In this document: one piece after another, positions 1 to 64,000 of the stretch
How the letters are laid out: every line of letters starts with the position of its first letter
Position numbering within the stretch: the stretch's first letter is position 1
Origin: Candidatus Gottesmanbacteria bacterium
GTDB taxonomy: Bacteria; Patescibacteriota; Microgenomatia; UBA10105; UBA927
Reading direction: 5' to 3'
Length of the DNA: 64,000 bases
Assembly (NCBI GenBank): GCA_963701185.1
Contig: OY969569.1
Coordinates: 667,548 to 731,547 of the forward strand
The notes under the pieces: model-generated
What the model was told of the DNA's origin: nothing
Databases searched by the model: none
What the model saw: the letters and a program-made list of their open reading frames with translations, nothing else
Translations under genes and position numbers: made by a program

Positions 1-210
1 TATAGTCTGATCTTTTATGATCGCATTTTTGAGCTCGTCGGCAATTTTCGCCGGATTTTTTTTCAGAGACTTCGAAAGAAGCATTGCGACGTTGGTTGAG
101 TAGTCCCCGTGCATGGGATTTTCCGGGACGGAAACGGTCGGCAGAGCAACATCCTCAACCCCCATCCCCTCCAAAACCCGCTCCAGTAAATCCGCAATCG
201 TTTTCTTCAT
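1..210 (-). CDS. argS: arginyl-tRNA synthetase, N-terminal fragment (gene continues beyond window start)
   Basis: Reverse-complement translation MKKTIADLLERVLEGMGVEDVALPTVSVPENPMHGDYSTNVAMLLSKSLKKNPAKIADEL matches the ArgRS N-terminal domain pattern (P..HGDY.TN.AM.L.K). ATG at 210..208 lies 13 nt after the argG stop. Confidence 0.55.
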   Translation of the reverse strand, partial: MKKTIADLLERVLEGMGVEDVALPTVSVPENPMHGDYSTNVAMLLSKSLKKNPAKIADELKNAIIKDQTI

Positions 211-223
211 TATTTTTATACTA

Positions 224-1471
224 TCACTTCCCTATTTGATTCGCCAGCTTCATCTGCAGGCTATAGATCTCGATAAACCCCGCCGATGCATTCACATTAA
301 ACTTGTATCCGTCGGTATTCGTAAATGACGTATGGGCAAGCCCAAACGGCGACTTCATCGTGACGACATCGACCTTGCCTTTCAACAGTTTGACCGTCAC
401 CTCACCGGTCACCTTTTGGTTGACAAAGTCATTAAACGCATTGATAGACTGCATGACCGGGTCGTACCAGAGAGCGTTGTAGCAGAGATAGCCCCACTTA
501 ACATCCATTTCGTCTTTGAGCTGGTTCAACTTCTGCGTCGACACGTATTTTTCCAGGGCTTTATGCGCCTCGATAATGACGTGGGCCGCCGGAAGCTCAT
601 ACACGCCGACATCTTTGACGCCGACGAGCCTGTCCTCTACCATGTGCACGACGCCGACGCCGTGGGCACCTGCAATCAGGTTCAGCTTACCGATGACGGC
701 CGCAAGAGATAATTTTTCGCCACTCAGCGCCACGGGAATCCCCTTTTCAAACGTCAGCGTGACGAATTCCGGCGCGTTGGGCGCGTTTTCGGGAAGCGTA
801 TAGGTCGTGAGGAATTTCTCGATCGGCGAAATAATGGCCGGATCTTCTATCTCCCCGCCTTCCCAGGTCATGCCCCACATGTTATCGTCCACGCTATACG
901 GAAAATCTATACGTGCCGGGACCGGTATCCCGTGCTTTTTTGCATACGCGATCTCGTCGTTTCTATCCATGCCCCATTCACGGACCGGCGCGATAATCTT
1001 AATCTTCGGGTTGAGCGTCAGCGCATACCCTTCGATACGCACCTGATCATTTCCCTTGCCCGTACAACCGTGCGCAATCGCATCCGCGCCGTATTTTTTG
1101 GCCATGTCAACGGCGACTTTGGCAATAATTGCCCTGCCCATGGGCGTCGACAAATGATAATTCCCCTGATAGCACGCGTTAGCCTTAATCCCTTTTGCCA
1201 AATACTCATTGGCAAATTCTTCTTTCACGTCCAACGTCATTGCCTTCACCGCGCCAAATTTGAGGGCTTTTTTCTTGATGGCGGCCAAATCATCCTTCTG
1301 CTGACCGATATCCAGCGTGAGCGCGATAATCTCTGCCTTGTACTGATCTTTGATCCATGTGAGCATGACGCTCGTATCCAGCCCGCCGGAATAGAGCAGA
1401 AGCACCTTTTTTACCTCGCCTTTTTTGGCCTCGTAGGAGGCAGCTTTAATGTAATTGGTTTTCGTTTTCAT
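224..1471 (-). CDS. argG: argininosuccinate synthase
   Basis: ORF 224..1606. Internal Met at 1471 gives MKTKTNYIKAAS...KKVLLLYSGGLDTSV (PP-loop SGGLDTS). Ends with TGA at 226..224. Overlaps the argH 3' end by about 25 nt. Confidence 0.85.
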   Translation of the reverse strand: MKTKTNYIKAASYEAKKGEVKKVLLLYSGGLDTSVMLTWIKDQYKAEIIALTLDIGQQKDDLAAIKKKALKFGAVKAMTLDVKEEFANEYLAKGIKANACYQGNYHLSTPMGRAIIAKVAVDMAKKYGADAIAHGCTGKGNDQVRIEGYALTLNPKIKIIAPVREWGMDRNDEIAYAKKHGIPVPARIDFPYSVDDNMWGMTWEGGEIEDPAIISPIEKFLTTYTLPENAPNAPEFVTLTFEKGIPVALSGEKLSLAAVIGKLNLIAGAHGVGVVHMVEDRLVGVKDVGVYELPAAHVIIEAHKALEKYVSTQKLNQLKDEMDVKWGYLCYNALWYDPVMQSINAFNDFVNQKVTGEVTVKLLKGKVDVVTMKSPFGLAHTSFTNTDGYKFNVNASAGFIEIYSLQMKLANQIGK

Positions 1472-2753
1472 ACAGTTTAACCTCCTTTCTGAGCTTTGAA
1501 AGTCCCAGATTACCTGGTCCCCCACGATGATTTGAAGCCTTAAGAACTGTGAGCGGATCAACGTTTGTAAGGCACGAAAGCGACATTCCAATTTTTTTAT
1601 ACGCATCCCTAAAGGGCATTCCCTTTTTTACCAATTCATACGCTGCGTGTGTGGCAAAAAGCTCCGGCGTGCAGGCATTGTGTAAAATCTCGATATTCGG
1701 TTTTACACCTGAAAGAACAAGATTAACAATCGCCAGTGAAGAGATAGTCGTTTCTATCGCATGCATAAACGGCCCCTTGGTTTGACCAAAATCCGCGTTA
1801 TACCCTGATGGCAATCCTATTGAGGTCGATGCGACGAGCCCTTCATCTGCTGCAACTGCGTGCGCATTTGCCCGTAGATATTCCATAACATCCACATTGT
1901 TTTTCTGCGGCATAATGCTTGATCCGGTTGTTATATCCGGTGCGACAGTAAAAAAACTAAATTCACTTGTGGTGAACAAGAGAAGATCCGATGCAAAACG
2001 TGAGAGCGTCAGCATAATCTGCGTAAGCGCCGCCATCACTGCAAGGTGACTTTTGGGGCGGGAAACCTGACAGTACAGTGAGTTATTCTGCGTTTTAGCA
2101 AAACCAAGCAGTTTTGAGGTCAATTCTCTATCTATCGGCAATGAAACTCCGTACGCGGCTCCAGAGCCCAACGGATTTTGGTCATTTATAGCGAAAGCTG
2201 TCGCCAGTATCTTCACGTCATCAAACAGACTCTCCGCAAAACTTCCCGCCCACATACCTACCGATGAGGGCATTGCTTTTTGCATGTGCGTGTAGCCCGG
2301 CATAGGAACAAATTCGTACGTTTGCGCAAACGAAATAAAAGCATCAATAAGCGGGAAAACGGCAGCAGTGATTTGCGTACACTGATCTTTTGTATAGAGC
2401 CTCAAATCAACCTGAATTTGATCGTTGCGGCTTCTGCCGGTATGAAGTTTTTTGGCGACATCACCGACTTTTTCTGTTAGGAACCCCTCAACCTTTGTGT
2501 GTACGTCTTCATCCCCCATCTGAACGGTAAATTTACCTGCTTTATGAAGCGCCGAAATTTTATTGAGGCCATTCACCAATAGTGCACATTCTTTTTTTGT
2601 GAGTATGCCGATTTTGGTAAGCATTTTTGCATGAGCAATAGATCCCATCACATCGTAGGGGATAAGTTTCGTATCCAGCGCAAGCGTATCGCCGAAACAA
2701 TATGCCTCGGCAATTGGATCCTGTTTGATATTTTTTTCCCAAAGTTTTTTCAT
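1446..2753 (-). CDS. argH: argininosuccinate lyase
   Basis: ORF 1446..2795. Likely start is ATG at 2753 (MKKLWEKNIKQDP...) with AAGGAG-like RBS 7 nt upstream. Fumarate-lyase family signature GSSIMPQKNN is present. Confidence 0.85.
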   Translation of the reverse strand: MKKLWEKNIKQDPIAEAYCFGDTLALDTKLIPYDVMGSIAHAKMLTKIGILTKKECALLVNGLNKISALHKAGKFTVQMGDEDVHTKVEGFLTEKVGDVAKKLHTGRSRNDQIQVDLRLYTKDQCTQITAAVFPLIDAFISFAQTYEFVPMPGYTHMQKAMPSSVGMWAGSFAESLFDDVKILATAFAINDQNPLGSGAAYGVSLPIDRELTSKLLGFAKTQNNSLYCQVSRPKSHLAVMAALTQIMLTLSRFASDLLLFTTSEFSFFTVAPDITTGSSIMPQKNNVDVMEYLRANAHAVAADEGLVASTSIGLPSGYNADFGQTKGPFMHAIETTISSLAIVNLVLSGVKPNIEILHNACTPELFATHAAYELVKKGMPFRDAYKKIGMSLSCLTNVDPLTVLKASNHRGGPGNLGLSKLRKEVKLYENENQLH

Positions 2754-3061
2754 ATGTTCTCCTTTTTTCCCACAAAAAATCCCCTTGAGCCTCAATCCCT
2801 AAAGAGGGATGGAGGCACAAAGGGACGTTTAAAACGTGGTGCCACCCTGATTTTCAACTCTAAGTCCCGAGGGACAAAAAAATCTGCTGTAAAAGCCTTG
2901 ACAGCAAATGAGTTGACTCATTTAATGCTTCTTACTTGCCACCTTTCGATGACTTTCTTCAGAAGCGGGCTCCGGTGCTCGACACCATCATCGCCCTATT
3001 AACTTTTTAAGTACAAAAAAGTATTATACTACGAAAACAGGGTTTGTCAAGAGCTAAAATA

Positions 3062-3838
3062 TCACCGGGTATGTGACAGCGTTTCGTTAAGAAACGGAAG
3101 GATAAATGTGTCTAAAACAAGATGGACATGCAGTTGTTTTTCCGCTCTGGTCCCACACCCCGGAATCTCAAAAACAAATGCCCGCTTCACCGACCCCAGA
3201 CCCCGCGCGCCCAGATCGACCAGATGCGTCTCGTATGTCGTATCATAATGGTCCGATGCCGTCGTCTGCACATATCCGTCGGTAATCCAATTTCCTAAAT
3301 CCGGAGCATCCGATCCCGTAAACGTTCCGAACCCTTGTTTTTTTATGACTCCGACGAGATTCTTCCGTAACCGGTGCACCAGATCTTCCGCGATTGAATC
3401 ATCCGTATGCTGCGGAATATCATAAAAATAAAACGGGGCGGGGCTGTCTTCATGATCTTCGTGGAAAGAAAACATATAGTGAAGCGGAAATTTGTCTGTA
3501 CATAACCGTAACAGCCGCGCTCTCGGGTGCGTGGGCATCTCTCCGGGAACTGGAAATTGGCGGTTTATATCTACGCCGTCCCCATCGCGTGTTCTGGCGT
3601 GTATGGCCGCCGGATGAGCGTGGGAGATACGGATGTGGGAATATTTCAGCTCACCGGTAACCGTCCGGTGATTTAATGCCGTACGGACAATGCCGATAAC
3701 GACGGCTTCATGTCCATGAAGCCCTGTCACAAACCCCACCTGCGGCTCCCCAATCCCCTGAAACAGGTCATATGCCAGCGATGATTCCCCGTCGATGAGG
3801 GTGTTGTGTATCCATGGCGTCTGAAGCTCTTTTCCCAT
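3062..3838 (-). CDS. succinylglutamate desuccinylase/aspartoacylase (AstE/AspA, M14-like) family zinc hydrolase
   Basis: GLHGHE (HxxE zinc motif) and GVDINRQFP (D.NR.F motif of the M14/AstE-AspA fold). Confidence 0.45.
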   Translation of the reverse strand: MGKELQTPWIHNTLIDGESSLAYDLFQGIGEPQVGFVTGLHGHEAVVIGIVRTALNHRTVTGELKYSHIRISHAHPAAIHARTRDGDGVDINRQFPVPGEMPTHPRARLLRLCTDKFPLHYMFSFHEDHEDSPAPFYFYDIPQHTDDSIAEDLVHRLRKNLVGVIKKQGFGTFTGSDAPDLGNWITDGYVQTTASDHYDTTYETHLVDLGARGLGSVKRAFVFEIPGCGTRAEKQLHVHLVLDTFILPFLNETLSHTR

Positions 3839-3855
3839 AAAACGCGTATGATACC

Positions 3856-4695
3856 TTATCTCGCTGCGACAGTCCAGTGTAATCCATCTGAGACAACCTC
3901 AATGTCCCCTTCTTTATCCGTCCGATGAATGGTAGATCCGGACTTTTGGAGCATATCAATGGCCTCCGTGGACGGGTGGCCGTAGCTGTTTTTCCCGACG
4001 GAAATGACGGAAATCTTCGGTTTAAGCCAGTCAATAAACCCTTGCGTCATGCCGGTTTTTGCGCCGTGATGCGGAACTTTTAGCAGTTCGACGTCGCTGA
4101 CTGCTAAATCCTGACGCAGTGTCATGTCGCCGGAGAAAAGTGCATCAAATGTCCCGTACCGCAGCAAAAAAACAAGACTTCCTTCGTTAAGATCCGCATC
4201 TGTTGTAACCCCCAGGACACTTTCTTGGGTAGGCCAGAGGACGGAAAGGGAAGCGGGGCCGATGGAAATTTTTTCTCCACGCATCACTAACCGCTGCGGA
4301 ATGTGATGTGCTTTGATTGCATCAGCAAATTGGGTGTACACATCGGACGAACTTGCGACGTCACTGCGTACAACATAGTCAACGCGGTACCGATTCAAAA
4401 CGGAAATAAGACCTTTGAGATGATCATTTTGCGGATGCGAGTTCACAACCAAATTTATTTCCCTATCCCAAAACGGCATAGCACGCCCGAGGCACGAGAG
4501 CACCGAATCGTTGGGTCCGCCGTCAACCAGCATGTCGCGCCCGTCGGGAAATCGGACATACGCGGCGTCGCCCTGACCGACGTTGCAAAAGAATATATGC
4601 AGCTTTCCGTCGGGTAATGTGGTGAGAAAACTAACTAGCAGTATACAGCCTGTAATTATTCCGCTTATCACATATCCCCAGCGCAGTTTAAACAT
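3856..4695 (-). CDS. comEC: ComEC/Rec2 C-terminal metallo-beta-lactamase domain protein (separate ORF)
   Basis: N-terminal TM helix, then LHIFFCNVGQGDAAYVRFPDGRDMLVDGG, typical of the ComEC MBL domain. HHGAKTG is also present. Confidence 0.7.
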   Translation of the reverse strand: MFKLRWGYVISGIITGCILLVSFLTTLPDGKLHIFFCNVGQGDAAYVRFPDGRDMLVDGGPNDSVLSCLGRAMPFWDREINLVVNSHPQNDHLKGLISVLNRYRVDYVVRSDVASSSDVYTQFADAIKAHHIPQRLVMRGEKISIGPASLSVLWPTQESVLGVTTDADLNEGSLVFLLRYGTFDALFSGDMTLRQDLAVSDVELLKVPHHGAKTGMTQGFIDWLKPKISVISVGKNSYGHPSTEAIDMLQKSGSTIHRTDKEGDIEVVSDGLHWTVAAR

Positions 4696-4800
4696 AACTA
4701 GTAGCCTCTAGTAAATGGTTTTACGCCCAATATTTTTCCTGTTTTACGCATGCCGTGTTTAGTTTGATCTAGTTATTTTGAAGCTGGCTTATTCAATAAC

Positions 4801-5577
4801 TCACCATCCGAGACTGGAAAACGGTAGTTTTGCTGTCCACTCAACCATCACAATCAGGTATTCCAAAAATACCCAACTGACCCAACCAAAGACAACCCCC
4901 ATCGGCAACCAGATCCATCCGAGTATTGCCCCCGCCATGCCGATGGCAGTGACGGGAGCGATGACCCACCCGATGAGAATATTGGTGAGGGGAGCGACCA
5001 GAGAAATTCGTCGGAACGTTACGAGAATCAGGGGAATGGTAAACACTTGCGCCGAAAGCGTCGTCTGCAGCGTGTCCTGAATAAAATTTTTTTGTTTTTT
5101 TCCAAATAGAATAATTCCCAAAGTCGCCAAGGCTGAAAGCTGAAACGACAGGTCGCCGATCCATGACGGTTTCACCAAAAGCATGATGCCGACGGTAAGA
5201 ATGTAGCTGAATATGCTCCAGTTGGGCCTGCCTACGAGGACGGCAAATAATGTGAGACAGCCCATGATGGCGGCCCGGACAACACTTGCCGACGGCCCGA
5301 CAAACCAAACAAAACCTATAATAATCAGTATTGTCAGAAGACTGGCGATGCGGCGGCTGACAATCCGCAGAAACGTCGTGATGGAAAGATCGGCTAAAAT
5401 CGAGATATTCATGCCGGAGAGCGCGACAATGTGCAATGTTCCGGTTGCCGTTAATGCATCCAGAAAATCTTTTGATAAAGTAGCCTTGGTACCGAATAAG
5501 ATACCGGCCAGCAGGCCTGCGTGAGGCTCCGGAAGGACCTGATTGATAACGGATGTAAATGTCGAAATGGTCATCAT
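4801..5577 (-). CDS. comEC: ComEC competence-domain polytopic membrane protein (channel part)
   Basis: Multi-TM protein with HIVALSGMNISILA motif of the Competence domain. Separated from the MBL ORF by ~105 nt with in-frame stops. Confidence 0.65.
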   Translation of the reverse strand: MMTISTFTSVINQVLPEPHAGLLAGILFGTKATLSKDFLDALTATGTLHIVALSGMNISILADLSITTFLRIVSRRIASLLTILIIIGFVWFVGPSASVVRAAIMGCLTLFAVLVGRPNWSIFSYILTVGIMLLVKPSWIGDLSFQLSALATLGIILFGKKQKNFIQDTLQTTLSAQVFTIPLILVTFRRISLVAPLTNILIGWVIAPVTAIGMAGAILGWIWLPMGVVFGWVSWVFLEYLIVMVEWTAKLPFSSLGW

Positions 5578-5593
5578 ACGACGTCCTGGGGCA

Positions 5594-6169
5594 TTACAGT
5601 GACAGGTTGTCTTTTAGTTTATCGTATAAAGACGCACTGATTGCCTTTTTCGTGACCAGCTCGTCCAACGTCTGATACGGCCGATTGTCGATGATTTTTT
5701 GCGCCGTGACCGGACCCACGCCGGATAAACCATCTAATTGGGTGAGCGTTGCAAAGTTTACCGACACCAACCCATTTTGTGTATTACTAATAATGTGCGA
5801 CGTCTGATCCGTACCTTTGGGAGGGATATATAATTTTGCCCCGTCCGTCATTTTTTGCGCGCGGTTCACCGTTTTTGCAAATAATGCCTCATCTGCATCT
5901 TCCCCTAAACCTCCGGCTGCCGTTATGGCATCCTCTACTCGGCTACCTGTTGGCAGGGTGTAGACGCCGGGATTTTCGATCGCCCCCTCGACGTCTACCG
6001 TGAGTGTCGCGGAACCCGTAGCCTCAACTCGGTCGGACGAAAATTCAATGGGCGTGGTCGTTTGGACCGATTGGACAAGAAGAATGATGGATATGACGAT
6101 CGCGGCGACGCTCACTCCCCCGAGAATCATGGGGATTTTATACGAGCGAAAGATTACCGGCACATCCAT
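5594..6169 (-). CDS. comEA: ComEA DNA receptor (SLBB + helix-hairpin-helix)
   Basis: N-terminal TM, SLBB-like LYIPPKG... and C-terminal HhH LDGLSGVGPVTAQKIIDNRPYQTLDEL. Confidence 0.7.
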   Translation of the reverse strand: MDVPVIFRSYKIPMILGGVSVAAIVISIILLVQSVQTTTPIEFSSDRVEATGSATLTVDVEGAIENPGVYTLPTGSRVEDAITAAGGLGEDADEALFAKTVNRAQKMTDGAKLYIPPKGTDQTSHIISNTQNGLVSVNFATLTQLDGLSGVGPVTAQKIIDNRPYQTLDELVTKKAISASLYDKLKDNLSL

Positions 6170-6178
6170 AAGCGGAAC

Positions 6179-8779
6179 CTACATAACGAAGTTTATCAGT
6201 CTCCCCGGAACAAAAATTATCTTTTTCACCGCTTTTCCCGCGAGATATTTTTTAATATTTTCCCGATTTTTTGCTTCCGTCTCTATATCTTTCTGTATAG
6301 AAGCACTGCCCGCTGCTACGGTAATTGTATCGCGAAGTTTTCCATTCACTTGAATGGCAATTGTCACGTCCTCACGAAGTATTTTAGACGTATCACTTTT
6401 TGGCCACGGCTGGAGATGCACGGATTGTGATGGTTTGAACTCTTTATATCCATTTACCTGCTGCCACAGCTCTTCGGCACAATGCGGCGCAAGCGGCGCC
6501 AAGATACAAATAAACTTTTTGAGATCATCAATACCCACTGTTGTCTGTTCATCACTCACTCCATTCGTCCACTCCATCAAACCGGCTATCGCTGTATTAT
6601 ACCGACGCTTTTCAAGATCATCACCGACCCGACGAATGGCCTTCTCAAGCGCCGAAGATATTGCAGCGCTCGATGTCTGTGACTGCTTACTGACCGATGC
6701 CTGTGCCATACGCCATATACGACCAACCCACCGGGACATTCCCTCCATGGCGGTATCACGGAAATCGCCACCCTGATCGAACGGCCCCATGAACATTAAA
6801 TAGAGCCGCAATGCATCAGAACCATACAATTTTATATATTCATCGGGGTTCACGACATTCCCTTTACTTTTGCTCATCTTCGCGCCGTCTTTGATCACTA
6901 ACCCGTGGGCATAAAAACGGGTAAACGGCTCTTCGAAATCTACGTATCCCCAGTCATGGAGGGCCATCGTGACAAAACGGGCATACATAAGATGCAACAC
7001 GGAGTGTTCTGCCCCGCCGGTATATAGAGAAACCGGAAGCCATTTTTTGGTAATCGCGGGATCCCAGGGTAATTTTTGCTTGTCATCCCCGACCTGATCG
7101 GGGATCTGCGTTTGATTTCCTTTAAAACCAATACCGATTCCCGCCTTCGCGGGAATGACAACAGAATCGAGGCCAACAGAAGGGTAACGAAGGAAATACC
7201 AGGAACTATCTAAAAATGTATCAGAAACATCTGTTTCCCGTACAGCTTTCCCCCGGCACCCCGGGCAAGTGGTTTCATAAAACTCTTTGTGTTTCGCAAG
7301 CGGCGCCACGCCGTCATCGCCCGGTTTGTAATCCTCAATACGGGGCAACAGAACAGGAAGGTCGCTCTCCGGCACCGCATACCACCCCGGCATGTCTTTC
7401 CGTTCCCCTTTACCTTCTGACGCACACTTCTTACAAAAAATCATCGGAATGGGCGGACCCCAGTAACGTTGGCGGCTGATAAGCCAATCACGCAGATGAT
7501 AGGTCGTCACGCGTACCCCCCACCCTTTTTTCTCCATATAGTCCATAATTTTTTCCGTAGCTTTATGAATATCCATTCCGTCAAGGAATCCGGAATTCAT
7601 CAGTATTCCCGCTTCCTCCTGCACCTGATCCGCCCGTGAAATGTCCGAGATGTCAGCGTCTGCACCTTTAACAACACGAATGATAGGTATATCAAACTGT
7701 ATCGCAAAGGCAAAATCCCTTTTATCATGACCGGGTACTCCAACCACCGCACCGGTCCCCACGCTGGCGAGCACGAAATCGGAAACATAGAGCGGCATAC
7801 GGCGCCCCGTGAGTTGATTGATACAGAAGAGATGCGTGAATACACCGGTTTTTGTCTGACCCTCAGCGATCCGAACACTTTCCATTTTTACTTTGGCAGC
7901 CTCAATATATTGGGTCAGTTTGACACGCTCTTCCTTTTTTATCACTTCCAACACCTTATTGATAAAGGGATGTTCGGGTGCAAGCACTACAAAAGTGGCT
8001 CCAAAATTGGTATCAGGGCGAGTTGTGAAGCATGTCACGTCACCAACGTTCTTACCATTTTCATCAACAACATCATAGGTAATGTTCATTCCCTCTTTTT
8101 TCCCGATCCAATTGGTTTGCGCGACTTTTATTTTTTCTGACCAATCGAGGCTGGATAAGTTTCTCAGTAATTTCTCCGCATATGCGGTAATCTTAAAGAA
8201 CCACTGTTCCAACAATCTTTTCTCTACAATATTCCCGCAACGCTCACATTTCCCATCAATGACCTGTTCATCGGCTAAAACCGTTTTATCCGAAGGACAC
8301 CAGTTTACACTCGCCTTCCTCCGATATGCTAACCCGCGCTTGAACATCTGAACGAATAGCCACTGCGTCCACCGGTAATAGCCGGGGTCGTACGTTTCGA
8401 GCGTCCTGTCCCAATCAAACATCGCACCGATTTTATGCAACTGATCGTAAAATTTCTTTTCTGTCACAACCGCATGGTCCATGGGATGACGGCCGATTTT
8501 CAGCGCGAAATTTTCGCTGTGAATGCCGAATCCATCCAGTCCGATCGGCTCAAACACATCGTACCCCAGCATCCGTTTGAACCGGCCGTAGATATCGGAT
8601 CCCGTGACAGCGTACATATTGCCGACATGCAGCCCTTCCGCGGACGGATACGGGAACATCATAAGGTTATAGAACGGCTTCGTAGCTTTAGAAATATTCG
8701 GAGAATCAAGCTTTGTTTGGCGCCACGCCTTCTGCCATTTTTCCTCGACCTCTGTATGGTCATACAACGGCATCGTCAT
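6179..8779 (-). CDS. leuS: leucyl-tRNA synthetase
   Basis: 866 aa. HVGNMYAV (HIGH-like) and KMSKSKGN (KMSKS) motifs. Start taken at MTMPLYDHTEVEEKWQKAW (ATG 8779) within ORF 6179..8818. Confidence 0.9.
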   Translation of the reverse strand: MTMPLYDHTEVEEKWQKAWRQTKLDSPNISKATKPFYNLMMFPYPSAEGLHVGNMYAVTGSDIYGRFKRMLGYDVFEPIGLDGFGIHSENFALKIGRHPMDHAVVTEKKFYDQLHKIGAMFDWDRTLETYDPGYYRWTQWLFVQMFKRGLAYRRKASVNWCPSDKTVLADEQVIDGKCERCGNIVEKRLLEQWFFKITAYAEKLLRNLSSLDWSEKIKVAQTNWIGKKEGMNITYDVVDENGKNVGDVTCFTTRPDTNFGATFVVLAPEHPFINKVLEVIKKEERVKLTQYIEAAKVKMESVRIAEGQTKTGVFTHLFCINQLTGRRMPLYVSDFVLASVGTGAVVGVPGHDKRDFAFAIQFDIPIIRVVKGADADISDISRADQVQEEAGILMNSGFLDGMDIHKATEKIMDYMEKKGWGVRVTTYHLRDWLISRQRYWGPPIPMIFCKKCASEGKGERKDMPGWYAVPESDLPVLLPRIEDYKPGDDGVAPLAKHKEFYETTCPGCRGKAVRETDVSDTFLDSSWYFLRYPSVGLDSVVIPAKAGIGIGFKGNQTQIPDQVGDDKQKLPWDPAITKKWLPVSLYTGGAEHSVLHLMYARFVTMALHDWGYVDFEEPFTRFYAHGLVIKDGAKMSKSKGNVVNPDEYIKLYGSDALRLYLMFMGPFDQGGDFRDTAMEGMSRWVGRIWRMAQASVSKQSQTSSAAISSALEKAIRRVGDDLEKRRYNTAIAGLMEWTNGVSDEQTTVGIDDLKKFICILAPLAPHCAEELWQQVNGYKEFKPSQSVHLQPWPKSDTSKILREDVTIAIQVNGKLRDTITVAAGSASIQKDIETEAKNRENIKKYLAGKAVKKIIFVPGRLINFVM

Positions 8780-9433
8780 ATGATATCCATTATATATGAT
8801 AAAAAAACTGGACGCCAACTATATCCTGACTTCCAGATGGAGTAAATATTCCTATAAGCTTCTTATATACGCGTGAAATCATCATGAAATATCCAAATAT
8901 ACAGAAAATCAGCTTCAGAAAACAGCATATATTATGAGCACGCTCTGGATAATCCCTACCTTTTCCCGATCCCCTTTGGCAGTGTGCAGCCAAAAAATGC
9001 GTATTCTTCTAAAATGTTCGTAATGAGATGACAATAATAGTCTATTTATAAAATAGCACTCGAATAGTTGAACTGCCATTTAGCCTCATCTCAAAAATTA
9101 GACTCCGAATTCTCTATTCGCAGCATAATCAGTATTTCACAAACACAATTTCACTATATTATATTACTGTAACGATCCAAATCGTGTATAGCACTATGAA
9201 CATATGATTGCCATTTTGTTCTATACACCATAAAATCCACCCTTCCCCCTACTTTTTATTCAATATTATTATAAGTTATTTCATTTTAAAATGCATCCAC
9301 TATAAGACAAGAATTATCAATATTACAGGCCTCAGTATTAATTTAGGCCGTTCTAACAATCCTTTCATATATCCTCATTTTTCTTATATAGTTACATTTA
9401 TTTCATGCCGTAAAGCATGAAAATTCCAGCATT

Positions 9434-9453
9434 CATTCAATAATTATTGAATG
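9434..9453. promoter_or_regulatory. perfect 20-bp palindrome CATTCAATAATTATTGAATG in the long AT-rich leader of the giant gene
   Basis: Sequence equals its own reverse complement. Three ATGCGT(T)AAT direct repeats follow within ~70 bp (9479-9520). Confidence 0.5.
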
Positions 9454-9816
9454 ATGATATTGATAGTATGTAGATGGTATGCGTAATATTAACATGCGTT
9501 AATTCGTGAAATGCGTAATTTTAAAGAAATCTCTATTATTTCTCCTTTCTTTGATCATATCCTTACTCCATCATTTTCCCGTTCACGCTTTTTTTCAAAA
9601 AAACAGTCATAAGCTTGACCGGCCCCCGACTCTACTCTTCGCCGATATATATGTAAACAAAACTGCATGAATTTTGTCGATTTGACGGGCTAATCTCAAT
9701 AATACTCAGATATATTTCATATTTCACCCGATAGTAATAGTTATAACATATAAATATGCTCTCCCCATGCAGAGCTTATAGTTTAGCCTCAACACGCTCA
9801 TTTTCCCGCACTATTT

Positions 9817-9846
9817 TTGACAAACACAGCCTCTTCCCTTTTTAAT
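9817..9846 (+). promoter_or_regulatory. candidate sigma70-type promoter TTGACA-N18-TTTAAT for the giant gene
   Basis: TTGACA at 9817-9822 and TTTAAT at 9841-9846. The TTG that opens the ORF-track ORF at 9817 is this -35 hexamer. The first in-frame ATG downstream is at 9934. Confidence 0.35.
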
Positions 9847-9933
9847 AAGAGTAGGCCTAAATTCCCCGATGACATCTATAGACAAAGTAGTGACAACCGG
9901 AAGCCGGTTTTTGCTACGAAATTATTTTTTGGT

Positions 9934-22047
<12,114 letters not shown>

Positions 22048-22097
22048 TTTTTATTCATGATTGACAAAGAAAAAAAATCACACTACTGTATATATAT

Positions 22098-24092
22098 ATG
22101 AAGCCTGCTCGGCTGTTTGGTGTTTTTTTTGGCGTCCTGTGTACTCTCCTGCTGGCATTCGTCTATACACAACGGAGTTATCTGCGCTTTCTCATCCCCG
22201 CACCGGCATTTGCCGCACCCAGTCCCGGCACCGCAAAGTTCGCCGGCAGTTATGCCACGTTTTCAGGGACACTGCGCGGGACGCAGTTTATCGATAATGA
22301 TAACAACGCGTACCTTCTGGACCCCAACGCCACCGGCAATTCTCTCCTCGTGGCCGGCTCCGTCGGCATTGGTACCACTGCCCCGGCGAGAAAACTTGAT
22401 ATTGTCCAATCATCTGATACGTATGCTGGTGGATTAGGCATTGCCAACTCCGCTATCACCAAAAGACTAACCTTATGGGTTGATACCAACAATGTCTCCC
22501 GAATAGAAGGCGGCGGTTTAGGAGATTCTATCGTCGCTATCAACGGCACCAGTACCGGTAACGTCGGCATCGGCACCACCGCTCCAGCCCAACCATTACA
22601 TGTTTTTGGATATAAAGGAGTTAGGTTGGAATCTGACGCTGCAGGCCAATATGGATTTATGAATAGCACCGGAAATTTACACCTCACGCAAAATGCATAT
22701 TATGATGGAGCCTCATGGAAATCAATCGCAGCAAGTCCAACTCTTGCTGCTGGCTTTCAAACCAACGTTGGTGGAACGGAAGCATTTAGGATATTCGCTG
22801 ATACGAGTATATCCGCAGCAAACGAGGTTCTAACTTTAGATCCCCTCATGGTGGTTAAAACGAACGGCAATGTCGGTATCGGCACCGCAGCCCCAGACAC
22901 ACCTTTACATGTTTTTAGCCCTACAGTAAATGGTGGAATTGCCACTTTTGATAATGCAGCAACTTCTACTCAATCATATTATAATTTTAAGGTGGCAGGC
23001 ACTCTTAGAGGTTCTTTGCGAATAGATAATGGCGGTAATTTTATTATAGATCCAACTGGTACGGGTGCAACGTATCTTAGTTGGGATAGTGGTAGTAACG
23101 GTGTAGTATTTGGCAATGGTTCTGGCGGCGCCGTCGGCTCTGTATCAGGTGGAGGCAATCTTTCGATGAATGGAACAGGTTACTTCGGAGGCAACGTCGG
23201 TATTGGAACAACAAATCCTACCTACACGTTAATGGTAACTGGCTCCACAGCAGGCAATATTACCTCAGGAAGCATAAACGTATTAAATACTGCATCAACG
23301 GGAAATTCTGGAGCCATTGTCAATATCGGGTCGAATTCTAGCTCGGGATATATCGGCGCCTTCAACTCAACTCACACATCAATTCCCCTTGCTGACCGCT
23401 TCGTCATAGCTCCAAATAGTATCGCGGCAGGTCTGACTATATACGCTTCTAATGCCGGTCAGGACATTCGATTCTTTTCCGGTTCAACCACTGAAACTAT
23501 GCGTATAGATAGTTCTGGGAAAGTCGGCATCGGCACCACCAGCCCCGGATATCTCCTTGACGTTAATGGTTCCATTAATATCGCCAACAGTGGATTATTA
23601 CGTATCGGCGGAAACACGGTCACTAATTCAGCAAATAACCGAATCAGTATGTATTATGTTGGTTGCGGCGCCTCTTGGAACAGTACGTGTGATAGTGGTT
23701 CTAGTGGATGGCCCGATTACGCTGACGCACTTCTTTCCGACAATAGACTCAAAACCATCACTAAACCTCTCGATAATGTTATGGATAAAATCATGCAGCT
23801 AAAACCCACGTACTACACATGGAACCAAAACTATGACGCTTTGGGTCTCCCTAATCACGGTCAGGAAATCGGCTTCATCGCCCAAGACGTTCAGCAACTC
23901 TTCCCTGAAATGGTCTACAATGCGGGCCCCAATGATCCCTATCTTCACCTAGATTACCAAAAAATGACCGCAGTCTTGGCTCAGGGCATCAAAGAACAGC
24001 AAGGGGAGATTGATGAATTGAAAAAAATGGTGGAAGATCAGGGGCAAATAATTCGTCAGCTGCAAACGGAAATCCGGCAGTTAAAAGAATAG
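22098..24092 (+). CDS. tail-fibre-like surface protein with C-terminal peptidase S74 / intramolecular chaperone auto-processing domain
   Basis: N-terminal signal/TM. Five repeats of the (N/S/K)VGIGTT(A/N/S)P....L.V motif. C-terminal LLSDNRLKTITKPLDNVMDKIMQLKPTYYTWN...IGFIAQDVQQLFPEMV matches the endosialidase-chaperone (S74) signature. Ends in a coiled-coil segment. Confidence 0.7.
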   Translation: MKPARLFGVFFGVLCTLLLAFVYTQRSYLRFLIPAPAFAAPSPGTAKFAGSYATFSGTLRGTQFIDNDNNAYLLDPNATGNSLLVAGSVGIGTTAPARKLDIVQSSDTYAGGLGIANSAITKRLTLWVDTNNVSRIEGGGLGDSIVAINGTSTGNVGIGTTAPAQPLHVFGYKGVRLESDAAGQYGFMNSTGNLHLTQNAYYDGASWKSIAASPTLAAGFQTNVGGTEAFRIFADTSISAANEVLTLDPLMVVKTNGNVGIGTAAPDTPLHVFSPTVNGGIATFDNAATSTQSYYNFKVAGTLRGSLRIDNGGNFIIDPTGTGATYLSWDSGSNGVVFGNGSGGAVGSVSGGGNLSMNGTGYFGGNVGIGTTNPTYTLMVTGSTAGNITSGSINVLNTASTGNSGAIVNIGSNSSSGYIGAFNSTHTSIPLADRFVIAPNSIAAGLTIYASNAGQDIRFFSGSTTETMRIDSSGKVGIGTTSPGYLLDVNGSINIANSGLLRIGGNTVTNSANNRISMYYVGCGASWNSTCDSGSSGWPDYADALLSDNRLKTITKPLDNVMDKIMQLKPTYYTWNQNYDALGLPNHGQEIGFIAQDVQQLFPEMVYNAGPNDPYLHLDYQKMTAVLAQGIKEQQGEIDELKKMVEDQGQIIRQLQTEIRQLKE

Positions 24093-24094
24093 TA

Positions 24095-24463
24095 ATGATG
24101 CCGAAAAAGGTTCTTATTATCCTACTGGCTATCCTGGGAATTGCCGCGTATGTTGCGGGATCTTTTTGGGTTATCGGCATTATGCAGGGCAAGGGCACAA
24201 CAGTACCGTTTATCCCAAAGCAAAATACTGCGGCAACGACGACAGATCTGCCGCAAGGCCCGATAGCCACACCAACACCCAAACCCACACCAACACCCAT
24301 GCCTACCCCGACCCCGCTGCAGGGCCCGGGCAGATATGCGTGTGATGCTGATGGGATATGCGGAGATTTCAGCGATGAGAGGCGCAAGTCCTGCCCCAAA
24401 ACATTTGCCGATCCCCATTGTCTGGGTATGTGCGCCGCCCAGTCCGTCCGCTGTTCACAATAA
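24095..24463 (+). CDS. small membrane-anchored/secreted protein with PT-linker and 6-Cys C-terminal module
   Basis: TM helix ILLAILGIAAYVAGSFWVIGI, TPTPKPTPTPMPTPTP linker and CDADGICGDFSDERRKSCPKTFADPHCLGMCAAQSVRC. Start overlaps the stop of the upstream gene. Confidence 0.4.
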   Translation: MMPKKVLIILLAILGIAAYVAGSFWVIGIMQGKGTTVPFIPKQNTAATTTDLPQGPIATPTPKPTPTPMPTPTPLQGPGRYACDADGICGDFSDERRKSCPKTFADPHCLGMCAAQSVRCSQ

Positions 24464-24464
24464 G

Positions 24465-24965
24465 TTAATCTGCGCAGACGCAGTACCGGCCGGTCGTACT
24501 GCAATTAGCGCCGCACGCTGATGCACATCTTGTTTGGCTGACGGCAATATCAGGATCAGATAAATTATCAAGTACCGCTCTGAGACAAAAATCATTACCG
24601 CCCGTTGTTTGATAATACATATAGGTGTTCGGTGATACCAAAAATCCCGCCGGAAGCGACTTCATATAGACAGCATCGCATGCAGCCCCTGAGGCAAACG
24701 TCCTCGTCCCCGTACAGGGACACGCATTCGTTCCCCCTGCACCGCACCCATTCATCACCATCCCCGTCGTACCTCCCGGGTAACTGTTGAAATCGTTGTA
24801 ATAGAGCCGTAAAGCAGTTTTCAGCTGGGCCATTTCCTGTTTTTTCTTCACGTCATTCGCCCGCTGGCGGGCCGAGAGGTAGTTGGGGATCGCCATCGCA
24901 ATAATAGAGGCAATGATGGCAATAACAACCAAAATTTCAATCAGGGTAAAGCCTGCTCTTTTCAT
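24465..24965 (-). CDS. type IV pilin / pseudopilin-like protein (prepilin N-terminus)
   Basis: MKRAGFTLIEILVVIAIIASIIA: class III signal with G|F cleavage site and Glu+5. Cys-rich C-terminus ending CVCAD. Confidence 0.7.
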   Translation of the reverse strand: MKRAGFTLIEILVVIAIIASIIAMAIPNYLSARQRANDVKKKQEMAQLKTALRLYYNDFNSYPGGTTGMVMNGCGAGGTNACPCTGTRTFASGAACDAVYMKSLPAGFLVSPNTYMYYQTTGGNDFCLRAVLDNLSDPDIAVSQTRCASACGANCSTTGRYCVCAD

Positions 24966-24980
24966 ATCATGATCGTATCA

Positions 24981-25502
24981 TTATGGACTTATATTTGCAC
25001 TGGACAATCCCCAATTACACGGCATTCCGGTTCCGCAGTTCGTCGGTGATGCCTCAGGCGTCATAATCGCCGGATCCTGGTTATTTTCCAAATGCGCGTA
25101 GATTTGATACTGCTTTCCCGCAGCATCGGAAACATAATAATATCTTTGCGTACTCACCGGGTCTGCCGGAAATTTCGCCATATATATCGCCCCATTGACG
25201 ACGGAATCCTTAAAGATGGGGTACTCCGTTCCGCATGATCCGGTATTTCCCAGAGCATTGTAGCAACCGGGAATCGATCCTGCTCCATCCCCTACCGGAT
25301 ACTTGCCTTTATCATTATAATACATTTCCACCGCATTGGTAATCGCCCGTACATTGGCTTTGCGTGTCGAATCCCGGCCTTTTCTCATCGAAGAGGTAAA
25401 CGCCCCTGCGCCGATCCCCAAAAGGATTGCAAGAAGTGCCATGACAACCAACAGCTCTATGAGTGTAAAACCTTGTTTTTGATTCATATCATCAGTATAC
25501 AC
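24981..25502 (-). CDS. type IV pilin-like protein
   Basis: NQKQGFTLIELLVVMALLAILLG prepilin N-terminus. Confidence 0.7.
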   Translation of the reverse strand: MYTDDMNQKQGFTLIELLVVMALLAILLGIGAGAFTSSMRKGRDSTRKANVRAITNAVEMYYNDKGKYPVGDGAGSIPGCYNALGNTGSCGTEYPIFKDSVVNGAIYMAKFPADPVSTQRYYYVSDAAGKQYQIYAHLENNQDPAIMTPEASPTNCGTGMPCNWGLSSANISP

Positions 25503-25504
25503 CG

Positions 25505-26203
25505 TTAATCAGCACAACGGTTTGCAATAATTGCACACGCTCCGGCCGGGCAATTTATTTCCCACGAAACCGGACAACCGTGCAATGACGGATCATCATA
25601 CCAATTACAATCCCCTCCCAATGTGCACGAAATATGATACACAGGATTAAGGGTTGGCGTGGGTGTTCCCCCGCCCCCGCCTCCGCCGCCTCCGGGTGTG
25701 GGGGTGCCTCCGCCGCCTCCGGGTGTGGGGGTGCCTCCGCCGATGATCTCATCCACCGTGCCTACGGCAGAGGCTGTGACGCCGGAAGCCAGGCAAAAAT
25801 TATATCCGCTGCCGAGGCCGCACCCTGCCGCGCCTCCACAATTCATCGCGGCAATGGCAGGATCCGTTGTGTCGGACAGCTTCGCACAAATTCTGTATCC
25901 TCCATTGACAGATGGAAAATACCCGTAATGCGTTTTGGATACCGGATCGCAGGGAATTCTTTTAATATATGGTTCCATCGCTCCTGCGCAATTGTTGACA
26001 ACGGATTGATTCGGAAATGCATCGTTATCATTACGATAGTCCTCAAAAAATTTACTCAGTATATAGATATCCGATTTCCGTTTTATATCGTTGGCCCGAG
26101 CCGTTTGACCACGGAGATTCATGAAAAGGACCATAGCCAGGAGGATAATGATGGTGACGACGATAAGAATCTCAAGAAGGGTAAAGCCTGCATGTTTTTT
26201 CAT
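25505..26203 (-). CDS. type IV pilin-like protein with Gly/Pro/Thr-rich linker and Cys-rich C-terminal domain
   Basis: Start taken at MKKHAGFTLLEILIVVTIIILLAM (ORF track starts 21 nt upstream). GGGTPTPGGGGG... linker. Seven Cys in the last 45 aa, ending RCAD. Confidence 0.65.
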   Translation of the reverse strand: MKKHAGFTLLEILIVVTIIILLAMVLFMNLRGQTARANDIKRKSDIYILSKFFEDYRNDNDAFPNQSVVNNCAGAMEPYIKRIPCDPVSKTHYGYFPSVNGGYRICAKLSDTTDPAIAAMNCGGAAGCGLGSGYNFCLASGVTASAVGTVDEIIGGGTPTPGGGGGTPTPGGGGGGGGGTPTPTLNPVYHISCTLGGDCNWYDDPSLHGCPVSWEINCPAGACAIIANRCAD

Positions 26204-26399
26204 GCTTCCCTTAGTATCACACATCAGGGGAAAAATGCAATCCCGTTATAGAGTATGGTTTGATACCTATTGTTCCATAATTTTTACCTTATTGATATTA
26301 AATAGTCTCTTGTACAACGTAACGATAAACTTGATATATTATCTATATAAATCACTATATATTTTATGTTCTCGCATTTACATTTGCGAAATATTCACT

Positions 26400-28169
26400 A
26401 TGATGAATACTATCATGGCGAAAAAAATTTCCATCGTTGTGCTGGGCCTTACTCCCCTCTTTTTCCTCCCCGTAACCCAAAATTTTTATGACACGAATAA
26501 GTGGATACTCCTGGGAATCGGAGGACTGCTCGTCCTGATTTTTTGGGCCATAACGCTGTTTCGGGTAAAAATGCCTCTACGAGCGGCATTTCCCTGGGGA
26601 TCTCTCGGATTCGCGGCATTGACAATCGCATCCTTCATCGGCCTTATCGCTGCTTCGACCAATAAAATCGAAGCTATTCTTTCACCGCTGGGGCCGATAA
26701 CGTTTCTTGCGCTCACTATCCTCATTCTGACCGCCTCTTCCATGACGAAACAGGACAAGGTGTACGTGAGATGGTTTCTCTACGGGATAATAGGGCTCTT
26801 GGGGCTTATCGCGCTGTACCAATTCCTTGGCATCAGGTATTTTTCTGACCCTTTGTGGACCCCGACCGGATCCGTCACCACCACAATTGTCCTGTTTTTT
26901 ATCACGCTGTCTCTCCTTATCCCCGATATCATCGCATCGTTCAAAAAACGTGAAGAGCATGGTACAACAGCATTTCTCATTATTTCTTGTATCATCATCG
27001 GAGTCGGCACAGGCATAACGCTCTTCCAATTCATTCCGAAAATACCCTCCCTTCTGCCGTTTGATGCTGGCATGATCGTGGCGTCCCAAATTTTCAAAAA
27101 TCCTACTGCTGCCGCTGTCGGTATCGGCACGGAAAACTTTGTTGCCGCCTTCACCGCGGCCAGACCTGCGAGCTTCAATACCGGACCGCTTGCCGCCGTG
27201 ACGTTTACGACGAACGCGGACTTTTTTCTCCATATCCTCACCGTCTATGGCCTTACCGGACTGGCTGCCGCATTGGTTCTTGCGGGTTCTCTTGTAACCG
27301 GAAACAAAAAAGACTGGCTTTTCTTCACTAAATGCATCTGTCTGGCAAGCTTACTGTTTATTCCGCCGACCATACCGCTTCTTGCCGTTATCGCAATCAT
27401 CCTTATCCTTGCGGAGGGAGAAAAAAATCCAAAATCGTTTGCTGTCAGGCCATCCTGGATCCGGATCCCGGCCGGCGCTCTGTTGATACTCGCGTCCTTA
27501 GCTTCGTTCTATTTTTTGGCCCGCGCATACGCGGCGGAACTATACTTTTTCCAATCACTGCAGGCGCTTGCGGCACATGACGGAACCAAAACGTATAACC
27601 AACAAATTCAGGCAATCCGGACCAATACGTTCTTAAGCCGATACCATGTTTCGTATAGCCAAACAAGTTTGGAGTTGGCCAACAGCATCGCCGGCTCTGA
27701 CAGCAAAAGCGACCAGGACCGGCAGCTGGTAGGACAACTTCTGCAACAATCCGTTAACGAAGCAAAAATTGCCGTTACGCTCAACCAACAAAACATCACT
27801 GCATGGGAAAACCTGGGTTTTACGTATCAAAATATTATTCCGGTCGCTTCGGAGGCCGCCAATTGGGCACTGACGGCCTACGGGTCTGCCATAAAATTGG
27901 ACCCGTCCAACCCCAATCTGTTCCTCAATATCGGCAGCGTCTTCATCGCCCAGAAACAGTACGATGATGCCATTGCCATGTTTATCCGGGCTATCCAGCT
28001 TAATCCGTCGTACGCTAACGCCTACTACAACCTGGCAAACGCGTACAAACTCAAAGGCGATACGGTTAATCAAGGAAAAGTCCTCACTGATACGCTGAAG
28101 CTCGTTGCTCCGGAAAGTTCGGATTATGCGAAAATCAAAAACGAACTGGATGCACTGGAAAAGAAATGA
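26400..28169 (+). CDS. O-antigen ligase (Wzy_C) family polytopic membrane protein with C-terminal TPR repeats (possible PglL/PilO-like O-oligosaccharyltransferase)
   Basis: Start at ATG 26400 (MMNTIMAKK). The 26121 start of the ORF-track ORF overlaps a pilin gene and AT-rich spacer. About 10 TM helices. NADFFLHILTVYGLTGL resembles the Wzy_C core (aHNdyLqilaElGiiG). C-terminal TPR-like repeats (AYYNLANAYKLKGD). Confidence 0.6.
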   Translation: MMNTIMAKKISIVVLGLTPLFFLPVTQNFYDTNKWILLGIGGLLVLIFWAITLFRVKMPLRAAFPWGSLGFAALTIASFIGLIAASTNKIEAILSPLGPITFLALTILILTASSMTKQDKVYVRWFLYGIIGLLGLIALYQFLGIRYFSDPLWTPTGSVTTTIVLFFITLSLLIPDIIASFKKREEHGTTAFLIISCIIIGVGTGITLFQFIPKIPSLLPFDAGMIVASQIFKNPTAAAVGIGTENFVAAFTAARPASFNTGPLAAVTFTTNADFFLHILTVYGLTGLAAALVLAGSLVTGNKKDWLFFTKCICLASLLFIPPTIPLLAVIAIILILAEGEKNPKSFAVRPSWIRIPAGALLILASLASFYFLARAYAAELYFFQSLQALAAHDGTKTYNQQIQAIRTNTFLSRYHVSYSQTSLELANSIAGSDSKSDQDRQLVGQLLQQSVNEAKIAVTLNQQNITAWENLGFTYQNIIPVASEAANWALTAYGSAIKLDPSNPNLFLNIGSVFIAQKQYDDAIAMFIRAIQLNPSYANAYYNLANAYKLKGDTVNQGKVLTDTLKLVAPESSDYAKIKNELDALEKK

Positions 28170-29743
28170 AACCGCTTGTTCTGACCGTCATCCTTTTTAT
28201 CCTGCAACTCGGATTATTTCTTTGGATTACCCTCCGGCCGTTTTCCATAAGCCCGCAAGGAAGTTCGTATTATGTCCTCCACGGACAGAGCGCGTACACG
28301 GCATATATACGTGAGTCCAAAGAAGGCGCATGGAAGGTCACGAATCCCTACACCACCCGGCCGAATCCGCCAATCTACGCGCATCTGTTTTATGTATTTT
28401 TAGGTAAAATTGCAGCGGTATTTTCGTTTGATACAATCGCCACCTCCATGGTAACCCATGTCGTTGCCGGCCTCATTCTTTTTCTTGCCACCTATTGGTG
28501 TATCGGCAAAATCCTTCCCGCAAATCTCCAAACACTTGCGGTTCTCTTCACCCTCGGATTGGAACCCGGCCCGCTAGTGTCAGAAATAAAAAATATCGCG
28601 TCACTGGCATTTGCGCGGCCCGTTATATTCAGCTTTTTCCCACAGGAAGTGGTACTGCGGCACTTCGGGCTCCCGCATCATGTTTTGGCGGAGGCACTCG
28701 GTTTATTGATACTGGGGAATGTCTTTTTATTTGTAAAAAGGGCGTCATGGCAGCGGTTGGCGGGTATCGCACTCCTTACTGTCGCCGGGACACTCATTAT
28801 GCCGGTATACAACAGTATCTTAATGCTGACAGTAGGCATTGCGTGGTTCGTATGGTCTCTTATACATGGCCACATCAAAAAAAATCTGCCGGCCTTTATC
28901 ACGATTTTTGTATGTTTTGGAGCCGCGGCACTATTTATTAAACTCCAAATGGACACGAGCTTCATGTGGAAAAATTATAGCCTGGACGAAAAACGCTGGG
29001 TGACGGATGGTGATATTGTTATCAATTACCTTTCGTCGCTCGTTCTGTACCTGCCGGCAATTGTATTCCTATGGGCGACACTGCTACGGCGCTCGTGGCA
29101 TCTGATGGTCGTACTGTTCACTACATGGATCGTAGGACCTCTTCTGTACATCCCCCTCACACATATGTCCCTCTTTCCGTTTGCCAATTTTCGGTTGGTG
29201 GACGGATATTCCTATGTTCCTGCAGGAATTCTGGCCGCCATGGGAATATCGGAAATCAGCCGTTTGAGCGGTAAAACCATCGCGAAGTTCGCCGTCATAC
29301 TCATGCTTGCCGCCTCACTGTTCCTCACGGTCAGCTATACGAGAAAAACGTTTGAAGACCAGCAGAGGATCTATACGAATGTCTATCTGTTGCGGGAGGA
29401 GTGGGATGCAATCCGCTTCCTTTCAACCATCCCGCGTCACAGTGGCGTTATGGTCATGAAATATGTCGGGGAGATTATTCCTGCGTACGACTCAGTGCGT
29501 GTTTTTCTGGGTGAAACTCCCGGCGCTCTCGACTGGCAGGAACGCTACGACATCGCCGTCCGGTTCTATTCCGGGCTCCTGACGGATAGTGAAGCACGCA
29601 CTATCCTCCGACAGGAAAATATTTCCTATGTTTATTGGGGACAGGATGAAAAAGTATTCTCAAAAACTCCGACACTGTACCCCAATGTCCTTATTCCTGT
29701 TTTCCAAAATCCCGCCGTTACTATTTTCGCGCAAAAACAATAA
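28166..29743 (+). CDS. large polytopic membrane protein, GT-C-like paralog family member
   Basis: Multi-TM N-terminal half. C-terminal ...ENISYVYWGQDEKVFSKTPTLYPNVLIPVFQNPAVTIFAQKQ motif shared with 32519..33751, 36545..38152 and 51996..54026. Confidence 0.5.
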   Translation: MKPLVLTVILFILQLGLFLWITLRPFSISPQGSSYYVLHGQSAYTAYIRESKEGAWKVTNPYTTRPNPPIYAHLFYVFLGKIAAVFSFDTIATSMVTHVVAGLILFLATYWCIGKILPANLQTLAVLFTLGLEPGPLVSEIKNIASLAFARPVIFSFFPQEVVLRHFGLPHHVLAEALGLLILGNVFLFVKRASWQRLAGIALLTVAGTLIMPVYNSILMLTVGIAWFVWSLIHGHIKKNLPAFITIFVCFGAAALFIKLQMDTSFMWKNYSLDEKRWVTDGDIVINYLSSLVLYLPAIVFLWATLLRRSWHLMVVLFTTWIVGPLLYIPLTHMSLFPFANFRLVDGYSYVPAGILAAMGISEISRLSGKTIAKFAVILMLAASLFLTVSYTRKTFEDQQRIYTNVYLLREEWDAIRFLSTIPRHSGVMVMKYVGEIIPAYDSVRVFLGETPGALDWQERYDIAVRFYSGLLTDSEARTILRQENISYVYWGQDEKVFSKTPTLYPNVLIPVFQNPAVTIFAQKQ

Positions 29744-30576
29744 GATCATCCCAGGGGTTTATCGGATTCTTCAATTTAAACCGGTCCAAAAATTTCCCGA
29801 TGGGTTGTAAAATCCCTGCTGCCCACGGGAAATAATCGGCCGCGCGGGTAAATACAAAAGATAACGGGAACGGCCGTGGTGAATCGGGGCGGATGATAAT
29901 ATTTCTGAATCCCGCCCGTTTAAAAAGTTCCCGTAAAGACTTTCTATCCCAAAATGTCACATGTTCCGGGTGATGATACCCTACCCACCATTTTCCCATC
30001 ATTTTTCGCCAAATGCTGTTATGATTCGGGGTTGTCAGGACGGCCTCACCGCCTTTATTGAGCAGTTTATATACCCGCTTCATCATGCCTAAGGGATTAC
30101 GCTCATGTTCGATGATTTCAAACGCGGTAACGACATCAAACTTCGATGTGGGCCATGTTTGAGAAACACGAAGTCCCCTTTTTTTGCAATAGGAAACTGC
30201 GTCTTTGGAAATATCTACCCCCTGCGCTCTTATCCCTACTTTTTTGGCTTCTTCCAGTAATACTCCCATGGCACAGCCGATATCAGTAATATTGGTCTGT
30301 CATTCCCGTGAGGCGGGAATTGTTATTGTTGTATTGTGAAAACTAATATCGATTCCTCACAGGCGCGGATGATAATTGAAGCGTTTTCCTAAAATATTCC
30401 CTATGCACGGGAATCTGGGCGATGTACGGCTCAAAATGCTCCAAATCTTCGTGATACAATTTTTCAATCTCTTTTTCACCGGGCATCGGCACCATCTGTA
30501 CCAATCCGCAGGTCGTACATTTTTTCAATCTATAAATAACGGAAAATCGGGTAGACCCGCACAATACGCACCTCAT
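29721..30576 (-). pseudogene. zinc-ribbon class I SAM methyltransferase interrupted by a ~70-bp hairpin-containing insertion (paralog of 31632..32522)
   Basis: 30343..30576 encodes the CxxC..CxxC zinc-ribbon plus EHFEPYI and ends in TAG. 29721..30269 encodes the MTase core. Motif I DIGCAMG sits immediately after an in-frame TGA with no upstream start. The intervening 30270-30342 contains hairpin ATTCCCG-tgagg-CGGGAAT. Confidence 0.5.
30302..30320. repeat. hairpin element ATTCCCG-N5-CGGGAAT (member of a small palindromic repeat family, cf. 45100-45161)
   Basis: 7-bp perfect inverted repeat, flanked by GTC at the 5' side as in the 45097 copy. Confidence 0.5.
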
Positions 30577-31586
30577 ATAGTCTTTTTTAACAGATAATAG
30601 GCCGCGCCCGCAAGAATAACGACATACAATACCAATCCGGCCCCCAACGCTTTCAGCATAAATCCACTCCCCTTCTCACGATAACAAAACCACAGAAACT
30701 TGCGAAGAAGAAGAATATGAAAAAGAAAAAGAACGGCGGCAGAGACGATCGTGACCATACGTACCCAGGAAAACGGCAACACAAAATACAGAAGTATCCC
30801 CATGACGATAATCCCCAGAGCTCCTACCCCCGCGGCGGCTGTCGCGGTCTCCGACATGGTGGTTGCGACTGTATCAAATTTTCGATGGGTGCCGTAGAGC
30901 TTCGTCCAGTAAAAACTGCGCCAGAAATATTTCCTGGCAACCGCAAAAAACCCTTCAAATTCATGGTGAACCCTCACATCAGGCGCGAAGATGATCGCAT
31001 AACGCTTGGCGATCCGGTACGTAAGCTCCACATCCTCCATCTGCCGGAACGCCTCGTTAAAACCTCCCAACCGGTCAAATACATCGCGGCGGATGGCGGC
31101 GTTCCTGGTGCTGAACAGGTAATAATATCCGTCGCGGTCGCGTTCGTTGGTCCAATAACTCCAGTCGCGCATGGCTTTAAATTGGGGGAAAAATGATGTG
31201 GTACGCTGGTGTTTATCCCACACGCCTGTCAGCGCAATCAAATCAGGGTCTTCACAAAATTTATTGGCAATATTGGTTAACGTATCGGGGTACACCGTCA
31301 CATCCGCATCCAAAAAAACTAATACCTCGCCCCGTGCCCGTTTCACGGCAGCATTGCGGGCTGCAGCCGGACCGCGGTTGTGTGTCAGGCGGGTAACAGT
31401 CAGCGGGAACCGCGGGCGGATGCCCTGAAGCTTCCTGACGGTCAGCTGCTCGTTTGATGCGTCATCACCGATAATCACTTCAAAGTTCTTATATGATGAC
31501 GTTGTGAGCGATCCCAGAAGCTTCCCGAGCGTTTCGCTTGCATTGTAGGCAGGGATGATAATCGAAAGATACGGTTTACCCCTCAT
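30573..31586 (-). CDS. family 2 glycosyltransferase with C-terminal TM segments
   Basis: LSIIIPAYN...IIGDDAS...DAD motifs of the GT2 (GT-A) fold. C-terminal membrane helices. Confidence 0.7.
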   Translation of the reverse strand: MRGKPYLSIIIPAYNASETLGKLLGSLTTSSYKNFEVIIGDDASNEQLTVRKLQGIRPRFPLTVTRLTHNRGPAAARNAAVKRARGEVLVFLDADVTVYPDTLTNIANKFCEDPDLIALTGVWDKHQRTTSFFPQFKAMRDWSYWTNERDRDGYYYLFSTRNAAIRRDVFDRLGGFNEAFRQMEDVELTYRIAKRYAIIFAPDVRVHHEFEGFFAVARKYFWRSFYWTKLYGTHRKFDTVATTMSETATAAAGVGALGIIVMGILLYFVLPFSWVRMVTIVSAAVLFLFHILLLRKFLWFCYREKGSGFMLKALGAGLVLYVVILAGAAYYLLKKTI

Positions 31587-31631
31587 GTCTTGTCTTTGTA
31601 TAGCGACGGAGAGAATAAGTCAAGAATGTAA

Positions 31632-32522
31632 TTATGCCTTAGCCGTTACGATCATAATATCAAGAGGAAGTGGAAACTGAAGATACGACAAAGGAGTGAT
31701 ACGGAATACTTTTTCGGCCCATACGCATAACCCCTTCGACCATGGGTGACCAACAACATGCATGACTCCACGGAAAAGAAAATGTATCGGGTACCAGCGC
31801 GTTTCGTCGCCCACAGAGCGGATATGATGAAATCCTGCTTTTTTCAAAAGCAACGTCATTGTCTCACGGGAAAAAAAGTACAGATGCTCCTGATGACGGT
31901 AATTACGCCAATGCTTTCCCAAAAGATGTTGCAGATACCCTCCCTCCCGCGGTGTTGAGAAAAGTATAACCCCGCCGGGTTTTATCACGCGGTGAATCTC
32001 GCGCAGGAACGCCAACGGGTCGGAAACGTGTTCGATAAGATGAAATCCTACCACGCCGTCGAAAGAATGCGACGGAAATTTCGCCCGAAATAGGTCTGTT
32101 GCGCGGGCATTGAGCCCCTGATTCTTCGCATACGCAACAGCCTCCCACGAGATATCGATGCCTATGCAGTCCAGATGTGCGCGTTTCGCCTCCTCAAGAA
32201 AAAATCCATACGATGAGCCGATTTCCAACACTTTCTTGCCGAGGAGAATCGTCCGTAAGAATGTAATTTTCCGCCTGAAATATGACAAAAGCAGTGGTTT
32301 CTCGGCCATATAGTCGTAATACCCCACGGATGACGCCGTTCGTGTTTTATCCGACGCAAAATAATTCTTGTTATACATCAGGGTAAGCTCATGATCCGTG
32401 GGCTGCGGATTAACATAGACAAGTCCGCAGCCGGCACAGCGGACAATCCGATGATGCGGCAGATTAAGATAAACCGTGTACGTGTCGTGTCCGCACAAGG
32501 GGCACACCATGTCGTTTTTCAT
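31632..32522 (-). CDS. class I SAM-dependent methyltransferase with N-terminal zinc-ribbon
   Basis: CPLCGHD...CAGCG zinc ribbon, then VLEIGSSYG (motif I) and IKPGGVILFSTP (post-II). Full-length counterpart of the disrupted gene at 29721..30576. Confidence 0.7.
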   Translation of the reverse strand: MKNDMVCPLCGHDTYTVYLNLPHHRIVRCAGCGLVYVNPQPTDHELTLMYNKNYFASDKTRTASSVGYYDYMAEKPLLLSYFRRKITFLRTILLGKKVLEIGSSYGFFLEEAKRAHLDCIGIDISWEAVAYAKNQGLNARATDLFRAKFPSHSFDGVVGFHLIEHVSDPLAFLREIHRVIKPGGVILFSTPREGGYLQHLLGKHWRNYRHQEHLYFFSRETMTLLLKKAGFHHIRSVGDETRWYPIHFLFRGVMHVVGHPWSKGLCVWAEKVFRITPLSYLQFPLPLDIMIVTAKA

Positions 32523-33751
32523 TCTTTAACCCTGTAGATCACGATACGCGGATTGTTATATACCGGTTGCAAAAATGGGTACACAGAATCAAGCGCACGA
32601 ATATGTGCCACTTCAGCCTCCTGGGGACCGAAGTACACGTACGATATTCCCGCGCCATGAATCCATCGTAGGGCAACATCCGGCTCCATAGTTCCCGCAA
32701 AAAAGGATTCCACGAGAGGTTTTTTCTCTTCATATTTCACGGTATTTGCGTGGCCGTAGTAGACCGTATTGCCGGCATACACCGGAATATAATTCCCGGT
32801 TGTTTGCATAGACAATACAACACTACTGCGGGGTGTTGTCGCTCCCAAAAAGGTCATCCCGGCGACAAAATCTTTCAGCGGGTACATCACATAACTGCCC
32901 GACGGCACGAGCGGAAGCGTTGCTACTATCTTGTGATCGACAAAATCACGTTGCCATAACCATGATGAATACATAATGCCCAAACCGACAACAATGACGA
33001 CGACTGCTATTGTTTTTGCTATAGCTTTTCCTACGTTACTTACGTCATTTAAGATACTTAGAAGATAAGCCGTCAGTATTGCCAATGGGACGTGCGGAAG
33101 CGTTTCCGCAAACCGGAGCGGATGCTGCTGCGGAATAAAATGAAATCCGATAAATATGGTAAAGAATGCAAGAATCCACGCCATTGCACTTTTAAGAGCC
33201 GTTTCTTTTTTGAAAAGTGCTACCACTAACCCGATAAGTCCCAACGGAAGTATCGGGCCGATAGCAAGAATATATTCCCACAGGTTAAAGGCAAGAGGGT
33301 TAAGGACATCAAATTCAACGAGCCGTTTCCAGGGATATATTGTGAGCATGAGGAAAAAATAAAGGACTGCCGGGATACTGATAACTCCGATAACCACCCG
33401 CGGCCAAAAAATCCGGTCAAATAGCCAAAGATACGCGCATGCCACAGCAACAACGGCCAGCCCCGGCGGATAGATGATGTACAAAAGTGACGCAAGACAT
33501 CCCAAAAAAATCCAGTTTCCCGACCGCGCAAGTGTTTTACGGCTTGACACCGCAATAATCAAAAAAATCATGAGAGCCTGACCGATAAGAATATGGGGAA
33601 TAAACGTAATCCGCTGGAGTGAATCCATGACTGAAAACCACGGCATGTACCCGCCCAATCGCCATCCGTCAAACGCCAAAACCAGTTTCGGCCATGTTGA
33701 GGCAGTCACGGCAAGTAAAAATCCGATGATCAGCCACCCTGCGGACGTCAA
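32519..33751 (-). CDS. polytopic membrane protein, GT-C-like paralog family member
   Basis: Multi-TM. C-terminal ...GISYVYFGPQEAEVAHIRALDSVYPFLQPVYNNPRIVIYRVKE motif. Confidence 0.5.
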   Translation of the reverse strand: MTSAGWLIIGFLLAVTASTWPKLVLAFDGWRLGGYMPWFSVMDSLQRITFIPHILIGQALMIFLIIAVSSRKTLARSGNWIFLGCLASLLYIIYPPGLAVVAVACAYLWLFDRIFWPRVVIGVISIPAVLYFFLMLTIYPWKRLVEFDVLNPLAFNLWEYILAIGPILPLGLIGLVVALFKKETALKSAMAWILAFFTIFIGFHFIPQQHPLRFAETLPHVPLAILTAYLLSILNDVSNVGKAIAKTIAVVVIVVGLGIMYSSWLWQRDFVDHKIVATLPLVPSGSYVMYPLKDFVAGMTFLGATTPRSSVVLSMQTTGNYIPVYAGNTVYYGHANTVKYEEKKPLVESFFAGTMEPDVALRWIHGAGISYVYFGPQEAEVAHIRALDSVYPFLQPVYNNPRIVIYRVKE

Positions 33752-33856
33752 TTTCTCAAGCGTTTCGCGGACAAATCCGCAATAAGCGCAAAAAGTGTCC
33801 CCGCGAAAACGATTCGTGCAACGTGATAAGTGTCACCCGCCGGTGCCACGGAACAG

Positions 33857-35506
33857 TCAAAAAATCCCCCACCCACCCCATAGCAAGATACACAATTTGA
33901 AACAGGGACCCCTATGCGGTTCTGAGGTATATTTTTCCTGAACCAAAGGAGTGCCCTCTATCCCCTGGCGTATCCGCGAAAGGTAAAAGTTATAGTCCGT
34001 ATAAAAATTGTGCACCAACTCAAATTGACGGTCGGGGTGCAGGTCGTTTTTACGCAGAAGCTCGTACCCCGTCGGCACGAGGGAAAACAGGACAAAAAAC
34101 GTGATCAGTGCTCCCCACACCCATTTTATTTTCATAGTTTTTTCAACAATCTCCCGCCGAATCCTGAAACGGGAGCATAATGCGCTTTGATATAGGCGGA
34201 ATTATCCGCCGTAAACGTGATAAACCTATTGCTGTCTCCCTCATAAATATACTCTATGGGGGGCTCCGTATGATACTGGGACAGCGGTGCGGGTCGACGA
34301 CTCACAAAGGATAAAAATGCGTCAAACGGCAGGCTGGAAACCGGGTACCCGTCCCGCCAAAACACCATCCTGCCTTCAAGGTCCACAACCCGCGCACTCA
34401 GTGGAATTGTCTTTATCATGATCGAAAGCTCCGTCATCTGGGGTCTATTTGTCGCCCATAATTTCGGCGCATTCACGTCTCGGGTTACCACGATCAAAAG
34501 ATACGTACATCCGGCAAGAACCAACACCAATGATGCCCACCCGCCCGCGCGTTCAAGCCAGTCAAAAAAGCTTGCCAATGCTCGAACCCGCGTAATAGGC
34601 GACAAAGACGGCAATCGGGATAAGGTATTGGCTGTGTTTCAAAGGATAAAATTTAACATATGCGATGGCACTCACAAAAAATATCCCGCTGATAAGAAGT
34701 TCAACGAGCGCCTTTTTCTTATCCCCCTCCCGAAATGGCGTGACAATCCGATACGCTCCGAATAGTACTCCCAATATCCAGATTGCGTGGTTTACCAGTA
34801 ACCCTAGCGTTATTCCGTTTCCGCCGTAAAAATCGGCATTCGGGTAAAAAAATAAACTGGGAATCATAGGGTAATTGACCGAGGTTTTATAAACTTCAAA
34901 AAGCGGTGTAAGCGAATACCACACAACGCCGAAGTTGCCGGATATCCCCGCCCCGAGGAAAAAGAAAAACCAGGGAACGATAACGGGCAAGACAAACACA
35001 CGGAGTTTCTTTGAAAACGCGGCAATGATGGTTCCGACCAGGACAAACGGCAGGGTTTTTACTAAAACAAAAAGAGAAAGGCCGTACGCCAACCCCGAGA
35101 CCGCCCACAGCCAGTTTTTTTTCTCCCTAATCGCCCTAATCTCCCCTATTACCCCTACCAGCGCCAGCAGTGTCGCGAGGTTATCCGGCCGGATTTCCAG
35201 AAATTTATCGTATGGCATCGGCAAAAAAGCCAGAATGACGGCCGGCAGAAGCGCCCACTTCCACCCTCTTGTTATTCCCCATAAGTAACTTAAGGCACCT
35301 AAAATACTTAAGAAAATAACAAACGAAAGCATACGCCCCGCCGTAAATACCTGCACGCTCACCCCATATATCCAAAAGATCGGCGCAAATACCCACATGA
35401 ATCCCGGGGTAAAGTACGAGAAAAAATCCGTATACATGTGCTCTCCCCGTGCCACCTGTGCCGTCCAGTGCATGTAGGAAAATTCATCAACGTCAAAAAA
35501 CCGCAT
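33857..35506 (-). pseudogene. membrane protein (GT-C-like) apparently broken into three overlapping ORFs by frameshifts
   Basis: ORFs 34562..35506 (multi-TM), 34132..34614 and 33857..34135 lie head-to-tail on the same strand. They overlap by 53 nt and 4 nt in different frames. The middle piece carries IEYIYEGDSNRFITF resembling the family C-terminal motif. Confidence 0.35.
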
Positions 35507-36074
35507 ACTACTTACCCGCCAACTCCACCACAGGAGGTAGACCAGTAGTCGCTAAAAGAAGTTTTCTTACGACACGCATAGATCCCATTGTAGCAAATCA
35601 CGGAAAGAGTCTGCGAAATATACCAATGACACCTTCACGAAAGGTAAAATAGGATGTTTTTCCGAGCATAAATGTACCCTGATTTTTCATGATCTCTCCC
35701 GAATACAAAAGCCGTGCGATGCGCCGCCAAACAATGTGTGATGTGCTGAAGGTCTTTGCAAATCCGTCACAGTATCCGCCTCCCGAACGTGCAATATCCG
35801 TAAAGATCCGTAATGTCACGGAGGCCTCCATGTTACTAAATGGCCCAAGGACAAAGAGACCAGTAAGAAGTCCATAGAGGCTTGCCCACCAGATATACTC
35901 AGTAATACCCCAGGAGCCCGCGCTGACGCTGCTACACCCGCCCGATACCCACAAAAATCCGAATCATCCAGACAATAGCTGCTTCCTGACGGGTCATGCG
36001 GAATGCGACAGCAAGAGCCGCAAGAAAAAGGAAAAATGACAAAAGTGCAGCCGATAGTATACGTATATCCATAG

Positions 36075-36542
36075 TTATCGCGTAAGTGTCCGATGAAATA
36101 CCCATCTGTATATTTCCATAATCCTCCAGAGTACTTTTCCCCGCCGGGTAAGCGTGAGCATACCTTCACGACGCGTCACCATGGCGCTTTGGATAAGATC
36201 ATCCAGACGTTCACGTATAAGCCCCTTGTTTGTAAACAGTGCGGCTAACTCATTCAATGTCTGATGTTTTTTTCTTTGAAATGATTGCAAAATAATCGAT
36301 GAAGGAATTTCAGTTCCCAGAGAGATCGCAAGATAAAACAAGATGACGGTAGCGGATAACAGAATATAAAGGAAACCGGACGACCATGGGAGGGCAATAC
36401 TGCCCATCCTGCCAAACCCGTACAACAGCACGGCGCCCGCAAGATACACTCCTATCGATCGTAACCGGATAATTCTGTGTGCGACGATATGCAGGATGAG
36501 TGAAAACGAAAAACACAAAAGAACGATAAAAAATGATGCCAT
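36075..36542 (-). CDS. small membrane protein (4 TM) of unknown function
   Basis: 155-aa ORF with hydrophobic N-terminal two-thirds. Located between two large membrane-protein genes. Confidence 0.35.
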   Translation of the reverse strand: MASFFIVLLCFSFSLILHIVAHRIIRLRSIGVYLAGAVLLYGFGRMGSIALPWSSGFLYILLSATVILFYLAISLGTEIPSSIILQSFQRKKHQTLNELAALFTNKGLIRERLDDLIQSAMVTRREGMLTLTRRGKVLWRIMEIYRWVFHRTLTR

Positions 36543-36544
36543 AG

Positions 36545-38152
36545 TTATTGCACCTGATATATGATTGTCCCGCCTTTATTGTAGCGCGCCGTCAGGAAGG
36601 GATAATCCAGGGTTTGCTTTCCTGCTGCAAACATCTGTTCCTGCTCGGCATACACAACATACGATATACGTTCCCGCGTAAGAAAAGCCTTCGCATCGCT
36701 CTCTGACATTTCCCCGCTGTAAAATGCCGCGATGGACCGTTCCGTATTTTGTATGGTCGGGGGCTCAACAAGTCGGTACCACCAAGTTACGTAGGGGTGA
36801 TTACCTGAAAAAGCTGCGATGAGGGTGCCGGCGTAATATCCCGATAACACAACATCACTGGGCTTTGTATTGCGCTGAAGCCAAAAAACCCCATCCATGA
36901 CCGTTTTTTTCGGATACGCAAAATCAAAAAATTGCTCAAAACAGAAACACAGATGTTCACCCTTCCATACTGAAACATACGTGCCAATACTGGTGGAAAG
37001 AAGAACAGCTAAAACAGATACACATATCCATTTTTTTGCCCCGCGGGCAATGGTTGTTACACCAACCGCAGCAAGTATTCCGAACGCTACATAATATGGG
37101 GTGAGAAAATATCGGATGGCATTAATGTGCAGGAGCGGCGATAGAATAAACTCCCCGACCGGATGCATCACAAGCCATGTCCCCAACAACATGAGCAGTG
37201 GTTTTCCCTTCCGAATGACTGACGGCATGGCAAAAAATGATACAAGATACAGGATACCGACTGCGACAATATACTCAATCGGTGTGACGTGAAACGGATT
37301 GAGCTGTTCCATTCGTGCGGGTCTCATATCGCTCCACACAGTGGTCGATACGTAGTGTACGTAGAGTATGGGTGCGATGGTCACGGCTGCATAGGAAAAC
37401 AGTATTCCCGCCTTGATCATATCTATCCGCAGCCGCTTTGTCCGAAGATACGCCGATATGCTGTCAAACACCATGTACAACGGAAAACCTGATACGAAAA
37501 GTACGCTATCAGGCGCATACAGAAGGGACGCGGCTATGCCAAAAAGAAGTGAGAACAAAAACCCGCCCATTCTTTGTGGGTTTTCCAGCGTACGTGAAAG
37601 AAAAAGGAGTGAAAGGAGAACTGCTCCCGCGCCCAACACATAATGAGGCATCGCTTGAGTCAGCCGCTGGAATACCTGCGCATCATACATTCCGCTGGTA
37701 ACAATCCTGTTTGGTATACCTGGTAGAGTCATACCCGCCCCAAATATCACGAAGATAAAACTGATGATCCGTTGCCAGCGTTCCCGAAAAACACTGCGGA
37801 TTACCAAATATATGACTGCAAGAACACACAGAGAGATTATAAATCTGCTGATTATGAACATGGGGAGTGGGAAAATGTTGAACGCCCTCCCCAGAATCCC
37901 GATAAGCGTATATTCCATTTTTACTATGGACGGATGACCTCCGAGCGTCGTGCTGTAGTTAACAGAAGGAAGGAGATTCCCATGATACCCCTGCTGGATA
38001 TATGCAAGGTCTCCCAGCATATCAATGGGATACTCCAACTGCCCGAAATAAAATCTATCCGGCGGTGCCGCCTGAAAGTTCTGTACGATGGGAGCATACG
38101 AAAAAAACAGCAGGAGAACGGTAGCAAGGACAATAAATATATGCGTTTTCAT
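36545..38152 (-). CDS. large polytopic membrane protein, GT-C-like paralog family member
   Basis: Start taken at MKTHIFIVLATVLLLFF (ATG 38152) inside ORF 36545..38548. C-terminal ...ERISYVVYAEQEQMFAAGKQTLDYPFLTARYNKGGTIIYQVQ motif. Confidence 0.55.
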   Translation of the reverse strand: MKTHIFIVLATVLLLFFSYAPIVQNFQAAPPDRFYFGQLEYPIDMLGDLAYIQQGYHGNLLPSVNYSTTLGGHPSIVKMEYTLIGILGRAFNIFPLPMFIISRFIISLCVLAVIYLVIRSVFRERWQRIISFIFVIFGAGMTLPGIPNRIVTSGMYDAQVFQRLTQAMPHYVLGAGAVLLSLLFLSRTLENPQRMGGFLFSLLFGIAASLLYAPDSVLFVSGFPLYMVFDSISAYLRTKRLRIDMIKAGILFSYAAVTIAPILYVHYVSTTVWSDMRPARMEQLNPFHVTPIEYIVAVGILYLVSFFAMPSVIRKGKPLLMLLGTWLVMHPVGEFILSPLLHINAIRYFLTPYYVAFGILAAVGVTTIARGAKKWICVSVLAVLLSTSIGTYVSVWKGEHLCFCFEQFFDFAYPKKTVMDGVFWLQRNTKPSDVVLSGYYAGTLIAAFSGNHPYVTWWYRLVEPPTIQNTERSIAAFYSGEMSESDAKAFLTRERISYVVYAEQEQMFAAGKQTLDYPFLTARYNKGGTIIYQVQ

Positions 38153-38349
38153 TATATGGAGATGATTGCGGGGGTATGGTGTATGTATTGCTTTTGGTGA
38201 TGTACGAGCAAGTTGTTCCGCAGCCTCTTCTCTACGGCCGTTGTGTATATACGTGTCGATAAACTCCTGGCGGATAGTTTCTTTGGAAACGGGTTGGGTA
38301 CGGGTATTCATATACCTCGAAAGGAAAACGGACAGTGACCGGTCTCCTG

Positions 38350-38649
38350 TCACGGAACGTGGGTGAAAAAAATAAGGTTCACGCTCCACACCAACAGGGC
38401 GCTGATGATGATATCGCGTACGGTCCATATACGAAGACGGCGTTTCAACCACACCAAAAATATAGCCAGAACGCCCGAAGCAAGTGAGAAGAGTGATACC
38501 ACGGTAAAAAAATACGAGATGAGAAAATAAAAGACTATAAAAGGACAAAGAAAGACTGCCGTTGCGATCACGAAAAAACCCGCATGTAATAAAAGGATTC
38601 TTATGACTGTTTTATCCATACAATAACTCCTCTCACTACCTGATAACAC
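38350..38649 (-). CDS. small membrane protein (GtrA-like size and topology)
   Basis: 99 aa, three to four hydrophobic helices. The position next to the large membrane proteins is reminiscent of GtrA-family partners, but there is no diagnostic motif. Confidence 0.3.
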   Translation of the reverse strand: MLSGSERSYCMDKTVIRILLLHAGFFVIATAVFLCPFIVFYFLISYFFTVVSLFSLASGVLAIFLVWLKRRLRIWTVRDIIISALLVWSVNLIFFTHVP

Positions 38650-38689
38650 AACCAGTACGATACCACGATTAGAAACGGCACGGCAGGCA

Positions 38690-39768
38690 TCATAAGCCGC
38701 CCGTAGTCATTGTACGATAGATACACGGCGTGATAACGTAATACAATCCGACAAAAGAAAAAAGCGCCAGGCTCACGTTGTAGAGAGATTTTTTCTTCCA
38801 CGCGCGGTAGGTAAAGACCGGCAAAGCGGCAAACAAGAGCACATATCCCATCCGCAGATAACGGCTAACATATTTTAAGAAACTAAAAAAAAATGTGAGG
38901 AAAGGCTGTGTTGCTGGAATGTATTCACTATCTCCAAATGTGAGCATGGCAACGGGAATATCCCCTGCCGATCGCAGCACATATGGGCCAATATTGCGTC
39001 CGAGGACGTCCATAACAAATTGGTGCGCGGGTTGGGCAAACTTCGCATCATACATCTGCGGGTTTTCACGATAAACCACCCATGGATCAGTCTGATTACC
39101 GCGGATGTATGGCGCGACGATGTCTTTGATTGCCCCGTCCTTTACCTGTTGAACAGGCAACCTATATTGTAGAATTTTACCCAACAAATTGATGTCGCTG
39201 ATTCTTGAAATCCCGGGATACGAAAAATACCGTACGTTCATCCCGCTATACGTCACAAAAACACCGGTGTAGAGGATCAGGGTCACGACCGCCCACACCA
39301 CAACCGCGCGTTTGCATACGTACCATACAAGAAAACAGATAAACAGAAATGGCAGAAGGATTGTGCTGGGACGCAAAAAAACTCCCGCAATAAACAATGT
39401 GGTAAGTCCTATCCCCTTCCCGATATGCCAATGATGCATCGCGCTGACTTCAAAAATACCGTTGCGACAAGCCACAAAAGGGAAAGCGTTTCCGTAAGCA
39501 AAATACCTTCATACACCAAGATGGACCAATTGCACGCGAAGAGGAATGAAAAAATCCATGCTGGTTTTCTTTTAAAACCAATGGTAAGAAGTAATAAATA
39601 AAATAGCAAAACTGTGACGGCCCCAGCAACTGACTGAACAATCCGGAGAAAGATAAATTCAAGTATAACGTGCCTGTAATAGGTATTAGGGAGCGGTTTC
39701 CCCTCCAGGATAAATGGCAGAGAGAGAAACACAGGGTATCCAGGTGTGAGACAGGGGTCAATGAGCAC
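38690..39768 (-). pseudogene. membrane protein split into two overlapping ORFs (probable frameshift)
   Basis: ORFs 39409..39768 and 38690..39475 overlap by 67 nt in different frames on the same strand. Both are highly hydrophobic. Confidence 0.35.
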
Positions 39769-39899
39769 ATGGGTAGTGATATCTTCAGGGCAGTAGAGTA
39801 GTAATTTGCAGTATAGCAGTTGATATATATGTGAGTGATAAGTTATAAAATGAAATAAGGATAAAGAAGGAAAAAAGAAGAAAAGATAAAAGAAAGAAT

Positions 39900-40403
39900 T
39901 CAGATCATTTTATACAACGTGACTTCACCCACGTATCCGCCCCGGTACAAAAACGCCTCGGGAAGCAGGCCGCACTCAATAAATCCGAATTTTTTGTAGA
40001 GCGCAAGGGCGGCCGTGTTATTTTCAAAACAGTGAAGCATAAGAACCCGCAGTCCCATCCGATTTCCCCCGGCAATAAGCTCGGACATGAGCCGCCTGCC
40101 TATCCCCTTCCGGCGGAATTCCTTAAGAACCGATATGCCGATTTCCCCAACGTGATGCCGGCGCAGCTTCCCCCGCCGGATCTCCCCTGATCCCGCGATA
40201 ACGCCGGAGACTTCTGCAACAAGATGTATTTTTTCTTTCTTTTTGATAAACGAAAGCGCCTCCGATACATAGCGGGATTCATGCGCCAATGTCAGCGGTT
40301 TGCCGCTAAGCAGCACAAACGTATCTTCTTCAATAAGTGAATTCGCAAACGCTAAAAGAGCACGCGTATCACCGGATTTTAGCGGCCGGATAGTCAATTC
40401 CAT
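39900..40403 (-). CDS. GNAT family N-acetyltransferase
   Basis: Start at MELTIRPLKSGD (ATG 40403). Acetyl-CoA binding motif HHVGEIGISVLKEFRRKGIGRRLM (Q/RxxGxG/A). Confidence 0.65.
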   Translation of the reverse strand: MELTIRPLKSGDTRALLAFANSLIEEDTFVLLSGKPLTLAHESRYVSEALSFIKKKEKIHLVAEVSGVIAGSGEIRRGKLRRHHVGEIGISVLKEFRRKGIGRRLMSELIAGGNRMGLRVLMLHCFENNTAALALYKKFGFIECGLLPEAFLYRGGYVGEVTLYKMI

Positions 40404-40428
40404 TACTGCGTAGTATACTACTCCGGAA

Positions 40429-40833
40429 ATGAAAGTTTCATCCCCTAAAAAAATCATCTTCAACAAACACGGGGTACCGGTCATCGGGTATTTAACTGCG
40501 CCGACAGATAGTGAAATCCCCTTCCATATCCGGCGTGTATTCTGGACCTATTTTACTCCGGAGCGGATTACCCGCGGACGGCACGCGCATAAAAAAACGT
40601 CGATTATTATTATCGCCCTCACCGGAAAAATTACCGTCAATACGGAGATGCCCGACGGCACGAAAAAAACATTTATCCTGGATAAACCCAATGTCGGGCT
40701 TCTTATTCCTCCCATGGTGTGGCACATCCAGCGCTACTCCCATACGGCTATCCAGCTGGCACTGGCCTCCCACCCCTATAACGAAAAAGAATATATCAGG
40801 GATTATAAAACGTTTAAACAATGGAATCATTGA
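40429..40833 (+). CDS. WxcM/FdtA-like cupin (dTDP-4-keto-6-deoxyhexose 3,4-ketoisomerase family)
   Basis: 134 aa. PFHIRRVFW..RGRHAHKK...PPMVWH pattern typical of the FdtA/WxcM C-terminal cupin domain. Confidence 0.55.
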   Translation: MKVSSPKKIIFNKHGVPVIGYLTAPTDSEIPFHIRRVFWTYFTPERITRGRHAHKKTSIIIIALTGKITVNTEMPDGTKKTFILDKPNVGLLIPPMVWHIQRYSHTAIQLALASHPYNEKEYIRDYKTFKQWNH

Positions 40834-41507
40834 CGTTTATCATTCCCGCATACAATGACGAGGAGACGATTGAAACGGTCGTCAAAAAAACCGTTGATGT
40901 CGGTAAAAAACTTCAAATTCCTTTTGATATTCTGATTATTAATGATGCGAGTTTCGATTCCACTGGTGTAATACTGAAAAAATTATCTAAAAAATATGCC
41001 AACCTGCATATCATCACCCACGCCAAAAATGCAGGCTACGGCCGGACGATCAAGGAATTGTACCGGAAAGCTGCATCCGCGTGGCTCTTTTCCATACCGG
41101 GAGATTATCAGATAGAACCAGGTGAAGTTCTGAAGCTTTGGTCTCACCGGGGAGAAGCGGATATGATCATCGGATGGCGCAGGGCCCGCCACGATTCCAC
41201 GGTGCGGCTGTTCCAATCAGATATCTATAACCAACTTCTGCATCTGTTATTCGGAGTTTCCGTCCATGATGCAAACTCCGTCCGGCTTATGAAAACATCC
41301 GTCATGAAGTCTGTCCGTCTTACGACTTCGTCGGCATTCGTGGATGCGGAGCTTGTCATCCGGTCAACGCGTGCCGGATTCCGGGTTATGGAAATTCCCA
41401 TTGCGCACCGTGCGCGCCCCGGCGGTAGCGGCGAGGGCGGCGGCGGCAGTCTAACGACAATTTTGCCGACCATCCGTGATATGATCATCTGCTTATTAAA
41501 ACCATGA
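40821..41507 (+). CDS. family 2 glycosyltransferase (polyprenyl-phosphate sugar synthase-like, soluble GT-A)
   Basis: LTFIIPAYNDEETIE...IINDASFDST...DY motifs. Confidence 0.7.
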   Translation: MESLTFIIPAYNDEETIETVVKKTVDVGKKLQIPFDILIINDASFDSTGVILKKLSKKYANLHIITHAKNAGYGRTIKELYRKAASAWLFSIPGDYQIEPGEVLKLWSHRGEADMIIGWRRARHDSTVRLFQSDIYNQLLHLLFGVSVHDANSVRLMKTSVMKSVRLTTSSAFVDAELVIRSTRAGFRVMEIPIAHRARPGGSGEGGGGSLTTILPTIRDMIICLLKP

Positions 41508-42578
41508 TTCCTATTTTCGATCTCACCCGTGAATATAAAACTATAAAAGCGGAGCTGACTGCTGCATTTACCCATACGGCAAAAAACGGCGTGTTTATTC
41601 TCGGGCAAAACGTTGCGTGCTTTGAAAAAGAATTCGCCGATTATGTCGGCGTAAAATACGCGGTCGGCCTCGCCAGCGGAACGGATGCGCTGACCCTGGG
41701 ACTCAAAGCGTTCGGCGTTGGTACGGGCGACGAGGTCATTCTTCCTGCCAACTCATACCCCAGCGCATTTGGCGTAGCGCAAAGCGGCGCGCGCATACGC
41801 CTCACGGATGTCAAAGAAGATGGTACGATGGATCCGCACTGTCTTGCAGCGTCTATCACCCGCCGGACCCGTGCCGTTATCCCCGTCCATCTGTACGGCA
41901 ATCCCGCGGATATAGGATCCATACAAAAAATAATAGGCAGGAAAAAAATTGTTGTGGTTGAAGATGCAGCGCAGGCTCACGGGACTCCATCGGCGGGATC
42001 TCAGGGAGACATCGGCTGCCTTTAGCTTTTATCCGACGAAAAACCTCGGTGCACTCGGCGATGGCGGCATGGTTGTGACAAACAGAAAAAATATTGCCGA
42101 CCGGCTTAAACGCCTGCGCATGTACGGGGAAACAAAACGGTACGAGAGTGTTGAGGTCTCCGGCGTGAGCCGGCTGGACGAACTGCAGGCGGCGTTCCTG
42201 CGGGTGAAACTGCGCCATTTGAATGCCTGGGTTACCCGGCGACGGGAAATTGCCAAACAATATATCCGGGGTTTATCCGGCGTTGGCGACATTCAATTTT
42301 TAGCAGCAGAAGGGTCTTCCTTCCATCTTTTTGTTATCCGGACAAAATATCGCGATAAACTACAACACTACCTGACCAAAAACAACATCGGCTCGGCAGT
42401 CCACTACCCCATTCCGCTTCATTTGGTCCGTGCATTTAGGACCTTGGGCTATACGAAAGGTGACTTTCCCGTATCCGAGGCACTCTCAGAGGAAGTTCTC
42501 TCGATCCCTCTGTTTCCGCTCCTTACTGATAGGGAAATTTTTCGGGTTATCCGCATCATCAGGAAATATTTCCAATAA
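41504..42578 (+). pseudogene. DegT/DnrJ/EryC1/StrS-family PLP-dependent sugar aminotransferase carrying a single frameshift
   Basis: Frame A (41504..42025) reads ...EDAAQAHGTPSAGSQGDIGCL*. Frame B (41949..42578) continues ...AAFSFYPTKNLGALGDGGMVVTN (the PLP-lysine motif). A one-nt indel near 42010-42018 separates them. Confidence 0.6.
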
Positions 42579-42607
42579 CAGGGAAGTTTTTATGATAATA
42601 TGTTTGT

Positions 42608-43213
42608 GTGGAAAACGATATGTCTCCGTATAAAAAAGTCATTGCGATAGCGGTCGCGATTACCGTTATCGGTATCATTCTTGTCCTGGTCCATTATCAG
42701 CAAATTTCAGGCAGGACCGGCTCCATCGTCATTCCCGCCGGCAATACCTACCTCGGCCCCACACCGACACAATCCCCGACGAGTGACACATGGCAGACGG
42801 TCAAAGGAAACATCTATCCCTACGCGATGAGTGTTCCTGCATCGCTTACGCTTACCACGTTCCCTAATGACCCGTACGATATGTACGCGATTGCCGGCCG
42901 CGACCCTGAATCAAATGTCCTCATCGGTATTGACACGAAAGCCAATCCGTCAGAGACCAAATCAGCGTATATCCAAAGCTGGCGGAAACAGTTCAGTGTA
43001 CTGACCGGCGTCAAAAGCATTGATCCGTTTACCAACAGCAAGGGGCTCAAGGGATACAAAGTAAAATTTCTCAACGCCGGCGGCGAAAGCCCGAATTCCG
43101 ATATCTTTTTTGAAGTGCCGGACAAACCTCAATACGTCATTCATCTGAGTAACGGACCGCTTGACGGAACCGTATTTGACACCATCGTTGACAGCGTCGG
43201 ATGGAACCAATAA
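42608..43213 (+). CDS. membrane-anchored extracytoplasmic protein of unknown function
   Basis: N-terminal TM helix VIAIAVAITVIGIILVLV followed by a soluble ~170-aa domain. Confidence 0.4.
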   Translation: MENDMSPYKKVIAIAVAITVIGIILVLVHYQQISGRTGSIVIPAGNTYLGPTPTQSPTSDTWQTVKGNIYPYAMSVPASLTLTTFPNDPYDMYAIAGRDPESNVLIGIDTKANPSETKSAYIQSWRKQFSVLTGVKSIDPFTNSKGLKGYKVKFLNAGGESPNSDIFFEVPDKPQYVIHLSNGPLDGTVFDTIVDSVGWNQ

Positions 43214-45087
43214 TGAAAAAGTCATCCCTGCCGATCCTGATGACTGCCGGCTTTATTATTTCCTTATTTATCCGGCTTCTATTGATTCCCAATCCCGGTT
43301 TTGAGGCGGATGTCGCATTCTGGAAATCGTGGGGGCTTGCCGTATTGGATTTTGGGATCGTCAAAGGCTTATTAGTCACCAATTTCAACTACCCCACCCC
43401 ATTCGGGTATTTCCTTGCACTCATGCCCGCCGCGTACCGGCTATTTGCAGACCCCCATAATTTCAGCCAATATTGGCAAAATACAAACCTATTATTTTTA
43501 ATCGTGGCCAAACTTCCGGCAATTATCGCCGACTTCGGCATTGCGGGTATTATTCTCTGGATCGGGAAAAACGTTCACTCCGATAAAATCGGAGCAGGAA
43601 AAATCAATTTTCCCGATATGCCATATACGATATACGCTCTTTTCGCTCTTGTCTATCTTCTCAATCCCGTTTCCTGGATGGACAGCGCATGGTGGGGTCA
43701 GGTCGATAGTCTCGGCGTCATTGTCTTTTTAGGAGCGTTTCTCCTTGTTGTCACCAAAAAACCATTTCTGGCAGGCATGATCTATATGTTGGCCATGATG
43801 ACCAAACTCCAGAATATGATTTACGGGCCCATCTTTTTCCTGTTTATCTGGCAATATATAGGGTTTGACGGACTCGTAAAAAGCATTGCGGGATCACTCA
43901 TCACGTTTGCCGGCCTGAATATCGAATTTATCCTTTCCGGCAACTCATGGAAGGTTATAGAATCTCTGACAGGCAATTACGACTATTTCCCGTGGCTGTC
44001 CCTCAATGCGTTCAATCTCTGGTGGACCGTCTCCGGCGCCCGGGGAATGCAGTTTTCCGACAAATTGCTTTCGGTGGGACTTGCCAATGCAAAAACCGTC
44101 GGACTCACTCTTTTTTCCGCCGGTTATTTATTGGCGGCGCTGATACTAAAACCATTTGCATTTCTTACAAAGCATACAGACGATGCCCCTACCATCACAT
44201 ACCGGTTTCTTACCGCCCTTGTCGTTGCTAACGCGTCTTTTTTCCTGTTTCAGACGGAATCGCATGACCGCTATGCGTTCCCGCTCATTGTTTTCTTACT
44301 CCTTTGGGGTATCTTTTGGATCCGCCGACACCTCACGGTAAAAGAACTCCCCCGCGTTTTTTCAAGCTCTCCGTTCCGTTCATTCATGATTCTTTATTCA
44401 TTATTCAGTATTCCTTATTTCTACAATCTTCATACGGCACTGGTCTTTAATTATCCTCATAACGGCATGCCCATCCTCTCGACCTTCATCCAACCCAATC
44501 TGACTATCAGTGTTTCCCTTCTTTTCATCGGGTTATTTTTCTTCTTTGTATACGTCATACGGCGCGACACGGGAATGTGGACATTCGCGATACCTGCGGC
44601 GCTGGTGATTTTTGCACTGCTTGCAAAAAATATACCGCTTGTCACCCGTACGCCGGTTTCCCTTACGGCCATGACACCGGTGTCTGCATCCCAGGATTAC
44701 GGAATACGGCAAATAAATATGCCGGTCAACGCATATGCAGGATTTGATAAATGGGGATCTCTATCGGTCCAATATGCATTCTATCGACACGGGATCGGCA
44801 CCCATGCCAAAAGTACGCAGATATTTGATCTCCAGAAATATTTTACCAGGTTTTCCTTCGACTACGGCATTGACACCGAGGCCGGCCCCAGAGGAAGTGT
44901 TACATTTGAAGTCTACGGTGATGACAAAAAACTTTTCGCATCGGAAAAAATCGGCCGGTATGATTTACCTCGCCACGCTGACGTAAGCGTGGCGGGCATA
45001 CATCTGTTGAAACTGGTCGTCACGGATGCAGGAGACGGCATTACGGACGACCATGCCGATTGGCTGAATCCGAAATTATATCCATAG
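43201..45087 (+). CDS. large GT-C-like polytopic membrane protein with C-terminal NPCBM-like carbohydrate-binding module
   Basis: More than 10 TM helices and a first-loop acidic motif NPGFEADVAFW. The C-terminal 110 aa (GSVTFEVYGDDKKLF...LKLVVTDAGDGITDDHADWLNPKLYP) resemble the NPCBM/F5-8-like beta-sandwich. Confidence 0.5.
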   Translation: MEPIMKKSSLPILMTAGFIISLFIRLLLIPNPGFEADVAFWKSWGLAVLDFGIVKGLLVTNFNYPTPFGYFLALMPAAYRLFADPHNFSQYWQNTNLLFLIVAKLPAIIADFGIAGIILWIGKNVHSDKIGAGKINFPDMPYTIYALFALVYLLNPVSWMDSAWWGQVDSLGVIVFLGAFLLVVTKKPFLAGMIYMLAMMTKLQNMIYGPIFFLFIWQYIGFDGLVKSIAGSLITFAGLNIEFILSGNSWKVIESLTGNYDYFPWLSLNAFNLWWTVSGARGMQFSDKLLSVGLANAKTVGLTLFSAGYLLAALILKPFAFLTKHTDDAPTITYRFLTALVVANASFFLFQTESHDRYAFPLIVFLLLWGIFWIRRHLTVKELPRVFSSSPFRSFMILYSLFSIPYFYNLHTALVFNYPHNGMPILSTFIQPNLTISVSLLFIGLFFFFVYVIRRDTGMWTFAIPAALVIFALLAKNIPLVTRTPVSLTAMTPVSASQDYGIRQINMPVNAYAGFDKWGSLSVQYAFYRHGIGTHAKSTQIFDLQKYFTRFSFDYGIDTEAGPRGSVTFEVYGDDKKLFASEKIGRYDLPRHADVSVAGIHLLKLVVTDAGDGITDDHADWLNPKLYP

Positions 45088-45099
45088 TTTTGGGTTGTC

Positions 45100-45161
45100 A
45101 TTCCCGCGCAGGCGGGAATCGGTATTTGTTTTGAACGCAGATCCCCGATCAAGTCGGGGAT
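45100..45161. repeat. two tandem hairpins ATTCCCGC-gcag-GCGGGAAT and ATCCCCGA-tcaag-TCGGGGAT
   Basis: Two perfect 8-bp inverted repeats 21 nt apart, in the intergenic region just upstream of the 45172 start. Same family as the 30302-30320 element. Confidence 0.5.
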
Positions 45162-45171
45162 GACAAGAAAA

Positions 45172-47442
45172 ATGAAACATATTGAAAAATATATCAGTAT
45201 CGCAATGCTCCTTTTTGCCGTCGGATGTAACCTGTGGTTGTTCCGCTCCGAACCCACGGCAAAAGTGGACCCGAATGACAATACATTCCAGTTTGCTCTG
45301 GTCTACCGGACAAACCAAATATGGGATTTTGCACAGCAAAAGTGTTCATACAATCCCGTATGTTTTTTCTCCTATCTTGCCGATCATTGGGTCCCGAATT
45401 GGAACGAAGGGTACAATCTCCCCTTCTATTATTCTCATATTCCCCAAATTGTCATTGTAGGCACGTGGCGGTTACTATCTTCGACTATTTCGCTTTTTGC
45501 GTATTACCATCTCGTCATCTATCTCCTCCTCTCTGTCTTTCCGATTTCGGTATTTTTGGCGTTGCGGGTCGCCGGATTTTCATGGCTTACCGCCGGTTTT
45601 GGAGCGATTCTTGCATCCCAAATCTCGACAGACGGGCTATACGGCCTTGACCCGTCGTCGTTTTTGTGGCGTGGCTACGGCCTCTCGAGCCAACTGTTTG
45701 CCATGATCTGGCTTCCGATTGCTCTCGCATACTGCTATAAGGCGCTCACAAACAAACGGGCAATCATTCCCGCAATTATTTTCGTACTTTTTACCACGGC
45801 GGGGCATCTTGGTATCGGTATGATGACATTTTTGGCCCTTATTCCCCTGGCTCTGGCCGCGCCCATCCTGGCATTTTTTCAAAAACAATCAGTACAAAAC
45901 ATATTCGGCCCTCTGAAAAAAAACGCAGTGACCATCGGTATTATCGGGGCAGCCGCAATCGGGTTCTTAAGCTACTGGATCCTGCCGGCAATGTCCCTCG
46001 ACCGGTTCCACAACTTTTCCTTCTGGGATCCGGTGTGGAAATTTAATTCCTACGGCGTCAAAGAAGTAATCATACGATTATTCAACGGCGCGCTGTTTGA
46101 TTTTGGCAGACTGCCGGTCTTTACTGGGTTGGTTTTTATTGGTTTATTCATTATTCATGATTCATCATTCACTATTCTCTTTATTTTCTTTCTCCTCCTC
46201 TACGTCGGCAGAACAACATGGGGAAATTTGTTTGACATCATCCCCGGGATGAAGGAATTCCATTTATCGCGTTTTATCGTCGGCGTACATATCGCAGGGC
46301 TCTTTTTAGCACCGATCGGACTTGCATGGATTATTGAGAAGATTAAAAAATTTATTGGATTATTTGCTTATTTGCTTATTGGATTATTGGTAGTATTCGT
46401 TTATCCCCAAACCGTCCGCTATGCCGCATACAACGATACGCTTATTGCGAAAGCCAACGACAACTATGCCAAACAGGCAACGGGAGCAAATAGTTTGATT
46501 GCGGCTCTGCAGGAACTGGAACAAAAAGCCCCCGGCCGGGTATTTTCAGGGCGCGGCGGCGGCTGGGGAAAAGATTTTAAGATCGCCGAAACTACGATGA
46601 CGATGTATCTGGGGAACTTTGGACTACCCACGGTTCTCTGGATGCCGGAGACGTGGTCACCAAATGCCGATACCGAACAGTATTTCAGGGAAGATAAGGA
46701 AGAAGATTATGACCTGTATAATATCCGCTACGTGGCAACACCGGTAGGTATAGCGAAAGAAAATATCCAGCCGTTCTGGAAAGTAATACAAGAAAATCCT
46801 TCATGGAAGATCTATGAGGTACCGACATCCGGTTACTTTACTGCAGGTGTACGGCCTGCGGTGGTTGCATCCGACAAATACTCCCGCGCCAATGTCGTCC
46901 GGCTCTGGATCCAATCCAGCGACCCCAAAAACGGCCTCTATCCGGAACTCTCGTTCGACACAAAAAAATACCCGGTCAATGTCGGACTGCCGAACTTCAA
47001 AATGATTGATGAAGTAACGTTTCAGGTGCCGGACGGCTCCACCCACAACCTTTTTTCCGAACCACCAAAGTATCTCTCCCTTATCACCCCTAGCTCCCTT
47101 ATCTCCCTTAGTTCCCAGACTAATGATACGGATATGGTTTTTTCTACTCATGTGAAGGTAGCGGAGGGCTGCACCGAATGTATAGTTATATTAAAACAAA
47201 CCTACCACCCCAACTGGCAGGTCACGGTTGACGGAAAATCAGTAACCCCGATCATCACGTTCCCGTTTTTCATCGGGATTCCGGTAAGTGCAGGAAACCA
47301 CACTATTGTGGCCTCATATAAACCATCGAACGTAAAAGTTATATTGTTATCTATCTCCCTGATTACCCTTATTTCCTTTACTCTTTGGTTTCTCGCCCGA
47401 AAACTGGGGATTGACATGAGCACACAAAATACTGCAAACTAA
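45172..47442 (+). CDS. large polytopic membrane protein (YfhO/GT-C-like) with extracytoplasmic C-terminal beta-rich domain
   Basis: Start MKHIEKYISIAMLLFAVG at 45172. The ORF-track start 45160 lies inside the hairpin. More than 12 TM helices, then a ~330-aa soluble region and a C-terminal TM. Confidence 0.5.
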   Translation: MKHIEKYISIAMLLFAVGCNLWLFRSEPTAKVDPNDNTFQFALVYRTNQIWDFAQQKCSYNPVCFFSYLADHWVPNWNEGYNLPFYYSHIPQIVIVGTWRLLSSTISLFAYYHLVIYLLLSVFPISVFLALRVAGFSWLTAGFGAILASQISTDGLYGLDPSSFLWRGYGLSSQLFAMIWLPIALAYCYKALTNKRAIIPAIIFVLFTTAGHLGIGMMTFLALIPLALAAPILAFFQKQSVQNIFGPLKKNAVTIGIIGAAAIGFLSYWILPAMSLDRFHNFSFWDPVWKFNSYGVKEVIIRLFNGALFDFGRLPVFTGLVFIGLFIIHDSSFTILFIFFLLLYVGRTTWGNLFDIIPGMKEFHLSRFIVGVHIAGLFLAPIGLAWIIEKIKKFIGLFAYLLIGLLVVFVYPQTVRYAAYNDTLIAKANDNYAKQATGANSLIAALQELEQKAPGRVFSGRGGGWGKDFKIAETTMTMYLGNFGLPTVLWMPETWSPNADTEQYFREDKEEDYDLYNIRYVATPVGIAKENIQPFWKVIQENPSWKIYEVPTSGYFTAGVRPAVVASDKYSRANVVRLWIQSSDPKNGLYPELSFDTKKYPVNVGLPNFKMIDEVTFQVPDGSTHNLFSEPPKYLSLITPSSLISLSSQTNDTDMVFSTHVKVAEGCTECIVILKQTYHPNWQVTVDGKSVTPIITFPFFIGIPVSAGNHTIVASYKPSNVKVILLSISLITLISFTLWFLARKLGIDMSTQNTAN

Positions 47443-47448
47443 ATTTGT

Positions 47449-47658
47449 ATGAAAAAGCGTTCTGTTCGTCGGGTTCATCACAGATCGACGCACCACAAAG
47501 CACACGCCTCGGAAAACTACCTTGTGGTAGTGCGCTCGTGGATGTTTGTTGTCGCATTTGCCCTCATGCTCGGGCTTGGCGCGATTGTTGGGCAGTTTAT
47601 TAGCACCCAACTGGCCGCCTCTACCCCAGTCGTTGCAGGGGTTACAACGACAAAGTAA
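47449..47658 (+). CDS. small single-TM protein
   Basis: 69 aa with a basic N-terminus and one hydrophobic helix. Start is 7 nt after the upstream stop. Confidence 0.25.
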   Translation: MKKRSVRRVHHRSTHHKAHASENYLVVVRSWMFVVAFALMLGLGAIVGQFISTQLAASTPVVAGVTTTK

Positions 47659-47702
47659 CACACCTCTTTGAGGGTATTTTCTGGTATAATAAACAGGTCT
47701 TC

Positions 47703-47775
47703 GGGCCTGTAGCACAGCTGGTAATGCGCCGCATTCGCATTGCGGAGATCAGCGGTTCGATTCCGCTCAGGTCCA
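47703..47775 (+). tRNA. tRNA-Ala (anticodon CGC)
   Basis: Hand-folded cloverleaf: acceptor GGGCCTG/CAGGTCC with G3:U70, anticodon stem CCGCA/TGCGG, loop TTCGCAT, T-arm AGCGG-TTCGATT-CCGCT. Confidence 0.75.
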
Positions 47776-47779
47776 CACC

Positions 47780-47850
47780 GGGCCCGTAGTATACCGGTAG
47801 AACGACTCCATGGCATGGAGTAGAAAGGGGTTCAATTCCCCTCGGGTCCA
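47780..47850 (+). tRNA. tRNA-Ala (anticodon GGC)
   Basis: Acceptor GGGCCCG/CGGGTCC with G3:U70, anticodon stem ACTCC/GGAGT, loop ATGGCAT, T-arm AGGGG-TTCAATT-CCCCT. D-arm pairing is weak in the hand fold. Confidence 0.6.
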
Positions 47851-47861
47851 CAAAAAGGGTA

Positions 47862-48635
47862 TCAAGTTCTGTTAATTATCCTTTGGAGTAACGCGCGAAG
47901 TCCTCTATCGGATGGTCTTTCGTAAAACCATTGGTTGTCCGTATCAACATCATCCAGCTTGCCGATATAATCCTGAGCGGGGTCAATAATAACCACAATC
48001 CCATCCTCGCTTCTGTACCGTATCCAGGCGTGACCTCCGCGGCCAGGAACAAAGTTTCTGTCAATCGATACTTTTCCTCTGATATAACCCTCTTTTGCCA
48101 ACCTTTCAAGCATGTATGCCCCCAATAATGCCTCGTGTCTACACACACCGGCTTTTTCACGGATGAAAACATCAAGGAGTATCTTTTGGTTGTCTCCTGC
48201 ATCATGCTTTCTAACAATATCTTCTACTTTTTGCTTGTCAAAGGGAAGTTCTTTTTGAACCGTATCCAAAACATCACCAAGTATTCTTTGTTTAAAATGA
48301 CCTCCTTCTTCAACTATTTTTTTCCGCCCGGCTAGAAAATTTTGGTAGATCCGTTCCAATTCGGAATTCTTTTTCGTATCGTCCACCACGATTGCCTCAC
48401 GATCCCCACCACCAACATAGACACCACCCTGGATCGGCGTATCCCTGGCGATAATAGGTCTTTCCTGAAAATACCCGTATTTTGAGTCCTTATCGCTTTC
48501 TTCATAAAATCCTTCCAGTTTAATATTGCTTATTGCCAAACGTGTTTTATCCCAGTGAACAGATTTATGCGGTTTTCTCAATAAGTTTGTCAGAGAAAAT
48601 TTCGGGGCTAATTCTGTTTGGGCTATCTCATTCAT
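47862..48635 (-). CDS. transglutaminase-like (Cys-His-Asp) superfamily protein
   Basis: GVCRHEALLGAYMLERL ... GGHAWIRY ... IIDPAQD follows the TGase-like core pattern G.C...A......HAW.....D. Confidence 0.5.
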   Translation of the reverse strand: MNEIAQTELAPKFSLTNLLRKPHKSVHWDKTRLAISNIKLEGFYEESDKDSKYGYFQERPIIARDTPIQGGVYVGGGDREAIVVDDTKKNSELERIYQNFLAGRKKIVEEGGHFKQRILGDVLDTVQKELPFDKQKVEDIVRKHDAGDNQKILLDVFIREKAGVCRHEALLGAYMLERLAKEGYIRGKVSIDRNFVPGRGGHAWIRYRSEDGIVVIIDPAQDYIGKLDDVDTDNQWFYERPSDRGLRALLQRIINRT

Positions 48636-48657
48636 ATCTCAATTATACACAGCTCTT

Positions 48658-49740
48658 TTACCGGAAGAATTGTGTGGGATTGACGGCAACGCCGTTGACG
48701 CGGGTTTCAAAATGCAGATGAGTGCCCGTACTGCGGCCGGTTGAGCCCATGCGCCCGATCACCTGACCGCGGGATACCCGATCTCCCGTACCGACATAAT
48801 ATTCGGACATGTGGCCATAGAGCGTCGATAATCCCCCGCCGTGATCAATAATCACATAGTTGCCATACCCATACCGGTCAAAGCCCGTATACACAACGAC
48901 ACCGTTGTCGGCGGCCATAATGCCGGGCCCGGACGGATTGGCAATATCAAACGCCATGTGGTACCAGATCGGATATTGAGTGATCGTGCCGCTGGTCGGC
49001 CAGAGGAGTCTGCCCGTGCCCATGGGAGCCGTCAAAAATGACGGCGCGGTGAATGCGATAGCGGCAGCAGCCGGCGGCACGCCGTCGGGCACAACAAGCG
49101 TTTGGCCGACGTTCAATGCGAATGTTTCCAGATCCGCAAAGTCGTTGAAGGGAAAGTTAACGATCTTTTGCGCATCGGTTTTATATTTTTTCGCGATACT
49201 CTGCACTGTATCGCCTTCCTGCACTTTATAGACGATACCGGTTACGGGCGGAATTTTAAGAGTGTCTCCGATTGATAAATCGTCCGTCCGCAAAGAATTT
49301 GCCCATCGGATGGTATCCGTTGAAATTCCGAATTTATCCGCAACGGTTGAGAGCGTGTCACCCTTTGCCACGGTATAACTTATCACCTGATCACGCGGTT
49401 TTTGGGATACCTGCGTCTGAATCCCGTAATCGGAAAAATCCAGTGACGTGGCGACTGCCGAAGACGGGGTAAATTGCGCGAGCTGATTGCCCATGCCGCC
49501 GGGATAGGCATTGGCAATAATGGGCGCGCTCATGACGCCCGCAACCAAAAGAATTCCTAGAGAAATGGTTAAAAACGGCCGTTGATACGTCCCGCGTCGG
49601 GCCATGAGGATATCAACGATGATATTTTTCTGCGTTTCAAAACCCACTCCCCACCGTTTCAGTTTCCGCTCGATGTAGTGGCTCCACCCCTCGCGCCAGA
49701 GAGTGATATCTTCAAACAAATTTCGGAAGTATTTTCGCAT
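48658..49740 (-). CDS. LysM-domain M23 family peptidoglycan endopeptidase
   Basis: N-terminal TM, two LysM repeats (VAKGDTLSTVADKFGIS..., VQEGDTVQSIAKKYKTD...) and C-terminal M23 motifs HMAFD...GSTGRSTGTHLHFE. Confidence 0.75.
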   Translation of the reverse strand: MRKYFRNLFEDITLWREGWSHYIERKLKRWGVGFETQKNIIVDILMARRGTYQRPFLTISLGILLVAGVMSAPIIANAYPGGMGNQLAQFTPSSAVATSLDFSDYGIQTQVSQKPRDQVISYTVAKGDTLSTVADKFGISTDTIRWANSLRTDDLSIGDTLKIPPVTGIVYKVQEGDTVQSIAKKYKTDAQKIVNFPFNDFADLETFALNVGQTLVVPDGVPPAAAAIAFTAPSFLTAPMGTGRLLWPTSGTITQYPIWYHMAFDIANPSGPGIMAADNGVVVYTGFDRYGYGNYVIIDHGGGLSTLYGHMSEYYVGTGDRVSRGQVIGRMGSTGRSTGTHLHFETRVNGVAVNPTQFFR

Positions 49741-49772
49741 ATAAAAGGGTGCCCTTCAGGGTACCACGAAGA

Positions 49773-51314
49773 TTACCCTTGAGCAAGTGTATCGAGGAAT
49801 TCCGCGTTGTTTTTCGTTTTTCCCAGCTTCTCAATAAGCATCATGGTGCGCTCTTCATCCCCGAGCATCGAGAGCATGTGGCGCAGGGTCGTTACCTTTT
49901 TCATCTGGTCCTCGCCGATCAACAGCTCGTCGTGACGCGTGCCGCTTTTGCCGATATCAATGGCCGGAAAAATTCTCCGCTCCTGCAGGGCACGGGATAA
50001 GTGCAATTCCATGTTGCCGGTCCCTTTAAATTCTTCGTAAATAAGATCGTCCATGCGGCTGCCGGTTTCCACCAATGCCGTCCCGATAACCGTCAGGGAT
50101 CCCGCTGTTTTCCCTTCAGAACCTTCCACACACCGTGCGGCGCCCAAGAATTTTTTGGCCGGATATAACGCAGCCGGATCAAATCCGCCGGACAATGTGC
50201 GGCCGGACGGGTTTACCACCAGGTTGTATGCCCGCGCCAGCCTTGTAATCGAGTCCAGAAGGACGACCACGTCTTTGCCCATTTCCACGAGTCGCTTTGC
50301 ACGGTCCAAAGTCACTTCCGCAATCCTGGTTTGTTCTGCCGGCGATTCGTCAAAGTTGCTGGCCAGCACTTCGCCTTTGATGCTTCTGGTCAAATCCGTG
50401 ACTTCCTCCGGTCTCTCTCCGATTAACGCCGCCATCAGATGCACTTTCGGATAATTCTCCGTAATGCCGGCCGCAAGTTCTTTCAGGATTGTTGTTTTCC
50501 CGGCTTTGGGCGGCGACACGATAAGACCCCGCTGTCCGAATCCGATAGGCGCGACAAGATCAATAATACGCGTCGAAAGGGGTTGCTGGCTGGTCTCCAG
50601 CTTGAGTTGTTTATTGGGGTACAACGGTGTGAGATCTTCAAATTTCGGACGTGAGGCCATATCTTCCGCCGGTTTGTCATCCACTTTTTCCACTTTCAAA
50701 AGTCCGTAGTACCGCTCGTTATCTTTCGGGGCGCGGGCCTGGCCTTCCACCATGTCGCCGTTGCGAAGGAGAAACCGTCGGATCTGGGACTGGGAAATAT
50801 AGACATCTTTTTCGCTGGGCGTAAACTTCGGGCGCAAAAACCCATGGCCCTCCGGCATAACGTCAAGAATTCCCTTGACGGTTTCCGTGGGAACATCTAT
50901 ATCCGGAGTAAAATTTGGATTTGAGTCAATTTGCGGTCGCGGCACCCACTCACGGCGATATCCTCCTGCCGCCGGGCGCGGGTATCCCCCGGAGCGGCCC
51001 TGGAAATTACCGCCCATGGGTCTACTACGATATCCACCCTGAAACCCGCGATTGCGGTCATAGCCCATTCTGGGTCTATCCTGTCGCGGAGGAGGCGTAT
51101 ACGGAAGCGGTGCGGGATCTGCGGCTTTTGGCTCAACTGGCTCGCCTCGCTGAGTCGAAGCGGGTTTTTCTTCAGTTTTTGCGGGTTCCTTGGGACCCCC
51201 AACGAGATCGTCAATCGATAAAGAAGGCGCCACAACAACCGGCTCGTCTGCAGGCGAAGTCTCCGGAATTATCTTCTTCGGTTTTGCTGATTTAGTGGAT
51301 GCGCGGAAAGCCAT
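49773..51314 (-). CDS. rho: transcription termination factor Rho with long Arg/Gly/Pro-rich N-terminal extension
   Basis: Walker A GQRGLIVSPPKAGKT, Q- and R-loop regions and C-terminus ...RRIFPAIDI..SGTR. About 150 aa of low-complexity sequence precede the RNA-binding domain. Confidence 0.85.
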   Translation of the reverse strand: MAFRASTKSAKPKKIIPETSPADEPVVVAPSLSIDDLVGGPKEPAKTEEKPASTQRGEPVEPKAADPAPLPYTPPPRQDRPRMGYDRNRGFQGGYRSRPMGGNFQGRSGGYPRPAAGGYRREWVPRPQIDSNPNFTPDIDVPTETVKGILDVMPEGHGFLRPKFTPSEKDVYISQSQIRRFLLRNGDMVEGQARAPKDNERYYGLLKVEKVDDKPAEDMASRPKFEDLTPLYPNKQLKLETSQQPLSTRIIDLVAPIGFGQRGLIVSPPKAGKTTILKELAAGITENYPKVHLMAALIGERPEEVTDLTRSIKGEVLASNFDESPAEQTRIAEVTLDRAKRLVEMGKDVVVLLDSITRLARAYNLVVNPSGRTLSGGFDPAALYPAKKFLGAARCVEGSEGKTAGSLTVIGTALVETGSRMDDLIYEEFKGTGNMELHLSRALQERRIFPAIDIGKSGTRHDELLIGEDQMKKVTTLRHMLSMLGDEERTMMLIEKLGKTKNNAEFLDTLAQG

Positions 51315-51413
51315 AAAACGATACGAACAAATGTTAGGGATTCATGAAATAGATTGTCACTACGAGGAATCGCTTAATCTAAAGGTGTATTTAACCATAG
51401 TTTCCCCACCTTG

Positions 51414-51686
51414 TCAATGACCGTACACATCAGTATGCTTCCCTATTGCCAAAAAGAAAACGGTAGATTTGCCTAGCCAGACAAAAACGATACGGATGTC
51501 ATCTGTTACAGAAAATGAGTATTTCCCCTTCATCCGTTTTTTCAAGCGATGAGTTTTGAGTCGAGTATCTTTAACATTTTTATGAAATAACAAAATTCGA
51601 TCAGCAACTATTCGTGCTAACTGAGGATCATGTGCAATAACCTTCGCATACATCCGATCGTATTGACCAGATACTTCAACTTTCAT
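51414..51686 (-). CDS. RelE/ParE-family type II toxin
   Basis: 90 aa. C-terminal LKKRMKGKYSFSVTDDIRIVFVWLGKSTVFFLAIGKHTDVY fits the RelE/StbE fold pattern. The start overlaps the upstream antitoxin stop by 4 nt. Confidence 0.5.
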   Translation of the reverse strand: MKVEVSGQYDRMYAKVIAHDPQLARIVADRILLFHKNVKDTRLKTHRLKKRMKGKYSFSVTDDIRIVFVWLGKSTVFFLAIGKHTDVYGH

Positions 51687-51973
51687 TGTCGCATTTTTTT
51701 ATATTTAGCCGGGTTTTCGAAATATGCACGAATGTCTTTTCTAGATTTTAAAATAATATCATTCTCTCTTGGCTCTTTTTCGGATTTAAGCACTTGCTTT
51801 TCAAATTCCGGCGTGAAACCGTTCACGGTAATTCTCGGGTATAACCATTCGCGTACCGCGTCGCGGATAAGCTCGCTCACCGAGGCATATCCCCGGCGTC
51901 TGACGTGCTTTTTGGCATCCTCATACATCGTGGTGGGTAATGAAATATTGACTGTTGTAATACTCATATACAA
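51683..51973 (-). CDS. ribbon-helix-helix (CopG/ParD-like) antitoxin
   Basis: 96 aa. N-terminal TVNISLPTTMYEDAKKHV..GYASVSELIRDAVREWL is an RHH DNA-binding motif. Upstream partner of the toxin ORF. Confidence 0.5.
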   Translation of the reverse strand: MYMSITTVNISLPTTMYEDAKKHVRRRGYASVSELIRDAVREWLYPRITVNGFTPEFEKQVLKSEKEPRENDIILKSRKDIRAYFENPAKYKKMRQ

Positions 51974-51995
51974 TTATTGTATACTATCCATACAA

Positions 51996-54026
51996 TTATT
52001 GCAACTGGTAAATAACGGTTTCTCCCGACGTAAATACCGCCTTCCCCAATTCTTTAAACTTCGTTTCCTGCATGTTGGTAAATTTCTGCCGTTCCAGCGT
52101 TCCCACAAAAATATATCGGACGTTGTATTTGGCAAGGATTTGCTGTGTTTGGACACTATCCGGCGACTCGTATATCAGCCGCACCTCCTCTTTCCGCGGC
52201 GCCACAACATCGTAACTGCCGCGCCAGAGCCATTCATGCACCGACCAGCCGACAATCGTCGGAAACCCGGTAAACGCGCTCACCTGATTGTAATCGGTAT
52301 AACTGTCCCCGTCCGCCTCGACTATAACTGGTAATCCAGTTGTAGTCGCCCCGCGAAGCTTTAGCGAAGTGGGGCTACCTATTTGTGTATTGAGCCATTG
52401 AATCGCAGCCCAATTATCCGGATATTGAGCCTTAATCCACCCGGCCCCGTTAATCCCCTCATAGACCTTCAGGCTGTTGAAATACGACCGGACACTGAAA
52501 ATGGGGTAAATGGACACAAGAAATAATTGCGGCAGAAGCAGAAGCAAAAAGATTTTATTGCGGAAAAATTTGACAATCGCGTATCCTGCGACGATCGAGA
52601 ACAGGATAAATGCGTCATATCCTAGTTTGAACATGGTATTACTTCTGAAGTGCATGGGATAAATGTCTTTAAAGTAGAAAAATTCGGGGAAGATGATAAG
52701 AGCAAGAGAAAAGAAGAAGAAAACGGTAAGAAGCAGATTTTTTTTCTTCGAAAACAAGAGCCAGGCGCCGCAATAGATGAAAAATCCCCACAGAAGCCAC
52801 ATCATCCACAGCGGGCTGTGCTGACACTTCTCCACTCCCTCAAACAAAATCGGTCCGATTTTCGTATCGGCAAGCCCCGAGGGAGGACAATTGACGGCAA
52901 GACCCGTGACAAATGATTTGAAATACAGGATAAACGGCAGACTGCACAGGATTGTTGTAATAATGGTGATGCCGCCCACAATTGCCGTCTTTTCCCAATT
53001 TATTATTTTAAATTGCGCATTGTGCATTACCAAAATTATCAGGAATAACCCGAGGTATATCGGCCCGTCGAGCGCATTGGTCATCAGAAGTACACTGCAT
53101 AAGAATCCATAAAAGATAAGAAAAAAATAATGGATTTTTTTGTCCCCCCACATTTTTATCAGCAGCGCTATAGCAAGCAATACAAACGGGATCGACAGTA
53201 CGTGCCCGTGGACATCCGATACCACAAACGAGTAGCTCGGAAATTCATGGATCGTATACGGGATAAAGCGTGTGGCATTGGCATACCAGTAGCGGGCAAA
53301 ATCCATCTTCCCCAAAAGCGTCCAGAACGGCACAACCTGGTCCCCATCATACCCTTTGGTAAACGCATAAATCGTTTGCATGTTTCCCGCGAGGGTCACA
53401 AGAAATGCGGTGAGTATCCCCCCGGAAATTTTCTTGGTCAGTTGTCTTCCGATTGTAAAACTCATGGTGAAACAGAAGGCAAAAATCGCCGCCAGCATGA
53501 GATTAAACGTGTAGGTGAGATCAATGCCGGAAAGGCGGGTTAAGACTGCCATGACGGTATGTCCGAAGTAGTAGTAATTGATGGAACTCCCGGCATACCA
53601 CATGTCGGGGGCCGGAAAAAAGCGGCTATCCAAAATGGATTTGGTAAACCCGAAGTCCATAAACTTTTCGAGGTTATGGATACTCGGTTCATGCGCCTTC
53701 ACCCAACTCCAAAACAGAAGACACAAGAAGAAAAAGATTTCTTCCAGAATTATCCCCTTATCTCCCCGATTTCCCTTATCTCCCCTATTGCCTACAACTC
53801 CCCCAATAAAAACAATAAGTAAAGCAAAAAAAATAGACAATTGCGTAAACGGAATAATGTGGAGAACGCCTCCCAAATACACAAGATACGTCACCGCCGC
53901 CATCCCTACGGCTTTGGAAAAAGAATACGATAGTCCCAATCTGCGGGTTAACGGATATGCCGCCGCACCGACTAAAAAAAGCATCCCCCACCATTGGAAA
54001 ACAATAAGAAAGTCCGACATCGGCAT
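51996..54026 (-). CDS. large polytopic membrane protein, GT-C-like paralog family member
   Basis: 676 aa with more than 12 TM helices. C-terminal ...YNVRYIFVGTLERQKF...GETVIYQLQ motif. Confidence 0.55.
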   Translation of the reverse strand: MPMSDFLIVFQWWGMLFLVGAAAYPLTRRLGLSYSFSKAVGMAAVTYLVYLGGVLHIIPFTQLSIFFALLIVFIGGVVGNRGDKGNRGDKGIILEEIFFFLCLLFWSWVKAHEPSIHNLEKFMDFGFTKSILDSRFFPAPDMWYAGSSINYYYFGHTVMAVLTRLSGIDLTYTFNLMLAAIFAFCFTMSFTIGRQLTKKISGGILTAFLVTLAGNMQTIYAFTKGYDGDQVVPFWTLLGKMDFARYWYANATRFIPYTIHEFPSYSFVVSDVHGHVLSIPFVLLAIALLIKMWGDKKIHYFFLIFYGFLCSVLLMTNALDGPIYLGLFLIILVMHNAQFKIINWEKTAIVGGITIITTILCSLPFILYFKSFVTGLAVNCPPSGLADTKIGPILFEGVEKCQHSPLWMMWLLWGFFIYCGAWLLFSKKKNLLLTVFFFFSLALIIFPEFFYFKDIYPMHFRSNTMFKLGYDAFILFSIVAGYAIVKFFRNKIFLLLLLPQLFLVSIYPIFSVRSYFNSLKVYEGINGAGWIKAQYPDNWAAIQWLNTQIGSPTSLKLRGATTTGLPVIVEADGDSYTDYNQVSAFTGFPTIVGWSVHEWLWRGSYDVVAPRKEEVRLIYESPDSVQTQQILAKYNVRYIFVGTLERQKFTNMQETKFKELGKAVFTSGETVIYQLQ

Positions 54027-54058
54027 ATGAGTGTGATTATACGTGATACAATCTTCTC

Positions 54059-55246
54059 ATGAAAGTTGCCGTTATCGGGGGTGGATTCACGGGACTTAGC
54101 GCAGCCTACGAACTCACCAAACGCGGCCATGCCGTCACCCTTTTTGAAGCCGGTCCCGTCTTGGGCGGGCTGGCGCACGGATTCAGGCAACCGCATTGGC
54201 AATGGAACCTGGAATATTCCTACCATCATTGGTTTACCAATGACCGGGCGGCATTGAAATTAATCGAAGAGTTAGGGCTAAAAAATAAAGTAATTATCAA
54301 ACGTCCGGTAACGGCAAATCTCTACAACGGAAAAACTTATCAACTCGACTCTCCATTATCTCTTCTCCGATTTCCCCTATTACCCTTATTTGATAAGGCG
54401 CGTACCGCGGCGCTCTTAGGATTTCTAAAAATCACACCGTTTTGGAAACCATTGGAACAAATTACCGCTGAACAGCTTTTAACCTCAATAGGAGGAAAAC
54501 GTGCATATCAGGTGCTTTGGGAACCTCTCTTGGTTGGCAAATTCGGCAGCTTCGCGCCAAAAATTCAGGCGGCCTGGTTTTGGGCAAGAATTAAAAAACG
54601 GACATCAAGCCTTATGTACATGGAGGGCGGATTCAAAACGCTTATCGATGCACTGGAACGCGCTATAATAAAACAAGGCGGGAAAATATATACAAATAAG
54701 AAAATCTCTTCAATGAAAAATATAAGCGGTTTTGATACAACGCTTTTTACCGGTCCCACACCGCACACTCCCATCCCCCACCTATGGGCACAGACACTTG
54801 TTGTAGAAACAAAAGAACCGATTCTCGGGGATATCTATTGGCTCAATATCACCGACCGGTCTTACCCGTTCCTTGCCGCTGTCGCACACACCAATTTCAT
54901 GGATAAAAAATACTACGGCGGCCGCCACCTGACCTATTTCGGCAACTACCTGCCGGAAGGCCACAAATATTTATCAATGACGAAAGAAAAATTATTAAAA
55001 GAGTTTTTGCCATTTATTAAAAAAATTGGAAATTGGAAATTGGAAATTGTGAATTCTTTTATGTTCACCGCACCCCACGCCCAGCCGGTCCACGAACTCC
55101 GGTATTCAGCGCGTGCGCCGAAGATGGAAACAGCAATCCCCAACGTCTATCTTGCCAATATGGACAGTATTGTCCCCTGGGACCGCGGAACAAATTACGC
55201 CATTGAACTGGGCCAAAAAGCCGCGCAAAAAATCATGGAGCAATGA
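54059..55246 (+). CDS. FAD/NAD(P)-binding oxidoreductase (amine oxidase / HemY-CrtI-like)
   Basis: N-terminal Rossmann MKVAVIGGGFTGLSAAYELTKRGHAVTLFEAGPVLGG (GxGxxG ... E ... GG). Confidence 0.6.
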   Translation: MKVAVIGGGFTGLSAAYELTKRGHAVTLFEAGPVLGGLAHGFRQPHWQWNLEYSYHHWFTNDRAALKLIEELGLKNKVIIKRPVTANLYNGKTYQLDSPLSLLRFPLLPLFDKARTAALLGFLKITPFWKPLEQITAEQLLTSIGGKRAYQVLWEPLLVGKFGSFAPKIQAAWFWARIKKRTSSLMYMEGGFKTLIDALERAIIKQGGKIYTNKKISSMKNISGFDTTLFTGPTPHTPIPHLWAQTLVVETKEPILGDIYWLNITDRSYPFLAAVAHTNFMDKKYYGGRHLTYFGNYLPEGHKYLSMTKEKLLKEFLPFIKKIGNWKLEIVNSFMFTAPHAQPVHELRYSARAPKMETAIPNVYLANMDSIVPWDRGTNYAIELGQKAAQKIMEQ

Positions 55247-56838
55247 AAAAAATACTTATTCTCATCATTCTCTCCGGAGCAGTCTTTCGCTTTACGGCGG
55301 TCAACTGGGACTCCTTCGGCGCGTTTCATCCGGATGAACGGAATATTTCCTGGGCGGTAACACGGATTCGGTTTTTTACCCAAATGAATCCGGGGTTTTT
55401 TGCCTATGGGGGTCTCCCGATTTATCTCTATCGCGCATTGGGTGAGAGAGTCGTGGCTATTACCCATAATCCTCTGTGGCTCACCGACTGGGGATATATT
55501 GCGGTCATAGGACGGTACGTCTCGGCAACATTGTCGACGTGTAGCATTTTCCTTATCTATCTTGTGGGTTCGTTATATTTCTCCTCTGCGGCCGGAGTTC
55601 TGGCGGCCGCATTCCTTGCTTTTTCTCCGTGGGCTATACGGGAAGCACATTTTCAAACAACGGAAACCATGCTCGTGTTTTTTATACTTCTCCTCCTGAT
55701 TCTCGCAAAAAAAATAACGACGAAGCGCGCCCTGGCGCTTGGTTTTGTTTGGGGTCTGGCTATGGCCGCCAAAACTACAAGCGCTCTTTTCGGAATTATT
55801 CCCTTCGTGGCAATCTGGCTTCCTCATTTTCCTAAAAAATTTCCGAGAAAAATTTTGTATACGTACTTCCTGTTGGGTTTCGCCGCTATTATCTTTTACA
55901 TATTCTCCCCATATACCATCCTGGATTTTACGCATTTCCGGCAGTCCATGACCTATGAATCAGGAGTCGCCCTGGGGCGTTTTACGGTACCGTACACGCT
56001 TCAATTTTTACACACCGCCCCGTACCTGTATCAACTGCAAACAATGCTCTGGCAGGCGGGACCTCTCCTTATCCCGGGAATATTCGGTCTTATTGGAGTA
56101 TTGATCACGGCGCTCGTCAGAAAAAAATCATTATTTTTTATATTTTTGGTATTCCCCTTTCTCTATTTTGGCTGGGTTGGCTCATGGTTTGCCAAATTCA
56201 ACCGGTATAACGTGCCGTTTTTGCCATTTGTGACTCTCGCCGCAGCATGGCTCTGTGTTGTATGTATAAAACATTTTCGTCTTGCCGGTCTTGCTTTCAC
56301 CGCTCTCTTCCTTGGCTCCACTCTTGTATGGGGACTGGCCAATTGGACGGTGTATCTACGGCCCCAAACACGCATGAATGCAACCGAATGGATGCTTACT
56401 CATATTCCCGCCGGCGCCCGCATCTATACCGAACACTGGAATGACGGTTTACCAGTAGATGTCCCTCATGCAGTTCCGTATCAACGGGAACTATTGATGA
56501 TCTATGATGAGGATAATGCTGACAAAAAAATCTACTATGCGGACAAACTGGTGGCGGGCGATTTCATCATCCTCTCAACGCGCCGCATGTGGGCCACCAT
56601 GCCGCGGTTGGGTGAAAAATATCCGCTGACGAAATTGTTTTACCGGCGTCTGTTGGATGGATCATTAGGATACAAAGAAGTGGCAACATTTACGTCCTAT
56701 CCTCATCTATTCGGCGTGCAGATAAACGACGATTCTGCGGAAGAATCCATCCAGGTCTTTGACCACCCGACGGTACGGATTTTCCAAAACACCGGACGTT
56801 TTACCCGCGAACAATTCTTCACATTGCTCACGCCATAA
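55243..56838 (+). CDS. GT39/ArnT-like (GT-C) polytopic membrane glycosyltransferase-like protein
   Basis: HPDERN acidic motif in the first extracytoplasmic loop, more than 11 TM helices and a C-terminal soluble domain ending ...FDHPTVRIFQNTGRF. Confidence 0.55.
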   Translation: MKKILILIILSGAVFRFTAVNWDSFGAFHPDERNISWAVTRIRFFTQMNPGFFAYGGLPIYLYRALGERVVAITHNPLWLTDWGYIAVIGRYVSATLSTCSIFLIYLVGSLYFSSAAGVLAAAFLAFSPWAIREAHFQTTETMLVFFILLLLILAKKITTKRALALGFVWGLAMAAKTTSALFGIIPFVAIWLPHFPKKFPRKILYTYFLLGFAAIIFYIFSPYTILDFTHFRQSMTYESGVALGRFTVPYTLQFLHTAPYLYQLQTMLWQAGPLLIPGIFGLIGVLITALVRKKSLFFIFLVFPFLYFGWVGSWFAKFNRYNVPFLPFVTLAAAWLCVVCIKHFRLAGLAFTALFLGSTLVWGLANWTVYLRPQTRMNATEWMLTHIPAGARIYTEHWNDGLPVDVPHAVPYQRELLMIYDEDNADKKIYYADKLVAGDFIILSTRRMWATMPRLGEKYPLTKLFYRRLLDGSLGYKEVATFTSYPHLFGVQINDDSAEESIQVFDHPTVRIFQNTGRFTREQFFTLLTP

Positions 56839-57139
56839 AAAATGTCCTGAATGGGAAGTTGACAGCCTGCCCAACTATCAACTCCCCAATCAAGACACTT
56901 TATTGCTCAAAAATTCACCTTTAGCACGACTCGCCGCGATTGTATATCGAAATTTTTTCAAAGTCAATAGGAGTAGAGGAAAAAATTAAGGAAGCAAAAC
57001 GCAAATAGAAATATCCCGAGTCAACGGGCTAAACAAAATATTCAGCTTCAGTTTTTTATTTGACAACGCAGAGAGGCGTTGATATCGTGATCAAATAGAT
57101 ATTGTTCTTTTGCCCAAAAAACAATATCCACACTAAAAG

Positions 57140-57191
57140 GCATTACTACTCGTAGGCAAACCTAAGTCTAGCGGTAGTGATGCTTTTTTTT
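57140..57191. terminator. bidirectional rho-independent terminator (10-bp stem GCATTACTAC/GTAGTGATGC, T8 on + strand, A4 preceding)
   Basis: 9/10 complementary stem with a ~24-nt loop followed by TTTTTTTT. On the minus strand it sits immediately after the stop of ORF 57194..57394. Confidence 0.4.
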
Positions 57192-57193
57192 CG

Positions 57194-57394
57194 TCAGAGC
57201 GTAAACACCGGTATACTTAATCCCTTGTCTTTTAACTTCTGAAACTGCTCTTTCACCTCTGCCTCAAACCGCTCCCTATCCTGTGCAATCGGAGATTTCC
57301 GCTTGTCTATCCCAACCAAACCTAATCGCTGAAAAAAATATTTTATGTTCATACACCCATTCAAACACGTCAGCAATTCCTTGTCAAGTCCCAT
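57194..57394 (-). CDS. small hypothetical protein (66 aa)
   Basis: ORF only, ending at the terminator. No recognisable motif. Confidence 0.25.
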   Translation of the reverse strand: MGLDKELLTCLNGCMNIKYFFQRLGLVGIDKRKSPIAQDRERFEAEVKEQFQKLKDKGLSIPVFTL

Positions 57395-57564
57395 AGGTTT
57401 TTTACTTACGTAAATATCGATAACTTATAGTTTTATATAGCATAAATAGAACGTTCTATCGCTCCATAATTTTTTCTGAAAATAATTGTGGATAACTTGG
57501 GGAACGTACCCGCCTTGCAAAGTCAATATTATTACTATACTGTGTTAGTAGGGAATTTTGGAAA

Positions 57565-58914
57565 ATGAAAAAAATATTTGTTTTTATCTTATATTATTTT
57601 CTGATACTGATATATACTCCTTATCCTGTGTACGCCGCTCCAAAACCACTGACGGGCACATTTATTTTTCCTGATTTTTCGATAACCGATCAGAACACCA
57701 TGGATACATTTTTGGACGGCATCAAAGCACTTGGTATGGATACGTTGATCTGGGGTTATTCAGGTGTAGTCTATAAATCTGACTGTTCCAGCCCGAACTA
57801 CATTGAGAATAATTTTTTCACTGAAAATCGTTCTAATTATTTAGAAAACGCGGATAAATTATTGACATCGTTACATAATAAAGGACTGTCTGTCTATATA
57901 GGACTTGCCGGAACATGGAAATGTATTAATGTCGCTTCCGGAAACCCGAATGATCCGAATACGGATCAGGGGAGAGTGATCGATTTATCAAAACGGTTGA
58001 TAGGTAAACTTAAAGAGTTGAGTCTTGCTAAAGGTTGGGAGTGGGACGGAAATTTTATCAAAGGATTTTACATCCCTGAGGAGCTGGAGATCCATAAATT
58101 TTATACGGGGCCGGGTGCCTGGACTGACTACTTTAATTTTTATAAAAATTTTTCCTCTACGATAAAAAATCTTTATCCTTCAAAACTTATTATGCTTTCT
58201 CCCTATCAATATGAGTGGTATAGCTACCAAACTGTGTATGACAATATGAAATACGCCGTACAAAATTTAGATATTGATATATATGCTCCTCAGGATTCTG
58301 TGGGAGCCGGGAATGTTGTCAGTTATACCAGCGATCAGGAACATTTTCGCGGACTATCTGATGCAGTCCGTGATGGCAATATCCAATACAATAAACGGGT
58401 GCAGGCGTGGGCAAATATTGAAACATTTTCACCGTCGCTTGATGGCGGTGCTAGTTTTCCGCCTGCAAAATTCGAAACACTCAATTGGCAGCTTCAGGCG
58501 GTTGATGGTTTCGTTTCTAAAAAAATAACCTGGTTGTATTCCTGGGGTTTTGCCAATGACCCAATCCTTACCAATAATGGGCCGCATTACACTCCTGATT
58601 ATGCGATAAAACGAAACCAACTAAGAAATGCTTATATCGCTCTTATCCCCTCTCCTTCTGTAACAATCACCCCCACTCCAACGTCTACCCCCACCCCGAC
58701 CCCTACACGTACTCCAACTCCTACTAACACTCCACCCGCTCCTAAACCAGGCGACCTCAACAGAGACGGCAGGGTAGATATTTATGACTACAACATATTG
58801 GTTGCCGACTTCGGCAAAACCGGTTCTCCCGGTTGGATTCCGGCAGATATCACGAAAGACGGCAAAGTGGATATTTATGACTATAATCAGCTTATTACAT
58901 TTTTCGGAAAGTAA
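57565..58914 (+). CDS. secreted dockerin-containing protein with N-terminal TIM-barrel-like (DUF4434/glycoside-hydrolase-like) domain
   Basis: Signal peptide MKKIFVFILYYFLILIYTPYPVYA. PT-rich linker TPTPTSTPTPTPTRTPTPTNTPP. Two dockerin calcium-binding repeats DLNRDGRVDIYDYNIL and DITKDGKVDIYDYNQL. Confidence 0.65.
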   Translation: MKKIFVFILYYFLILIYTPYPVYAAPKPLTGTFIFPDFSITDQNTMDTFLDGIKALGMDTLIWGYSGVVYKSDCSSPNYIENNFFTENRSNYLENADKLLTSLHNKGLSVYIGLAGTWKCINVASGNPNDPNTDQGRVIDLSKRLIGKLKELSLAKGWEWDGNFIKGFYIPEELEIHKFYTGPGAWTDYFNFYKNFSSTIKNLYPSKLIMLSPYQYEWYSYQTVYDNMKYAVQNLDIDIYAPQDSVGAGNVVSYTSDQEHFRGLSDAVRDGNIQYNKRVQAWANIETFSPSLDGGASFPPAKFETLNWQLQAVDGFVSKKITWLYSWGFANDPILTNNGPHYTPDYAIKRNQLRNAYIALIPSPSVTITPTPTSTPTPTPTRTPTPTNTPPAPKPGDLNRDGRVDIYDYNILVADFGKTGSPGWIPADITKDGKVDIYDYNQLITFFGK

Positions 58915-58943
58915 TATACTGTGTAGGAAGCGCGTGTTACGAT

Positions 58944-60044
58944 GTGTATATGACAAAACGTAAACCTATATATAGCACTCCGGATTCTGATGGTCCGATA
59001 GAACCAGCCGGCCAACAGGAAACGGCGCCAACATCTGCAAAAATCCGCTTTCGGTATACAAAAAAACAAACGTTGTCTCTCATGGGTATTCTGCTCCTGC
59101 TTCTTACGAGCATGGGAGTGGTAATCCTGGTACAAAAGAAAACACAGGACTTGCGGAGCCGGGCTACGCTCTCCGGCCCGAAACTTTCACTCTCACCCGC
59201 TGCGAAATCCGCAGAAACCGGGGAAACATTCTTTCTGGCAAGCACATTGGATACCGATACGGACACCGTTTCTGCCGCGGAACTGCACGTTTCGTACGAT
59301 CCTACCGCCATACAAATACTTGCGTTTACTCCGGGTGCTATATTGCCGGTTGTCCTAGTGCCGGAAACGCACGGCAACGGCGCCATATCCGTCACCCTCG
59401 GCGCGCAACCTTCGAATCCGTATAAAGGCATCGGTATTTTGGGAACATGGACAATAAAAATTCTTGCCGCAAAACAATCATCCATCAGTTACACCAACGC
59501 TACCACCCAAGTTGCAGCCATAGGAAAACCAACGAACGCACTCGTTTCAACGGCCGGAAGCACAATTACCGGAGGCACAGGCAGCACGATAACGCCTACT
59601 CCTACATCAACCCGTACCCCCACACCCACCCCCACACCGACCCCAACCTCTACACCCTCTCCTACGTCAACACCTTCCCAGGGCGCGCCCACTGCCACAC
59701 CGACCCTCACCCCCACGAGTACGCCAAAACCCACACCCACACCCACACCCACACCAAAACCCACACCCACACCAAAACCCACCCCCACACCCACACCAAG
59801 GCCGTCATTTCATCCTTTGGGCTTTTTGTACCCCACCTCAACACCTACGCCGGTCCCGCCAAAGACAACGCCATCAACGGGATTCGGTCAATTTGGTACG
59901 ACGACTCACTATCCGGTTATATCGGTGACGCCGTCTCCAACTGCATCATCTGTACCACCTGTATCACAGGCATCAACGCCAACATTTATTGACCGGCTTA
60001 TCAATTCGATCGTTTCGTTCCTCAAAAATCTGTTCGGGAAATAA
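58944..60044 (+). CDS. membrane-anchored cohesin-like domain protein with long PT-rich linker
   Basis: TM anchor LMGILLLLLTSMGVVILV. Beta-sandwich segment ETFFLASTLDT..ELHVSYDPTAIQILAFTPGAIL resembles the cohesin F.LTYDPSVLEV core. (T/S)PTP linker of ~80 aa. Confidence 0.55.
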   Translation: MYMTKRKPIYSTPDSDGPIEPAGQQETAPTSAKIRFRYTKKQTLSLMGILLLLLTSMGVVILVQKKTQDLRSRATLSGPKLSLSPAAKSAETGETFFLASTLDTDTDTVSAAELHVSYDPTAIQILAFTPGAILPVVLVPETHGNGAISVTLGAQPSNPYKGIGILGTWTIKILAAKQSSISYTNATTQVAAIGKPTNALVSTAGSTITGGTGSTITPTPTSTRTPTPTPTPTPTSTPSPTSTPSQGAPTATPTLTPTSTPKPTPTPTPTPKPTPTPKPTPTPTPRPSFHPLGFLYPTSTPTPVPPKTTPSTGFGQFGTTTHYPVISVTPSPTASSVPPVSQASTPTFIDRLINSIVSFLKNLFGK

Positions 60045-60056
60045 AAACAAGCAGAA

Positions 60057-60839
60057 CTACTTCATTCTCGCAAAAAACAGCTGGCCGGCGGCAGTCTGGT
60101 GGACTTTGGTGACAATCACGAGGATATCCTGTCCCACCCGGTCACGGGCGCCGTCTACAACGACCATAGTCCCATCTGCCAAATACCCTACTCCCTGGAC
60201 CCGTTCTTTCCCTTCGTGGGTAATTTTTACGGTGAATTCTTCGCCTGGCATCAGCGATACTTTTAACGCCTGGGCAATGTCATTAACATTGAGAATCTTG
60301 ACTCCCTGGGCCCTCGCCACATGTGCAAGGTTAAAATCAACCGTCAGTAATCTGACCTGTCTTCCGGCAGGCAGGTTTGCCCACCGCTTGGCAAGGGCAA
60401 CCAGCTTCGCATCCACTTCTTTCACTTCTGCGGGATCCGAAGACGCAATCTTGACGCGCATGAGTTTATTTACTTTCTGTCCTTTAAGTTTATTCACGAT
60501 ATCCAGACCCCTCCGTCCTTTGGCGCGGCGGAGTGAATCGTCTGAATCGGCAATATGCTGAAGCTCGCCTAAAATAAACTGCGGAATAATAAACGTACCG
60601 CTAATAAACCCGCTGTTGGCTATGGCAAGGATCCTGCCGTCAATAAGGACGCTGGTATCAACAAGAATCGGATACTCGCCCAACACGTCGTCTTTTCCGT
60701 TGGTTTTGGGCCGGCGAATGAAGGGACGCGCAGTAAACCGGCCGATATTCGTCAGATTCTTGACGATCTCGGCAGCAAGAGCCTTCGTGAACGCCTCCGG
60801 CGGCTTTACTGGTACCAATAAGTCTTTTTTGCTTTTCAC
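60057..60839 (-). CDS. PIN-TRAM domain protein (YacL-like)
   Basis: PIN-like ILVDTSVLIDGRI... and a C-terminal TRAM-like beta-barrel (GEEFTVKITHEGKERVQGVGYLADGTMVVVDGA). Positioned immediately upstream of radA as in the Bacillus yacL-radA arrangement. Confidence 0.6.
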   Translation of the reverse strand: MKSKKDLLVPVKPPEAFTKALAAEIVKNLTNIGRFTARPFIRRPKTNGKDDVLGEYPILVDTSVLIDGRILAIANSGFISGTFIIPQFILGELQHIADSDDSLRRAKGRRGLDIVNKLKGQKVNKLMRVKIASSDPAEVKEVDAKLVALAKRWANLPAGRQVRLLTVDFNLAHVARAQGVKILNVNDIAQALKVSLMPGEEFTVKITHEGKERVQGVGYLADGTMVVVDGARDRVGQDILVIVTKVHQTAAGQLFFARMK

Positions 60840-60887
60840 ACCATGGATTGTACCACAAAAAAAACAGGGGAGAACTAAGGAAAATCA

Positions 60888-62177
60888 TCACCCGATGGCC
60901 TGGCTTGCCCGTGTTACGTTATGAACAGTTTTCGAAGATATAATCGTCGTAAACCCGAGGCGGTTGGCCTCCTTCGCCCGCCGTTCATCAGAACCGATGG
61001 ACCGGATTTCCCCTAAAAGTCCTACTTCGCCGAACACTGCGGTTTTAGGATCCAACGGTTTATTTTTGAATGAAGAAAGAATTGCCAGCGCCACAGCAAG
61101 ATCCGCGGCCGGTTCCTCAATCTTCATTCCTCCACTGACGTTGACAAAAACATCAAAATTCCCGAGCGGAATATTTAATCGTTTTTGCAATATCGCGACT
61201 AACAATTGTAAACGGTTATAGTCGATCCCGTTGGCAATCCTGCGTGGCATCGCCAACTGTGACGGCACCGCAAGCGCCTGAATTTCGACGAGCATCGGCC
61301 GGGTTCCCTCCATAATAACGGTCACAATACTCCCGGGAACATTTTTTACCCGGTCCTGCAAAAATAGAGCGGATGGATTTGCTATCTCCTTCAGGCCTGT
61401 CTCGTCCATTTCGAAAATTCCCACTTCTTCGATGGCCCCGAACCGATTTTTGTACGTACGCAAAATTCTGGCATTGGCAAACCGTTCTCCCTCTAAATAC
61501 AAGACCGTATCTACCATGTGTTCAAGGACTTTCGGCCCTGCAATCGTCCCCTCCTTTGTTACGTGACCGATGATGATAATGGAAATACCTTTACGTTTGG
61601 CAACGCCCACCAAAACTTCGGCGCAATGCCGGATCTGCCCCACCGACCCTGCCATACCATCCAAATCCCCTGACGATAGTGTCTGGATGGAATCCACAAC
61701 AACAAGATTTCCCTCCAGTGCATTGACAATACTTTCAACAGACGTCTCCGCCAGTACGCTGATATTCCCGCCTTCGACACCAAGGCGTTTCGCGCGCAGT
61801 TTAATCTGTTCCGCCGATTCCTCACCGGAGACATACAAGCCGCCGCATTTAGCAATAACATGAAGAAGTAGGGTCGACTTTCCGATCCCCGGATCGCCGG
61901 CAAGAAGCGTCACCGATCCCGGCACGATCCCCCCGCCCATCACGCGGTCAAATTCCGTAAATCCGCTTTTGAGACGGTTTTTTTCAATATGTTTTACTTC
62001 TGATAGCTTTTGGGGTTTTGATGAAGAAATTTTTTTTGAAAAGATATTTTGTGTTTTTACATCTTCCTTAACTGTCTCAACCAGCGTGTTCCATTCCCCG
62101 CAATTGGGACACTTCCCGTACCAACTGGGGCTCTCAAACCCGCATTGTTGACACACATAGGACGTCCGGAGTTTCAT
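60888..62177 (-). CDS. radA: DNA repair protein RadA/Sms
   Basis: N-terminal C4 zinc finger CQQCGFESPSWYGKCPNCGEW, Walker A GDPGIGKST, KNRFG motif and Lon-like C-terminal domain. Confidence 0.9.
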   Translation of the reverse strand: MKLRTSYVCQQCGFESPSWYGKCPNCGEWNTLVETVKEDVKTQNIFSKKISSSKPQKLSEVKHIEKNRLKSGFTEFDRVMGGGIVPGSVTLLAGDPGIGKSTLLLHVIAKCGGLYVSGEESAEQIKLRAKRLGVEGGNISVLAETSVESIVNALEGNLVVVDSIQTLSSGDLDGMAGSVGQIRHCAEVLVGVAKRKGISIIIIGHVTKEGTIAGPKVLEHMVDTVLYLEGERFANARILRTYKNRFGAIEEVGIFEMDETGLKEIANPSALFLQDRVKNVPGSIVTVIMEGTRPMLVEIQALAVPSQLAMPRRIANGIDYNRLQLLVAILQKRLNIPLGNFDVFVNVSGGMKIEEPAADLAVALAILSSFKNKPLDPKTAVFGEVGLLGEIRSIGSDERRAKEANRLGFTTIISSKTVHNVTRASQAIG

Positions 62178-62254
62178 TGTGGGGATATTCTACCTTATCT
62201 TAACAACATTTGGTACATCTTCTACGGGAAAGTAGACGGTATTGACTTTAGTAT

Positions 62255-63298
62255 TTGGGTAATGCATTATGGAACGTAAGATATAACTGTATGCCAGACA
62301 AAACCTCCGCAGCAACGCATCCGCAGGATTCCCCACAAGGGAAACATACACGTGATTCTGTCATTGTCGCGGCACCACCGGAACCCTGGTACCGACGGGC
62401 TATGAGAACGGTGAAAAATCCCAAAGTCGCCCCGTACTTGGGGATCGGTTTATTTTTGGTCATCGGTCTCGTATTCACTATGGCAACCCTGTATCCACAA
62501 CAGGTCACCACTCGAGCAACAACTCATCAGGCGACGGTCACGGTACTGCCGGCAATGCTTTCCCTGCCGCCAAATGGAACCATGCAGTTATGGGCGACGA
62601 CAGACAGTCCTACGGCATTTGTCAACGTTCAACTAACCTTTAATCCTGCGGTCGTGAAGTTAACGGCGGAGATAACCCTGACGACGTCAGCCTGGGGAAG
62701 AGTCATCAAACAAACCACCATGGCTGATGCCAACGCCTCAGGCAAAATAGATCTGGTCATAGGACTGGATCCGACGCACGTCCAAACTCCCCCCAACGGG
62801 ACATTCCAGCTTGCAACCCTGCAGTTCGGAGCAAATACAACAAATCCTAATGTAACCACCACCGTCGTCGCGTCTGCCTCGTCCCAACTGGCGGCAGTAG
62901 ATGCGACAGTTTTTACCCTTACCTCTGTCGGCAGTACCATTACCGTGAATCCTCTCACCACCCCGACCTTAGGGGTCACTCCAACCGTGACACCGACACC
63001 TCCGCCCAACGACACTACCCCGCCGGTGGTGACCATCACAACACCTACAGACGGATCCGTCGTCCCGGATAAAGGCAGTATGTCCATTAAGATCACGGCA
63101 TCCGACAGCAGCGGTATTGCCACCATTACAATCGCCCTGGACGGCACCGTCACCAAAACCTGTACCGGAGCAACCACTTGTCAGGTCAATACCGCAGTCA
63201 ATAAACTTGCGGTCGGGAGCCATACGATCACAGCTTCCGCCACGGACAACAGTACGAACAAAAACACCGCCTCAACAACCATCAGTGTGACGAAATAA
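62255..63298 (+). CDS. membrane-anchored cohesin-like plus Ig-like (Big) domain surface protein
   Basis: TM VAPYLGIGLFLVIGLVFTMATL. Segment LWATTDSPTAFVNVQLTFNPAVVKLTAE is cohesin-like. PT linker, then Ig-like beta domain (SMSIKITASDSSGIATITIALDG...HTITASATD). Confidence 0.5.
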   Translation: MGNALWNVRYNCMPDKTSAATHPQDSPQGKHTRDSVIVAAPPEPWYRRAMRTVKNPKVAPYLGIGLFLVIGLVFTMATLYPQQVTTRATTHQATVTVLPAMLSLPPNGTMQLWATTDSPTAFVNVQLTFNPAVVKLTAEITLTTSAWGRVIKQTTMADANASGKIDLVIGLDPTHVQTPPNGTFQLATLQFGANTTNPNVTTTVVASASSQLAAVDATVFTLTSVGSTITVNPLTTPTLGVTPTVTPTPPPNDTTPPVVTITTPTDGSVVPDKGSMSIKITASDSSGIATITIALDGTVTKTCTGATTCQVNTAVNKLAVGSHTITASATDNSTNKNTASTTISVTK

Positions 63299-63315
63299 CT
63301 GCGGGTAGCAAATTG

Positions 63316-63960
63316 TTACCGGTAGCCGATCGGCTTTTCGGTGAGCGTCATGGAGAGGCTGATTTTCCGCTGATCAGGCTTGATGTCTTCAATGATGCAC
63401 TGAATCTCATCCCCGGTTTTTGGCTCTTCGCCGGGCGAAATCTTGCTGATGTGGATGAGTCCTTCAATACCGGGCGAGAGAATGACAAAAATACCGTATG
63501 GGGAGACGCGGGAAACTGTTCCTTTGACCGTCGTATCCTTCTCAAACATATCCAAAACGTGTTCCCATGGATCAGGCAGAAGCTGTTTAAGAGATAATGT
63601 CAGCTTCCCAGAGGCCGCATCAATGCCGATGACTTTTACCTTGATGCTGTCCCCTGTTTTGAGGTACTGGTTCGGATCTTCGACCTTTTCCCAGGCAATT
63701 TCGGAGATATGAATAAGACCTTCAATTTCGTGCTCTGTCCCATCCTTGACGACTTTTAATTTGGCAAACGCACCAAACGGTACCACGCCGGTAATAGTCG
63801 CGGATACTGTTTCTCCGACCGTCAGGGCCGAGAGTACTTCTTTTTGCTTGGCAAGCGTCGCCCCTTCAGTCACTGCACGTTGGGAAAATACTAAGCGGTT
63901 CGTGTCCCGATCAACCTCAACGACTTTCGCCTGAATTCTGCGGTTTATCGCTTTATCCAA
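63316..63960 (-). CDS. S1 RNA-binding domain protein (ribosomal protein S1-like; N-terminus may lie beyond the window)
   Basis: At least two S1 repeats (GATLAKQKEVLSALTVGETVSATITGVVPFGAFAKL..., GTVSRVSPYGIFVILSPGIEGLIHISKIS). The reading frame is open to the window edge. Confidence 0.6.
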   Translation of the reverse strand: MDKAINRRIQAKVVEVDRDTNRLVFSQRAVTEGATLAKQKEVLSALTVGETVSATITGVVPFGAFAKLKVVKDGTEHEIEGLIHISEIAWEKVEDPNQYLKTGDSIKVKVIGIDAASGKLTLSLKQLLPDPWEHVLDMFEKDTTVKGTVSRVSPYGIFVILSPGIEGLIHISKISPGEEPKTGDEIQCIIEDIKPDQRKISLSMTLTEKPIGYR

Positions 63961-64000
63961 TTGCTTGAACGTCGCCCCATCCAGCTGCGACTGCGGAATA

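What the first reader, a model, noticed from the sequence alone, without database searches (positions are those of the whole stretch)
24095..28169. Three Cys-rich type IV pilins next to a Wzy_C/TPR membrane protein suggest a pilin O-glycosylation (PglL/PilO-like) module
Seen in sequence: three consecutive minus-strand genes start with canonical prepilin N-termini (K/Q-x-G|FTL(I/L)E(I/L)L(V/I)V, with Glu+5). All carry Cys-rich C-terminal domains and two end in C-x-CAD. Divergently adjacent is a ~590-aa polytopic protein whose NADFFLHILTVYGLTGL segment fits the Wzy_C (O-antigen ligase) core, followed by TPR repeats. Established: pilin O-oligosaccharyltransferases (PilO/TfpO, PglL) are Wzy_C-family proteins and pilO lies next to pilA in Pseudomonas. 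Inference: these pilins may be glycosylated, using sugars from the GT / FdtA / DegT / GNAT cluster at 29.7-42.6 kb.
Basis: partly seen in the sequence, partly recalled or inferred. Interest (0 to 1): 0.55.

Follow-up and report, generated by a model that had tools for sequence, protein, structure and literature searches.

The report
Pilin trio beside divergent ligase-like membrane protein
Three pilus-subunit genes in an uncultured ultra-small (CPR) bacterium sit back-to-back with a two-gene operon for outward-facing membrane sugar-transfer enzymes, a conserved pairing that suggests surface-fibre glycosylation, but the supposed "PglL-like" enzyme lacks the residues such enzymes need.

Summary
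The sequence facts hold. Three minus-strand prepilins (24465-26203) lie divergent to a 589-aa protein (26400-28169) with 11 TM helices and an outward-facing TPR domain. The organism is a Gottesmanbacteria-like CPR bacterium.

The Wzy_C call is only half right. Pfam gives no Wzy_C or PglL hit. Profile methods do place the protein at the fringe of the Wzy_C superfamily (hhalign 92.7%, E 4e-7). However, the Arg/Arg/His residues essential in WaaL and PglL are not conserved; the His is Ala here.

Linkage to these pilin types is real. It occurs in 16 of 80 related loci, in about five different gene orders. A wider partner is a giant tail-fibre/collagen-like surface protein, found in 34 of 80 loci.

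It is translationally coupled and belongs to an undescribed family with a GT-C glycosyltransferase fold (best matches STT3/AglB/PglB). The window holds about eight GT-C-like proteins. Its FdtA/DegT sugar operon contains an ArnC/PgfS-like GT2, which fits the GT-C route better than en-bloc PglL transfer.

Verdict: a probable surface-protein glycosylation module, not a canonical PglL/PilO system. Which enzyme touches the pilins is unresolved.

The parts
24465..24965 (-). Prepilin 1. It is 166 aa with 10 Cys. Its C-terminus Y-x-x-C-[AS]-D is conserved in orthologues.
   Evidence: N_methyl 28.6 bits and GspG-type hits. Orthologue alignment.
24981..25487 (-). Prepilin 2. It is about 168 aa from MNQKQG|FTL and has 4 conserved Cys. 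A conserved C-N-[YW]-G-x-S-S/T-x-N tail follows the last Cys.
   Evidence: N_methyl 37.9 bits and T2SSG 23.1 bits. Orthologue alignment.
25505..26203 (-). Prepilin 3, a modular pilin of 232 aa. It consists of a pilin core, a Gly/Thr/Pro linker (GGGTPTPGGGGGTPTP...TPTPT) and a Cys-rich C-terminal module of about 45 aa.
   Evidence: The linker and Cys module are conserved in 10 orthologues.
26204..26399 (.). AT-rich divergent intergenic region between the pilin operon and the membrane-protein operon. It contains promoter-like hexamers on both strands.
   Evidence: Sequence and consensus scan. These are consensus matches only.
26400..28169 (+). Wzy_C-superfamily-like polytopic membrane protein of 589 aa. 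It has 11 TM helices, a cytoplasmic N-terminus and a large outer loop at residues 214-274. An extracytoplasmic TPR domain starts at about residue 395.
28166..29743 (+). GT-C-fold membrane glycosyltransferase of an undescribed CPR family (525 aa). Its start overlaps the stop of the previous gene (ATGA).
   Evidence: No Pfam or NCBIfam hit for it or for its 46 homologues. The AF2 model has pLDDT 88. Foldseek matches STT3/AglB/PglB, AftA, DPY19 and ArnT at E 1e-8 to 1e-4 with TM 0.5-0.58.
24095..24463 (+). Small membrane-anchored protein of 122 aa. It consists of a TM helix, a TPTPKPTPTPMPTPTP linker and a 6-Cys module resembling the C-terminal module of pilin-3 orthologues.
   Evidence: tblastn matches pilin-3 orthologues in L001, L008 and L012 at 42-45% identity. 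The in-window match is weak (E 0.029). It is called as a gene in public data.
9817..22047 (+). Giant surface-fibre protein of 4076 aa. It has two HTH_17/MerR domains, a TM helix, about 2,700 aa of collagen-like G-x-T/S repeats, and a C-terminal region ending ...FNWWIVN with a K1-lyase_C domain. It is the widest conserved neighbour of the Wzy-like gene.
   Evidence: C-terminal region homologues lie next to the Wzy-like gene in 34 of 80 loci.
22098..24092 (+). Tail-fibre-like surface protein of 664 aa with a C-terminal Peptidase_S74 intramolecular-chaperone domain.
   Evidence: Pfam 2.3e-15. PHROG tail-fibre families at E down to 2e-24.
29721..32522 (-). Convergent block of a SAM methyltransferase (split into 29721-30269 and 30343-30576), a membrane GT2 (30573-31586) and a second methyltransferase (31632-32522). 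The block is conserved downstream of the Wzy-like gene in related loci.
   Evidence: Pfam. The GT2 lies next to the Wzy-like gene in 13 of 80 loci.

Best explanation
The locus is a conserved cell-surface appendage and glycosylation module of a Microgenomates (Gottesmanbacteria-like) CPR bacterium.

Components:
- A three-gene prepilin operon. One member is a modular pilin with a Thr/Pro/Gly linker and a Cys-knot-like tip.
- A divergently transcribed two-gene operon. The first gene encodes an 11-TM, Wzy_C-superfamily-like protein whose TPR domain faces outward. The second encodes a translationally coupled GT-C-fold glycosyltransferase of a new family.

Proposed mechanism (inferred):
- Both enzymes act on the outer face of the membrane using polyprenol-linked sugars.
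- The TPR domain captures exported, still membrane-anchored substrates: prepilins held by their N-terminal helix, and the giant TM-anchored fibre.
- Sugars are attached to the Thr/Pro/Gly-rich segments of these substrates.

The Wzy-like protein is not a canonical PglL/PilO/WaaL enzyme, because the Arg/Arg/His set is missing. If it is catalytic, it must use other conserved outer-loop residues: K34, N88/K89/E91, the W-T-P-x-G loop, G241-x-G243-x-x-N-F, R/K255-P256 and N260.

What is shown: gene structures, topology, fold, remote homology and conserved linkage.
What is inferred: glycosylation itself, the acceptor, and which enzyme does what.
For: Prepilins:
- They are verified.

Remote Wzy_C homology:
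- phmmer to Wzy_C-positive relatives gives E 1e-37 to 1e-7.
- P0057 passes the Pfam cut-off at 39.0 bits against 31.7.
- The profile reaches TPR-less 'O-antigen ligase' proteins at E 9e-13.
- hhalign gives 92.7%, E 4e-7, over 249 columns.
- 10 of 70 diverse family representatives hit Wzy_C.

Topology:
- The protein has 11 TM helices with an outward TPR domain, judged from the positive-inside distribution and a pLDDT 92 model.

Linkage:
- Prepilin motifs occur at 0.25 per kb per locus within 2 kb upstream. Beyond 3 kb there is one in about 630 kb.
- The same three pilin families flank the gene in 16 of 80 loci. The arrangements are a divergent triplet, a convergent triplet and three same-strand forms.
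- The fibre-protein gene lies directly upstream in 34 of 80 loci. In L063 and L077 it overlaps the start of the Wzy-like gene.

GT-C partner:
- At least 17 of its 46 homologues appear to share a contig with a Wzy-like homologue. This is inferred from matching contig lengths.

Acceptor-like sequences:
- TPTP/G linkers are conserved in all 10 pilin-3 orthologues.
- The fibre has G-P-T-G-S-T repeats.

Precedents:
- TfpW has 11 TM helices and a periplasmic TPR domain, lies next to pilA and glycosylates pilin (bioRxiv 10.1101/2020.04.19.049825).
- WsfB combines Wzy_C with a TPR motif and is the predicted S-layer O-OTase of a monoderm (PMC2943079).
- 21 of 31 PglL homologues lie next to pilin genes (PMC3643930).
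Against: - There is no direct Wzy_C or PglL_A HMM hit.
- The WaaL H338 column is A/S/L/F/Y in every family member. R215 aligns to a gap and R288 is not conserved.
- The window's own clade has also lost three residues that are near-invariant in the family: W225 to M, W265 to A, and R268 to T. This could mean altered or lost activity.
- No initiating phosphoglycosyltransferase or flippase was found in the window.
- Many relatives have neither pilin nor fibre neighbours. In those loci the gene sits in a conserved LeuRS-ComEA/ComEC backbone, so part of the adjacency may be inherited synteny.
- There are no glycosylation data for any CPR pilin (PMC11623550 reports predictions only).
Confidence: 0.4

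Rival explanations
1. The GT-C enzymes perform the protein O-glycosylation. Candidates are the coupled 525-aa protein and its paralogues, the YfhO/PgfM1-like protein and the PMT_2 protein. They would be fed by the ArnC/PgfS-like GT2 in the FdtA-GT2-DegT operon. This would resemble the streptococcal Pgf system or actinobacterial PMT. Under this view the Wzy-like/TPR protein is a polymerase or ligase for a cell-surface glycopolymer, and it sits near pilins only because this is a surface-structure island.
For: - The 525-aa protein has a GT-C fold whose best matches are protein-glycosylating enzymes.
- About eight GT-C-like proteins lie between 28 and 57 kb.
- The 228-aa GT2 hits ArnC, AglJ, PgfS and PpgS, and overlaps both FdtA and DegT.
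- Pgf-type GT2 plus GT-C systems glycosylate Ser/Thr-rich regions of monoderm surface proteins (PMC5856776; bioRxiv 10.1101/2024.05.05.592596).
- Wzy polymerases do not need the WaaL His.
Against: - Pilin adjacency follows the Wzy-like gene, not the 525-aa GT-C. L004, L013, L058, L044, L057 and L070 keep pilins next to the Wzy-like gene without that GT-C.
- An extracytoplasmic TPR domain suggests a protein partner.
- No conserved EL1 acidic residue was seen in the 525-aa family.
Confidence: 0.3
2. The Wzy-like/TPR protein is a non-catalytic membrane scaffold or chaperone. Having lost the WaaL/PglL catalytic residues, it uses its outward TPR domain to dock, stabilise or anchor pilins and the giant fibre during assembly.
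For: - The catalytic R/R/H set is absent.
- The window's clade has further lost W225, W265 and R268.
- All 70 representatives keep the TPR domain.
- The gene is translationally coupled to fibre genes in L063 and L077.
Against: Many polar and glycine residues in the outer loops are conserved across about 1,500 clusters defined at 50% identity: K34, N88, the WTPxG loop, GxGxxNF, R/K255-P and N260. This is the pattern of an active site or lipid-linked-substrate site rather than a passive scaffold. The gene is also conserved next to a membrane GT2 and methyltransferases.
Confidence: 0.12
3. A canonical PglL/PilO-type pilin O-oligosaccharyltransferase. It would transfer an Und-PP-linked oligosaccharide en bloc to pilin Ser/Thr by the WaaL/PglL mechanism, using sugars from the 29.7-42.6 kb cluster.
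For: - It is a Wzy_C-superfamily member next to pilin genes.
- A nucleotide-sugar cluster is present.
Against: - The catalytic Arg/Arg/His set is not conserved.
- There is no PglL_A hit.
- There is no PGT or Wzx in the window.
- The cluster's GT2 is of the polyprenyl-phosphate monosaccharide type.
- Pilin 1 lacks the C-terminal Ser/Thr that TfpO uses.
Confidence: 0.08
4. There is no functional link. The adjacency would reflect inherited gene order in small CPR genomes, with the LeuRS to Wzy-like interval acting as an insertion hotspot for surface-protein genes.
For: - The LeuRS-ComEA/ComEC backbone is conserved, and the interval before the Wzy-like gene has variable content.
- Many loci lack pilins and fibres.
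Against: - The same pilin families appear on both sides and in both orientations in distant relatives at 27-32% identity.
- Stop/start overlaps with fibre genes occur.
- Enrichment over the flanking background is about 150-fold.
Confidence: 0.1

Closest known systems
TfpW of Pseudomonas aeruginosa group IV (Pa5196/PA7), a pilin D-arabinofuranosyl transferase
   Same: The architecture and context are almost identical. [quoted passage not shown] Its gene is next to the pilin gene. It modifies pilin Ser/Thr using polyprenol-phosphate-linked sugar (bioRxiv 10.1101/2020.04.19.049825).
   Different: TfpW is assigned to GT-C through a DDX motif in loop 1. This family instead has a D/E-x-x-K motif (FYDTNKW) and profile-level Wzy_C homology. 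Sequence homology to TfpW could not be tested because no sequence was available. The host here is a monoderm CPR bacterium and the gene is divergent to three pilins.
PglL (Neisseria), TfpO/PilO (P. aeruginosa 1244), and PglS/TfpM (Moraxellaceae): Wzy_C-family O-oligosaccharyltransferases
   Same: They share the Wzy_C superfamily, the polytopic topology with a large outer loop, and frequent adjacency to pilin genes (21 of 31 PglL homologues, PMC3643930).
   Different: The residues conserved in PglL and WaaL (R224, R298 and H349 in PglL; R215, R288 and H338 in WaaL) are absent. There is no PglL_A motif and no direct Pfam Wzy_C hit. No Und-PP-glycan assembly genes were seen nearby.
WsfB, the predicted S-layer protein O-oligosaccharyltransferase of Paenibacillus alvei
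   Same: It combines a Wzy_C domain with a C-terminal TPR motif in a monoderm, and is predicted to act on a surface protein (PMC2943079).
   Different: WsfB carries a recognisable Wzy_C domain and sits in an S-layer glycan locus. Homology to it was not tested here.
Pgf system of Streptococcus mutans (PgfS GT2 with PgfM1/M2 GT-C), and GtrB/GT-C three-component glycosylation in general
   Same: A GT2 makes a polyprenyl-phosphate sugar, and GT-C enzymes transfer it outside the cell to Ser/Thr-rich regions of surface adhesins (PMC5856776). The window has an ArnC/PgfS-like GT2 and many GT-C proteins.
   Different: This applies to the neighbouring GT-C genes, not to the Wzy-like protein. All matches are far below family cut-offs.

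Membership tests
Type IV prepilin / pseudopilin (class III signal peptide) | A G at -1, F at +1 and E at +5 motif, followed by a hydrophobic helix (Pfam N_methyl PF07963) | tested here: met
   All three ORFs score above the curated cut-off (28.6, 37.9 and 25.6 bits against 21.2). TIGR02532 and GspG-type hits support this.
Type IV prepilin / pseudopilin (class III signal peptide) | A cognate prepilin peptidase and an assembly ATPase/platform (PilD, PilB, PilC) in the genome | tested here: inconclusive
   None was found among the window's ORFs. The rest of the roughly 1 Mb genome was not available.
Wzy_C (PF04932) superfamily | A direct Pfam HMM hit at or above the gathering score | tested here: not met
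   The query has no hit at E<=0.1. Only 10 of 70 family representatives hit at E<=1e-3. P0057 passes at 39.0 bits against 31.7.
Wzy_C (PF04932) superfamily | Profile-level homology to canonical members over the core TM helices, outer loop and G-x-G...(H)N-x-x-L...G-x-x-G motif | tested here: met
   hhalign gives 92.7%, E 4.3e-7, over 249 columns against canonical Wzy_C proteins. The profile hits 'O-antigen ligase' proteins P0129 to P0131 at E 9e-13 to 1e-5.
WaaL / PglL-type ligase or O-oligosaccharyltransferase | Conserved catalytic Arg, Arg and His (E. coli WaaL R215, R288, H338; PglL R224, R298, H349; PMC3643930) | tested here: not met
   In an alignment with E. coli K-12 WaaL, the H338 column is A/S/L/F/Y in all 21 family members (Ala273 in the query). 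R215 aligns to a gap and R288 is not conserved.
WaaL / PglL-type ligase or O-oligosaccharyltransferase | The PglL-specific motif (Pfam PglL_A, PF15864) | tested here: not met
   No hit in the query or in 70 representatives.
WaaL / PglL-type ligase or O-oligosaccharyltransferase | A gene adjacent to its pilin substrate gene (typical, not universal) | tested here: met
   A divergent pilin triplet is present here and in 10 related loci. Five further loci have other arrangements.
WaaL / PglL-type ligase or O-oligosaccharyltransferase | An Und-PP-oligosaccharide donor pathway (initiating phosphoglycosyltransferase and Wzx flippase) | tested here: inconclusive
   Pfam and NCBIfam found none in the 64 kb window. 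The whole genome was not examined.
WaaL / PglL-type ligase or O-oligosaccharyltransferase | Demonstrated glycan on the pilin | not testable with these tools
   This needs mass spectrometry. CPR pilin glycosylation has only been predicted so far (PMC11623550).
TfpW-like pilin glycosyltransferase (polytopic protein with periplasmic TPR) | A cytoplasmic N-terminus, 11 TM helices and a large extracytoplasmic C-terminal TPR domain, encoded next to a pilin gene | tested here: met
   Hydropathy, positive-inside distribution and the AF2 model. TPR Pfam hits. Adjacency.
TfpW-like pilin glycosyltransferase (polytopic protein with periplasmic TPR) | A DDX motif in the first periplasmic loop, and sequence homology to TfpW | not tested
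   No TfpW sequence was available. Loop 1 here reads FYDTNKW, with D or E in 48 of 70 and K in 67 of 70 representatives, and has no DD.
GT-C fold glycosyltransferase (for the 525-aa neighbour) | A GT-C membrane fold | tested here: met
   Foldseek against PDB matches STT3, AglB, PglB, AftA, DPY19, ALG12 and ArnT at E 1e-8 to 1e-4, with TM-score 0.5-0.58 over the whole protein. The model has pLDDT 88.
GT-C fold glycosyltransferase (for the 525-aa neighbour) | A conserved acidic catalytic residue in the first external loop, and for oligosaccharyltransferases (OSTs) the WWDYG motif | tested here: not met
   No residue conserved at 90% or more in EL1 is acidic. The sequence has no WWD motif. It is therefore not an OST proper, and the catalytic residues are unknown.

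The most novel reading that the evidence does not exclude
The Wzy-like/TPR proteins are a large CPR-specific family, with about 1,500 clusters (50% identity) at E<=1e-30. They could be a new class of outward-facing protein-modifying transferase that has replaced the WaaL/PglL Arg/Arg/His chemistry with a different conserved set (K34, N88/K89/E91, R/K255, N260). In this reading the TPR domain selects membrane-tethered fibre and pilin substrates, and the enzyme works in tandem with a previously undescribed GT-C family. This would be the first dedicated appendage-glycosylation system of ultra-small episymbiotic bacteria.
Probability: 0.2. Interest if true: 0.7.

Novelty: new variant of a known kind. 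Interest (0 to 1): 0.45.

Why it matters
CPR/Patescibacteria depend on type IV pili and surface fibres to find and attach to host cells, yet nothing is known experimentally about how these appendages are modified. This locus makes several things testable.
- A concrete gene set links pilins and giant collagen-like or tail-fibre-like proteins to two uncharacterised families of outward-facing membrane enzymes.
- The Wzy_C-like family lacks the canonical catalytic residues. If it is active, it would widen the mechanistic range of the WaaL/PglL/Wzy superfamily.
- The new GT-C family would add to the GT-C repertoire.
- The result also warns against annotating such genes as 'O-antigen ligase' or 'PglL' from motif resemblance alone.

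Tried and rejected
- A TM-domain profile searched against PDB sequences gave 0 hits at E<=10, so no sequence route to the WaaL structure exists.
- Prophage reading of the tail-fibre-like genes (Peptidase_S74, PHROG tail-fibre hits, K1-lyase_C). I rejected this as the main explanation. No other phage functions occur nearby, and the fibre to Wzy-like arrangement is conserved chromosomal synteny across Microgenomates.
- TfpO-like modification of a C-terminal Ser. Pilin 1 orthologues end in C-A/S-D and mostly lack a terminal Ser/Thr. Pilin 2 has a conserved S-S/T-x-N tail that remains a speculative site.
- N-glycosylation by the OST-like GT-C. There is no WWDYG motif, and N-x-S/T sequons in the pilin-2 tail are present in only about half of the orthologues.
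- Generic 'PilF/PilW/TadD' names given to homologues by some sources. These are TPR-only matches far below the family cut-offs.
- Organism name or annotation from cluster look-up and contig look-up. Neither source gave a name or an accession, and only a 4.5 kb contig could be read.

Full report
**What is in the sequence**

The region contains three consecutive minus-strand ORFs with textbook class-III signal peptides:
- pilin 1, 24465-24965, MKRAG|FTLIEILVV
- pilin 2, 24981-25487, MNQKQG|FTLIELLVV
- pilin 3, 25505-26203, MKKHAG|FTLLEILIV

All three pass Pfam N_methyl above its curated cut-off and match GspG/pilin NCBIfam models. A regular-expression scan finds no other prepilin motif in the 64 kb window. 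They carry 10, 4 and 12 cysteines. Only pilin 1 ends in C-x-CAD; pilin 3 ends in RCAD.

An AT-rich gap of about 195 bp separates them from a divergent gene. That gene's real start is the ATG at 26400, giving 589 aa identical to database protein P0001. It has about 11 TM helices followed by a TPR domain. An AlphaFold model built on 39 homologues is confident (pLDDT 92).

The distribution of Lys and Arg puts the N-terminus inside the cell. The large 214-274 loop and the whole TPR domain then lie outside (sequence reading). Close homologues are annotated Candidatus Gottesmanbacteria, which belongs to the Microgenomates within the CPR.

**Is it Wzy_C?**

The direct answer is no. Pfam and NCBIfam give only TPR hits at E<=0.1, with no Wzy_C, PglL_A or O-antigen_lig hit.

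Remote homology is nevertheless solid:
- phmmer links the TM domain to relatives that carry Wzy_C, at E 1e-37 to 1e-7.
- One of these, P0057, exceeds the Pfam gathering score (39.0 against 31.7 bits). Four others fall just below it.
- A profile of the TM domain reaches TPR-less proteins named O-antigen ligase at E 9e-13.
- hhalign of the query's own subfamily against canonical Wzy_C proteins gives 92.7% probability, E 4e-7, over 249 columns.
- An exhaustive search finds 1,476 clusters (50% identity) at E<=1e-30 and about 10,000 at E<=1e-3. Nearly all are 600-700 aa long.
- All 70 sampled representatives have TPR repeats, but only 10 have a detectable Wzy_C match.

This is therefore a large, uncharacterised family at the fringe of the Wzy_C superfamily.

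**Catalytic residues**

The segment NADFFLHILTVYGLTGL does align with the Wzy_C core motif (HAHNYYLNIAAEAGLLGL). The alignment included E. coli K-12 WaaL and canonical Wzy_C proteins.
- The column of the essential His (WaaL H338, PglL H349) is Ala273 in the query. It is A/S/L/F/Y in all 21 family members aligned.
- WaaL R215 aligns to a gap.
- R288 has no conserved counterpart.

These three residues are the ones reported as essential in WaaL and conserved in PglL (PMC3643930).

The family conserves a different outer-face set: K34, N88/K89/E91, W-T-P-x-G, G241-x-G243-x-x-N-F, R/K255-P256, N260, W265 and R268-F269. The window's own clade has additionally lost W225, W265 and R268. The protein therefore cannot be filed as a PglL, PilO or WaaL enzyme, although it may work like one.

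**Is the pilin adjacency meaningful?**

I fetched 80 genomic loci encoding relatives at 27-42% identity.
- Prepilin motifs occur at 0.25 per kb per locus within 2 kb upstream of the gene. Beyond 3 kb there is one in roughly 630 kb.
- The same divergent triplet is present in 10 other loci. The gene sizes are about 210-260, 165-173 and 150-170 aa, and the three pilin families are orthologous.
- Five more loci carry the same pilin families in other arrangements:
  - a convergent triplet downstream (L046)
  - a pilin-1-type gene 64 bp upstream on the same strand (L044)
  - a pilin-3-type gene 8 bp upstream (L057)
  - a pilin-3-type gene with one intervening gene (L055)
  - pilin-2-type and pilin-1-type genes upstream on the same strand (L070)

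This variety argues for a functional link rather than a single inherited arrangement.

**A wider partner**

The C-terminal region of the 4076-aa ORF upstream (9817-22047) has homologues next to the Wzy-like gene in 34 of 80 loci. They usually lie directly upstream on the same strand, and in L063 and L077 they overlap its start codon.

This protein has the following layout:
- two HTH_17/MerR domains at the N-terminus
- one TM helix
- about 2,700 residues of collagen-like G-x-T/S repeats
- a C-terminus with a K1-lyase_C domain, ending FNWWIVN

It is followed by a tail-fibre-like protein with a Peptidase_S74 domain.

In the Gottesmanbacteria-like clade the pilin triplet sits between the fibre genes and the Wzy-like gene. 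Loci lacking both pilins and fibres place the gene in a conserved LeuRS-ComEA/ComEC backbone. Part of the adjacency may therefore be inherited synteny.

The next gene (28166-29743) starts on the stop codon of the Wzy-like gene. Neither it nor any of its 46 homologues has a Pfam or NCBIfam match. Its model (pLDDT 88) has a GT-C fold. The best matches are STT3, AglB and PglB oligosaccharyltransferases, AftA, DPY19, ALG12 and ArnT (E 1e-8 to 1e-4, TM 0.5-0.58). It lacks the WWDYG motif and a conserved acidic residue in loop 1.

Two paralogues share its C-terminal motif, at 32519-33751 and 36545-38548. With a 628-aa NPCBM protein, a YfhO/PgfM1-like protein, DUF2298 and PMT_2, the window holds about eight GT-C-like proteins.

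However, the GT2 wedged between FdtA and DegT best matches ArnC, AglJ, PgfS and PpgS-type polyprenyl-phosphate sugar synthases. This points to monosaccharide donors for GT-C enzymes rather than an Und-PP-oligosaccharide for a PglL-type enzyme. No initiating phosphoglycosyltransferase or Wzx flippase was detected in the window.

**Candidate acceptors**

Pilin 3 is a modular pilin. Its core is followed by a Gly/Thr/Pro linker (TPTP motifs) and a 6-Cys module. Both are conserved in all ten orthologues.

The 122-aa plus-strand ORF at 24095-24463 has a TM anchor, a TPTPKPTPTP linker and a related Cys module. Pilin 2 orthologues share an S-S/T-x-N tail after the last Cys. The fibre is made of G-P-T-G-S-T repeats. 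These are the kinds of sequences that O-glycosylation systems target, but no modification is shown here.

**Most likely mechanism (confidence 0.4)**

I read the locus as an outward-facing, polyprenol-dependent glycosylation module for membrane-tethered surface-appendage proteins. The TPR domain of the Wzy-like protein would recruit pilins and fibres. The Wzy-like protein, the coupled GT-C enzyme, or both would attach the sugars.

The closest architectural precedent is TfpW of P. aeruginosa. It has 11 TM helices and a periplasmic TPR domain, is encoded next to pilA and is required for pilin glycosylation (bioRxiv 10.1101/2020.04.19.049825). A second precedent is WsfB, which combines Wzy_C with a TPR motif and is the predicted S-layer O-OTase of a monoderm (PMC2943079).

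The rivals are:
- GT-C enzymes glycosylate the proteins, and the Wzy-like protein polymerises or ligates a glycopolymer (0.3).
- The Wzy-like protein is a non-catalytic TPR scaffold (0.12).
- The adjacency is inherited synteny only (0.1).

**Limits**

- The TM-domain fold could not be compared with WaaL.
- The rest of the genome, including pilBCD, a PGT and flippases, was not examined.
- No experimental glycosylation data exist for CPR pilins (PMC11623550).

**Verdict**

A pilin-linked member of the Wzy_C superfamily is present, but it is not PglL/PilO-like in its defining residues.
- The glycosylation enzyme and the sugar route remain open.
- If glycosylation is confirmed, this would be a new variant of a known kind of system.

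Noticed in passing
window 9817-22047 (+): A giant 4076-aa ORF with an odd architecture. It has two cytoplasmic HTH_17/MerR DNA-binding domains, a Pro-rich segment, one TM helix, about 2,700 aa of collagen-like G-x-T/S repeats (65% GC against 47% nearby), and a C-terminal K1-lyase_C domain ending FNWWIVN. Relatives in other loci start with an integrase-SAM-like N-terminal domain instead.
   Followed up: partly
window 15487-15955: Inside the giant ORF, about 470 nt are read out of frame, giving '[15 protein letters not shown]...'. The +1 frame reads uninterrupted collagen repeats across this stretch. This implies two compensating frameshifts, which are either assembly indels or real.
   Followed up: partly
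window 29721-30576, 41504-42578 and 3856-5577: Several genes look split. A methyltransferase is in two pieces (77 aa and 182 aa) where the L001 orthologue is 310 aa. DegT is in two overlapping ORFs. ComEC is separated into a Competence domain ORF and a Lactamase_B ORF. Together with the giant-ORF frameshifts, this suggests indel errors in a long-read assembly (995 kb contig).
   Followed up: partly
window 22098-24092 (+): A 664-aa tail-fibre-like protein with a C-terminal Peptidase_S74 intramolecular-chaperone domain and strong PHROG tail-fibre hits. It lies in a chromosomal context with no other phage genes.
   Followed up: partly
window 28166-29743, 32519-33751 and 36545-38548: Three paralogous polytopic proteins share a C-terminal motif (ISYVY...YP.L.PVY.N..V.IY.V). 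None has a Pfam or NCBIfam match. The first has a GT-C fold, so this is apparently an undescribed CPR GT-C family.
   Followed up: partly
window 43201-56838: Further GT-C-like membrane proteins lie in a row. They are a 628-aa protein with a C-terminal NPCBM domain, a YfhO/PgfM1-like 760-aa protein, a DUF2298 (chlor_Arch_YYY) 676-aa protein and a PMT_2 531-aa protein. Rho and an M23/LysM peptidase are interspersed.
   Followed up: no
window 57565-60044: Adjacent proteins carry a dockerin type I domain (with DUF4434) and a cohesin domain. This is a possible cohesin-dockerin surface pairing in a CPR genome.
   Followed up: no
L009 935-3010 and 6243-8243: One related genome carries two paralogues of the Wzy-like/TPR gene about 3 kb apart. 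Many homologues also end in a Pro/Thr-rich tail after the TPR domain, which the window protein lacks.
   Followed up: no
Loci L001, L003, L005 and others (record titles): Many public MAG records that carry this CPR-type locus are titled 'uncultured Gammaproteobacteria' or 'Pseudomonadales'. This looks like taxonomic mislabelling of Patescibacteria bins.
   Followed up: no

Follow-up and report, generated by a model that had tools for sequence, protein, structure and literature searches.

For catalysis, membrane glycosyltransferases of the GT-C superfamily normally rely on an Asp of their first external loop (EL1). The described systems closest to the proteins considered here comprise STT3/AglB/PglB (GT66, PF02516), the C-mannosyltransferase DPY19 (GT98), mycobacterial AftA (GT85), PMT_2 and ArnT-like enzymes (GT39/GT83; PF13231, PF02366) and the DUF2298/YYY proteins (PF10060, TIGR03662). 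Attachment to host cells is the way of life of the CPR/Patescibacteria, whose surfaces are still poorly known. The combination of a GT-C enzyme with a lipid-sugar synthase follows a general logic (PMC11127046).

The window, i.e. the whole analyzed stretch of 64,000 nucleotides from a Gottesmanbacteria genome (CPR/Patescibacteria), probably holds a large envelope-glycosylation locus that combines several unrelated families of GT-C-fold membrane glycosyltransferases, among them the paralogs B, C and E. B (28166..29743, plus strand, 525 aa; family HMM 9.5e-153) and E (36545..38152, minus strand, 535 aa; 2.9e-127) are intact, and a longer E ORF that extends to 38548 results from reading through the remnant of an upstream gene. 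C (32519..34135, minus strand) is a full-length family member with three 1-nt deletions that would encode 539 aa if repaired. The three proteins are homologous over their full length (BLASTP E 6e-12 to 9e-13) with 22-28% identity. When all 594 window ORFs were searched with an HMM built on the C-terminal 125 aa, B, C and E gave E-values of 8e-59, 2e-36 and 8e-30. In B, this C-terminal soluble alpha/beta domain (aa 400-525; 29363..29740, plus strand) carries the motif ISYVYWG...YPNVL...VTIFAQ that had suggested a shared C-terminus for several proteins of the locus, and the motif columns I486, Y488, G492, E495, Y505 and L509 are 80-87% conserved among 154 diverse family members.

B has 46 homologs, all annotated as hypothetical, while E-type orthologs are 41-45% identical. 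Each of the three proteins possesses its own orthologs in other Gottesmanbacteria/Patescibacteria, and the distant MAG L014 holds B-, C-, E- and X-type copies. Given the low mutual identity of B, C and E and the occurrence of all types elsewhere, the duplications must therefore be old; the three genes are anciently diverged paralogs, and the rapid birth-and-death evolution initially proposed for them is not supported. At the level of 50% identity clusters, the B/C/E profile matches 5,511 clusters at E<=1e-3 and 1,073 at E<=1e-30. No Pfam model matches B, C, E (E<=0.1) or 10 distant members, and NCBIfam holds no model for B, C and E. B, C and E thus belong to a large and so far uncatalogued group of predicted membrane sugar-transferases found in tiny, uncultured CPR/Gottesmanbacteria. 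That neither Pfam nor NCBIfam covers a GT-C family of thousands of sequence clusters represents an annotation gap, and its definition would allow many "hypothetical proteins" to be named.

The family architecture consists of ~13 TM helices followed by the 125-aa extracytoplasmic alpha/beta domain. A Foldseek search of the PDB with the AlphaFold model of B (pLDDT 90.7, pTM 0.90) gave 26 matches at E<=1e-3, all of which are GT-C enzymes. The best match was AglB (3wak, 6e-9), followed by STT3, DPY19, AftA, PglB and ArnT with TMq values of 0.5-0.57; TM-scores in this range back membership of the GT-C superfamily only and no particular subfamily. Modeled alone, the C-terminal domain of B (pLDDT 88.8) matched DPY19 (7zlh, 3.7e-4), the AglB-S2 C-terminal domain (3vu0, 7.4e-4, TMq 0.69) and STT3 (TMq 0.67-0.72). 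The B/C/E family is hence predicted to adopt a GT-C fold with a C-terminal domain of the STT3/AglB/DPY19 type, and the GT-C-like character that the original prediction had assigned to the proteins of the locus holds for B as well as for J and F, which match PMT_2/PMT, and the DUF2298 protein I (see below).

Among the solved enzymes, STT3/AglB/PglB provide the best full-length structural matches to B (3wak, 6ezn_F, 6s7t and 6gxc). They have the same architecture of ~13 TM helices and a C-terminal extracytoplasmic domain, with the AglB-S2 globular domain and the STT3 luminal domain both matching the C-terminal domain of B, and C and E likewise have an Asp in the first loop. Yet, a regular-expression search detected the WWDYG motif in 0/154 B/C/E family members, PF02516 matches neither B, C and E nor 10 distant members, sequence identity amounts to 10-13%, and the B/C/E C-terminal domain is much smaller. 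DPY19 (7zlh) matches the whole of B at 1e-7, and AftA (8if8) matches whole B and its C-terminal domain at 4e-7 and 6.5e-3, respectively, but both are without sequence-level relationship to B/C/E. A search of PDB sequences with the B/C/E profile found no relative by sequence alone.

A distant, profile-level relationship was found for I (51996..54026, minus strand), a DUF2298/YYY membrane protein (PF10060 2.2e-90, TIGR03662 1.4e-135) and, beyond B, C and E, the sole ORF of the window with a match to the C-terminal HMM (E 4e-4, or 5e-3 with window sequences excluded from the model). The family HMM hits I at E 2e-6 in weak collinear pieces across its full length, and hhalign aligns the B/C/E and I families with Prob 94.2% and E 1.1e-7 over 206 columns (B 319-525 vs I 434-676). 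The homologous module of I comprises the last TM helices and the C-terminal domain (~51999-52727). The B/C/E family thus appears to be a sister of the DUF2298/YYY proteins, with which it has in common this module, the Arg R343 (the Arg of HFRSNT), a strand of the type 'I/V-x-Y-I/V-x-x-G..E' and a terminal 'V-I-Y-x-V'. The members of both groups are GT-C-like, have not been characterised and are frequent in Patescibacteria. They differ in that B, C and E give no PF10060 or TIGR03662 match at E<=0.1, are ~150 aa shorter and display RHFGLPHH in place of the YYY/FPSYSFVVSDVHGH motifs.

The remaining polytopic proteins fall outside this relationship. J (55243..56838, plus strand) is an intact GT-C enzyme of the PMT_2/GT39 type (PF13231 3.7e-9), whose family comprises 293 homologs named GT39 or ArnT-like with invariant D496, E500, E501, H508 and P509. 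It did not match the C-terminal HMM (E=28), and hhalign detected a weak TM-core match (Prob 49%, E 1.7e-4), in which the invariant 'AHF' of the J family aligns with the family-invariant 'PH' of B/C/E, but none at the C-terminus. The terminal 'AEES.QVFDHPTV.IF' of J characterizes its own family rather than B/C/E. D (34132..35579, minus strand) is a frameshifted, Pfam-less polytopic protein with an FDVDEF motif after TM1; its fragment 34132-34614 did not match the C-terminal HMM (E=23), and hhalign reveals no demonstrable relation of its family profile to that of B/C/E (Prob 1.7%). F (38634..39774, minus strand) is a PMT-like GT-C pseudogene that is 5'-truncated and spread over three frames (PF02366 3.1e-6 on 39409-39768). 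PF13231 and PF02366 have no match in B, C, E or D. Thus, J and F have the GT-C superfamily in common with B/C/E, but D, F and J are separate GT-C-type families with no demonstrable C-terminal homology to B/C/E. Of the other profiles suggested at the outset, YfhO (PF09586) and DUF2142 matched none of the flagged genes in the Pfam search.

These results bear on the original view that all listed genes form one recently expanded family in rapid birth-and-death, with several members decaying. The locus does contain many polytopic proteins and several split ORFs, and the C-terminal motif stands for B, C and E and, at the profile level, weakly for I. However, J, D, F and A, as well as the neighbors G and H that were not part of the original list, show no significant C-terminal match to the B/C/E profile, so that the domain links only B, C, E and, distantly, I. 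Together with the ancient divergence of the three paralogs and the low dN/dS of the split genes described below, this makes a single decaying family highly improbable, and the view is largely refuted.

Comparison with the syntenic locus L002 and other orthologs revealed disruptions in C, D, F, a methyltransferase gene (29721..30576, minus strand), a DegT/DnrJ-type aminotransferase gene (41504..42578, plus strand) and a small membrane gene (38213-38649). The ORF 33857-34135, previously assigned to the split gene at 34132-35506, matches family HMM positions 10-92 (E 5.6e-22) and is the N-terminus of C; C itself is therefore split. When its DNA is aligned with the intact 538-aa ortholog of L002 (tblastn identity 80% across 538 aa), 1-nt deletions emerge at ~33912, ~33839 and ~33769; an in-frame TGA stands at 33857-33859, and the resulting pieces cover family HMM positions 10-92, 81-100, 102-127 and 127-540. 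D carries frameshifts at ~34585 (extra T) and near 35547, and its intact 479-aa L002 ortholog aligns in two frames. F lacks ~58 N-terminal residues (TM1 and first loop) and is frameshifted near 39430 and 38730, its orthologs of 407-446 aa aligning in three frames from residue ~47-59. Relative to its intact 263-aa counterpart in L002, the methyltransferase gene contains a 64-nt extra segment at ~30310-30375, not a multiple of 3. The DegT/DnrJ-type gene is matched in frames 2 and 3 by orthologs of 369-374 aa, and removal of one C at 42019/42020 restores a 357-aa ORF with the FSFYPTKNLGALGDGG motif. Only F and the methyltransferase gene look like solid pseudogenes.

The ORF breaks are thus present in the assembly, but the decay initially read from them finds no echo in substitution patterns. 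Relative to the intact L002 orthologs, dN/dS is 0.10/0.04 for C and 0.13-0.14 for D, as low as for the intact neighbors B (0.16) and A (0.13), and the window and L002 copies are equally distant from the outgroup; neither dN/dS nor outgroup distances revealed relaxed selection or faster substitution in C and D. Since at least 10 disruptions cluster within 29.7-42.6 kb in the face of such low dN/dS, the breaks are therefore either very recent or consensus errors. The chances come close to even that the genes are intact in the organism and that the single-base frameshifts in C, D, F, the DegT gene and the small gene arose as consensus errors when a strain-variable region was assembled from long metagenomic reads. 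The genome is a single contig of 995,214 nt, and its relatives L006 and L007 are MFD MAGs, i.e. Nanopore-only assemblies with a single Medaka polishing round (PMC12313526), although this origin is established for the relatives and not for the window genome. Every small event is a 1-nt indel, and several are located in short runs of G or C; in C, the three deletions fall into a stretch of 145 nt and add up to 3 nt. The frameshifted fragments have a record in the NCBI/ENA contig alone and none in the independent Logan assembly. Conversely, other parts of the window contain an unbroken 12.2-kb ORF (9817-22047) and many unbroken ORFs of 1.5-2.3 kb, and 4,458 nt of a Logan contig agree at 100% identity, so that the general error rate must be low. 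Moreover, the breaks are confined to one region, the 64-nt segment and the 5' truncation of F are not of a basecalling type, and the collection, whose coverage is patchy, yielded neither a repaired C nor a repaired DegT sequence.

The two structural events may instead point to real and very recent breaks, by which this strain would only lately have lost one glycan-modification pathway (C, D, F, one methyltransferase and DegT), with B, E, I and J still functional. Such a loss is quite conceivable, if short of probable. It would account for the crowding of 10 or more disruptions into 13 kb whose genes are functionally linked, next to 50 kb of flanking DNA without obvious ORF breaks, and the nearest orthologs of F reach no more than 31-39% identity. 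Neutral decay is, however, hard to square with C and D, which together carry five indels but show no excess amino-acid changes, and three deletions in 145 nt of one gene are unlikely to be independent (p ~0.02 by a rough estimate). Clustered frameshifts in a single-contig MAG should hence not be taken for gene decay without read support.

The surrounding genes hint at a possible function. A GT2 glycosyltransferase with C-terminal TM helices (30573..31586, minus strand; PF00535 3.5e-30), which adjoins B and C also in L002 and other loci, is a candidate for the polyprenyl-phosphate sugar synthase on which the GT-C enzymes would draw, and a second GT2 of 228 aa (40821..41507, plus strand; PF00535 3.5e-16) is a candidate lipid-sugar synthase. 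Beyond these, Pfam searches place methyltransferases, DegT, PMT_2, the NPCBM-bearing polytopic protein G and the YfhO-like H (45160-47442; sub-threshold C-terminal match, 28.3 vs cutoff 28.5 bits) in the locus, and one further gene reads as a GNAT-like acetyltransferase. A giant Thr-rich collagen-like surface protein and pilins are encoded next door. The data on B/C/E show how the paralogs are related and folded, what their C-terminal domain resembles, how large the family is, which residues it conserves and how far synteny extends; donor, acceptor and residue roles are proposed by analogy. The GT2 enzymes would place a sugar on polyprenyl phosphate. This sugar may be tailored by the aminotransferase, acetyltransferase and methyltransferases, and the lipid-linked sugar then flipped across the membrane, with no flippase gene being recognised in the locus. 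Each GT-C enzyme could then pass the sugar to an acceptor outside the membrane, for which the collagen-like protein and the pilins are candidates. Catalysis would involve the first-loop Asp present in C and E, while the invariant His171 together with Arg343 might bind phosphate and the C-terminal domain the acceptor.

Among the 154 family representatives, H171 and G80 are conserved in 154/154, R343 in 151/154 and the EL1 Asp in 123/154 (80%). The latter is absent from the B clade: 26/154 representatives, equated with the B orthogroup, carry a 5-residue deletion and no Asp in the motif D-Y-x-x-Y-h-x-x-I-R-Q-G, and at least B may therefore work differently. Conceivably, B proteins are not conventional transferases but non-catalytic or re-wired partners of A (26400..28169, plus strand), a polytopic membrane protein with C-terminal TPR repeats (its only Pfam matches) and a length of 589 aa in the gene call of the identical Logan contig. 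A and B are adjacent in 8 related loci, the start of B overlaps the stop of A (ATGA at 28166-28169), and a Glu133 within 'LEPGP' marks the clade (24/26 vs 7/128 in the rest of the family). Yet, this Glu may simply substitute for the Asp, B retains H171, R343 and E275, and its dN/dS indicates purifying selection, which renders the partner role rather unlikely.

Taken together, the evidence on B/C/E comprises the STT3/DPY19-like C-terminal domain, the link to DUF2298 and a subclade with rearranged active-site loop, and a definition of the family would indicate candidate enzymes for the modification of surface proteins or glycans. A bolder reading, which we regard as decidedly unlikely, is that B/C/E and the sister DUF2298 proteins are CPR-wide STT3/DPY19-like protein glycosyltransferases that decorate Thr-rich collagen-like fibres or pili with lipid-linked sugars, the Asp-less B clade being a re-wired or non-catalytic subunit coupled to A. 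If true, this class would represent a previously unrecognised bacterial protein-glycosylation system. Compared with the three-component GtrA/GtrB/Gtr* systems (GT136; PMC11127046), the locus lacks a recognised flippase and an evident O-antigen context, and many GT-C genes of different families are assembled in one place. Like these systems, however, it sets a GT2 polyprenyl-phosphate sugar synthase, here a candidate, beside GT-C transferases, one of which (G) bears the carbohydrate-binding module NPCBM as a further likeness.

The C-terminal motif ascribed to a single family of GT-C-like paralogs in the window stands for only part of the genes listed. In an all-against-all BLASTP, B (28166-29743, +), C (main ORF 32519-33751, -) and E (36545-38152, -, inside a longer ORF reaching 38548) alone reach significance against one another (E about 1e-12), at 22-28% identity over the whole length. 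An HMM of the last 125 residues of this B/C/E family, searched against all window ORFs that encode 50 aa or more (594), matches B (8e-59), C (2e-36), E (8e-30) and, far more weakly, I (51996-54026, -; 4e-4, or 5e-3 with the window's own sequences excluded from the model), where the match is collinear and reaches the very C-terminus, whereas D2 (34132-34614, -; E=23) and J (55243-56838, +; E=28) are noise. I is a DUF2298 protein (2e-90; TIGR03662, 1e-135), and profile-profile comparison of B/C/E with a DUF2298 alignment of 20 sequences (Prob 94%, E 1.1e-7, 206 columns) pairs B 319-525 with I 434-676. The D family is not matched (Prob 1.7%), and the J family shows a weak match in the TM core (Prob 49%, E 1.7e-4) with the C-terminus unmatched; the 'AEES.QVFDHPTV.IF' of J is an invariant signature within its own GT39-type family. 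Hence, the motif is a true signature, yet limited to B, C, E and, more distantly, I, and a single expanded family comprising all listed genes is not established.

The domain assignments are equally heterogeneous. B, C, D and E have no Pfam or NCBIfam match, while A (26400-28169, +) has TPR repeats only, F2 (39409-39768, -) matches PMT (3e-6) and J matches PMT_2 (4e-9). Two further large polytopic proteins were absent from the original prediction: G (43201-45087, +), whose Pfam-less TM part is followed by a C-terminal NPCBM carbohydrate-binding domain as sole domain match (2e-32), reminiscent of a GT-C plus CBM architecture, and H (45160-47442, +), with only a sub-threshold C-terminal YfhO match. 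Within I, a short tandem duplication 'GNRGDKGNRGDKG' (53751-53792, -) sits in a loop that differs between orthologs.

The broken genes can be reconstructed with the syntenic locus of a related genome, L002 (GCA_040960175.1), which holds intact orthologs of A (582 aa), B (525), a methyltransferase (263), a GT2 enzyme (336), another methyltransferase (296), C (538) and D (479), as well as a 162-aa protein and a 407-aa F-like protein. Since its C ortholog aligns to 34126-32522, the ORF labelled D1 (33857-34135, -) belongs to C as its N-terminus and lies outside D. The family-wide HMM, in which D1 covers positions 10-92 (5.6e-22), two small other-frame ORFs 81-100 and 102-127, and the main ORF 127-540, likewise rules out D1 as a piece of D. 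By DNA alignment, C carries three 1-nt deletions at ~33912, ~33839 and ~33769 (3 nt in sum) with a TGA at 33857-33859 between the first two, and is 539 aa long when repaired. D, which includes D2 and D3 (34562-35506, -), occupies 35579-34132 and is shifted twice, by an extra T at about 34585 and again near 35547. F (F1, 38690-39475, -, and F2) is spread over three frames and lacks about 58 N-terminal residues, i.e. TM1 and the catalytic loop. Also affected are a methyltransferase gene (29721-30576) with a 64-nt extra segment, a small membrane-protein gene (38213-38649, -) and a DegT aminotransferase gene (41504-42578) with one extra C at 42019/42020. The 64-nt segment is flanked by imperfect 19-nt inverted repeats (30302-30320 / 30396-30414, 79% complementary) and may represent a small insertion element or form a hairpin.

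The at least 10 disruptions, all within 29.7-42.6 kb, are thus present in the assembly, but decay itself, as originally proposed, is not established. The 1-nt indels may be real, recent breaks or, with about equal likelihood, consensus errors. Against the latter, the remainder of the window has long unbroken ORFs, one of 12.2 kb, and an independent Logan contig spanning A and B is 100% identical over 4,458 nt, which together exclude a generally high error rate. In favor of consensus errors, comparison with L002 reveals no relaxed selection in the split genes, with dN/dS of 0.10 and 0.04 for C and 0.13-0.14 for D next to 0.16 and 0.13 for the intact B and A, and three deletions within 145 nt of C are unlikely to be independent events. 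Identity to the L002 orthologs is higher for C (86%) and D (80%) than for B (75%) and A (68%), and the window and L002 copies are equidistant from the outgroup L006. The window's genome is one contig of 995 kb; the related MAGs L006 and L007 stem from a Nanopore-only, Medaka-polished project (PMC12313526), an origin that the window's genome may share. F and the methyltransferase gene with the 64-nt segment, on the other hand, are probably real pseudogenes.

Rapid birth-and-death turnover of the paralogs finds no support. B-type genes are present in 14 related loci, C-type genes in 4, an E-type gene in 1 and genes of a fourth type, X, in 4; all four types occur together in the distant MAG L014, and sequences resembling each were found among 146 fetched profile-search representatives. 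The paralogs are conserved lineages of long standing. Downstream of E lies a gene (36075-36542, -) for a small 3-TM protein of 155 aa with a helical C-terminal tail, and upstream its frameshifted paralog remnant (38213-38649, -), which runs in frame into the extended ORF of E. As L002 has a single 162-aa copy and no E at this position, E and the 155-aa gene seem to have been inserted or duplicated into the cluster.

In addition to its membrane proteins, including the NPCBM-bearing and YfhO-like ones, the locus has genes for two GT2 enzymes, of which one ends in TM helices, for two SAM methyltransferases, and for a DegT aminotransferase and an acetyltransferase. This content fits the established scheme in which the polyprenyl-phosphate sugar produced by a GT2 enzyme is consumed by GT-C enzymes outside the membrane (PMC11127046). 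Here, a GT2 enzyme may form the lipid-linked sugar and the GT-C enzymes may spend it extracytoplasmically, with donor, acceptor and individual residue roles that we infer. An FAD-dependent amine-oxidase-like oxidoreductase of 395 aa between I and J (54059-55246, +), whose stop overlaps the J start, may be a sugar-modifying partner.

Several neighboring genes encode putative surface proteins. An unbroken ORF of 4,076 aa (9817-22047, +) has an odd architecture of two N-terminal MerR/HTH-type DNA-binding domains, a Pro-rich linker, one TM helix and a collagen-like G-X-T repeat region of roughly 8 kb (~10.9-18.9 kb; PF01391, 6.6e-242) in tandem units of 45/90/225 nt, which accounts for the GC content of 0.60-0.66 as well as for the strong AT skew at 10-18 kb. 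In L006 and L010, too, B has collagen-like ORFs upstream, and, speculatively, the 4,076-aa protein might serve the GT-C enzymes as acceptor. Directly 3' of it follows a 664-aa protein (22098-24092, +) with a Peptidase_S74 domain (2.3e-15), an intramolecular chaperone of the endosialidase or tail-fibre type. Three type IV pilin-like genes in a row (N_methyl motif; 24465-26224, -), one with a Gly/Pro/Thr-rich C-terminal part, stand immediately upstream of A-B, as they do in L002. Further putative surface proteins (57565-60044, +) are a DUF4434 protein that has Pro-Thr linkers and ends in a dockerin / FG-GAP-like module and, after it, a 366-aa protein with long PT-rich repeats.

The B/C/E family extends far beyond this locus. 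The 46 close homologs of B, from Gottesmanbacteria/Patescibacteria MAGs, are all annotated as hypothetical, and when 1.84 billion cluster representatives were searched with the family profile, 5,511 clusters passed E<=1e-3 and 1,073 passed E<=1e-30, most of them 500-600 aa long; none of ten distant members sampled carries a Pfam domain. G80 and H171 (B numbering) are kept in 154/154 members, R343 in 151 and W321 in 144, while the Asp of the first external loop, in the motif D-Y-x-x-Y-h-x-x-I-R-Q-G, occurs in 123. Twenty-six representatives, which we equate with the B orthogroup, lack it, carry a 5-residue deletion there and retain H171, E275 and R343, and 24 of them carry a clade-specific Glu133 in 'LEPGP' (7/128 elsewhere). 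The B start overlaps the stop of A, and A-B adjacency is kept in 8 loci. B may be either a re-wired enzyme or a non-catalytic partner.

A sequence-profile search found no PDB relatives of the family. The confident AlphaFold2 model of B (pLDDT 90.7, pTM 0.90) exclusively returned GT-C enzymes as top Foldseek matches in the PDB, namely AglB (6e-9), STT3, DPY19, AftA, PglB and ArnT (TMq 0.5-0.57), so that the original GT-C-like assignment was right. Modelled alone (pLDDT 88.8), the C-terminal domain of B resembles those of DPY19 (3.7e-4), AglB-S2 (3vu0; 7.4e-4, TMq 0.69), STT3 (TMq up to 0.72) and AftA. WWDYG, the defining motif of OSTs, is found in none of the 154 members examined. Taken together, fold, domain, residue and size data therefore define B/C/E as a new, sizeable GT-C_A family, of modest novelty as an uncurated group with a subclade devoid of the loop Asp, that is a sister of DUF2298 with an STT3/DPY19-like domain organisation.

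What the first reader, a model, noticed from the sequence alone, without database searches (positions are those of the whole stretch)
29721..30576. Zinc-ribbon methyltransferase gene interrupted by a ~70-bp insertion carrying a CCCG-loop-CGGG hairpin, with more copies of the hairpin elsewhere
Seen in sequence: 31632..32522 encodes an intact zinc-ribbon plus SAM-MTase protein. Its paralog is in two pieces. 30343..30576 has the zinc ribbon and linker and stops at TAG. 29721..30269 has the MTase core, with motif I DIGCAMG directly after an in-frame TGA. The 73-bp spacer contains GTC-ATTCCCG-tgagg-CGGGAAT. The intergenic region at 45097-45161 contains GTC-ATTCCCGC-gcag-GCGGGAAT plus a related hairpin ATCCCCGA-tcaag-TCGGGGAT-GAC. 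Inference: a small REP- or MITE-like palindromic element family, one copy of which has inserted into and inactivated a gene, or is a mobile terminator.
Basis: partly seen in the sequence, partly recalled or inferred. Interest (0 to 1): 0.55.

Follow-up and report, generated by a model that had tools for sequence, protein, structure and literature searches.

The report
Palindromic repeat pair splitting a methyltransferase gene
A 75-bp copy of a widespread double-hairpin bacterial repeat (the CGTC-REP / Neisseria NTS / Rickettsia RPE-6 kind) sits in a methyltransferase gene of a candidate-phyla-radiation bacterium; relatives translate the repeat in frame as a harmless linker, but here later small mutations have broken the gene, and this kind of repeat is already known.

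Summary
The minus-strand zinc-ribbon methyltransferase (MTase) gene at 29721..30576 is split by a 75-bp element (30299..30373). Two intact copies lie in the window. One is intergenic (45097..45164).

Each copy is two hairpins in inverted orientation with TGTC tags outside. This matches the published "CGTC-tagged REP" head-to-head dimer (Di Nocera 2013; equivalent to Neisseria dRS3 and Rickettsia RPE-6). It also matches the NTS/SRM hairpins cut by Ssn GIY-YIG single-strand nucleases (Nat Commun 2025). An exact two-hairpin pattern found over 120 loci across many phyla.

At least ten orthologues carry the element at or within two codons of the same linker site, in frame. They hold it at full length in either orientation, or collapsed to one hairpin. 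The syntenic closest relatives lack it.

The window copy is a decayed version. It has a TGG-to-TAG change and two uncompensated 1-nt deletions. The result is most likely a pseudogene.

No target-site duplication was found, and no transposase or GIY-YIG gene lies in the window. This is a new member of a known kind, of moderate to low interest.

The parts
30299..30373 (+). Decayed copy of the double-hairpin element (a CGTC-REP head-to-head dimer), lying antisense to the MTase gene. The TGTC tag is at 30298-30301. Hairpin A is at 30302-30320 (ATTCCCG-TGAGG-CGGGAAT). A 30-nt spacer follows. The degenerate hairpin B and tag are at 30351-30373 (GATTCCTCACAGGCGCGGATGAT).
   Evidence: Alignment with the two intact copies. 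nhmmer E 2e-19. Only hairpin A still folds; z-scores are -1.1 and -1.9, against -4.2 and -4.4 for the intact copies.
30343..30576 (-). 5' fragment of the MTase gene: zinc ribbon plus linker, 77 codons. The ATG overlaps the TGA of the upstream GT2 gene (ATGA). The last ~10 codons (SSAPVRNRY*) are element sequence. The TAG at 30345-30343 corresponds to TGG (W) in the in-frame copy of orthologue P0063.
29721..30298 (-). 3' part of the MTase gene. GNDRPILL is read in frame 3. After a missing G in CTG(G)ATATC, DIGCAMG... is read in frame 2 to the stop at 29721. The only canonical start (ATG 30269) lies inside motif I, so the 182-aa ORF lacks strand beta-1 and the start of the glycine loop.
   Evidence: The Pfam match of the 182-aa ORF starts at profile position 34 of 164.
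31632..32522 (-). Intact, distant paralogue: a zinc-ribbon plus class I SAM MTase of 296 aa. It is also present next to the intact orthologue in the syntenic locus L002.
30573..31586 (-). GT2 glycosyltransferase immediately upstream, translationally coupled to the MTase. The gene order is the same as in the relative with the intact MTase.
7082..7159 (-). Intact 78-bp element copy, in frame inside the leucyl-tRNA synthetase gene (6179..8779, minus strand). It encodes VIPAKAGIGIGFKGNQTQIPDQVGDD. Hairpin A is at 7137-7156 and hairpin B at 7085-7105.
   Evidence: 34 window residues replace 4 of T. thermophilus LeuRS; the closest orthologue P0123 has an empty site.
45097..45164 (+). Intact 68-bp intergenic copy, starting 10 nt after the stop of the NPCBM-domain gene 43201..45087. 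Its terminal ATGAC supplies the first in-frame ATG (45160) of the downstream YfhO-like ORF.

Best explanation
**What the element is.**
- It is a head-to-head dimer of CGTC/TGTC-tagged REP hairpins.
- Hairpin A (TGTC-ATTCCCGC-N4-GCGGGAAT-C) is the NTS/dRS3/CGTC-1 type.
- Hairpin B (ATCCCCGA-TCARG-TCGGGGAT-GACA) has an 8-bp stem and a 5-nt loop.
- It is a non-autonomous palindromic repeat that spreads without target-site duplication. In other bacteria its hairpins, as single-stranded DNA, are substrates of small GIY-YIG Ssn nucleases.

**How it came to split the gene.**
1. A 78-bp copy (26 codons) landed in the length-variable linker between the zinc ribbon and SAM-binding motif I of this MTase, in an ancestor of several Gottesmanbacteria-like lineages.
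2. One reading frame of the element is open in each orientation, so it was translated as extra linker and tolerated.
3. In some lineages it collapsed to a single 27-bp hairpin by deletion between the two CGGG arms.
4. In the window's lineage the copy decayed.
   - A compensated -1/-2 pair sits at the left end.
   - A TGG-to-TAG nonsense change follows (30345-30343).
   - One nucleotide is lost in the hairpin A loop.
   - One G is lost in CTG(G)AT, 15 nt beyond the element.
5. The gene is now split into a 77-aa zinc-ribbon stub and a 182-aa ORF without motif I. It is most likely a recently inactivated pseudogene.

**Shown versus inferred.** Shown: the anatomy, the homology of the copies, the family assignment, the in-frame orthologous copies, the empty sites and the lesions. 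Inferred: loss of function, the mobilising enzyme, and hairpin-driven hypermutability as the reason all lesions cluster in the element.
For: **The copies are homologous and match the published motifs.**
- Three homologous copies against 0.01 expected.
- Tag, stem and loop geometry fit Di Nocera et al. 2013 (PMC3733652).
- Two hairpins match the NTS consensus CGTCATTCCCGCGMAVGCGGGAATCYRG with 3 mismatches, against 0 expected.
- Both intact B hairpins match the published SRM (Ssn-related motif) pattern in full. The A hairpins fail only the last 3 tail positions (pattern from PMC11893778).

**The same architecture is widespread.**
- Over 120 loci from many phyla share it, with loops that are reverse complements of each other and variable spacers.
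- In-frame copies sit in real genes elsewhere: UvrB, a Mur ligase, a beta-CASP RNase and a Wzy_C protein.

**Comparison with MTase orthologues.**
- The syntenic intact orthologue has no insert (P0002/L002).
- Orthologues carry in-frame full-length or single-hairpin copies at or within two codons of the same site.
- The L001 single hairpin GTCATCCCCGACCTGATCGGGAATGAC is exactly the product of a CGGG/CGGG deletion.
- The window copy shares ATCCGCGCCTGT with the L126 copy, and its frame-1 reading parallels the L126 reading: DRSWYSHKTKTDSRL against NRY*FSQYNNNNSRL.

**LeuRS.** The site is empty in the 88%-identical orthologue segment.
Against: - The source genome outside the window could not be retrieved. 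Genome-wide copy number and the presence of an ssn gene are therefore unknown. No GIY-YIG ORF lies in the 64 kb.
- The window copies have tail CGG rather than the usual CCA/CYRG.
- The closest MTase orthologues (72-79% identity) lack the element, while more distant ones (57-69%) have it. A single ancient insertion therefore needs precise losses, or else there were several independent insertions. Two slightly different junctions (LQT|VIP and LQEIKT|VS) and both orientations favour more than one event.
- The two MTase halves show 0 deviations at 99 conserved columns, and all lesions lie within about 95 nt. A long-dead pseudogene would not look like this. Loss of function is inferred, not shown.
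Confidence: 0.8

Rival explanations
1. One reading: a recent transposition of the element into an intact gene is itself the inactivating event.
For: The gene is interrupted exactly where the element sits. The rest of the gene is undamaged.
Against: - A pristine 78-bp copy in this orientation has an open frame (VIPD...RLRGND), and orthologues translate it.
- The window copy is the most degenerate of the three. Only one hairpin still folds.
- It shares derived changes with the in-frame copy in L126.
- Disruption needs a nonsense change plus two frameshifts that are not part of the element consensus.
Confidence: 0.08
2. The two pieces are a functional split gene, or the element is skipped by translational bypassing or frameshifting, so MTase activity is retained.
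For: There are zero changes at 99 conserved columns in both halves. At least three lesions all lie inside about 95 nt of an 860-nt gene; by my rough estimate the chance of that is ~0.01 if lesions fell uniformly after the first one.
Against: - No canonical start codon lies between the TGA and motif I.
- The ORF from ATG 30269 lacks LLDIGCA, and its Pfam match starts at profile position 34.
- TGA is used as a stop here (the GT2 gene ends in the ATGA overlap), so there is no recoding.
- No matching take-off and landing codons lead into the DIGCAMG frame. The Tyr codons after the element lead to TGA or to the wrong frame (reading).
- Hairpin-associated indel hot spots explain the clustering more simply.
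Confidence: 0.07
3. The hairpins are functional RNA or DNA signals (transcription terminators, mRNA stabilisers, nuclease or uptake-control sites) rather than selfish repeats, and the copy in the MTase is a side effect.
For: - The intergenic copy lies 10 nt after a stop codon, and its hairpin A followed by CGGTATTTGT meets a loose terminator consensus.
- REPs lie mostly downstream of ORFs (PMC3733652).
- NTS repeats modulate transformation through SsnA in Neisseria (PMC11893778).
Against: - The same hairpin and tail lie on the sense strand inside the essential LeuRS mRNA, so it cannot be an efficient terminator.
- The terminator scan found no more sites than in shuffled sequence.
- This reading does not explain the intragenic copies.
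Confidence: 0.2

Closest known systems
CGTC-tagged REPs, families CGTC-1 and CGTC-2, head-to-head dimers (Di Nocera, De Gregorio and Rocco 2013, BMC Genomics 14:522; these include Neisseria dRS3 and Rickettsia conorii RPE-6/RPE-4)
   Same: - A terminal TGTC tag, which is a listed variant of CGTC.
- 8-bp stems starting with AT.
- 4-nt loop (hairpin A) and 5-nt loop (hairpin B).
- Tags on the outside, which is the paper's definition of a head-to-head (HH) dimer.
- Spacers of 22-32 bp with complementary ends.
- A heterodimer of two hairpin types.
- In-frame intragenic copies encoding 20-30 residues, in tRNA synthetase and repair genes.
- No flanking transposase.
   Different: - The tail is CGG/CTG instead of the usual CCA.
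- The host is a Patescibacteria (CPR) bacterium, a group not among the five phyla listed in 2013.
- One copy is caught in decay, splitting its host gene. The paper assumed such copies are purged.
NTS / SRM (Ssn-related motif) hairpins and the SsnA GIY-YIG single-strand DNA nuclease (Nat Commun 2025, 16:2388)
   Same: - Hairpin A equals the NTS consensus apart from C1 to T and the tail.
- The cytosine after the palindrome, reported as the key base for binding, is kept in the four intact hairpins and lost in the decayed hairpin A.
- The B hairpins satisfy the published SRM pattern.
- One related locus (L010) shows the hairpin-GIY-YIG-hairpin arrangement.
   Different: No ssn gene lies in the window, and the rest of the genome could not be examined. 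Cleavage or any role in mobility is untested here. Even for Neisseria, the paper shows cutting and an effect on transformation, not transposition.
Rickettsia palindromic elements (RPE; Ogata et al. 2000, from my own knowledge, and as summarised in PMC3733652)
   Same: Palindromic repeats inserted in frame into essential protein-coding genes, translated as extra surface or linker peptide, and compatible with function. The LeuRS copy here and the MTase orthologues show the same behaviour.
   Different: RPE-1 is longer (~100-150 bp) and unrelated in sequence. Only RPE-6/RPE-4 are CGTC REPs. The host here is free-living or epibiotic CPR, not an obligate intracellular alphaproteobacterium.
REPINs and their RAYT transposases (Bertels and Rainey 2011)
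   Same: Two REP hairpins in inverted orientation that can fold into one long hairpin. They are non-autonomous and produce no target-site duplication.
   Different: REPINs carry a GTAG tag and are tied to a RAYT (IS200/IS605-type) gene flanked by the same REPs. This element has a TGTC tag. The published survey found no RAYT association for CGTC repeats.

Membership tests
CGTC-tagged REP (CGTC-1/-2) head-to-head dimer | Unpaired terminal tag CGTC (variants TGTC and CCTC are allowed) at the outer end of each hairpin | tested here: met
   TGTC lies at both ends of the 7082-7159 and 45097-45164 copies. The 30299-30373 copy has TGTC at one end and TATC at the decayed end (definition).
CGTC-tagged REP (CGTC-1/-2) head-to-head dimer | 8-bp stem beginning with AT; loop of 4 nt (family 1) or 5 nt (family 2) | tested here: met
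   ATTCCCGC-GAAG/GCAG-GCGGGAAT and ATCCCCGA-TCAGG/TCAAG-TCGGGGAT.
CGTC-tagged REP (CGTC-1/-2) head-to-head dimer | Short unpaired tail, mostly CCA | tested here: not met
   The window copies have CGG (hairpin A) and CTG (hairpin B). Most of the 129 copies from other genomes have CCA. The paper says 'most' tails fit CCA, so this is a soft criterion.
CGTC-tagged REP (CGTC-1/-2) head-to-head dimer | Repeated in the genome, commonly as inverted pairs with 20-100 bp spacers | tested here: met
   Three dimers lie in 64 kb, with spacers of 22-32 bp. Genome-wide copy number could not be tested.
NTS / SRM (substrate of Ssn nucleases) | Match to the NTS consensus or to the SRM pattern HGTCWYN(0-2)YYVSBRHN(0-5)WNVSBRGN(0-2)RNCYNB | tested here: met
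   NTS matches with 3 mismatches at 7133-7160 and 45096-45123, against 0 expected. SRM matches in full at 7081-7109 and 45137-45165. The A hairpins fail only the final YNB. The decayed copy fails.
NTS / SRM (substrate of Ssn nucleases) | An ssn (single-domain GIY-YIG, cd10448) gene in the same genome, typically flanked by the repeats | tested here: inconclusive
   The window has none: regex, tblastn, and a 119-sequence GIY-YIG profile with best E 0.11. The other ~930 kb of the genome could not be retrieved. Small GIY-YIG genes are common in Patescibacteria, and one is flanked by hairpins in L010.
NTS / SRM (substrate of Ssn nucleases) | Cleavage of the hairpin as single-stranded DNA by the cognate nuclease | not testable with these tools
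   This is a biochemical assay.
REPIN / RAYT system | GTAG tag on the REP, and a RAYT gene flanked by the same REPs | tested here: not met
   The tag is TGTC, not GTAG. No gene family is enriched next to the other-genome loci; the top clusters are ABC transporters, acyl-CoA dehydrogenases and response regulators. RAYT was not searched for specifically.
Classical MITE | Terminal inverted repeats plus a target-site duplication | tested here: not met
   Inverted ends are present, but there is no duplication at the filled versus empty LeuRS site or at the MTase site.
RPE-like in-frame 'selfish DNA in genes' | Insertion inside a conserved protein-coding gene that keeps the reading frame and is absent from close orthologues | tested here: met
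   The LeuRS gene has 78 nt (26 codons) in frame. The insert is absent from P0123 and from the solved LeuRS sequence it was aligned with (T. thermophilus 1h3n). MTase orthologues hold in-frame copies.

The most novel reading that the evidence does not exclude
These NTS/CGTC hairpin dimers may still be mobile in CPR bacteria and insert with site preference into flexible linkers of coding sequences. Three observations point that way. The same MTase linker is occupied in both orientations and with two slightly different junctions. The same LeuRS loop is occupied by different inserts in two lineages. In-frame copies sit in UvrB, Mur ligase and RNase genes elsewhere. If a small Ssn-type GIY-YIG nuclease is the mobilising or processing enzyme, this would be the missing 'transposase' of CGTC repeats, and a recurrent source of new protein linkers in minimal genomes.
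Probability: 0.15. Interest if true: 0.7.

Novelty: new member of a known kind. Interest (0 to 1): 0.38.

Why it matters
- **Range.** It extends a described repeat class (CGTC REPs, equivalent to dRS3/NTS/RPE-6) to candidate-phyla-radiation bacteria with ~1-Mb genomes. These repeats sit even inside an essential aminoacyl-tRNA synthetase gene there.
- **A natural series at one site.** One gene family shows an empty site, a full in-frame dimer in both orientations, a collapsed single hairpin, and a decayed gene-splitting copy. This documents how such elements are tolerated, trimmed, and occasionally kill a gene.
- **Annotation.** The 77-aa and 182-aa ORFs should be annotated as one pseudogene. 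Peptides such as VIPAKAGI, IPDQVGDD and SRLRGND inside proteins flag these repeats.
- **Limits.** It does not reveal a new mechanism. What mobilises these repeats remains open.

Tried and rejected
- **Retrieving the source genome.** I looked up exact window proteins to count copies and find an ssn gene. They were not on record.
- **Rfam.** Only two tRNAs matched in the window.
- **Literature search for element-encoded peptides** (SFPRKRES, VIPAKAGI and others). No papers.
- **A gene family enriched beside the other-genome loci** (a candidate transposase). The largest clusters were ordinary ABC transporters, acyl-CoA dehydrogenases and response regulators. GIY-YIG genes appeared in only 2 loci.
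- **Target-site duplication.** None.
- **Alternative genetic code (TGA read as sense).** Rejected, because TGA terminates the adjacent GT2 gene.
- **Translational bypass.** Rejected, because no take-off and landing codon pair leads into the DIGCAMG frame.
- **Relaxed selection on the MTase halves.** No excess of changes at conserved columns. This test has little power for a recent event.
- **Intrinsic-terminator role.** Consensus matches were no more frequent than in shuffled sequence.
Full report
**1. The observation**

On the minus strand, 30576..30343 encodes MRCVLCGS...CTTCGLV...EYFRKTLQLSSAPVRNRY and stops at TAG. One frame over, a TGA (30302..30300) is followed by QTNITDIGCAMGVLLEEAKK..., running to the stop at 29721.

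Joined, the two pieces align over their full length with the intact 296-aa protein of 31632..32522 (29% identity, E 9e-46). Both hit Methyltransf_23/11/12/25/31.

The only canonical start for the downstream piece is the ATG inside motif I. That 182-aa ORF matches the Pfam profile only from position 34 of 164.

The hairpin pattern ATTCCCG-N3-8-CGGGAAT occurs three times in the window, against 0.01 expected.

**2. Anatomy of the element**

The three sites are homologous along 68-78 bp (nhmmer E 9e-25, 1.5e-19 and 2e-19, with nothing else in the window below E = 0.27).

The consensus reads: (T)GTC-ATTCCCGC-N4-GCGGGAAT-CGGTATTKGTTTT...AACGCAG-ATCCCCGA-TCARG-TCGGGGAT-GAC(A). This is two 8-bp-stem hairpins in inverted orientation, tags outside, with a 22-32-nt spacer.

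| Copy | Coordinates | Length | Location | Folding z-score (DNA) |
|---|---|---|---|---|
| c7k | 7082..7159 | 78 bp | in frame in LeuRS | -4.4 |
| c45k | 45097..45164 | 68 bp | intergenic | -4.2 |
| c30k | 30299..30373 | 75 bp | in the MTase gene | -1.1 / -1.9 |

In the MTase copy only hairpin A survives. Its second hairpin is degenerate (GATTCCTCACAGGCGCGGATGAT) and forms the last codons and the TAG of the upstream fragment. The element is therefore not the same as the 73-bp gap between the ORFs.

**3. A third copy inside an essential gene**

The ORF at 6179..8779 (minus strand) is leucyl-tRNA synthetase (E 5e-200 to T. thermophilus LeuRS). The 78-bp copy lies in frame within it and encodes VIPAKAGIGIGFKGNQTQIPDQVGDD.

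- Against the solved enzyme, 34 window residues replace 4.
- The closest orthologue segment (P0123, 88% identical in the alignment) reads PSVGLNRDLLPWDP where the window reads PSVGLDSV[26 aa]KQKLPWDP.
- At DNA level, GGCCTTAATCGCGACCTT|TTACCCTGG compares with GGCCTCGATTCTGTT[78 nt]AAGCAAAAATTACCCTGG. There is no target-site duplication.

**4. What the orthologues of the split gene show**

The organism is a Gottesmanbacteria-like member of the candidate phyla radiation, judging from the names on P0026, P0052, P0068 and P0121.

A syntenic locus (L002, GCA_040960175.1) has the same order: paralogue MTase, GT2, MTase, and a convergent 525-aa gene. Its MTase is one intact 263-aa gene with no insert...EYFRKKIKEIKKRGALLDIGCAMG.

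Many other orthologues carry the element at or within two codons of the same point, in frame.

| State of the element | Orthologue | Encoded peptide at the site |
|---|---|---|
| Full length, same orientation as the window | P0009 | VIPDPIGDRSWFSNKTKTDSRLRGND |
| Full length, same orientation as the window | P0063 | VIRACRGDRSWYSHKTKTDSRLRGND |
| Full length, opposite orientation | P0032 | VIPAKAGIRVSSTKPKPIPDQVGND |
| Full length, opposite orientation | P0026 | VIPAKAGIRVSSIKPKPIRQLADD |
| Single hairpin | P0006 | VIPDLIGND |
| Single hairpin | P0029 | VIPDRVGND |
| Single hairpin | P0044 | VIPAKAGIQND |
| Partial | P0022, P0008, P0047 | partial element peptides |

A profile built only from the three window copies finds the full-length ones at E 2e-21 to 8e-7.

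The P0006 hairpin, GTCATCCCCGACCTGATCGGGAATGAC, is exactly what a deletion between the CGGG arms of the two hairpins would leave.

The linker between HREYF and LLDIG ranges from 12 to 48 residues in this family, so it is a permissive site.

**5. How the window copy broke**

Aligned with the in-frame copy of P0063 (L126), the window shares the degenerate ATCCGCGCCTGT of hairpin B. Its frame-1 reading runs parallel to the orthologue: DRSWYSHKTKTDSRL in L126 against NRY*FSQYNNNNSRL in the window.

The lesions, in order along the gene, are:
1. A compensated -1/-2 pair at the left junction and the hairpin B loop.
2. TGG to TAG (30345-30343).
3. One nucleotide lost in the hairpin A loop. This moves the reading to frame 3, where GNDRPILL matches GNDKRPKLL of P0006.
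4. One G lost in CTG(G)ATATC. This moves the reading to frame 2, giving DIGCAMG.

The insertion therefore did not inactivate the gene. Later point lesions in an old, translated insert did.

TGA is a genuine stop here, because the GT2 gene ends in the ATGA overlap, so recoding is excluded. No take-off and landing codon pair supports bypassing.

Outside the element the gene is undamaged, with 0 deviations at 99 columns that are at least 90% conserved. I read this as recent inactivation plus hairpin-prone indels. This is an inference. A functional split gene is not strictly excluded.

**6. What kind of element it is**

They came from Proteobacteria, Planctomycetota, Gemmatimonadota, Nitrospirota, Verrucomicrobiota, Bacteroidota, Chloroflexota, Elusimicrobiota, Actinomycetota, Omnitrophota and many CPR lineages.

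The 129 copies share several features:
- GTCATTCCCGCG-loop-CGCGGGAATCCAG...CTGGATCCCCGC-loop'-GCGGGGATGAC.
- Loops that are reverse complements of each other.
- Spacer ends that are complementary to each other.
- Spacers that vary in sequence.
- Pyrimidine before the element and purine after it.

Several copies lie in frame in real genes: UvrB, a Mur ligase, a beta-CASP RNase, a Wzy_C protein and HsdS.

This matches two published descriptions.
- **CGTC-tagged REPs** (PMC3733652). The features are:
  - a CGTC or TGTC tag, 8-9-bp stems starting AT, 4-5-nt loops and a CCA tail;
  - mostly head-to-head dimers;
  - equivalence to Neisseria dRS3 and R. conorii RPE-6/RPE-4;
  - frequent in-frame intragenic copies in repair genes and tRNA synthetases;
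  - no dedicated transposase.
- **NTS/SRM hairpins** (PMC11893778). CGTCATTCCCGCGMAVGCGGGAATCYRG flanks the small GIY-YIG gene ssnA, whose product cuts the hairpin as single-stranded DNA.

The window hairpins match NTS with 3 mismatches. The B hairpins match the SRM pattern in full. The tail differs (CGG rather than CCA).

**7. Mobilising enzyme**

No GIY-YIG ORF lies in the window, and the rest of the genome could not be retrieved.

In L010 the gene is bracketed by hairpins. Such genes are common in Patescibacteria.

No other gene family is enriched beside the elements.

The link to Ssn is therefore by analogy with the literature. It was not shown here.

**8. Verdict**

The finding is real and the family assignment is secure. 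The causal story needs correcting: an old, tolerated, in-frame repeat decayed and split the gene.

This is a new member of a known kind, in a new host group, with an instructive evolutionary series at one site. Interest is moderate to low.

Noticed in passing
window 7082-7159 (within LeuRS gene 6179-8779, minus strand): An intact 78-bp copy of the same element lies in frame in the essential leucyl-tRNA synthetase gene and adds 26 residues. The closest orthologue (P0123) has an empty site. Another close orthologue (P0153) has a different ~36-residue insert in the same loop.
   Followed up: yes
window 9817-22047 (+): A 4076-aa ORF with N-terminal HTH/MerR DNA-binding domains, followed by a very long collagen triple-helix (GXY) repeat region (Pfam Collagen E 7e-242). 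It raises local G+C to 0.60-0.66, against ~0.48 elsewhere in the window.
   Followed up: partly
window 45160-45174: The terminal ATGAC of the intergenic element provides the first in-frame ATG (45160) of the downstream YfhO-like ORF. A second ATG follows at 45172. The repeat may thus donate or mask a start codon.
   Followed up: no
loci L057, L082, L070, L073, L114, L119 and others (flanks listed): Many copies in other genomes have a half-arm GTCATTCCCGC about 9 nt upstream and a half-arm GCGGGGATGAC about 9 nt downstream. The element looks as if it sits nested within, or arrayed with, further partial hairpins. This is unexplained.
   Followed up: no
proteins P0125, P0126, P0133, P0189, P0163 and others: Many LeuRS hits are ~380-430-aa C-terminal halves. 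Several of them begin MDSEKAKW. Some lie on contigs of 180-750 kb, so they are not cut off by contig ends. This suggests that LeuRS is encoded as two genes in those lineages.
   Followed up: no
L127 2433-2964: In one relative, a BrnT/CopG-like toxin-antitoxin pair sits directly downstream of the element-bearing MTase orthologue.
   Followed up: no
window 47703-47775 and 47780-47850 (+): Two adjacent tRNA genes. These were the only Rfam matches in the window.
   Followed up: no

Follow-up and report, generated by a model that had tools for sequence, protein, structure and literature searches.

A probable two-gene, non-cellulosomal cohesin-dockerin module for surface display in a Candidatus Gottesmanbacteria-like genome

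The DNA analysed here comes from an ultra-small, groundwater-type bacterium, a relative of Candidatus Gottesmanbacteria (CPR/Patescibacteria). We examined a window of 64 kb, which is the whole stretch of 64,000 nucleotides. Three open reading frames named in an earlier note on this DNA are all present at the coordinates given there, and we designated their products P1, P2 and P3. That note placed the P1 gene between two cohesin genes; however, both are located downstream of it, P2 after 29 nt and P3 3.3 kb further, past two opposite-strand genes (PIN-TRAM and radA). Upstream, the locus is bounded by a PMT_2 gene, a conserved neighbour that is also present in three related loci (L001, L004 and L006); glycosylation of the Pro/Thr-rich (PT) linkers by its product is speculation. 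The features of the locus are as follows.

55243..56838, + strand: PMT_2 gene (GT-C protein mannosyltransferase-like; Pfam PMT_2), context
57565..58914, + strand: P1, secreted DUF4434-dockerin protein, candidate cargo enzyme, 449 aa (ORF; Pfam)
57565..57636, + strand: P1 N-terminal signal-peptide-like segment (MKK plus hydrophobic core)
57652..58542, + strand: P1 DUF4434 glycoside-hydrolase-like domain of (beta/alpha)8 type (Pfam, aa 30-326)
58645..58752, + strand: P1 Pro/Thr-rich linker (read directly from the translation)
58753..58911, + strand: P1 dockerin, two near-identical Ca-loop plus helix repeats, loops beginning at 58753 and 58846 (Pfam)
58944..60044, + strand: P2, putatively cell-bound single-cohesin protein, 366 aa (ORF; start GTG 58944 or ATG 58950)
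59079..59141, + strand: P2 predicted transmembrane (TM) or signal-anchor helix (hydropathy; AF2 helix aa 40-71)
59181..59576, + strand: P2 cohesin domain (Pfam; AF2; Foldseek)
59577..59984, + strand: P2 long Pro/Thr-rich linker, about 135 aa (sequence, aa 212-347)
59985..60038, + strand: P2 conserved C-terminal amphipathic helix TFIDRLINSIVSFLKNLF (AF2 helix aa 348-365, pLDDT 82-86)
62291..63298, + strand: P3, putatively cell-bound protein with a divergent cohesin-fold domain and Big_7, 335 aa (ORF opens at 62255)
62432..62494, + strand: P3 predicted transmembrane or signal-anchor helix (hydropathy, about aa 56-80)
62510..62956, + strand: P3 predicted cohesin-fold domain unrecognised by Pfam (hhalign; AF2; Foldseek)
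63023..63235, + strand: P3 Big_7 domain, bacterial Ig-like (aa 257-327; Pfam PF17957, E 4.5e-12)

Public data contain a protein identical to P1, on a contig of 995,214 bp. The Kyte-Doolittle peak of P1 is located at aa 4-22, and signal peptidase would putatively cleave between ...VYA and AP. The DUF4434-like domain noted earlier in P1 lies well above the Pfam threshold: DUF4434 (PF14488) matched aa 30-326 with 80.9 bits against a gathering score of 30 (E 1.5e-22). The profile of the catalytic family also matched PDB 4h41, a 'putative alpha-L-fucosidase', over the whole domain (E 8.2e-16). Among 49 relatives of this domain, Y169, E173, Q243, D244, G247, W282 and E286 are invariant; E173 and E286 are candidates for the pair of catalytic glutamates that a GH-A-like retaining glycoside hydrolase would carry on its (beta/alpha)8 barrel. 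The DUF4434 match was found in 48 of the 49, and tails were seen on some of them (dockerin in 15, SLH domains in 4). Dockerin and SLH domains are alternative surface tethers, and we counted them in favour of a surface location. P1 therefore shares the Pfam and profile matches with the DUF4434 family and its solved member 4h41, whereas its own subfamily differs in carrying dockerin or SLH tails and in being small (83 clusters among 1.84 billion representatives). We found no documented activity for the DUF4434 family in the literature searched. We infer that P1 is a glycoside-hydrolase-like enzyme, of which both the activity and the substrate are putative.

Downstream of the PT linker, P1 ends in two dockerin repeats, as previously noted, with loops beginning at aa 397 (DLNRDGRVDIYD) and aa 428 (DITKDGKVDIYD). 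The repeat unit of a dockerin was taken to be a helix preceded by a 12-residue loop of EF-hand type with the pattern D-x-[ND]-x-[DN]-G-x-[VI]-[DN]-x-x-D. Each Ca-loop of P1 is followed by YN.L(V/I)..FGK, giving the tandem repeat of a type I dockerin. Pfam Dockerin_1 (PF00404) scored 30.5 bits over aa 395-445 (gathering score 22.9), and phmmer matched the solved dockerin 2y3n_B (E 7.5e-4). A relaxed loop pattern occurred three times in the six frames of the window, and two of the three occurrences are those of P1, which is the only dockerin ORF in the window.

The P2 gene is preceded by a Shine-Dalgarno-like AGGAAG in the 29-nt spacer after the P1 stop codon. A terminator-like site was sought in this spacer and none was seen; the two genes are probably co-transcribed. 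Pfam Cohesin (PF00963) matched P2 at aa 86-202 with 25.9 bits, which is marginal, 1.8 bits over the gathering score of 24.1. P2 orthologues scored 31.9-36.4 bits, and nearly all the close ones among 336 homologues carry PF00963. The P2 family profile matched the solved cohesins 3l8q (E 1.7e-11), 2vn5, 1g1k and 1ohz. AF2 modelled aa 80-211 with pLDDT 91-98, and in a Foldseek search with this domain the best 42 PDB matches were all cohesins, the first being 6kgc_A (TM 0.80, rmsd 2.2 A, E 1e-10). The model thus predicts the nine-stranded flattened beta-sandwich (jelly-roll) of the cohesin fold. The gene appears to be absent from the public protein set of this genome.

A hydrophobic segment at about aa 42-66 precedes the cohesin of P2 and is followed directly by a conserved juxtamembrane motif, Q-x-x-R-x-R-A, in which Ala74 is invariant in the P2-family alignment. 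Long PT linkers had been proposed for both anchored proteins; that of P2 is indeed long and is predicted to be disordered (pLDDT 39-72, no secondary structure in the AF2 model), whereas that of P3 has only about 20 aa. The C-terminal helix of P2 has a hydrophobic moment of 0.66 and a mean hydrophobicity of 0.28. Most of the 18 closest P2 homologues end in a similar tail, and a search of every ORF in the window and in loci L001-L017 recovered it on P2-type cohesin proteins only. An LPxTG/IPxSG-like motif with a TM segment at the C-terminus was seen in distant P2 homologues only. Pfam found no SLH domain in P2 or P3, whose C-termini are the amphipathic helix and Big_7, respectively. The TM anchoring claimed for both proteins agrees with hydropathy in both and with an AF2 helix in P2, from which the membrane topology of P2 is predicted; alternatively, the N-terminal helix of either protein may be a cleaved signal peptide.

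P3 likely starts at 62291, and the resulting 335-aa form is present in public data (P0121). An orthologue in locus L006 is likewise located after radA. The predicted helix of P3 is preceded by a motif conserved in the P3-family alignment, PEPWY..KNPKVAPY, which would be cytoplasmic. Pfam Cohesin did not match P3 even at E<=1, so that the HMM searches suggested earlier supported the P1 dockerin and the P2 cohesin but not P3. PF00963 was found in none of 17 close P3 homologues, and the P3 family profile matched no solved cohesin by sequence. An hhalign comparison, however, aligned the P3 and P2 families at 98.8% (E 4.6e-17, 167 columns), a score to which the shared TM/juxtamembrane segment contributes in part. 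AF2 modelled the P3 domain with pLDDT 90.2 and pTM 0.82, a confidence reached by one of five models. The best 49 PDB matches of this model in Foldseek were all cohesins (TM 0.6-0.74), led by 6kgf_C (TM 0.73, E 2.9e-8). The cohesin-like segments described for both anchored proteins therefore withstood the fold test, and the P3 domain is homologous to the P2 cohesin family, with a predicted cohesin fold.

We then considered the gene order in related genomes. In about 17 of 22 distinct related loci (including L001, L004, L006, L008-L011 and metagenome loci), one to four dockerin-ending genes are located directly upstream of a P2-type cohesin gene on the same strand; the background is about 0.015 dockerin motif matches per equivalent stretch. 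No dockerin was seen within 600 nt upstream of the cohesin in L007, L012, L027, L031 and L036. Upstream dockerins were also not found for distant P2-type cohesins from Moranbacteria and others (L013-L016, L040-L045), and two distant pairs (L017/L046 and L022/L023) gave one loop-like match each. The cargo dockerins of the related loci are 50-76% identical to that of P1, and the catalytic parts show no similarity: they comprise GH43, F5/8-C, GH2-like, BNR, beta-helix/GH141, SASA plus GH core, and DUF7705 modules. Some relatives have adaptor proteins with both a cohesin and a dockerin; in L011 the order is an enzyme-dockerin gene, a cohesin-dockerin gene and then a TM-cohesin gene bearing the same C-terminal tail as P2. 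The locus thus appears to behave as a cassette, in which the cohesin and dockerin are retained and the catalytic module (one to four genes) is exchanged.

Taking the domain identities, the predicted folds and the conserved gene order together, the best reading is that P1 and P2 form a two-gene, non-cellulosomal module for monovalent surface display of glycan-active enzymes, to which we assign a probability of roughly 0.7. P1, with its DUF4434 enzyme, PT linker and C-terminal two-repeat, putatively Ca-binding dockerin, would be exported by its signal peptide. The N-terminal signal-anchor helix of P2, perhaps together with the amphipathic C-terminal helix, would hold this protein at the cell. 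P2 would present one type-I-like cohesin, into which the P1 dockerin would plug. As a consequence, the enzyme would act on the surface of the very small cell and keep its sugar products close by. P3 would add another cell-bound cohesin, divergent in sequence and combined with an Ig-like domain. The earlier proposal that the adjacent cohesin tethers the enzyme gains support from the conserved gene order, since it is difficult to see how a dockerin-then-cohesin order could persist through changes of cargo unless the two interact. Counting against the surface-display reading, the cohesin of P2 starts only about 8 residues past the TM/juxtamembrane helix; a docked enzyme would then sit right at the membrane and not outside the wall.

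Sequence cannot reveal cross-specificity between cohesins and dockerins, and the P1 dockerin might instead be received by P3 or by some other cohesin that the genome encodes, with P2 serving another dockerin and the adjacency reflecting shared regulation. P3 likewise has a predicted cohesin fold, would be cell-bound, lies in the same neighbourhood and is conserved in L006; furthermore, some proteins join a P3-type domain to a dockerin, and the linker between the repeats of these dockerins (GSPGWI) is similar to that of P1 (P0149). We nevertheless consider this unlikely, because the P3 gene is 3.3 kb away past two opposite-strand housekeeping genes, most loci keep the dockerin-then-P2-type-cohesin order without a P3-type gene, and the cargo dockerins are co-conserved with the P2-type cohesin. 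It is quite unlikely that the cohesin-fold proteins have a structural or adhesive surface role and do not bind dockerins, which would leave the P1 dockerin as an orphan Ca-binding or wall-binding tail. Adhesin domains can also adopt cohesin-like beta-sandwiches (CLIPPER domain 9ifr is among the weaker fold matches), Big_7 Ig-like domains such as that of P3 are typical of surface adhesins, and neither the long PT linker of P2 nor its C-terminal helix has a counterpart in described scaffoldins. A purely adhesive role would not readily account for a gene order that stays fixed while the cargo turns over, or for the adaptors with both modules, and the closest solved structures are cohesins that bind dockerins and were determined as complexes.

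The components of a minimal cellulosome for degrading cellulose, namely a cohesin, a dockerin and a glycoside-hydrolase-like enzyme, are all present, and publications have used the term cellulosome for genomes of Microgenomates and of Saccharibacteria (PMC9123182, PMC6031116). Such a function is very improbable here. HMM scans of all window ORFs gave a single cohesin each in P2 and P3 and none in any other ORF, so that a multi-cohesin scaffoldin was not found; CBM families had no match in P2 or P3 at E<=1; and the window encodes no dockerin-bearing cellulase (e.g. GH5, GH9 or GH48). Neither P2 nor P3 has an SLH or sortase anchor, and the cargo modules of the related loci (sialidase-like BNR, SASA esterase, GH43, beta-helix) suggest diverse glycans rather than cellulose.

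The surface-display module may also represent a form of the cohesin-dockerin system specific to Gottesmanbacteria-type CPR bacteria, a tentative suggestion that we regard as possible but doubtful. It would combine three features not described for scaffoldins. The anchoring of its monovalent cohesins would be membrane-based, through an N-terminal signal-anchor with the invariant juxtamembrane motif Q-x-x-R-x-R-A and, past a long PT linker, a conserved C-terminal amphipathic helix, and would be distinct from SLH and sortase anchoring. A fixed chromosomal site between PMT_2 and PIN-TRAM/radA would serve as a slot, in and out of which dockerin-tagged glycan-active enzymes are swapped. P3-type proteins would constitute a second cohesin subfamily missed by current HMM libraries. 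If this is true, an ultra-small episymbiont could adapt the enzymes on its surface to the glycans of its host or its environment.

Cohesin and dockerin genes are already on record for CPR Microgenomates, reportedly including Cand. Roizmanbacterium, and P1-P2 would be a small variant, outside the cellulosome, of an enzyme-tethering system already known. Published cases include Cand. Shapirobacterales (Microgenomates) and a Saccharibacterium 'two-subunit cellulosome', with expression in one case (PMC9123182, PMC6031116). They concern the same superphylum and habitat type (groundwater) as the P1-P2 genome. In the passages of these papers that we read, the evidence consists of domain annotations only and the system is named a cellulosome; a conserved operon with exchangeable cargo, a TM/amphipathic-tail architecture and a Pfam-invisible P3-type cohesin do not appear there.

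Among single-cohesin proteins that anchor enzymes to the cell surface, the OlpA/OlpC type of Clostridium (Acetivibrio) thermocellum (3ul4 and 4dh2, which appear among the fold matches of P3) likewise has one type-I-like, cell-bound cohesin that captures an enzyme-borne dockerin, as P2 would capture P1. Its sequence identity is only 7-12%. The OlpA/OlpC type is anchored by C-terminal SLH modules with the cohesin distal (PMC12484212), whereas P2 has an N-terminal TM helix beside the cohesin, a 135-aa PT linker, a C-terminal amphipathic helix and no SLH or LPXTG. P2 and P3 both find their best structural matches among the type I cohesin-dockerin pairs CohA2-Doc0917 of C. acetobutylicum (6kgc/6kgf) and CipC-Cel5A of C. 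cellulolyticum (2vn5), with TM 0.73-0.80; P2 shows 22% identity to its type I cohesin match, and the two near-identical repeats of the P1 dockerin resemble those of dual-binding-mode type I dockerins. The cohesins of these simple cellulosomes belong to multi-cohesin, CBM-bearing scaffoldins that organise cellulases; P2 and P3, in contrast, have one cohesin per protein and no CBM, and the cargo is not a cellulase. A non-cellulose use of the kind proposed here, in assembling glycan-active enzymes, is seen for the cohesin of Archaeoglobus fulgidus (2xdh) and the cohesin and dockerin modules of Clostridium perfringens glycoside hydrolases (2jh2, 2o4e, 2ozn, 2vo8), all of which were recovered by sequence profile and by fold. 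In C. perfringens these modules are carried by the secreted enzymes themselves and link enzyme to enzyme, whereas P2 would be a dedicated, cell-bound cohesin protein.

All three open reading frames claimed by the earlier note were present as it had stated:

57565–58914 (+): P1, 449 aa; signal-peptide-like N-terminus, DUF4434, Pro/Thr linker and Dockerin_1
58944–60044 (+): P2, 366 aa; putative transmembrane (TM) helix and cohesin
62255–63298 (+): P3, with a likely start at 62291 that gives 335 aa, the form found in public data

P1 starts with MKK, a hydrophobic core and VYA/AP, a signal-peptide-like arrangement with a hydropathy peak at aa 4–22. Pfam searches placed DUF4434 at aa 30–326 (E = 1.5e-22) and Dockerin_1 at the C-terminal end, after the Pro/Thr linker (30.5 bits, gathering score 22.9). 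The two calcium-loop repeats quoted in the earlier note, located at aa 397 and aa 428, are almost identical, including the start of the helix behind the loop (VDIYDYN). A relaxed dockerin-loop pattern matched three times in the six frames of the window, two of these matches being those of P1, and P1 was the sole dockerin ORF within the 64 kb.

The catalytic domain of P1 belongs to a small group, with 83 clusters reaching E ≤ 1e-3 in a search of 1.84 billion representatives. Across 49 aligned members, Y169, E173, Q243, D244, G247, W282 and E286 were invariant; the two invariant glutamates are compatible with P1 being a retaining glycosidase, as we infer from the sequence. The domain profile spanned all of PDB 4h41 (E = 8.2e-16), deposited as 'putative alpha-L-fucosidase', and a search for functional literature on DUF4434 found none. 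Dockerin_1 was present in 15 of the 49 members and SLH domains in 4, indicating that one catalytic domain is combined with different surface tethers by lineage.

P2 starts 29 nt past the P1 stop codon, with AGGAAG upstream and no terminator-like site between the two genes, which suggests that P1 and P2 are co-transcribed. A promoter/terminator scan performed no better on this DNA than on shuffled sequences. The Pfam Cohesin match of P2 was marginal (aa 86–202, 25.9 bits against a threshold of 24.1); its orthologues scored higher than P2 itself, and PF00963 was present in nearly all close homologues. The P2-family profile also matched solved cohesins by sequence, including 3l8q (1.7e-11), 2vn5, 1g1k, 6kg8 and 1ohz. 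We then modelled P2 with AF2 on a 39-sequence alignment, and the following segments were predicted:

aa 40–71: helix
aa 80–211: beta-sandwich, pLDDT 91–98
aa 212–347: disordered PT linker
aa 348–365: C-terminal helix, pLDDT 82–86

When the model was compared with the PDB by Foldseek, the best 42 matches were all cohesins. The closest fold was Clostridium acetobutylicum CohA2 (6kgc_A; E = 1e-10, TM 0.80, rmsd 2.2 Å, 22% identity), and the Archaeoglobus non-cellulosomal cohesin 2xdh matched with a TM of 0.79. The cohesin fold proposed for the P2 ectodomain was thus borne out by prediction.

The exact P1 and P3 proteins are present in public data. From sequence look-ups, the P2 gene seems to be missing from the public protein predictions of its own genome. 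With any in-frame start, P2 was absent from a collection of 15 billion proteins; the GTG/TTG look-ups may be unreliable, and a homology search agreed. The nearest database match was just 72% identical. The ORF called in its place is P0235, an antisense ORF at 58937–59485 (−), which has 164 aa in NCBI/ENA and 182 aa in a Logan contig.

To compare related loci, we gathered them through homologues, a genome scan and a metagenome scan, and screened them with HMMs from our own alignments and the dockerin-loop pattern. The scans were seeded with a closer set of cohesins, since the broad alignment was too divergent. Only distinct loci were counted in which a close P2-type cohesin was accompanied by sufficient upstream sequence. 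In about 17 of these 22 loci, one to four same-strand dockerin-ending genes lay directly upstream of the cohesin gene, against a chance expectation of ~0.015 motif matches per equivalent stretch; the loci that broke this order were L007, L012, L027, L031 and L036. Identity was 50–76% to the P1 dockerin and 42–82% to the P2 cohesin. The catalytic parts of the dockerin-bearing proteins showed no similarity to that of P1; their modules were GH43, F5/8 type C, GH2-like TIM, GH32N-like, BNR/sialidase-like, beta-helix/GH141, SASA esterase with a GH core, and DUF7705. A cognate tethering pair would be expected to leave this pattern, a constant cohesin and dockerin with a changing cargo. These results, conserved gene order and exchanged cargo, support in silico the earlier proposal that a dockerin enzyme is tethered by a cohesin, for the P1–P2 pair.

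The closest genomic locus was L006, whose cohesin is 83% identical to P2. The window and L006 share the order DUF2298, FAD oxidase, PMT_2, dockerin gene, cohesin, PIN-TRAM, radA, P3-type cohesin and S1. Many of the metagenome relatives came from Hainich groundwater samples. Five loci (L007, L009–L012) have a CPR-type operon and housekeeping neighbours, yet are titled 'uncultured Gammaproteobacteria' or 'Pseudomonadales bacterium'; their MAG taxonomy is probably mislabelled or mis-binned. An Rfam scan of the 727-bp gap upstream of P1 gave no match. Between PMT_2 and P1 lies a 66-aa ORF (57194–57394, −), divergent from the dockerin–cohesin genes; it is 71–76% identical in L001, L004 and L006, has a nearly invariant C-terminus (ERFEAEVKEQFQKLKDKGLSIPVFTL) and may encode a small regulator.

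Some related loci encode adaptor-like proteins in which a cohesin and a dockerin are combined:

L011, 7843–11943
L001, 8001–8927
L012, 6240–7118

In L011, the series runs from an enzyme–dockerin protein through a signal peptide–cohesin–PT–dockerin protein to a TM–cohesin–PT protein with a P2-like C-terminal tail. In L001 (P0009) and L012, too, the cohesin protein closes with dockerin-like repeats. The repeats of P0009 are of an unusual, long-loop form (DITGEEGVPDGVVDLFDY), and the dockerin type of L012 and of the protein P0014 (DLNGDGKISVIDY) is unlike that of their own cargo genes. Two cargo proteins (L004, 3100–4689; L001, 4920–6344) have 'one-and-a-half' dockerins, in which calcium loop 1 and its helix are intact and repeat 2 is without a calcium-binding loop (…FGKPYTIYDYNLFVENFGK, …FGNPYTIFDYNILVGNFGK). 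After radA, the position of P3 in the window, the related 70-kb contig L001 encodes a 1401-aa Peptidase_S8 protein (13414–16927) with a weak Dockerin_1 match, suggesting that dockerins in this lineage are not limited to glycan-active enzymes.

P2 and P3 each have a long basic-rich N-terminal segment ahead of the hydrophobic helix, which in the P3 family includes a conserved motif; these features favour a retained signal-anchor over a cleaved signal peptide. Behind the helix, both cohesin families share Q-x-x-R-x-(R/K)-A, in which Ala is invariant or near-invariant in the two family alignments:

59142–59165: Q-x-x-R-x-(R/K)-A of P2 (aa 67–74)
62495–62518: Q-x-x-R-x-(R/K)-A of P3

The motif extends to distant Moranbacteria-type homologues. 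With its charged c-region of 11 residues it does not resemble a standard signal-peptidase I site; a processing or sorting signal peculiar to this lineage is one possible reading, and processing here would be the alternative to a retained signal-anchor. The last 18 residues of P2 are predicted to fold into a strongly amphipathic helix with a hydrophobic moment of 0.66 and a mean hydrophobicity of 0.28. Most of its 18 closest homologues have a similar tail, which among all ORFs of L001–L017 and the window was confined to P2-type cohesin proteins. Distant P2 homologues have a C-terminal LPxTG/IPxSG-like motif followed by a TM segment, resembling a sortase signal. We weighed two topologies. In the first, P2 would be a type II membrane protein whose cohesin sits next to the membrane and whose tail folds back onto it or binds something else; in the second, the signal peptide would be cleaved, the cohesin would be distal and the amphipathic tail would do the anchoring. 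The type II arrangement is favoured by roughly two to one, and either way the P2 cohesin would be cell-associated. The conserved upstream neighbour of the locus, PMT_2, is GT-C mannosyltransferase-like; from what is known of actinobacterial Pmt enzymes, one might speculate that it O-glycosylates the PT linkers.

P3 consists of a conserved cytoplasmic N-terminal motif, a TM segment, a ~150-aa domain, a short PT linker and a Big_7 Ig-like domain; long PT linkers had been described for both anchored proteins, which holds for P2 and not for P3. No Pfam Cohesin match was found in P3 or its 17 homologues, and the P3-family profile matched no solved cohesin by sequence. BLASTP found no significant similarity between P2 and P3, or between P3 and a Big_13 cohesin protein. 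Profile–profile comparison related the P3 and P2 families with a probability of 98.8% (E = 4.6e-17, 167 columns). We modelled the ~150-aa domain alone from P3-family sequences only; the best AF2 model had a pLDDT of 90.2 and a pTM of 0.82, the other four being weaker, and its best 49 Foldseek matches in the PDB were all cohesins (TM ≤ 0.74). Since direct BLASTP was insignificant, the relationship of P2 and P3 is visible only by profile and fold methods. A protein search with the P3-domain profile gained four distant members and no Pfam-annotated cohesin bridging to the P3 type. By profile comparison and predicted fold, P3 is a genuine but divergent cohesin. A cohesin fold was thus predicted for both anchored proteins; its absence from either, which the earlier note had named as counter-evidence, was not observed. 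The description of P1 as flanked by cohesin genes was wrong, as both lie downstream of it; between P2 and P3 the opposite strand carries a PIN-TRAM gene and radA.

Elsewhere in the window, a giant ORF of 4076 aa (9817–22047, +) lies in an island of 60–66% GC, the remaining window being ~48%. Its N-terminal HTH_17/MerR-type DNA-binding domains are followed by 17 collagen triple-helix repeat stretches (E = 6.6e-242), an odd pairing. The next gene (22098–24092, +) encodes a protein whose C-terminal Peptidase_S74 domain is an intramolecular chaperone of the kind found in endosialidases and the tail fibres of phages. Near the dockerin–cohesin genes lie other envelope/glycan genes; their products are a protein ending in an NPCBM domain and two membrane proteins, one YfhO-like (GT-C) and one with DUF2298. 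There are also two tandem tRNA-Ala genes with anticodons CGC and GGC. Together these envelope/glycan and tRNA-Ala genes occupy:

43201–45087 (+)
45160–47442 (+)
51996–54026 (−)
47703–47851 (+)

CPR bacteria are very small and metabolically reduced, most have not been cultured, and little is known of how they acquire sugars at the cell surface. The locus offers two modules that can be cloned, a dockerin of 53 aa and a cohesin of 130 aa, and tested in vitro without culturing the organism, as can the comparative rule that cohesin and dockerin are retained while the cargo is swapped. It also indicates that annotation-based surveys under-count such systems in two ways, since P2 was left uncalled in favour of an antisense ORF and the P3-type cohesin is invisible to Pfam. 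The locus is a clean, testable CPR surface-display module with unverified architectural twists and no new mechanism, and it leaves the understood role of cohesin–dockerin systems unchanged.

Earlier reports of cohesin and dockerin genes in CPR bacteria are at the domain level. Such genes are expressed in Candidatus Shapirobacterales (PMC9123182, which also cites 'cellulosomes' of Candidatus Roizmanbacterium), and a 'two-subunit cellulosome' has been described in a Saccharibacterium (PMC6031116). In the literature we covered, which was incomplete, neither the conserved operon nor the exchange of cargo, the tail or the P3-type subfamily was described. Established cellulosome anchors are SLH and sortase, and new anchoring mechanisms have been named an open topic (PMC12484212); if the membrane-anchoring reading is true, it would add an anchoring mode beyond these two. 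A cellulosome in the strict sense was rejected, as the ORFs of the window include no multi-cohesin scaffoldin, CBM or cellulase families, and neither P2 nor P3 carries an SLH or sortase anchor. The logic of the P1–P2 pair matches that of OlpA and OlpC of Clostridium thermocellum, anchoring proteins with one cohesin each to which enzyme dockerins bind directly; the OlpA/OlpC complexes 3ul4 and 4dh2 were among the Foldseek matches of P3. The non-cellulosomal cohesin–dockerin pairs of Archaeoglobus fulgidus and Clostridium perfringens follow the same logic as P1 and P2.
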